From NCBI GenBank assembly GCA_964244895.1, contig CAXTKV010000029.1, positions 1 through 20,646 of the forward strand: a stretch of DNA of 20,646 bases. Direction: 5' to 3'. Origin of the DNA: an uncultured Deinococcales bacterium. Lineage in GTDB: Bacteria > Deinococcota > Deinococci > Deinococcales > JAAFIG01. Shown here in pieces: positions 1 to 20,646 of this stretch (position 1 is its first letter; every line of letters starts with the position of its first letter). The notes below the pieces were generated by a model. The model was given only the letters and a program-made list of their open reading frames with translations. It had not been told where the DNA came from and made no database searches. Position numbers and translations under genes: made by a program.

Positions 1-9
1 CCCGTTCGC

Positions 10-660
10 TCACGCGCCGACCTCGAGCAATGCCGCTCGAGTCGCGGCTTCAACGCCCACCCAGTCGCCGTTCTCGAGCGAGGCTTTCGGAAAGAAGTTC
101 GATCCCAGCCCGACCGCCAGCGCTCCCGACTGGAGGTAGCCCGAAACTTCTTTCGGCGTCACGCCGCCCGTGACCATCACCTTCAACTGCGGAAACGGCC
201 CGAGCAAGTCCTTCAGCAACGCCCTGCCGCCGCTCGAGCCGATGGGAAAAAGCTTCAGCGCACCCGCGCCCAACCCGAGCGCGCGGGCAATTTCCGTGGG
301 TGTGATCGCGCCGGGAACGTAAATCGCGTTCCGCTCGAGCGCGAATTCCAGCACGCGCTCACACAGATGCGGGCTGACCAGAAAATCCGCACCGGAATCC
401 AGCGCTTCGCGCGCCTGATCCGGGTTCATGACCGTACCAGCGCCGATCAGAACGTCGCGCGGAAGTTGATCGCGCAACGCGCGGATGGCGCGCGCGGCAT
501 CCGGCGTGGTGTACGTGATTTCCAGGCAGGTCAACCCGCCGCGCGCAGCGGCCAGCGATGCCTGAATCGCGGCCTCGGCGCTGGTGGTGCGCAGCACGCC
601 GACCACGCGGGCTGCGCGCAGTTTCTCGAGAAACGCCTCAACGTCCAAGCCAACCACCAT
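10..660 (-). CDS. eda: KDPG/KHG aldolase (Eda/DgoA family class I aldolase)
   Basis: Motifs 'VVGVLR', 'LEITYTTP', 'IGAGTV', 'FLVSP', 'PGAITPTE', 'LKLFP' (Schiff-base Lys), 'TGGV'. Start is uncertain: ATG at 660 or TTG at 648, both overlapping the upstream SDR stop (638-640). The ORF-track start at 723 lies deep inside the SDR gene. Confidence 0.88.
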   Translation of the reverse strand: MVVGLDVEAFLEKLRAARVVGVLRTTSAEAAIQASLAAARGGLTCLEITYTTPDAARAIRALRDQLPRDVLIGAGTVMNPDQAREALDSGADFLVSPHLCERVLEFALERNAIYVPGAITPTEIARALGLGAGALKLFPIGSSGGRALLKDLLGPFPQLKVMVTGGVTPKEVSGYLQSGALAVGLGSNFFPKASLENGDWVGVEAATRAALLEVGA

Positions 661-1393
661 CCACCGCCAGCACGTGACCGTGAACGTAATCGGCGGCGGG
701 CGAGGCCAGAAACACGACCGCACCCGCGATGTCCTCTGGCTGACCCCAACGTCCAGCGGGAATGCGTTCAGAAATTTGCCTGGATCGGACAGGATCGGCC
801 AGCAGCGCCGTGTTCAGATCCGTGTTCATGTAGCCCGGCGCGACCGCGTTGACGTTGACACCCCTGGCCGCCCACTCGTTCGAGAGCGCCTTGGTGAGTT
901 GCGCCACGCCGCCCTTGCTGGCGGCGTAGGCGGGCACGTTCAGGCCGCCCTGAAAGGACAGCAGGGACGCGATGTTGACGATCTTGCCGCGTCCGCGATC
1001 CAGCATTCCGCGCCCGAAGCCCTGAGCCAGCACGAACACCGATTTCAGGTTGACGTTGATGACGGTGTCCCAATCGTTGATCGGAAACTCCGCCGCCGGA
1101 TGGCGGATGTTCAATCCCGCGTTGTTGATCAGGATGTCCACTGCGCCCAATTCGAGCACCTGCGCGATCGCGCCCTCGAGCGCGTGCGCGTCGCCCAGGT
1201 CGGCGCGAACGACATCGTAAAAACGCCCGAGCGCCCGAACCTCGAGCGCCACGGGCGGTTCTTCGGGGTTGCGGTGAATCGAGACGATGTCCGCCCCGGC
1301 TCGCGCCAGACCCAAGGCGATGCCCGCCCCCAGGCCGCGATTGCCGCCCGTCACGACCGCCCGCAGGCCGCTCAGGTCGAAGGGATTCGTCAC
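638..1393 (-). CDS. kduD: Short-chain dehydrogenase/reductase, 2-dehydro-3-deoxy-D-gluconate 5-dehydrogenase (KduD)-like
   Basis: TGGNRGLG Rossmann motif, NNAG, 'IASLLSFQGG', catalytic YAASK, 'NEWAARGVNVNAVAPGY', 'RIPAGRWG', 'VDGGWLGR' C-terminus, all typical of KduD. Its start overlaps the upstream stop (GTGA). Confidence 0.8.
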   Translation of the reverse strand: MTNPFDLSGLRAVVTGGNRGLGAGIALGLARAGADIVSIHRNPEEPPVALEVRALGRFYDVVRADLGDAHALEGAIAQVLELGAVDILINNAGLNIRHPAAEFPINDWDTVINVNLKSVFVLAQGFGRGMLDRGRGKIVNIASLLSFQGGLNVPAYAASKGGVAQLTKALSNEWAARGVNVNAVAPGYMNTDLNTALLADPVRSRQISERIPAGRWGQPEDIAGAVVFLASPAADYVHGHVLAVDGGWLGR

Positions 1394-2532
1394 GATGATC
1401 TCCCGGCGATGTCGAACATGACCTTGATCGCGCGACCGCCCGCGAAGGCCAGTTTGAAACCTTCCTGGAGACTCGAGAGGGGCAGTTTCGTGATCAGTTG
1501 CGCCAGCGGCATCGTACCCGCGCGGATCATCTCGAGCGCAATCGTGAAATCCTCGCTCGCGTAGACCCGCGTGCCGTTCATGTTCTGTTCCTTGAAGACG
1601 ATGCTCTGCAAATCCACCGGCGCGGGTTTCTTGTAGCTGCCGACCAGCATGATCTGGCCGCGCACGCGGGTCACGCGCGTCAGAATTTCCGCGACGGCGG
1701 GATGGCCCGCCGCGTCGAAGCTGACATCAGCGCCCTCGCCGCCCGTGTGCTGAAGGATCGACTGGACTGGATCGGTTCTGGCGTCAATGGCCGTGAATCC
1801 GAGTTCTCGAGCCACATGGATTCGATCCTCGCTCGACTCGGAAATGAGCACCGCCCGCGCACCGGACGCGCGCAAGACGAGCGCCAGCAGCAGACCGATC
1901 GGCCCCGCGCCCAGCACGGCGACGGCATCGCCGGGTTTGAAGGCTGATCGGCGCACCGCGTGAACCGCCACCGCCAGAGGTTCGGCCAGCGCCGCGAGCT
2001 CGAGGCTGACGCCCTGGGGAATTTTGTGCAGTTTATTGATCGGCGCGACCACGAACTGCGCCATGCCGCCCGGCGCGTCTATACCGTACAGGCGCAGGTT
2101 CTTACAGACGTGCGCGTTGCCCGTCCGGCAGGCGTGGCACTGCCCGCAAGAAATCAGGGGTTCGACCACGACGGCATCACCGACCTCGAAGCGATCGCCC
2201 CTGAGCGCGGATGGGTCGTCCACCTCGAGCGCGGCGGAGTGCTTCACCGCGAGCGAGGCTGGGTATTTCACCGCGAGCGAGGCTGGGTATTTCACCGCGA
2301 GCGAGGCTGGGTATTTCACCTCGAGCAGCGTCCCGCTGAACTCGTGACCCAGCACCAGCGGCGCTTGCGCGCGCGGGTGCGTACCGCCCACGATGAACGT
2401 ATCCGTGCCGCAGATGCCGCAGTGAGATACGTCGATCAGCGCCCAGCCTTCCGGTGCGCTCGGTCTGGCGATGGTCTGAAGGCTGACCCGCATCGGGCCT
2501 TCGTAGACGGCGGCGAGCATCACTTCAGCCAC
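1390..2532 (-). CDS. Zn-dependent medium-chain dehydrogenase (sugar-acid/polyol dehydrogenase-like) carrying an in-frame repeat insertion
   Basis: 'CGICGTD' and 'GHE' catalytic Zn ligands, structural Zn 'CGQCHACRTGNAHVC', 'EPLAVAVHA', NAD-binding 'GAGPIG'. Start GTG 2532 or ATG 2520. Confidence 0.9.
   Translation of the reverse strand: MAEVMLAAVYEGPMRVSLQTIARPSAPEGWALIDVSHCGICGTDTFIVGGTHPRAQAPLVLGHEFSGTLLEVKYPASLAVKYPASLAVKYPASLAVKHSAALEVDDPSALRGDRFEVGDAVVVEPLISCGQCHACRTGNAHVCKNLRLYGIDAPGGMAQFVVAPINKLHKIPQGVSLELAALAEPLAVAVHAVRRSAFKPGDAVAVLGAGPIGLLLALVLRASGARAVLISESSEDRIHVARELGFTAIDARTDPVQSILQHTGGEGADVSFDAAGHPAVAEILTRVTRVRGQIMLVGSYKKPAPVDLQSIVFKEQNMNGTRVYASEDFTIALEMIRAGTMPLAQLITKLPLSSLQEGFKLAFAGGRAIKVMFDIAGRSS
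2221..2325. repeat. 24-bp tandem repeat inside the dehydrogenase CDS, encoding (VKYPASLA)x3 + VKHSAALE
   Basis: TTCACCGCGAGCGAGGCTGGGTAT occurs identically at 2243-2266, 2267-2290 and 2291-2314, with a degenerate unit at 2219-2242. CACCTCGAG bounds both ends (2221-2229, 2317-2325). Confidence 0.97.
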
Positions 2533-3532
2533 GGTGAAACTCGTTTCTCACGCGCTCGAAGGCGTGCGGCAGGACTTCGGGGTTCAGGCAGTATCGCGGT
2601 TGCAGACCACTCAGGACGCTGGCGGTTTCCTCGGCGCACTTGGTTTTCAGGTCCACGAAGGCGTCCTCCGAATACCAGGCGGCGTGCGGCGTGATCACGC
2701 AATTCTCGAGCGTTAACAATCCGTGATTGACCGGGATCGGTTCGACCTCGAGCACGTCCAATCCCGCGCCCGCGATCACACCGTTGCGCAGGGCGTTCTC
2801 GAGCGCGATCGTGTCCACCAGGCCGCCCCTGGAGGTGTTGATCAGCATGGCGCTGGGTTTCATGATGGCCAGCGCATCCGCATCGATCAGATGATTCGTT
2901 TCCGGCGTGTGCGGCGCGTGAATCGAGACGAAATCCGACTGGCGCAGCAGGCGTTCCAGGTCGACCATTCTCGCACCTTCCACCTCGAAACCAGGTTGAT
3001 CCGCGCGCGGGTCGAAGGCGATCACCTCGAGCCCCAGTCCCGCCGCCTTGCGCGCCGTGGCTCGCCCGATGCGCCCGTAACCGATCACGCCCAGCAGCTT
3101 GCCGCGCATTCGGTAGACGGGTCGCGCCAGCGCGAAATCCCAGACGCCCGCGCGCACCGCGCGATCCAGCCGGTGCGTGCCGCGCGCCAAGCCCATCAAC
3201 AGGGCGATGGCCTGATCGGAGACTTCCTCGATGCCGTAATCGGGCACGTTGCAGACGGCGATGCCGAGTTCGGTCGCGGCGAGGATATCGACCTTGTCCA
3301 CGCCCACGCCGTAGCGCGTCAGGACTTTCAATTTCGGCAGACTGGAAAGTACGCGGCGCGACATCGGCGCGTACTGGTTCAGCAACCCATCCGCATCACC
3401 GCACGCGGCGATCACATCGTCTTCAGTCTCGCATTGCGCGGGCACGAGTTCGAGGTTCGCGGCGTTCATCACGGCCTGCTCGAGTTCCAGGTTCGGGTAA
3501 TCCCAATCGGTCACGAAGACCTTGAAGCTCAT
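2525..3532 (-). CDS. D-isomer-specific 2-hydroxyacid dehydrogenase (SerA/CtBP-like)
   Basis: 'RYGVGVD', 'NVPDYG', 'GYGRIG' NAD motif, 'INTSRG' (Arg), 'DVLEVEP' (Glu), 'TPHAAW' (His). ATG at 3532 overlaps the upstream TGA (TGATG coupling) and follows GGAGG. Confidence 0.9.
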   Translation of the reverse strand: MSFKVFVTDWDYPNLELEQAVMNAANLELVPAQCETEDDVIAACGDADGLLNQYAPMSRRVLSSLPKLKVLTRYGVGVDKVDILAATELGIAVCNVPDYGIEEVSDQAIALLMGLARGTHRLDRAVRAGVWDFALARPVYRMRGKLLGVIGYGRIGRATARKAAGLGLEVIAFDPRADQPGFEVEGARMVDLERLLRQSDFVSIHAPHTPETNHLIDADALAIMKPSAMLINTSRGGLVDTIALENALRNGVIAGAGLDVLEVEPIPVNHGLLTLENCVITPHAAWYSEDAFVDLKTKCAEETASVLSGLQPRYCLNPEVLPHAFERVRNEFHRG

Positions 3533-4554
3533 CAGGAAACCTCCGACGGCACGGGTGCATCCTCGCGGATGAAGCCCTGCGCTTTCAGCGCCGCCCAGCA
3601 TTCGGGCGGGATCGGGTGTTCAAAAAGCTGCGTGTTCTCCTGAAGTTGCGCCGCGTTACCCGCACCGACCAGCGTGTTCACGACGGCGGGATGCGCGGCG
3701 GGGAACTGAATCGCGGCGGCTTTCAAGGGCACGTCGAATTCCTGGCAGACCGACTCGATGGCGAGCGCGCGCTCGATTGTGGCCGGGTCGGCGGGCGCGT
3801 AATCGAACATTCCGGCCCGAGGGTCGGCCAGGATTCCGCTGTTGTAAACGCCGCCGATGCAAACGCTGATCTGGCGCTCGAGGCACGCGGGCAGGAGCTC
3901 GTCCAGCGCGCCCTGCTCGAGCAGCGTGTACCGCCCGGCCAGCAAGAAGATGTCGAAATCCCCGGCCAGCGCAAATTCGTGCATCTGTTTGGATTGGTTC
4001 ATGCCCACCCCGAAGGCGTTGATTGCGCCCTGGCTCCGCAGTTCGTGCAGCGCGCGGTAGCCGCCGTTCATGACTTCTTTGGTGGTCGCGCCGATCGCGT
4101 CCGGGTCGTGAATGTAGACGATGTCGATGCGCTCGAGCCCGAGCCGTTTCAGGCTGTCCTCGATCGAGCGCATGAAGCCGTCGTAAGAGTAGTCGTAGAC
4201 GACGTTGAGCCTGGATGTCGTCTTGAAAAAAAGCTGGCCGTTGCGGTCGAGTTGGCTGGGGTGGACGGGCGCGTTTTCTCGCAGCAAGCGCCCGACTTTG
4301 GTCGAGAGCGCGTAGCTCGAGCGATCCCGATCCTGCAGGCTTCTTCCCAGGCGTTCCTCCGCCAGTCCGAAGCCGTACCACGGCGCGACATCCAGGTAAT
4401 CGATGCCGTTCTGGAAGGCGCAATCGATCACGCTCCGCGCTGCCTGATCGGATGAGGGTTTGTACAGGCCGCCGAAACCTGAAGCGCCCACGCCGAGCGC
4501 GGTCAGCGCAAACTGGCCGTTCAGACTGGTGCGTTTTTCATTCGCGCGCGGCAC
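3532..4554 (-). CDS. Aldo-keto reductase, D-threo-aldose (L-fucose/L-galactose) 1-dehydrogenase-like
   Basis: 'DVAPWYGFGLAEERLG', 'STKVGR', 'YDYSYDG', 'SLKRLGLERIDIVYIHDPD', 'LLAGRYTLLEQ', 'GGVYNSGILA'. Start placed at GTG 4554 (GGGG upstream); the longer track start runs through the 48-bp repeat. Confidence 0.85.
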   Translation of the reverse strand: MPRANEKRTSLNGQFALTALGVGASGFGGLYKPSSDQAARSVIDCAFQNGIDYLDVAPWYGFGLAEERLGRSLQDRDRSSYALSTKVGRLLRENAPVHPSQLDRNGQLFFKTTSRLNVVYDYSYDGFMRSIEDSLKRLGLERIDIVYIHDPDAIGATTKEVMNGGYRALHELRSQGAINAFGVGMNQSKQMHEFALAGDFDIFLLAGRYTLLEQGALDELLPACLERQISVCIGGVYNSGILADPRAGMFDYAPADPATIERALAIESVCQEFDVPLKAAAIQFPAAHPAVVNTLVGAGNAAQLQENTQLFEHPIPPECWAALKAQGFIREDAPVPSEVS

Positions 4555-4588
4555 GCTTAACCCCGATCTCGAGCGACTTCGCCCTCGA

Positions 4589-4636
4589 GAACACCGTCCT
4601 GCACGCATATCTAAATTCGTGTGCAGGACGGTGTTC
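4589..4636. repeat. 48-bp dyad element, copy A (16-bp perfect arms)
   Basis: GAACACCGTCCTGCAC-16 nt-GTGCAGGACGGTGTTC. CTCGAG abuts the left end (4584-4589). Confidence 0.92.
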
Positions 4637-4669
4637 CTTGAACTCACCACTCAAACCTCATCACTTCCT

Positions 4670-5866
4670 TCACGCCAGCGCCAACGGCAAGCAACTCGGG
4701 CCGATCGGCTCGAAGCTTTTATAAGTCAGCACGAACTCGCGGTGCCCGAGCGATTCGGAAGCGGTCTTCTCGCCTTCGGCGGTGCGCCGAATCCGTTCGA
4801 TGATCTCGAGCCCGACCTCGTCGAGCGTGCCGTTACCTTCCAGAATCCGTCCGGCGTTGACATCCATGTCGTCACTCATGCGGCGGTAGGTTTCCGGGTT
4901 GCCGCAGACCTTGATGACGGGGCTGATGGCGCTGCCGACGACGCTGCCGCGACCCGTGGTGAACAGGATCACGTGCGAGCCGCAGGCGATCAACTCGCCG
5001 ATCTCTGCGGTGTCGTTGATGTTCGGAAAGCCGAAGCGCACCTCACCGTCCGGGATCACGTCCAGCAGGTACAAGCCGGGTTGGGGCGGCACATCGCCGG
5101 GTTTGATGATGCCGTGCAGCGGCCCGTGACCCGCCTTGGCGTAGGCGCCCAACGATTTTTCTTCCAGGGTGGTCAGGCCGCCTTCGGCGTTGCCGACCGC
5201 GAAGCTGCCGTGCCCGAGCGTGTCGTAGTAGCGCGCGGTCTTGTCCATGCAACTTAAAATTTCCTGACCCAATTCCGGCGTGATGGCGCGGCGCACCATG
5301 TCCTGCTCGCAGCCGATCAGCTCGCCGGTTTCCTCGAAGATCGCGGTCGCGCCCAGTTGCACCAGGCGGTCGAAGGCGTTCCCGACCGCCGGGTTCGCGC
5401 TGATGCCGCTCGTACCATCCGAACCGCCGCAGACGGTACCGACGATCAGTTCGCTGATGGCCATCTCGACGCGCGGCACGCGCTCGAGCTCAGCCAGGGT
5501 TTCTCTGATCCACTCGCGGCCCGCGTCGAAGGTCTTGCGCGTACCGCCCGTCTGCTGAATCACCAGCGTCTCTATCGGGCGACCACTGGCGCGCACCGTC
5601 TCTGCGAGCCTGCTGCGGTTGAAGCTCTCGCAGCCCAGGCTGACCAGCAGCACCGCGCCGACGTTCGGGTGCGTGCAGAGCGATTCCATCATCTCGAGGG
5701 CGTAGGTGTTCGGGTAGCAGCCGCTGAAGCCGATGACGTGAACATCGTCGTCCTCGAAGGGCGCAGCGATCTGCGCGGCGACGTGGTGCGCGCATTCCAC
5801 CAGGTACGCAACCAACGTGACGTTGCGAATGCCTTTCTTGCCGTCCTGGCGCAGATACGCTCTCAT
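4670..5866 (-). CDS. UxaA/GarD-family sugar-acid dehydratase, large (beta) subunit
   Basis: 'DGKKGIRN', 'HPNVGAVLLVSLGCE', 'CGGSDGTSGISANPAVG', 'ETGELIGCE', 'GGLTTLEEKSLG', 'FTTGRGS', 'PVIKV', 'DMDVNAG'. TGATG-coupled to the upstream SAF gene. Confidence 0.9.
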   Translation of the reverse strand: MRAYLRQDGKKGIRNVTLVAYLVECAHHVAAQIAAPFEDDDVHVIGFSGCYPNTYALEMMESLCTHPNVGAVLLVSLGCESFNRSRLAETVRASGRPIETLVIQQTGGTRKTFDAGREWIRETLAELERVPRVEMAISELIVGTVCGGSDGTSGISANPAVGNAFDRLVQLGATAIFEETGELIGCEQDMVRRAITPELGQEILSCMDKTARYYDTLGHGSFAVGNAEGGLTTLEEKSLGAYAKAGHGPLHGIIKPGDVPPQPGLYLLDVIPDGEVRFGFPNINDTAEIGELIACGSHVILFTTGRGSVVGSAISPVIKVCGNPETYRRMSDDMDVNAGRILEGNGTLDEVGLEIIERIRRTAEGEKTASESLGHREFVLTYKSFEPIGPSCLPLALA

Positions 5867-6171
5867 CAGTGGCCTCCTTCGCCGGGTCGTCCGAAGCTGG
5901 GGATGTAATCGCTTTGCAGGTTGTGCGTGTGAACGTGATCACCGGGTTGAATCGCGCTCGTGCTGGAACCGATCGGCATGCCGAATTTAACGATTTTCTC
6001 GCCCGCCTCGAGCGCACGCGCCGCGACCTTGTGCCCGAAAGGAATGGTTTTGGTGGCCGTCACCTGGATTCCTTCGACCTGCAGAATCTGGCCTTCGGTG
6101 ATGGCCTTGACCACCACCAGCACGTTGTCTTTCGGTGAGAGCCTCAAAAGGTGCGGATTTGAATGCTGCAC
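5866..6171 (-). CDS. UxaA-family dehydratase small (alpha) subunit, SAF domain
   Basis: 'DNVLV', 'IPFGHKVA', 'GEKIVKFGMPIG', 'GDHVHTHNL'. AGGAGG lies 8 nt upstream of the GTG. Confidence 0.9.
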   Translation of the reverse strand: MQHSNPHLLRLSPKDNVLVVVKAITEGQILQVEGIQVTATKTIPFGHKVAARALEAGEKIVKFGMPIGSSTSAIQPGDHVHTHNLQSDYIPSFGRPGEGGH

Positions 6172-6174
6172 GGT

Positions 6175-7023
6175 TCACGCCTCCTGTGGGTCTAAATCGA
6201 GTCGGTAGACGCGCACCGCGTTGTCTGACCAGAAGGCTCGAGCATCGGGTTCCGGGAGCGCACCCACGGCTTCGCGCACGATTTCCAGCGTGCGCTGGTA
6301 CGGCGCAGCCAGGGTGCTGACGGGCCAGTCGCCGCCGAACAGCGCGCGGTTCGTGGAAAAAAGACTGAAACCAAAATCGATCGTCTCGCGCAACAATTCC
6401 AGGTCGGGTGCGCCGCTAAAACCCGTCAACAAACCGGAAACCTTGCAGGTCAGATTCGGCAGCGCCGCCAGCCGCGCGATGTCGGCGCGCCACCCCTCGA
6501 GATCGCCATTGAACGGCGGATTGCCCATGTGATCGAGCACGAACGCCACGCGCGGGTGGGCCGCGATCACGTCGAAAACCATCTCGAGTTGATCGGCGCG
6601 CAAGACCAGGTCGACGCTCAGCCCGTGATCGGCCACGGTCTCGAGCCCGGCCTGCACGTCCTTGCGCGTCAACCAGTTCTGGTCAGTGATCGCGTGCGTC
6701 AGGTGGCGCACGCCCTTGAATCTGGGGTCTCGAGAGGCGCGCGTCATTTGCGATTCGAGGTCGGGTGCGGTCAAGTCGAGCCAGCCGACGATTCCGCGAA
6801 TCCACGGGTACGGGCGCGTCGCGTTCAGAATCCAGTCGTTTTCCCTGGGGTCGTGCCCGACCTGCACGTAGACGCCGTGTGTGACGCCAGCTTCGACGCG
6901 TTGCGGCTCGAGTTCGTCCGGCATGAAGGCGCGCCGCAGGGCTTCGGGTTCGGATGGCTTCAGCCAGAAGTAATCGAGCGCGGCGGGGTTCCAGAAGTGA
7001 ACGTGCGTGTCGACGATTCGCAT
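6175..7023 (-). CDS. Amidohydrolase-superfamily sugar lactonase (L-fuconolactonase-like)
   Basis: 'IVDTHVHFW', 'KGVRH', 'VLDHMGNP', 'CKVSGL', 'FGGDWPV', 'NAVRVYRL'. GAAGGA RBS upstream of ATG. First gene of the operon. Confidence 0.85.
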   Translation of the reverse strand: MRIVDTHVHFWNPAALDYFWLKPSEPEALRRAFMPDELEPQRVEAGVTHGVYVQVGHDPRENDWILNATRPYPWIRGIVGWLDLTAPDLESQMTRASRDPRFKGVRHLTHAITDQNWLTRKDVQAGLETVADHGLSVDLVLRADQLEMVFDVIAAHPRVAFVLDHMGNPPFNGDLEGWRADIARLAALPNLTCKVSGLLTGFSGAPDLELLRETIDFGFSLFSTNRALFGGDWPVSTLAAPYQRTLEIVREAVGALPEPDARAFWSDNAVRVYRLDLDPQEA

Positions 7024-7099
7024 CAGCGGTTCCTTCGGGCGTTCGACCGAATTCGGGATGGCGTTGTTTTGAGCTGAGGGTGCAGCCTGGATGGTTCAA

Positions 7100-7129
7100 A
7101 ATTTATCATACAACTTGAGCGGCTGTCAA
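7100..7129 (-). promoter_or_regulatory. Putative sigma70 promoter of the catabolic operon, with an operator in its spacer
   Basis: Minus strand reads TTGACA (7129-7124), 18 nt, then TGn-TAAATT (7105-7100). The spacer contains the TCATACAACT box (7106-7115). Confidence 0.65.
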
Positions 7130-7260
7130 GATTTTGAATTCGCACCAGGCTCGAGCATCCCAGAAAGGCGCAATCTGAGGTGGGGTATCCCAAAGACAGA
7201 TCTGATTTCTCGAATTGACACCTGAAAATACCGTTCAGAGCGCAATTTATCGAGTTTGAT

Positions 7261-7283
7261 GAATACTGTTCCAGACGGTCTTT
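7261..7283. repeat. Degenerate 23-bp half unit of the dyad element
   Basis: GAATACTGTTCCAGACGGTCTTT matches GAACACCGTCC-N-GGACGGTGTTC with 6 mismatches. A left-arm-like AAATACCGTTC lies at 7226-7236. Confidence 0.45.
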
Positions 7284-7347
7284 CGGTTCGGAAAATTCTG
7301 CTCGAGCTCGAATCTGCGCACCGCTCAAGCGTTTCATCGATCAGAAT

Positions 7348-7370
7348 AAGTCATACAACTATGCTACGCT
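7348..7370 (+). promoter_or_regulatory. Putative GntR-family operator and extended -10 upstream of the regulator gene
   Basis: AAGTCATACAACT is near-palindromic (GT-N6-AC); its TCATACAACT (7351-7360) is identical to 7106-7115. It is followed by TG-C-TACGCT (7362-7370). Confidence 0.55.
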
Positions 7371-7405
7371 GAACGCATCCCGATACGTCCATTTGAGGAA
7401 CCACC

Positions 7406-8125
7406 TTGACCGCGCCCAACCCGCAACCCAGGATTCCCGCATCGCAGACCGTGGCGCAAAACGTCATCAGGTTGATCCAGGAATCTGGCCTCAAAACGGG
7501 CGATCGCCTGCCGACCGAAAAGGAATTGACCGAACGCTACGGCGTCAGCCGCACCGTCGTCCGCGAAGCCATCAAGGTGCTGTCCGCTACCGGACTGGTC
7601 GAAACGCGGCGCGGCAGCGGCACGTACGTCAGCGATCACACCGGCATCCCGATCACGACCGCCATTAACCTGTCCATGCTGATCAACCCCGAACACGTCT
7701 CGAGGTTGCTCGAGTTCCGTACCGTGATCGAAACGCAGACCGCACAGATGGCCGCCGAACGCATCACGCCACCCGAACTGCGCGTCCTGCGCGAGATTCT
7801 GGATCACAACGCGCGTTGCGCGACAGCGGGTGATATTGCCGGATTTCTGGCCAGCGACGGCAGTTTCCACAAACGCATCGCGGAAGCCACCCGAAACCCG
7901 TTCCTGGTCACGACCGTGCAGGGCATCTTCCGCTTTCAGCACGACGCGGTGGACAAAATCATCGGCCTGCCGGGATCTCAACGACAGGGCGCGGACGAAC
8001 ACCGCGCGATCCTCGAAGCCATCCGCGACGGCGAGCCCGAACGCGCCGCTTCAGCCATGCGCACCCACCTCGAGAACGTCACCGTGAGTTATCACCGAGC
8101 CGTTCAGGAACGCCTCAAACCCTGA
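7406..8125 (+). CDS. GntR-family transcriptional regulator, FadR subfamily (wHTH + FCD)
   Basis: 'GDRLPTEKELTERYGVSRTVVREAIKVL', 'GSGTYV', FCD motifs 'LEFRTVIE', 'DGSFHKRIAEATRNP', 'EHRAILEAI', 'MRTHL'. TTG start with GAGGA RBS. Divergent from the catabolic operon. Confidence 0.93.
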   Translation: MTAPNPQPRIPASQTVAQNVIRLIQESGLKTGDRLPTEKELTERYGVSRTVVREAIKVLSATGLVETRRGSGTYVSDHTGIPITTAINLSMLINPEHVSRLLEFRTVIETQTAQMAAERITPPELRVLREILDHNARCATAGDIAGFLASDGSFHKRIAEATRNPFLVTTVQGIFRFQHDAVDKIIGLPGSQRQGADEHRAILEAIRDGEPERAASAMRTHLENVTVSYHRAVQERLKP

Positions 8126-8126
8126 A

Positions 8127-8174
8127 CGGCACCGTCCACGACGCGCACAAAATCAGGCGTCGTAGACGGTGTTC
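8127..8174. repeat. 48-bp dyad element, copy C, between convergent gntR and alkA
   Basis: CGGCACCGTCCACGACGC-12 nt-GCGTCGTAGACGGTGTTC. It starts 2 nt after the gntR stop. Confidence 0.88.
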
Positions 8175-8184
8175 CTGAAACCTT

Positions 8185-9042
8185 TCAGGCGAAATACTTG
8201 ATGCGCCAGATCAGGTAGTAGTACGCCCAACCGCGCACTGCCCCCAGGCGTTCGCCCCAATCCTCCAGGCCATCCAGCGTGCCGTAAGCGCGTTTGTAGG
8301 CGCTGGCCAGTCCCGCATCGCCGTAGGCCAGGCTGTCCAGCCGACCCACGCTCGCCAGCCAGTAGCGCGCCGTCCAGTGCCCCACGCCGCGCAACGCCAC
8401 CAGATGCACCAGGGCTTCAGGTAAAGGCATCTCGAGCACGCCCGCAAAGTACCCATCCAGGAGCGCTCGCGCGACTGTCTTCAGGTATTCGGTTTTGCGC
8501 CGGGAAACCTTGCAGGCCAAGAGGATTTCCGGGTCGGCCTCCAGGATCGCTTCCGGCGAAGGGTGCAGCGGGAAAAGGTGGCTCGAGCCATCAGCGAGCG
8601 CGCCCTCGACTTCGCCACCGTACCGCCGCGACACCATACCGATCTGCTGCAGGCAAAATTGCAGCGTGATCTGCTGACCCAGGATCGCCGCGACCCAGGC
8701 TTCCCAGGCGTCCATCAACGGCGGTCGCAAGCCGGAAAGCGCCTCGCTCGCGTTCCTCAAAATCGGATCGTCAAACGCCGCCTCAATCCACGGTCGCGGA
8801 TCGAGATCGAGCCCGAACGAGAGCCGCGCCCATTCCTGGGCTTCCGGGGAATCATCAGAAATCTCCAGGCCGTCCGGGGCGGGTCTGACCGCCACCACGC
8901 GCGGGCCACTCGAGGTCAGCAAGGCGCGTTGGTGCAGGTTGTTGACGGCATCGAAGCGCTCCAGGGCGTTGTGTTCGGGCAAGCGCGCCAGAACGCTGGC
9001 GGTCAACGGAAACGAAAACGGTGTCTGGGTTTTCAGGCGCAC
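8185..9042 (-). CDS. alkA: DNA-3-methyladenine glycosylase II (AlkA, HhH-GPD superfamily)
   Basis: 'GLRPP', 'EAWVAAILGQQIT', 'PSPEAI', HhH motif 'LVALRGVGHWTA', catalytic Asp in 'YGDAGL'. Confidence 0.85.
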   Translation of the reverse strand: MRLKTQTPFSFPLTASVLARLPEHNALERFDAVNNLHQRALLTSSGPRVVAVRPAPDGLEISDDSPEAQEWARLSFGLDLDPRPWIEAAFDDPILRNASEALSGLRPPLMDAWEAWVAAILGQQITLQFCLQQIGMVSRRYGGEVEGALADGSSHLFPLHPSPEAILEADPEILLACKVSRRKTEYLKTVARALLDGYFAGVLEMPLPEALVHLVALRGVGHWTARYWLASVGRLDSLAYGDAGLASAYKRAYGTLDGLEDWGERLGAVRGWAYYYLIWRIKYFA

Positions 9043-9049
9043 GCGAAAG

Positions 9050-9055
9050 AGTCTA
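9050..9055 (-). promoter_or_regulatory. Putative -10 box giving a leaderless alkA transcript
   Basis: Minus strand reads TAGACT-ctttcgc-GTG, a TANNNT box 7 nt from the start codon, with no Shine-Dalgarno sequence between them. Confidence 0.55.
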
Positions 9056-9132
9056 CCCTCGAGCCATCGTGCCCGAGAGCGCCTGGAAGAACCCTCAACC
9101 CGGCGCTCCAGAGGCTACGCGAGCCGGGGCGC

Positions 9133-9624
9133 TCAGGCGCTGACTTCCTGTTTCGGTTCGCGTTTGAGCCAGGCCTGCCAGTCCCAGATGCTTTTGAGAA
9201 TCTTGACGACCTGGATCATGTCGCAACTCAGCACGCCGTCCACGGCGGGCAGGGTCTGGGTGATGAAATCGTAGAGTTCGTCGTTTGAAAAGTGCAAACT
9301 CTCGACCACGATGTCCGCCGGGCCCATGCCCAACCCGACGAAGCGCACGTTCTCGAATTGCGCGATGGTTCTGGCCGCCGCCTCGGCCTTGCGCGGTTCG
9401 GTCTTGACCAGGGTCACGGCATCCACCTTGACGCCGAGCTTGGTCGGATCGCCGGTCAGCGCGACCTGAAACGCACCGGCGCGAACCATCGCGTTGTAGC
9501 GCCGTCGGATCGTGCCCTCCGAGACTTCCAAACGGCGGGCCATCTCGCGGAAGGCCATGCGACCGTCCTCCTGGAGCAGGCTGATGATCCGGTGGTCGAG
9601 TGTATCCATCGTGTTCACGTACAC
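9133..9624 (-). CDS. Lrp/AsnC-family transcriptional regulator
   Basis: 'LDHRIISLLQEDGRMAFREMARRLEVSEGTIRRR' HTH plus a RAM-type C-terminal domain. Start GTG 9624 (GAGG upstream) or ATG 9609. Confidence 0.92.
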   Translation of the reverse strand: MYVNTMDTLDHRIISLLQEDGRMAFREMARRLEVSEGTIRRRYNAMVRAGAFQVALTGDPTKLGVKVDAVTLVKTEPRKAEAAARTIAQFENVRFVGLGMGPADIVVESLHFSNDELYDFITQTLPAVDGVLSCDMIQVVKILKSIWDWQAWLKREPKQEVSA

Positions 9625-9699
9625 GTAGTCCGCACCTCGATTTGTGACGCAATGCGTAAAGTTTGCGTCAATGTATCACGCAATTGCGAGATAGAGCAA

Positions 9700-9729
9700 T
9701 TGACAAGCGGCTGTGCGCGTGATTAATCT
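9700..9729 (+). promoter_or_regulatory. Putative sigma70 promoter for the hydrolase/ABC operon
   Basis: TTGACA (9700-9705), 18 nt, TAATCT (9724-9729). Confidence 0.55.
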
Positions 9730-9885
9730 TGCACCAGCAGGTGCAAGCGCACCTCCCGGCGCGGCGTCCGTTCATCGGTTCGGATTCTCAGGGGTTCCAG
9801 GTGGTCACAGTTGTCTCGAGCAGCGCTCCCAGGCGGAGTTGATGCCCGAGACCTCGAGCGATTTTTGAGAAACTTGGGGGAACCG

Positions 9886-10713
9886 ATGCCAGTCGCGCAA
9901 TTGAACGGAACCGAGTTGTATTACGTCAGGCACGGTCGTGGCATTCCTTGCCTGGTCATGCACGGCGGGTTGGGGTGCGACCACACCTACATGCACCCGT
10001 GGATGGACGCGCTCGGGGACACCTTCGAGATGGTCTATTACGATCATCGGGGCAACGGGCGCTCCGGGCGACCAGCGATCGAAACGCTCAACTTCGAGCA
10101 GTTCGCCGCCGACGCGGACGCGCTGCGGGCGCACCTGGGCTTCGAGAAAGTTGCGGTCATCGGCAGTTCTTACGGCGGGTTCATCGCGCAAGAATATGCA
10201 ATCCGTTACCCGGATCGCGTGCTGGCGCTGTTCCCGATGGACACTGCGCCCGTCTTCGATTACGCGGATGAAGTCAAGATGCACGCGCTCAGAAAGGGCG
10301 CGACCCCGCAGATGATCGAGGTGCTGGATTCGCTGTCGCCCGAAACCGACGAGGATTTCGCGGGCATGATGGATCTGATCGGGCCGCTGTACTACTACCG
10401 TTTTGATCCAGAACTGGCGTCAAAAGCCATGGGTCAGACCGTTTACTCGGCTTCAGCCGCGCGGCAGGGCTTCGAGATTCTGAAAAGTTGGGACACCAGA
10501 CCGCGACTGGGCGCGCTGCGCATGCCGACGCTGGTGCTGGTCGGGCGCGACGATTACATCACGCCGCCGAACAAGTCCGAAGACATCCAGCGCCACATCC
10601 CGGACGCGGAACTCAGGATCTTCGAGCAATCCGGCCACATGCCCTTTCTCGAGGAACCCGAAGCGTTTTTTGATTCCATCCGCGAGTTCGTGAATCGCCG
10701 CGTCGGGGCGTGA
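9886..10713 (+). CDS. Alpha/beta-fold hydrolase (proline iminopeptidase/esterase-like)
   Basis: 'MHGGLG' oxyanion loop, 'YDHRGNGRS', nucleophile elbow 'GSSYGG', acid in 'GRDD', His in 'SGHMP'. ATG 9886 follows a GGGGG RBS. Confidence 0.88.
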   Translation: MPVAQLNGTELYYVRHGRGIPCLVMHGGLGCDHTYMHPWMDALGDTFEMVYYDHRGNGRSGRPAIETLNFEQFAADADALRAHLGFEKVAVIGSSYGGFIAQEYAIRYPDRVLALFPMDTAPVFDYADEVKMHALRKGATPQMIEVLDSLSPETDEDFAGMMDLIGPLYYYRFDPELASKAMGQTVYSASAARQGFEILKSWDTRPRLGALRMPTLVLVGRDDYITPPNKSEDIQRHIPDAELRIFEQSGHMPFLEEPEAFFDSIREFVNRRVGA

Positions 10714-10740
10714 CGACTGCGCGATTTCTGGAATTTTACT

Positions 10741-10788
10741 GAATACCGTCCAGCATGCACCTCAAGAACGCTGTCCCAGACGGTGCAT
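10741..10788. repeat. 48-bp dyad element, copy D
   Basis: GAATACCGTCCAGCATG...TGTCCCAGACGGTGCAT, with central CTCAAG. Confidence 0.8.
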
Positions 10789-10900
10789 TTCAAACGATAC
10801 CCATCCAAGGTTCAGCATTTGGCTCGAGGAGGTGAGGTTCACAACGGCAGCGAGGGTGCAAAACGCGACCTTGAACGTTCACGGGTGAAGGGGGTTCGGC

Positions 10901-12418
10901 ATGAAGAAAACGGCGAAATGGTTCGGGCTGGGCATCGCGCTGGGCGGACTGATGGTCGGCATGGTTTCGGCGCAGACCAAGGGCGGCACGTTGACCGTGG
11001 CGCAACAGGCGGACGTGGTCGGGCTCGACCCACACACGGTCAGTGCCTACTCGAGCGCGGTCGTGGACGAACAGATTTTCGATTCCTTGCTGGCGATCAC
11101 GCCCAAAGGCGATGTCGCGCCGAGCATCGCGCAGAAGTGGACGCTTTCCAAGGACGGCCTGACGTACACCTTCAACCTGCGCAAGAACGTCAAGTTTTCG
11201 GATGGCAAAGCGCTGACATCCAAGGATGTCGTGTATTCCCTCAAGCGCGTGATCGACCCCAAGACCGCCAGCCCGCGCCAGAACGACCTGGGCAAGGTCA
11301 AATCGATCACCGCGCCGGACGATTACACCGTCGTGATCGCGCTCGAGCAGACCTTCGCGCCGTTCCTGACCAAGATCGGCGGCACGCTGATGGGCATCAT
11401 GCCCGACGGGTACGCCGAGAAAAACGATGTCAATAAAGTTCCGTTGGGTTCCGGGCCGTTCAAGTTCGTCAGCTGGACGCCGGACGACAACGTCACCCTG
11501 GAACGCAACCCGTACTACTGGGAGGCGGGCAAACCCTACGTCGACAAGCTGGTCTTCAAGCCCCTCAAGGACGACACGGCCCGCATCACCAACGTCGAGA
11601 CCGGCAACGTCGACCTGATCATGAGCGTGCCGCAGAACGAGGTCGATCGGCTCGGGACATCGGACGCGGTCAAGCTCTCCGGCGGCCCAGGCACGTGGTA
11701 CGACTACCTCGGGCTGAACCAGTCCAAGGCTCCGTTCAACATCCTGAAAGTCCGGCAGGCGCTTTCGTTCGCGGTCAACCGCGACCAGATCGTCAAGACC
11801 GCGATCTTCGGCAAGGGCACCGTGATTAACTGCGGCCCGATCCCGCCGAAAAGCTGGGCCTTCGCGAGCTGCAAGGAGCAGGTCACCGACCTGGAGAAGG
11901 CCAAGAAGCTCTTGGCTGAGGCGGGGTACGCGGGCGGCTTCAAGATGACCATCAAGGTCGGCGCGGATTACAAATCGCAGGTCAACATCGCGCAGGTGAT
12001 TCAGGCGCAACTCAAGCCCCTCAAAATCGACGTGACGGTCGCACCGATGGAATGGGGCGCGTTCCTGGACGACGTGACCACCAAGGGCAATTACGACGCG
12101 GTGATCCTGGGCTGGATCGGCGCGGTCGACCCGGATGACTTCCTGTACTACCAGTTCCGCACCGGCGAGAAATTCAACTTCTACAAGTTCTCCGACAAGG
12201 ACGTGGACAGCCTGCTCGACCAGGCTCGAGCATCCGTGGATCGCGGCACGCGCCAGGTTCTGTACCGCAAGGTGCAACGCCTACTGGCCGAGAAAGCCGC
12301 CTACGTGTTCTTGCACATCAACGAGCAGTACGAGGCTTTCACGCCTCAGGTGCAGGGCTACGTGCACTACGCGACCGGTTCGATGGAATCCTTGAAGGAC
12401 GTGTGGTTGAAGAAGTAA
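10901..12418 (+). CDS. ABC transporter substrate-binding protein, family 5 (Dpp/Opp/Nik type)
   Basis: Cleavable signal peptide (MKK...VSA/Q), 'GLDPH', 'DGLTYTFNLRKNVKFSDG', 'GSGPFKF', 'NPYYW', 'KVRQALSFAVNR'. Confidence 0.93.
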   Translation: MKKTAKWFGLGIALGGLMVGMVSAQTKGGTLTVAQQADVVGLDPHTVSAYSSAVVDEQIFDSLLAITPKGDVAPSIAQKWTLSKDGLTYTFNLRKNVKFSDGKALTSKDVVYSLKRVIDPKTASPRQNDLGKVKSITAPDDYTVVIALEQTFAPFLTKIGGTLMGIMPDGYAEKNDVNKVPLGSGPFKFVSWTPDDNVTLERNPYYWEAGKPYVDKLVFKPLKDDTARITNVETGNVDLIMSVPQNEVDRLGTSDAVKLSGGPGTWYDYLGLNQSKAPFNILKVRQALSFAVNRDQIVKTAIFGKGTVINCGPIPPKSWAFASCKEQVTDLEKAKKLLAEAGYAGGFKMTIKVGADYKSQVNIAQVIQAQLKPLKIDVTVAPMEWGAFLDDVTTKGNYDAVILGWIGAVDPDDFLYYQFRTGEKFNFYKFSDKDVDSLLDQARASVDRGTRQVLYRKVQRLLAEKAAYVFLHINEQYEAFTPQVQGYVHYATGSMESLKDVWLKK

Positions 12419-12422
12419 TAAA

Positions 12423-12471
12423 AAGCACCGTCCCGGACAGTGTTCCAAGCACCTCGTCCGGGACGGTGTTC
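12423..12471. repeat. Dyad element, copy E (49 bp), visibly two 23-bp palindromic units
   Basis: AAGCACCGTCCCGGACAGTGTTC-CAA-GCACCTCGTCCGGGACGGTGTTC, running into CTCGAG (12471-12476). It begins 5 nt after the binding-protein stop. Confidence 0.92.
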
Positions 12472-12515
12472 TCGAGGGATCGTGCGATAGATTCCTCGAG
12501 GCTGAGGGGACTCGC

Positions 12516-12563
12516 GCACACCGTCTCGCACGCACATTCGAGTCACCACCCAGCGCGGTGTTC
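12516..12563. repeat. 48-bp dyad element, copy F
   Basis: GCACACCGTCTCGCACG...CCAGCGCGGTGTTC. Confidence 0.75.
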
Positions 12564-12581
12564 CGCTCAGAAAGTCTCGAG

Positions 12582-13526
12582 ATGCTGACCTACACCATCA
12601 AACGCCTGATCGCCGTGATCCCGATTCTGTTGGGCATCACCGCCGTGTCGTACTTCCTGACGCGCACCATTCCCGGCGATCTGGTCGCGGTCATGCTGGG
12701 CACGAACACCGACCCGGTGGTGGCGGCGCAATTGCGCCACAAGCTCAACCTGGATCGCCCGATCCTCGAGGGCTACGTCGTCTGGCTGGGGCATCTGGCG
12801 CAGGGCAACCTGGGCGAATCGCTGCGCTCTGGCCGACCGATCGGTGAGGACATGGGCACGCGCTACGGGCGCACGGCGCAACTGACCGTGGCGGCCATGA
12901 TCCTGGCCTTGCTGGTCGGGATTCCTTTGGGGATTCTGGCGGCGGTCAGGCGCAACCGCCCGACCGATCAGACGATCTCGAGCACGGCCCTGCTGGGCGT
13001 GTCCACGCCGGATTTCTGGCTGGCTTTTTTGCTGATATTGGTCTTCGCGGTCTGGCTGCGCTGGTTGCCGCCCGCCGGGTACGCCTCACCTTTTGAAAAG
13101 CCGAATCTTTTCCTGCGCTTGCTGATCCTGCCCGCGCTGACGCTGGGCTTTCAGGTGACGGGCATCCTGACGCGCTTCACCCGATCCGCCATGCTCGAGG
13201 TTTTATCCCAGGATTTCATCCGCACCGCCCGCAGCAAGGGCGTGGCGGAACGCAGCGTGATGTACAAGCACGCCCTGCGGAACGCGCTCGTGCCGATCAC
13301 GACGGTCATCGGGTTGAACGTCGGCTTTCTGCTGGGTGGCACGGTCATCGTGGAAACCATCTTCGGCTGGCCGGGCGTCGGCAGTCTGGCCGTGACCGCC
13401 ATCAACCAGCGCGATTACCCGGTCGTGCAGGCCACCGTGATGCTGTTCGCGTTCACCTTCGTGATGGTCAATTTGATCGTGGATTTGCTGTACGGTGCGA
13501 TCGACCCGAGGATCAGGTACGGATGA
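12582..13526 (+). CDS. ABC transporter permease, DppB/OppB type
   Basis: 'YTIKRL', 'PGD', 'GNLGES', 'TPDFWLA', EAA-loop region 'TRSAMLEVLSQDFIRTARSKG', 'HALRNAL', 'RDYPVVQ', 'DPRIR'. Confidence 0.93.
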   Translation: MLTYTIKRLIAVIPILLGITAVSYFLTRTIPGDLVAVMLGTNTDPVVAAQLRHKLNLDRPILEGYVVWLGHLAQGNLGESLRSGRPIGEDMGTRYGRTAQLTVAAMILALLVGIPLGILAAVRRNRPTDQTISSTALLGVSTPDFWLAFLLILVFAVWLRWLPPAGYASPFEKPNLFLRLLILPALTLGFQVTGILTRFTRSAMLEVLSQDFIRTARSKGVAERSVMYKHALRNALVPITTVIGLNVGFLLGGTVIVETIFGWPGVGSLAVTAINQRDYPVVQATVMLFAFTFVMVNLIVDLLYGAIDPRIRYG

Positions 13527-13559
13527 AAGGACTCGGGCAGATCGCGGTTGATACTCGAG

Positions 13560-13607
13560 AAACAACGTCTGGAACGGCACTCGAGCTTCGCGTCCCAGAC
13601 GGTTCTT
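13560..13607. repeat. 48-bp dyad element, copy G
   Basis: AAACAACGTCTGGAACG...CGTCCCAGACGGTTCTT. CTCGAG lies immediately left (13554-13559) and near the centre (13580-13585). Confidence 0.8.
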
Positions 13608-13716
13608 TTCGCTTCACAGAACGTGCTCGAGCGAGATTCGTTCGATAGATTGATGCTCGATCCAGACGCCGACGGCTACAATGCTCGCGTCCCGAAAACC
13701 CTGAGGTTGACTGCGC

Positions 13717-14598
13717 ATGACGACGACCGCGACCACCGTGACCACCGCCGCCACCTCGAGCGAGCCAAAGCGCAGGAAACTCCCGCGCGTGCTGCGCCAG
13801 CGCTCATTCGTGCTGGGCGCGATCCTGATCGGCTTGATGGCCCTGTGCGCCGTGTTCGCGCCCCTGATCGCGCCGCACGATCCGGTGGAACAGAACTTCG
13901 ACAGCACCCTGCAAGCGCCCACAGCACATTTCTTGCTCGGCACGGACATGTTCGGGCGCGATCAGCTTTCGCGGATCATCTACGGCGCGCGGATTTCTTT
14001 CATGGTCGGATTCATCTCGGTCGGGATCGCGCTGATCGCGGGCGGGTTGCTCGGCCTGATCGCGGCCTATTCCAGGGGTTGGCTGGACAACCTGATCATG
14101 CGCGTCATGGACGTGCTGCTGGCCTTCCCGTTCTTGCTTTTGGCCATCGCCATCATGGCGTCTTTCGGCACGAACCTGGCCAACGCGATGATCGCCATCG
14201 GCATCGTCTACACGCCCAGTTTTGCGCGCGTCACCCGCGCCGCGACGCTCAGCGTGATGGAGCAGGGTTTCGTCGAAGCGACCCAGGCGCTCGGCTCGAG
14301 CCCCGCGCGCTTGATGCTCCGGCACGTCCTGCCGAACATCACCGGGCCGTTGATCGTGCAGACGACGCTGTCGCTGGCCTTCGCGATTCTGGCGGAGGCG
14401 GCGCTGTCGTTCCTGGGCCTGGGCACGCAACCGCCCACGCCATCGTGGGGACTGATGCTCAACGAGGGGCGCGGCTTTTTCAACACCGCGCCGTGGCTGG
14501 CGATCTTTCCGGGCGTGGCGATCACGCTGGCCGTGCTGGGGTTCAATTTGCTGGGCGACGGTCTGCGCGACGCGCTCGATCCGAGGTTGCGCGACTGA
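13717..14598 (+). CDS. ABC transporter permease, DppC/OppC type
   Basis: 'LGTDMFGRDQLSRIIYGARIS', 'FVEATQALG', 'RHVLPN', 'AEAALSFLGLG', 'PSWGLML', 'FNLLGDGLRDALDPR'. Confidence 0.93.
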   Translation: MTTTATTVTTAATSSEPKRRKLPRVLRQRSFVLGAILIGLMALCAVFAPLIAPHDPVEQNFDSTLQAPTAHFLLGTDMFGRDQLSRIIYGARISFMVGFISVGIALIAGGLLGLIAAYSRGWLDNLIMRVMDVLLAFPFLLLAIAIMASFGTNLANAMIAIGIVYTPSFARVTRAATLSVMEQGFVEATQALGSSPARLMLRHVLPNITGPLIVQTTLSLAFAILAEAALSFLGLGTQPPTPSWGLMLNEGRGFFNTAPWLAIFPGVAITLAVLGFNLLGDGLRDALDPRLRD

Positions 14599-14613
14599 TG
14601 CGTGATGCTCGAG

Positions 14614-14661
14614 AAACACCGTTGGAGACGCAGTTTATAAACAGCGTGCGGGGCGGTGTCG
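14614..14661. repeat. 48-bp dyad element, copy H
   Basis: AAACACCGTTGGAGACG...CGTGCGGGGCGGTGTCG. CTCGAG lies immediately left (14608-14613). Confidence 0.75.
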
Positions 14662-14726
14662 CCTCGCAATGAACGCTTAAGCTACACGAAGATTTTCGGC
14701 TCTGCTCGAGCCTTCCGGGGGAAACC

Positions 14727-16196
14727 GTGACCGCAAAACGCAGCGCGAAAACAACAGAATTCAGACTGATCGAAGCGACGTTCACCGACATACAAAAAGC
14801 GATGGAGGGCGGCCAGATCACCTCGCGGCAACTGACGCAGATGTACCTGGAACGCATAGAGGCGCTCAACCGAAGCGGCCCTCAACTGCGCGGCGTGATC
14901 GAGACGAACCCGGATGCCCTGAAAATTGCGGATGCGCTCGACCGGGAACGCAAAGCCAACGGGGCTCGAGGCGCACTGCACGGCCTGCCGATCCTGGTCA
15001 AGGACAACATCGACACCTTTGACCGGATGCACACCAGCGCGGGTTCGCTGGCATTGGCGAAGTCCATCGCGCCCAGGGATTCGACCGTGGCCGCCGGGTT
15101 GCGGGCGTCCGGCGCGGTGATTCTGGGCAAGGCCAACATGACCGAATGGGCGAACTTCATGACGGTCGGCATGGAGAACGGCTACAGCTCGCGCGGCGGG
15201 CAGGGCGTTAACCCGTACAAACCGGGGCTGGACACGGGCGGCTCGAGTTCCGGTTCCGGCATTTCTGTCGCGGCCAATTTGTGCGCGGGTGCGATCGGCA
15301 CGGAGACTTCGGGCTCGATCCTCAGCCCATCCAATCAGAATTCCGTGGTGGGCATCAAACCGACCGTGGGCTTGGTCTCTCGGGGCGGCGTGATTCCCGT
15401 CTCCAGCACGCAGGACACGCCGGGGCCGATGACGCGCACGGTGCGGGACGCGGCGATTTTGTTGAACGCCATCGCCGGGAAAGATCGGCGCGACCCCGCG
15501 ACCCGAGACGCGCGCATCGCGGACGATTACACCGCCTTCCTGGATCCGGACGGATTGAAGGGCGCGCGCATCGGTGTGCCCAGGGACGTGTACTGGACGG
15601 GTTTGCCGCCTGACCAGGCGAGAATTGTGGAGCGCGCCATCCAGACGATTCAAGCCTGCGGCGCGACCGTGATCGACCCCGCCGAGATTGAAACCGCACA
15701 GGAAGCCGCGCAGTTCCATTTTGAAGTGCTGCTCTACGATTTTAAGCGCGACATCAACCGCTACCTCAAAACCCTCGGGCCAGACGCGCCGATCAAGAAC
15801 CTGAAGGAACTGATCGCGTACAACGAAGCCAGCCCCGAGAAAATGTTGCGCTACGGGCAGTTGATTCTTCAGGCCGCGCAAGCCACCAGCGGCACACTGA
15901 CCGAAAAAATTTACGCCTACCGCCGCGCTCAGGATTTGCGCCTTTCAAAACGCGATGGGATCGATGCGACCATCAAAAAGCACCGTCTGGACGCGCTGCT
16001 GTTCCCGATCTACATGGGTTACGCCATCGCCGCGCGGCCCGGCTACCCCAGCGTGATCGTTCCGGCGGGTTACACCGCCGACAACACGCCCGTCGGCGTG
16101 AGCTTCACGGCTCAGGCCTGGGCCGAACCCGCGCTGATCCGCTTCGCTTACGCCTTCGAGCAGGCCACCAAGGCCAGACGCGCACCGCCAATCTGA
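14727..16196 (+). CDS. Amidase signature (AS) family amidase
   Basis: Lys in 'LHGLPILVKDNIDT', 'GKANMTEWAN', 'GGSSSGS', 'GTETSGSILSPS' (Ser-cisSer-Lys triad), 'GIKPTVGLVSR', 'QDTPGPM', 'AYAFEQAT'. GTG start after GGGG. Confidence 0.92.
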   Translation: MTAKRSAKTTEFRLIEATFTDIQKAMEGGQITSRQLTQMYLERIEALNRSGPQLRGVIETNPDALKIADALDRERKANGARGALHGLPILVKDNIDTFDRMHTSAGSLALAKSIAPRDSTVAAGLRASGAVILGKANMTEWANFMTVGMENGYSSRGGQGVNPYKPGLDTGGSSSGSGISVAANLCAGAIGTETSGSILSPSNQNSVVGIKPTVGLVSRGGVIPVSSTQDTPGPMTRTVRDAAILLNAIAGKDRRDPATRDARIADDYTAFLDPDGLKGARIGVPRDVYWTGLPPDQARIVERAIQTIQACGATVIDPAEIETAQEAAQFHFEVLLYDFKRDINRYLKTLGPDAPIKNLKELIAYNEASPEKMLRYGQLILQAAQATSGTLTEKIYAYRRAQDLRLSKRDGIDATIKKHRLDALLFPIYMGYAIAARPGYPSVIVPAGYTADNTPVGVSFTAQAWAEPALIRFAYAFEQATKARRAPPI

Positions 16197-16211
16197 AGCC
16201 CGTCAAATCTG

Positions 16212-16259
16212 GAACACCGCGCTGGACGCGTTTCAAGAACATCGTCCTGGACGGTATTC
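16212..16259. repeat. 48-bp dyad element, copy I, between convergent operons
   Basis: GAACACCGCGCTGGACGCGTTTC-AA-GAACATCGTCCTGGACGGTATTC (23+2+23). Confidence 0.88.
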
Positions 16260-16390
16260 TTGAATAAAAGATCTTCGAGGCAAGTCTCGGAGTATTCACG
16301 ACCAGAAGTCGCACCCTCGAGAAGACTGAAGGGCTCGAGTTCTAACCGAGAAAAAGCCAGGCGAGCCTCGGGGAATGCACCCTCAGAGAT

Positions 16391-17428
16391 TCAGGCCACC
16401 TGCGGCATCGGCGCGAGTTCCGCGATCAGCTTGCCCTCCACGTACACCAGCGCGCGTCTGACGCGCAATCCTCGTTCCGCCCTGGCATCGCGCGGCGCGA
16501 AGACCGTCAGCGCGTGTTCACCGGCGCGCACGCGCAACGACTGGTAATGCCCCAGGTCGGTCATCGTCTCGAGCGCCACGGGCGCGCCGCCGGGCGCAAA
16601 TTCCAGGTCTTCGGGCCGCACCGCCAGGATCGCCGCACCGTCCGGTACGCCGGGCGCGGGCAACCTGAACGGCCCAGCCTCGAGCGTGCCGCCCGAAACG
16701 CGCCCGGGTATCACGTTCATCGAACCGATGAACTCCGCCACGAACAGCGTCGCGGGGTGCAGGTACAGTTCAGATGGGCTGGCGGCCTGGTGCAGCACGC
16801 CGTCGCTCATGACCGCGATGCGATCGGATACGGCCAGGGCTTCTTCCTGATCGTGGGTCACGAAGACGGTCGTGATGCCCAGCGTGCGCTGAATGGCGCG
16901 AATTTCCTCGCGCAAATTGACCCGCAAGCGCGCATCCAGGCTCGAGAGCGGCTCGTCCAGCAGCAGCACCTTCGGTTCGACCACCAGCGCCCGCGCGAGC
17001 GCCACGCGCTGCTGCTGCCCGCCGGAAAGCTGGTGCGGCAGGCGCTGCTCGAAGCCCGGCAATCCGACCAGTTCCAGCATCCGTCCGACGCGCTCGCGGG
17101 TCATACGCGCATCCGTGCGGCGTAATTTCAGACCGAAGGCGACGTTGTGAAAGATGTTCATGTGCGGCCAGAGCGTGTAGCGCTGAAAGACCATCGCGGT
17201 CGGTCTCGCCTCCGGCCCGAGCGCGATCACGCTCGAATCACCGATGCGGATATCGCCCGCGTCCGGCGAAATGAAGCCCGCCAGCAAGCGCAAGCTGGTC
17301 GTCTTGCCGCAACCGGACGGCCCCAGCAGGCTGACCAACTCGCCGCTCGAGACGATCAGGTTCAGGTTGTCCACGGCGGGTTTAGAGCCGTACCGTTTGG
17401 TGATGTTCTCGAAGATGATTTCAGCCAT
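16391..17428 (-). CDS. ABC transporter ATP-binding protein (PotA/MalK-like, C-terminal TOBE-like domain)
   Basis: Walker A 'GPSGCGKT', signature 'LSGGQQQR', Walker B 'LLLDEP', H-loop 'VTHDQEEA'. Confidence 0.95.
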   Translation of the reverse strand: MAEIIFENITKRYGSKPAVDNLNLIVSSGELVSLLGPSGCGKTTSLRLLAGFISPDAGDIRIGDSSVIALGPEARPTAMVFQRYTLWPHMNIFHNVAFGLKLRRTDARMTRERVGRMLELVGLPGFEQRLPHQLSGGQQQRVALARALVVEPKVLLLDEPLSSLDARLRVNLREEIRAIQRTLGITTVFVTHDQEEALAVSDRIAVMSDGVLHQAASPSELYLHPATLFVAEFIGSMNVIPGRVSGGTLEAGPFRLPAPGVPDGAAILAVRPEDLEFAPGGAPVALETMTDLGHYQSLRVRAGEHALTVFAPRDARAERGLRVRRALVYVEGKLIAELAPMPQVA

Positions 17429-17430
17429 GT

Positions 17431-18258
17431 CTATCCTTTGAATCCCGCCGCCAGGTAACCCGAAAGCAAGAAGCGCCGCGCGAACACGAGCAGCACCACG
17501 CTCGGGATCGTCAGCAGCACGCTAAAAATTGCGCCGACCGGTTCGGGGTAATTGTTGACCAGCGTGTACATCTGCACCGGCATGGTCACGATGTTCGGCG
17601 CGCCGACGATCAAGGTCGCCTGCGCCTCGTCGAGCGCGCCCAGGAAAGTCAGGATGCAGGCCACGATCACACCGGGCATGGCGATGGGTAACGTCACCGT
17701 GAAAAACACGCGCAGCGGGCTGGCACCCAGGTCGCGGGCGGCCTCCTCGAGTTCGCGCGGCACGCTGGAAAAGCTCGCGGCGGGAATCCAGGTCATCGTC
17801 ACCAAGGAATTGATCAACTGCACGAAAACCACGCCCCAGAAGGTGCCGATCAGCCCGAGCTGAAAGAACACGGTCGCGATGGCGATGTAGAGCCCCAATT
17901 TCGGGAAGGCGTTCGAGGCCAGCAGGGAAACGTACAAGAAGCGTTTGAACGGAAACTCGAACCGAGAGAACGCGTAAGCGGCGGGCAGGCAGATCAGCGC
18001 GGACAAGAGCATCACCATCGGCGCGGTCGTGAAGCTCCAGTAGGCCGCTTTTGAAAGATTCGTGTTCTCGAGAATCCAGCCCCACCATTTGAAACCGAAT
18101 TCTTGCGGGATCAGCGCGGGCGGGAACCACTTGGCCGCGAACGCCCACAACCCCAGCGTCACGAGCGGCAGCAGCAAAAACGCGGCCAGCGCCACCACCA
18201 CGATCAGCGTGATCGAACGCCCCATCGCCGGGTTTCGCAGGAACCAGTCGTAGCGCAT
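17431..18258 (-). CDS. ABC transporter permease (PotC-like)
   Basis: Several hydrophobic segments and the EAA motif 'LEEAARDLGASP'. Start ATG 18258 or GTG 18261; the track start at 18300 lies within repeat J. Confidence 0.88.
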   Translation of the reverse strand: MRYDWFLRNPAMGRSITLIVVVALAAFLLLPLVTLGLWAFAAKWFPPALIPQEFGFKWWGWILENTNLSKAAYWSFTTAPMVMLLSALICLPAAYAFSRFEFPFKRFLYVSLLASNAFPKLGLYIAIATVFFQLGLIGTFWGVVFVQLINSLVTMTWIPAASFSSVPRELEEAARDLGASPLRVFFTVTLPIAMPGVIVACILTFLGALDEAQATLIVGAPNIVTMPVQMYTLVNNYPEPVGAIFSVLLTIPSVVLLVFARRFLLSGYLAAGFKG

Positions 18259-18294
18259 CACGCGACCCCGACGTTTCTGGAGGCCGCACCGTAG

Positions 18295-18342
18295 GAACAC
18301 CGTCTAGCATGCACTCTCGAGAATACGTCCAGGACGGCGCTC
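18295..18342. repeat. 48-bp dyad element, copy J
   Basis: GAACACCGTCTAGCATG...CGTCCAGGACGGCGCTC, with CTCGAG exactly at the centre (18316-18321). Confidence 0.85.
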
Positions 18343-18484
18343 CCGAGAATGCTCGAGCCATCTGCGCACTCGCATGGGTCGTGCAGGAACGAACGTCGTA
18401 CTTCAGCACGTTGCACGTGAGGTGTTCGCCCTCGGGCGGGAACGACCGCTCGAGATTTCGCCTGTAAGACTCGAGCCCGATCCA

Positions 18485-19405
18485 TCACGTCCTCCGGTTG
18501 CGCGTGGTCGCCCAGACGTACAAACTGCCCGCGACGGCGCAGGCGGCGAAGCTGATGACGGCCATCACGATCGCGGTTTGCGGTTGGCGGAACGCGCCGA
18601 AGTTCAGTTCCATGGCCACGCCCAGCATCTGCGGTGCGCTCGGGCCGAGCATGTACGGCACGGTGTAACTGCCGAACACGCCGATGAAGCCGAAGGTCGC
18701 CACGATCAGCGTCGGAGTGATGTTCAACGGCGCGATGATCCGCCAGAAGAGCGTCCAGGCGTTCGCGCCCTGATCGCGGGCGGCCTCCAGACTCTCGTTG
18801 GACACGCCCTCGAGTCCGCTCGAGATCATCAGCACCGCGAAGGGAATCCCGACCCAGACGTGACCCAGCACGATGCCCGCCTCCTGGCGGATGATGGATC
18901 TGTACGGGATGTGCGCCACGCCCAGGATGCTCTCGAGCCAGCCCTTGTCGCCAAAAAACGTGATCAGCGCGTAGGTAGCGATGATCGTCGGAACGAACAT
19001 GGGCAGTAAATACAGGTTCCGCACGGCGCTGGCCAGCCCGCCGCGCCCGAAGCGGGCGGACAGCGCCAGCGGGTAGCTGACGAGCAACAAGAGCGCCACG
19101 CTGATGAACGACACGCGCAGCGTCAGCGCGAAGTTGCCCGCGAAGGCTGGTGTGGCGAAGAGTTTCTGGAATGGCTCGAGCGTGGGCGTACTGGAACGGA
19201 TCACGCCCAGGCCGTTGGCGTAAGCCGGGTTGTCTTCCGGCACCAGCCCGAGCGAGAAGCGCAGCGCTTCGAAGGCGGGAATGACCACCAGCAGCACCAG
19301 CACGAAGATCGGTGGAAGCACCAGAAGGAGCCCCGTGACGGGCTCCTTCCAGCGCGACGCGCGCCGTACTCGGGCGGGTTGTAGAACAGGAAAGGTCTGG
19401 CTCAC
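18485..19405 (-). CDS. ABC transporter permease (PotB-like)
   Basis: Hydrophobic segments, 'YPLAL', 'LPMFVP', EAA motif 'LEAARDQGAN'. GTG 19405 has GAGAGG 8 nt upstream. Confidence 0.88.
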   Translation of the reverse strand: MSQTFPVLQPARVRRASRWKEPVTGLLLVLPPIFVLVLLVVIPAFEALRFSLGLVPEDNPAYANGLGVIRSSTPTLEPFQKLFATPAFAGNFALTLRVSFISVALLLLVSYPLALSARFGRGGLASAVRNLYLLPMFVPTIIATYALITFFGDKGWLESILGVAHIPYRSIIRQEAGIVLGHVWVGIPFAVLMISSGLEGVSNESLEAARDQGANAWTLFWRIIAPLNITPTLIVATFGFIGVFGSYTVPYMLGPSAPQMLGVAMELNFGAFRQPQTAIVMAVISFAACAVAGSLYVWATTRNRRT

Positions 19406-19433
19406 GCAGTCGGCCTCTCGCTCGAGATTCACA

Positions 19434-19456
19434 GAACATCGTCTGGAGCGGTGTTC
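19434..19456. repeat. Stand-alone 23-bp half unit of the dyad element, overlapping the binding-protein stop codon
   Basis: GAACATCGTCTGGAGCGGTGTTC. On the minus strand the stop TGA runs directly into GAACACCG. Confidence 0.75.
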
Positions 19457-20579
19457 AGGGCTTGGGTTGCGGCGTGCCCGCGATCTTCTCGTACCACAGG
19501 CGGTTCATGTCCGCGCCAAATTTCGAGGAGAAGCCGAAGCTGAAATTCTTGGCGAAGGGCGCGAATTTTTTGCGCACGTCCTGCGGCATGAATTCGATCC
19601 GCACGCCGGGGTAGCCGTTCATCTTCTCGACCACCACGCGCTGCGCCGGGGCATCCAGCAACCAGTTCAGGAACTTGTAGGCTTCCGTCTTGACGGGGCT
19701 GTCCGCGCTGACGCCCAGGTACGAGCTTCCGCCCGAGAAGGGCGGCTTGATCTGGGTCAGCTTGATGTTCTCCGGCAGGATGCCCTGCGCCAGCGCAGAC
19801 AAACCCTGATCCGACCAGACCGGCCCCATCTGGATCGCGCCCTTGGCGAGCAGTTGGATCGTTTCGGCGTTGTTCTTGGAATTCTGACCGCCGTTGTAGA
19901 GGTTCTTCTGGATGCCTTTGAGCGTCTCGAAGCCCTTGTCCCACTGGCTGACCAGCGCGGCGTCGTAACCCGTCTCGAAGGTCTTGGCGTCGGCATCGCT
20001 GATGCCAAGGCGCATGATTCGGGTCACGAAGGCGTTGCCGCTGCCGCCCGTGTCCGGCGTGTTGTACGTGAACTGACCGGGGTTCTTCTCGATCCAGGCG
20101 ATCAGGTCCTCGAGGGTGGTCGGCGGTTTGGCAATTTTGCTGCTGTCGTAGGCCAGCACGACGCTCGAGCCGCGATACGGCAGACCGAAGCCCTTCAACC
20201 GAGCGAAGACGTTCTGTTCGACTTGCGCCACGCGGTTGATCTTGAGGCTGTCGAGCTTGACCAGCAAGCCCGCGTCGGCGGCGTCCGGCACGGGGCCTTC
20301 CAGGATATCGATGCCCGAGTACTGCTTGGCGTTCTTGGCGGCCACCATGCGGTCGAAGGTCGCCTGATTGCCCGCGCCGGACTGGGAAAAAATCAGGTTG
20401 AACTTGACGTTCGGGTTCTGCTTTTCGTACATCGGCAGCAGGTTCTGCTCCCAGAGGTTTTTGACGTTGACATCGCCGCTCGAGTAGAAGTTGATCGTCA
20501 CGGGCGATGTTTGCGCCGCCACGACCGCGATTCCGGCGAGCGTCACCGCCAGCCCTGCAAGCCACGCGTTTCGTTTCAT
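19455..20579 (-). CDS. ABC transporter extracellular solute-binding protein (PotD/YnjB-like; substrate unknown)
   Basis: Signal peptide (MKRN...VAA/Q), 'LPYRGSSVVLAYDS', 'PPTTLEDLIAW', 'NPGQFTY', 'GGSGNAF'. AGGAGG RBS upstream of ATG 20579. First gene of the four-gene importer. Confidence 0.88.
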   Translation of the reverse strand: MKRNAWLAGLAVTLAGIAVVAAQTSPVTINFYSSGDVNVKNLWEQNLLPMYEKQNPNVKFNLIFSQSGAGNQATFDRMVAAKNAKQYSGIDILEGPVPDAADAGLLVKLDSLKINRVAQVEQNVFARLKGFGLPYRGSSVVLAYDSSKIAKPPTTLEDLIAWIEKNPGQFTYNTPDTGGSGNAFVTRIMRLGISDADAKTFETGYDAALVSQWDKGFETLKGIQKNLYNGGQNSKNNAETIQLLAKGAIQMGPVWSDQGLSALAQGILPENIKLTQIKPPFSGGSSYLGVSADSPVKTEAYKFLNWLLDAPAQRVVVEKMNGYPGVRIEFMPQDVRKKFAPFAKNFSFGFSSKFGADMNRLWYEKIAGTPQPKP

Positions 20580-20604
20580 GGGTTCCTCCTGGGTTTGTGA
20601 TCTT

Positions 20605-20646
20605 TCTGCACCAACAGAGCGTGTGGTCGTCTGCACCAGCAGAGCG
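20605..20646. repeat. 17-bp direct repeat with 25-bp period, truncated by the window edge
   Basis: TCTGCACCAACAGAGCG (20605-20621) and TCTGCACCAGCAGAGCG (20630-20646), 1 mismatch. Confidence 0.7.

What the first reader, a model, noticed from the sequence alone, without database searches (positions are those of the whole stretch)
4589..19456. Dispersed fixed-length 48-bp dyad element in most intergenic gaps: a REP-like or protein-binding repeat family I do not recognise
Seen: nine copies at 4589-4636, 8127-8174, 10741-10788, 12423-12471 (49 bp), 12516-12563, 13560-13607, 14614-14661, 16212-16259 and 18295-18342 align to GAACACCGTC-N4-ACG-N14-CGT-N4-GACGGTGTTC. Eight are exactly 48 bp despite heavy divergence of the N positions. 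All are intergenic, within or between unrelated operons, including both convergent junctions, at about one per 2 kb. Length and specific bases are conserved, while the N4 blocks often fail to pair between arms (D, H, J). Inference: this fits a double-stranded site read by a symmetric protein with fixed spacing (nucleoid organiser, recombinase- or transposase-type end) better than a plain terminator, and there are no consistent U-tracts. Established analogues are enterobacterial REP/BIME with RAYT and Deinococcus small non-coding repeats. This element lacks the GTAG/CGTC terminal tetranucleotide of classical REPs, although CGTC occurs internally. No cognate mobilising gene is in the window.
Basis: partly seen in the sequence, partly recalled or inferred. 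Interest (0 to 1): 0.85.

Follow-up and report, generated by a model that had tools for sequence, protein, structure and literature searches.

The report
Evenly spaced paired palindromic DNA tags
An uncultured Deinococcus relative carries about 2,000 pairs of a 23-base palindrome, spread evenly through its genome and even written into protein-coding genes, which likely serve as docking sites for an unknown DNA-binding protein and may tag the cell's own DNA much as the uptake sequences of Neisseria do.

Summary
Real, and larger than reported. The unit is a 23-bp pseudo-palindrome, GAACACCGTC-YNR-(G/C)ACG(GTGTTC). The genome holds about 5,440 units (reversed-genome control 134), most of them in 2,007 pairs or triplets. 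The family was near-absent from 60 related genomes, but related species keep it at orthologous sites, with arms conserved and spacers scrambled. There is almost no base-pair covariation, no G-U bias, no target duplication and no RAYT, so it is not a terminator or a typical REPIN. Sites repel one another over about 1.4 kb, are scarce in accessory DNA, and arise inside genes without gaps. This matches DUS/USS uptake sequences except in shape. Against pure in-place origin: occupied gaps are longer than in relatives, and some copying is seen. The core also sits in the ends of an IS1031-like clade. The binding protein was not found. This scan noted the family before on another piece of this genome and called it an ordinary REP; my tests partly contradict that.

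The parts
4589..4636 (.). Pair, 25-bp spacing (units 4589-4611 and 4614-4636); strongest copy in the window
   Evidence: (65 bits)
7226..7283 (.).
8127..8174 (.). Pair, 25-bp spacing, convergent gap (GntR / HhH-GPD glycosylase)
10741..10788 (.). Pair, 25-bp spacing, right unit weak
12423..12471 (.). Pair, 26-bp spacing (49 bp), just after the stop codon of the peptide-binding protein gene
12516..12563 (.). Pair, 25-bp spacing, right unit decayed
13560..13607 (.). Pair, 25-bp spacing, both units weak; between the two permease genes
14614..14661 (.). Pair, 25-bp spacing
15583..15605 (.). Marginal single unit (9.2 bits) inside the amidase gene; may be chance
16212..16259 (.). Pair, 25-bp spacing, convergent gap (amidase / ABC ATPase)
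18295..18342 (.). Pair, 25-bp spacing
19434..19456 (.). Lone unit; one contig of run X1 has an extra unit here between two CTCGAG sites, making a 35-bp pair
   Evidence: (table 5c)

Best explanation
The element is a pair of 23-bp palindromic sites that is likely bound on double-stranded DNA by two cooperating dimers of an unidentified host protein, and it is likely kept at about one pair per 1.7 kb because one site per DNA fragment would suffice, most plausibly as a self-DNA tag for uptake and recombination in the manner of DUS/USS. Shown by calls: the unit, the discrete spacings, the lack of pairing covariation, even spacing with mutual repulsion over about 1.4 kb, scarcity in accessory DNA, conservation at orthologous sites, and gap-free origin inside genes. 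Inferred: that a protein reads it (about 0.75 for this layer alone); that inner half-sites are relaxed because neighbouring dimers stabilise each other; that units are gained and lost by short indels between CTCGAG microhomologies and by occasional copying between sites, then sorted by biased uptake or repair. Untested: competence, uptake preference and the identity of the receptor.
For: Geometry: neighbour distances peak at 25 (889), 26 (149), 30-31 (53), 35 (579), 36 (215) and 41-42 (40), with 0-2 at 28, 32, 38 and 44; the 31 pairs at 40-42 bp have unrelated spacers by inspection. Sequence rather than pairing: in 557 pairs at 35 bp, observed arm pairing equals the value expected from base frequencies; on the sense strand of 369 pairs at 25 bp, G-U 455 vs A-C 485; no target duplication. 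94 copies with at most one arm mismatch have 91 different spacers. Three of three metagenome contigs of related species keep the pair at the orthologous place: arms 90 of 108 identical, middles 14 of 56. Saturation: of 2,361 gaps, 1,562 hold one site and 115 hold two or more (null 803 and 415); occupancy rises from 0.32 to 0.82 with distance to the next site; neighbouring gaps exclude each other across short genes (odds ratio 0.46, p=0.003; 0.51, p=0.006) but not across genes of 1.4 kb or more (1.16). Inside genes: 68 units at 20 bits or more vs 2-6 in synonymous controls; rate rises from 0.3 to 12 per 100 kb with distance from an intergenic site; 14 of 19 align with family orthologues without gaps; pairs in NuoG, PheT, FadB and MiaA and a unit in AlaRS replace residues in place. 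20 of 207 contigs over 9 kb (387 kb) hold only 10 pairs; five of the element-poor contigs were annotated and carry CRISPR-Cas, BREX, eCIS, a Rep protein and sugar-use genes. DUS/USS share the density (0.8-0.9 per kb; here 1.06 units per kb), even spread, non-insertional origin and absence from acquired DNA (PMC2817400, PMC2397512, passages). ComEC and 8 ComEA-like domain matches are present, against 1-5 in 18 relatives.
Against: Known uptake sequences are short and not palindromic (PMC2817400); symmetric, cooperative, phase-locked sites look more like targets of a cytoplasmic dimer (own knowledge). Only 31 of 1,869 main-class pairs are inside genes, against 35-65% for DUS/USS. Occupied gaps are a median 88 bp longer than orthologous gaps in relatives (n=20) vs 0 for empty gaps (n=31), so intergenic copies came with added DNA, although occupied gaps must be long by definition. 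Near-identical copies exceed a half-swap control (32 vs 16+/-6 within two mismatches), and arm positions 12/37 and 14/35 covary weakly in the 25-bp class. Motif-coded peptides were not enriched over relatives in 279 orthologue pairs. In genes of 2.1 kb or more the in-gene excess does not rise with distance. The core is conserved in IS ends of relatives that lack the genome-wide family, which uptake does not explain. No receptor was identified.
Confidence: 0.35

Rival explanations
1. Sequence-specific chromosome architecture or topology site: a cytoplasmic dimeric protein binds the pairs, bridges them or loads a topoisomerase or SMC-type factor, and one site per gene-sized domain is enough. IS1031-like elements would use the same protein to bring their ends together.
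For: Dyad symmetry and half-turn spacing steps; kb-range saturation; highest occupancy in convergent gaps, 451 of 552; core at a fixed offset in 26 of 26 distinct IS or MITE ends with the same degeneracy, and a second unit 40-41 bp inward in several MITE ends.
Against: Stretches of 26-56 kb carry 0-1 pairs, so the sites are not essential everywhere. Selection on one of thousands of redundant sites seems too weak to change housekeeping proteins (inference). The one candidate examined, a family-wide basic 159-aa protein, has no site upstream in 10 of 10 loci.
Confidence: 0.27
2. REP/REPIN-like selfish repeat spread long ago by a single-strand transposase that is now lost or unassembled, and later co-opted. 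This is the reading of the earlier scan report.
For: Inverted doublets just after stop codons; discrete spacings and unique spacers are also reported for REPINs (PMC3337134); gaps with elements gained DNA; slight excess of near-identical copies with sharp 48-bp borders; the genome's GTAG REPs also lack a RAYT in the assembly, so that absence is weak evidence.
Against: REPIN spacers form hairpins (PMC3337134); here inner positions 19-21 pair less than expected. No GTAG or terminal CGTC tag. RAYT-like genes in relatives are flanked by GTAG REPs; no strong unit or pair lies in 13 of 13 Y1 loci (best 12 bits). Insertion does not explain gap-free pairs inside genes or repulsion between sites.
Confidence: 0.22
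3. The unit is the inner binding site of an IS1031-like (IS5 family) transposase. The host amplified it as a decoy or immunity mark, or domesticated the transposase's DNA-binding domain.
For: After a search pattern that ended at ...GAATTNGT, the next eight bases of 26 distinct ends read S20, Y25, N, R24, (G15/A7), A25, C24, R24 of 26, matching the unit core. These IS and MITE copies are 43-47% GC, so not recent exports from this 63% GC host. One IS end in the genome runs straight into a unit.
Against: The pairs lack the terminal AGAGCCTGTTTG and any target duplication. DUF4096 gave four hits, all at IS remnants. In 29 more distant relatives only some IS ends could be located, and those did not carry the core at this offset. 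The link was first met through a motif search with chance-level counts, and the ends are homologous, so not independent.
Confidence: 0.1
4. Bidirectional terminator or mRNA-stabilising hairpin.
For: Median 17-27 bp from the upstream stop codon; 7 of 11 window copies fold better than all 200 shuffles.
Against: No G-U bias, no covariation in the 35/36 classes, T-runs downstream no commoner than A-runs upstream in the 25-bp class (0.12 vs 0.10); 321 of 615 divergent gaps are occupied; no Rfam match above a gathering score. A secondary role for the best-paired copies is possible.
Confidence: 0.04

Closest known systems
Neisseria DUS and Pasteurellaceae USS (PMC2397512, PMC2817400)
   Same: About one per kb; composite spacing 1.7 kb here vs about 1.5 kb; more even than random; under-represented in genes yet present there by substitution at tolerant positions; scarce in acquired DNA; lineage-specific; inverted pairs after stop codons.
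   Different: 23-bp palindromic unit instead of a 9-12-bp non-palindromic core; pairing at half-turn steps; 98% of pairs outside genes; no U-tract; no uptake data and no receptor.
REP/REPIN/BIME with RAYT (PMC3337134, PMC3733652)
   Same: Hundreds to thousands of short inverted doublets in intergenic DNA, near 3' ends, with discrete spacer lengths and unique spacers; they serve as targets for other mobile units.
   Different: No GTAG or CGTC end tag, spacer not a hairpin, no RAYT link, arms conserved by base identity rather than pairing, in-place origin in genes, mutual repulsion. The genome has a separate GTAG REP family (57 loci).
IS5 family, IS1031-like elements and their MITEs
   Same: The 11-bp core and relaxed half-sites occur at offset 10 of the ends of one clade in this bacterial family.
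   Different: The genomic pairs have no IS terminus and no target duplication.
Paired operator boxes of cooperative repressors (TyrR, NagC, lambda CI; recalled, not from a call)
   Same: Strong and weak half-sites, helical-phase spacing, A/T-rich linker.
   Different: Thousands of sites, mostly downstream of genes, with no regulon logic.
Deinococcus radiodurans small non-coding repeats (PMC1978522, passages)
   Same: Species-restricted intergenic repeats in the same order.
   Different: 295 mosaic repeats of at least nine types; the 48-bp pattern had no match in 11 genomes of genus g7, which I take to be Deinococcus by inference. SNR sequences were not compared directly.

Membership tests
DUS/USS uptake sequences | Hundreds-fold over-representation, about one per kb | tested here: met
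   5,440 units vs 134 control; core 12-mer 1,621 vs 39
DUS/USS uptake sequences | More even spacing than random | tested here: met
DUS/USS uptake sequences | Arise by substitution and recombination, not insertion | tested here: inconclusive
   Met inside genes; intergenic copies came with added DNA
DUS/USS uptake sequences | Scarce in recently acquired DNA | tested here: met
   acquisition inferred from gene content of five contigs
DUS/USS uptake sequences | Short, non-palindromic core | tested here: not met
   23-bp pseudo-palindrome
DUS/USS uptake sequences | Raises DNA uptake through a surface receptor | not testable with these tools
   ComEC and ComEA-like genes present; no assay
REP/REPIN | Inverted doublet of short palindromes, extragenic | tested here: met
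REP/REPIN | Terminal GTAG or CGTC tag outside the stem | tested here: not met
   CGTC is internal (definition from PMC3733652)
REP/REPIN | Spacer forms a hairpin | tested here: not met
REP/REPIN | RAYT gene flanked by the repeat | tested here: not met
   No Y1 hit in the 91%-complete assembly; no pair in 13 Y1 loci of five relatives
MITE | Terminal inverted repeats of an IS plus target duplication | tested here: not met
MITE | Near-identical copies | tested here: not met
   One identical pair among 869
Intrinsic terminator | Covarying stem and U-tract | tested here: not met
Sequence-specific nucleoid or topology site | Bound in vivo by an architectural protein | not testable with these tools
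   No binder found
Sequence-specific nucleoid or topology site | Origin-terminus bias (matS, SlmA or Noc type) | not testable with these tools
   328 unordered contigs

The most novel reading that the evidence does not exclude
A third, independently evolved self-DNA recognition code outside the Neisseriaceae and Pasteurellaceae: a long palindromic, helically phased double site, recruited from or shared with the ends of an IS5-family transposon, whose drive is strong enough to rewrite housekeeping proteins in one Deinococcales genus.
Probability: 0.25. Interest if true: 0.9.

Novelty: new variant of a known kind. Interest (0 to 1): 0.7.

Why it matters
Genome-wide motifs that spread evenly and overwrite coding sequence are known from few systems, and those motifs are 12 bp or shorter (DUS/USS from the papers read; Chi and HIP1 recalled). 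A 48-58-bp paired site with the same population signature points to an unknown sequence-specific DNA-binding machine and gives a ready bait for finding it. It also offers a test of whether some repeats filed as REPs are protein-selected signals rather than transposon debris, and a possible route from IS ends to a host signal.

Tried and rejected
Rfam: no gathering-level match; the mir-299 hit (29 vs 67 bits) is a generic hairpin. Viral contigs: 0 matches to the pair and one lone palindrome, probably chance; no relative of the IS there. Plasmid and phage BLAST gave only 20-21-bp chance words. No gene family is preferentially flanked by the element; best p=0.0025 before correction. No site upstream of recA in four relatives. 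The IHF consensus (recalled) is not enriched: 3 of 559 exact. A looser pattern was 1.2-6.5 times its reversed control in five relatives, but Val-x-Asp/His codons can explain that, so I do not count it. Candidate binders from codon bias: a 159-aa basic protein found in 12 of 18 family genomes and an HTH-like protein in an integrated element; no Pfam hit and no link. No RNA holder was listed. Element orientation relative to transcription was weak and inconsistent. Literature searches listed no description of this family; that library omits most subscription papers, and ISfinder was not available. No supplements were read.
Full report
Host and data. The window is G000:C29:1-20646 in a 5.12-Mb, 328-contig, 91%-complete assembly with 62.7% GC and 21,883 CTCGAG sites. 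Its alanyl-tRNA synthetase is closest to unnamed proteins and then to Deinococcus proteins at about 60-65%, so the host is a Deinococcales bacterium. Genes were called with my own codon model, 4,546 genes and 80.6% coding; context counts carry that uncertainty.

Observation. The nine copies are present as described. The profile shows two 23-bp units, GAACACCGTC-YNR-SACG(CRWWTY or GTGTTC), with a conserved outer half and a relaxed inner half. A unit scan found 5,440 units at 9 bits or more, against 134 in the reversed genome, in 3,393 clusters: 1,968 pairs, 39 larger groups and 1,386 singles. Neighbour distances are discrete: 25 (889), 26 (149), 30-31 (53), 34-37 (853) and 40-42 (47), with near-empty troughs. 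The steps are about half a helical turn, and the two main classes differ by one turn. The 40-42 class has unrelated spacers by inspection, so its spacing is not inherited from one master copy. Pairs cover 2.1% of the genome.

Range. The 48-bp pattern gave 625 matches in G000 and one match each in 2 of 60 relatives; the 12-bp core is near control level in 18 of 18 other family genomes. Three metagenome contigs, 74-81% identical to G000, carry the pair at the orthologous position; arms are 90 of 108 identical and middles 14 of 56. A second pair in L004 has a different class from the G000 pair near the same gene, so there is turnover. Run X1 holds a relative about 90-93% identical that keeps the 7226-7283 pair and, on one contig, has an extra unit at 19426 between two CTCGAG sites. 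The family therefore looks genus-level, old and under purifying selection on the arms.

DNA or RNA. Arm pairing equals expectation from base frequencies in the 35 and 36 classes. In the 25 class only positions 12/37 (0.54 vs 0.39), 14/35 (0.58 vs 0.44) and 4/45 (0.79 vs 0.74) exceed it clearly in the arms, while inner positions 19-21 pair less than expected. There is no G-U excess on the sense strand (455 vs 485), no consistent U-tract and no target duplication of 2-8 bp. Seven of 11 window copies still fold better than all shuffles, as any inverted repeat would. 94 copies with at most one mismatch in 36 arm positions have 91 different spacers. There is a modest excess of near-identical copies over half-swap controls, so some copying or conversion occurs.

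Placement. Only 31 of 1,869 main-class pairs are inside genes. Among gaps of 60 bp or more, 451 of 552 convergent, 1,346 of 2,042 tandem and 321 of 615 divergent gaps are occupied. Twenty of 207 long contigs are almost empty; the five annotated (96 of their proteins) carry accessory functions. In 142 normal-density contigs the mean spacing is 1.74 kb with a coefficient of variation of 0.64. Gaps rarely hold two sites, occupancy rises with distance to the next site, and adjacent gaps exclude each other across genes shorter than about 1.4 kb. The benefit or drive is therefore saturating at the kilobase scale.

Inside genes. In 3,018 confident genes, units at 20 bits or more number 68 against 2-6 in five synonymous controls, and the core 666 against 253-332; only the 3-bp centre among eight lengths tested shows a clear excess. 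In-gene sites concentrate far from intergenic sites; this holds in short and medium genes but not in genes of 2.1 kb or more. Of 145 in-gene units, 19 had a family orthologue in the fetched DNA, and 14 aligned without gaps. Six chosen cases were aligned in depth: NuoG (0-3 residues longer than 11 orthologues), PheT (no gap against 5 of 5), FadB (no gap against 4 of 5), MiaA (5 of 5) and AlaRS show replacement in place; one enzyme on C140 gained 6-8 residues. These were picked, not sampled, and a peptide count over 279 orthologue pairs showed no enrichment. Against pure in-place origin, occupied intergenic gaps are a median 88 bp longer than in relatives, with no fixed increment.

Partners. No Y1 transposase was found in G000, although it has a separate GTAG REP family; RAYT-like genes in relatives sit beside GTAG REPs, not units. 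No paralogue family is preferentially flanked. An IS1031-like IS5 element has five ends in G000, one beside a frameshifted transposase gene. Across 26 distinct ends from this bacterial family, the bases after the search pattern match the unit core, and several MITE ends carry a second unit 40-41 bp inward. IS ends that could be located among 29 more distant relatives lack the core at that offset. This suggests one binder for both, either a host protein or the transposase; I could not decide which. A separate 39-bp mobile unit inserts into the core at 44 of its 63 loci and occurs in 17 of 18 family relatives.

Comparison. DUS/USS share density, evenness, substitutional origin, permissive placement and absence from acquired DNA, but are short and non-palindromic (PMC2817400: passages and Introduction read; PMC2397512: passages read). 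A 2025 review names only Pasteurellaceae and Neisseriaceae for sequence-specific uptake (PMC12378983: passages). REPINs share doublets, discrete spacings and unique spacers, but their spacers form hairpins and they go with RAYTs (PMC3337134: first third read; PMC3733652: first eighth plus passages). D. radiodurans SNRs are fewer and mosaic (PMC1978522: passages). Other papers were seen only as search listings. The element fails membership tests for REP/REPIN, MITE and terminator; it behaves like an uptake sequence but is not a member by shape, and the defining assay is missing.

Verdict. A real, genus-level, protein-readable double site under kilobase-range spacing pressure (about 0.75). Uptake or recombination self-tag 0.35, architectural site 0.27, REPIN-like 0.22, transposase-linked 0.10, RNA hairpin 0.04. 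New variant of a known kind; interest 0.7.

Noticed in passing
G000:C29:31894-32076 and about 60 other loci; L100-L119: A 39-bp hairpin-like mobile unit (starts GCGCGA, ends CAAGAA; stem variants, tandem and nested copies) inserts without an obvious duplication into the 23-bp unit at 44 of 63 loci, and also into IS genes; present in 17 of 18 family relatives. Its mobiliser is unknown.
   Followed up: partly
G000:C225:5900-6755; L091, L093, L095, L097, L143: IS1031-like IS5 element and 200-bp MITEs whose ends carry the unit core; at C225 the left end lacks its terminus and abuts a genomic unit.
   Followed up: yes
whole genome and all family relatives sampled: CTCGAG is the commonest hexamer (4.3 per kb here, 4.6-6.7 per kb in eight relatives); it often overlaps element ends, but both-end cases are fewer than expected (8 vs 19), so it is not a duplicated target.
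   Followed up: partly
window 2246-2320: A 24-bp in-frame tandem repeat (KYPASLAV, three copies) inside the zinc alcohol dehydrogenase gene.
   Followed up: no
window about 16270-16400: Resembles a separate 132-bp repeat family (five other loci) next to the 16212 pair.
   Followed up: no
G000: Other repeat families: GTAG REPs (57 loci), CTCCCC..GGGGAG repeats often attached to a pair (28), and a 133-bp family (16).
   Followed up: no
window 7216-7283: A TTGACA hexamer lies 5 bp before the 35-bp pair upstream of the GntR gene, so this pair may overlap a promoter.
   Followed up: no
G000:C258:1094-1573 (L262): Uncharacterised 159-aa basic protein with a KRGRKP tail and high codon bias, found in 12 of 18 family genomes; candidate nucleoid protein with no link to the element.
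   Followed up: partly
L220, P0001-P0014: AlaRS in this clade carries a highly variable insertion of roughly 60-100 residues that is absent from the Deinococcus sequence used as reference.
   Followed up: no
L066 (G007:C526), L064 (G005:C557): Isolated pairs in two relatives: the G007 contig has G000-like GC and four units (misbinned or transferred); the G005 copy sits in DNA of host-like GC.
   Followed up: partly
G000:C225, C240, C206, C179, C115, C39: Eight ComEA-like HhH domain matches, several in secreted proteins with high codon bias, against 1-5 in relatives.
   Followed up: partly
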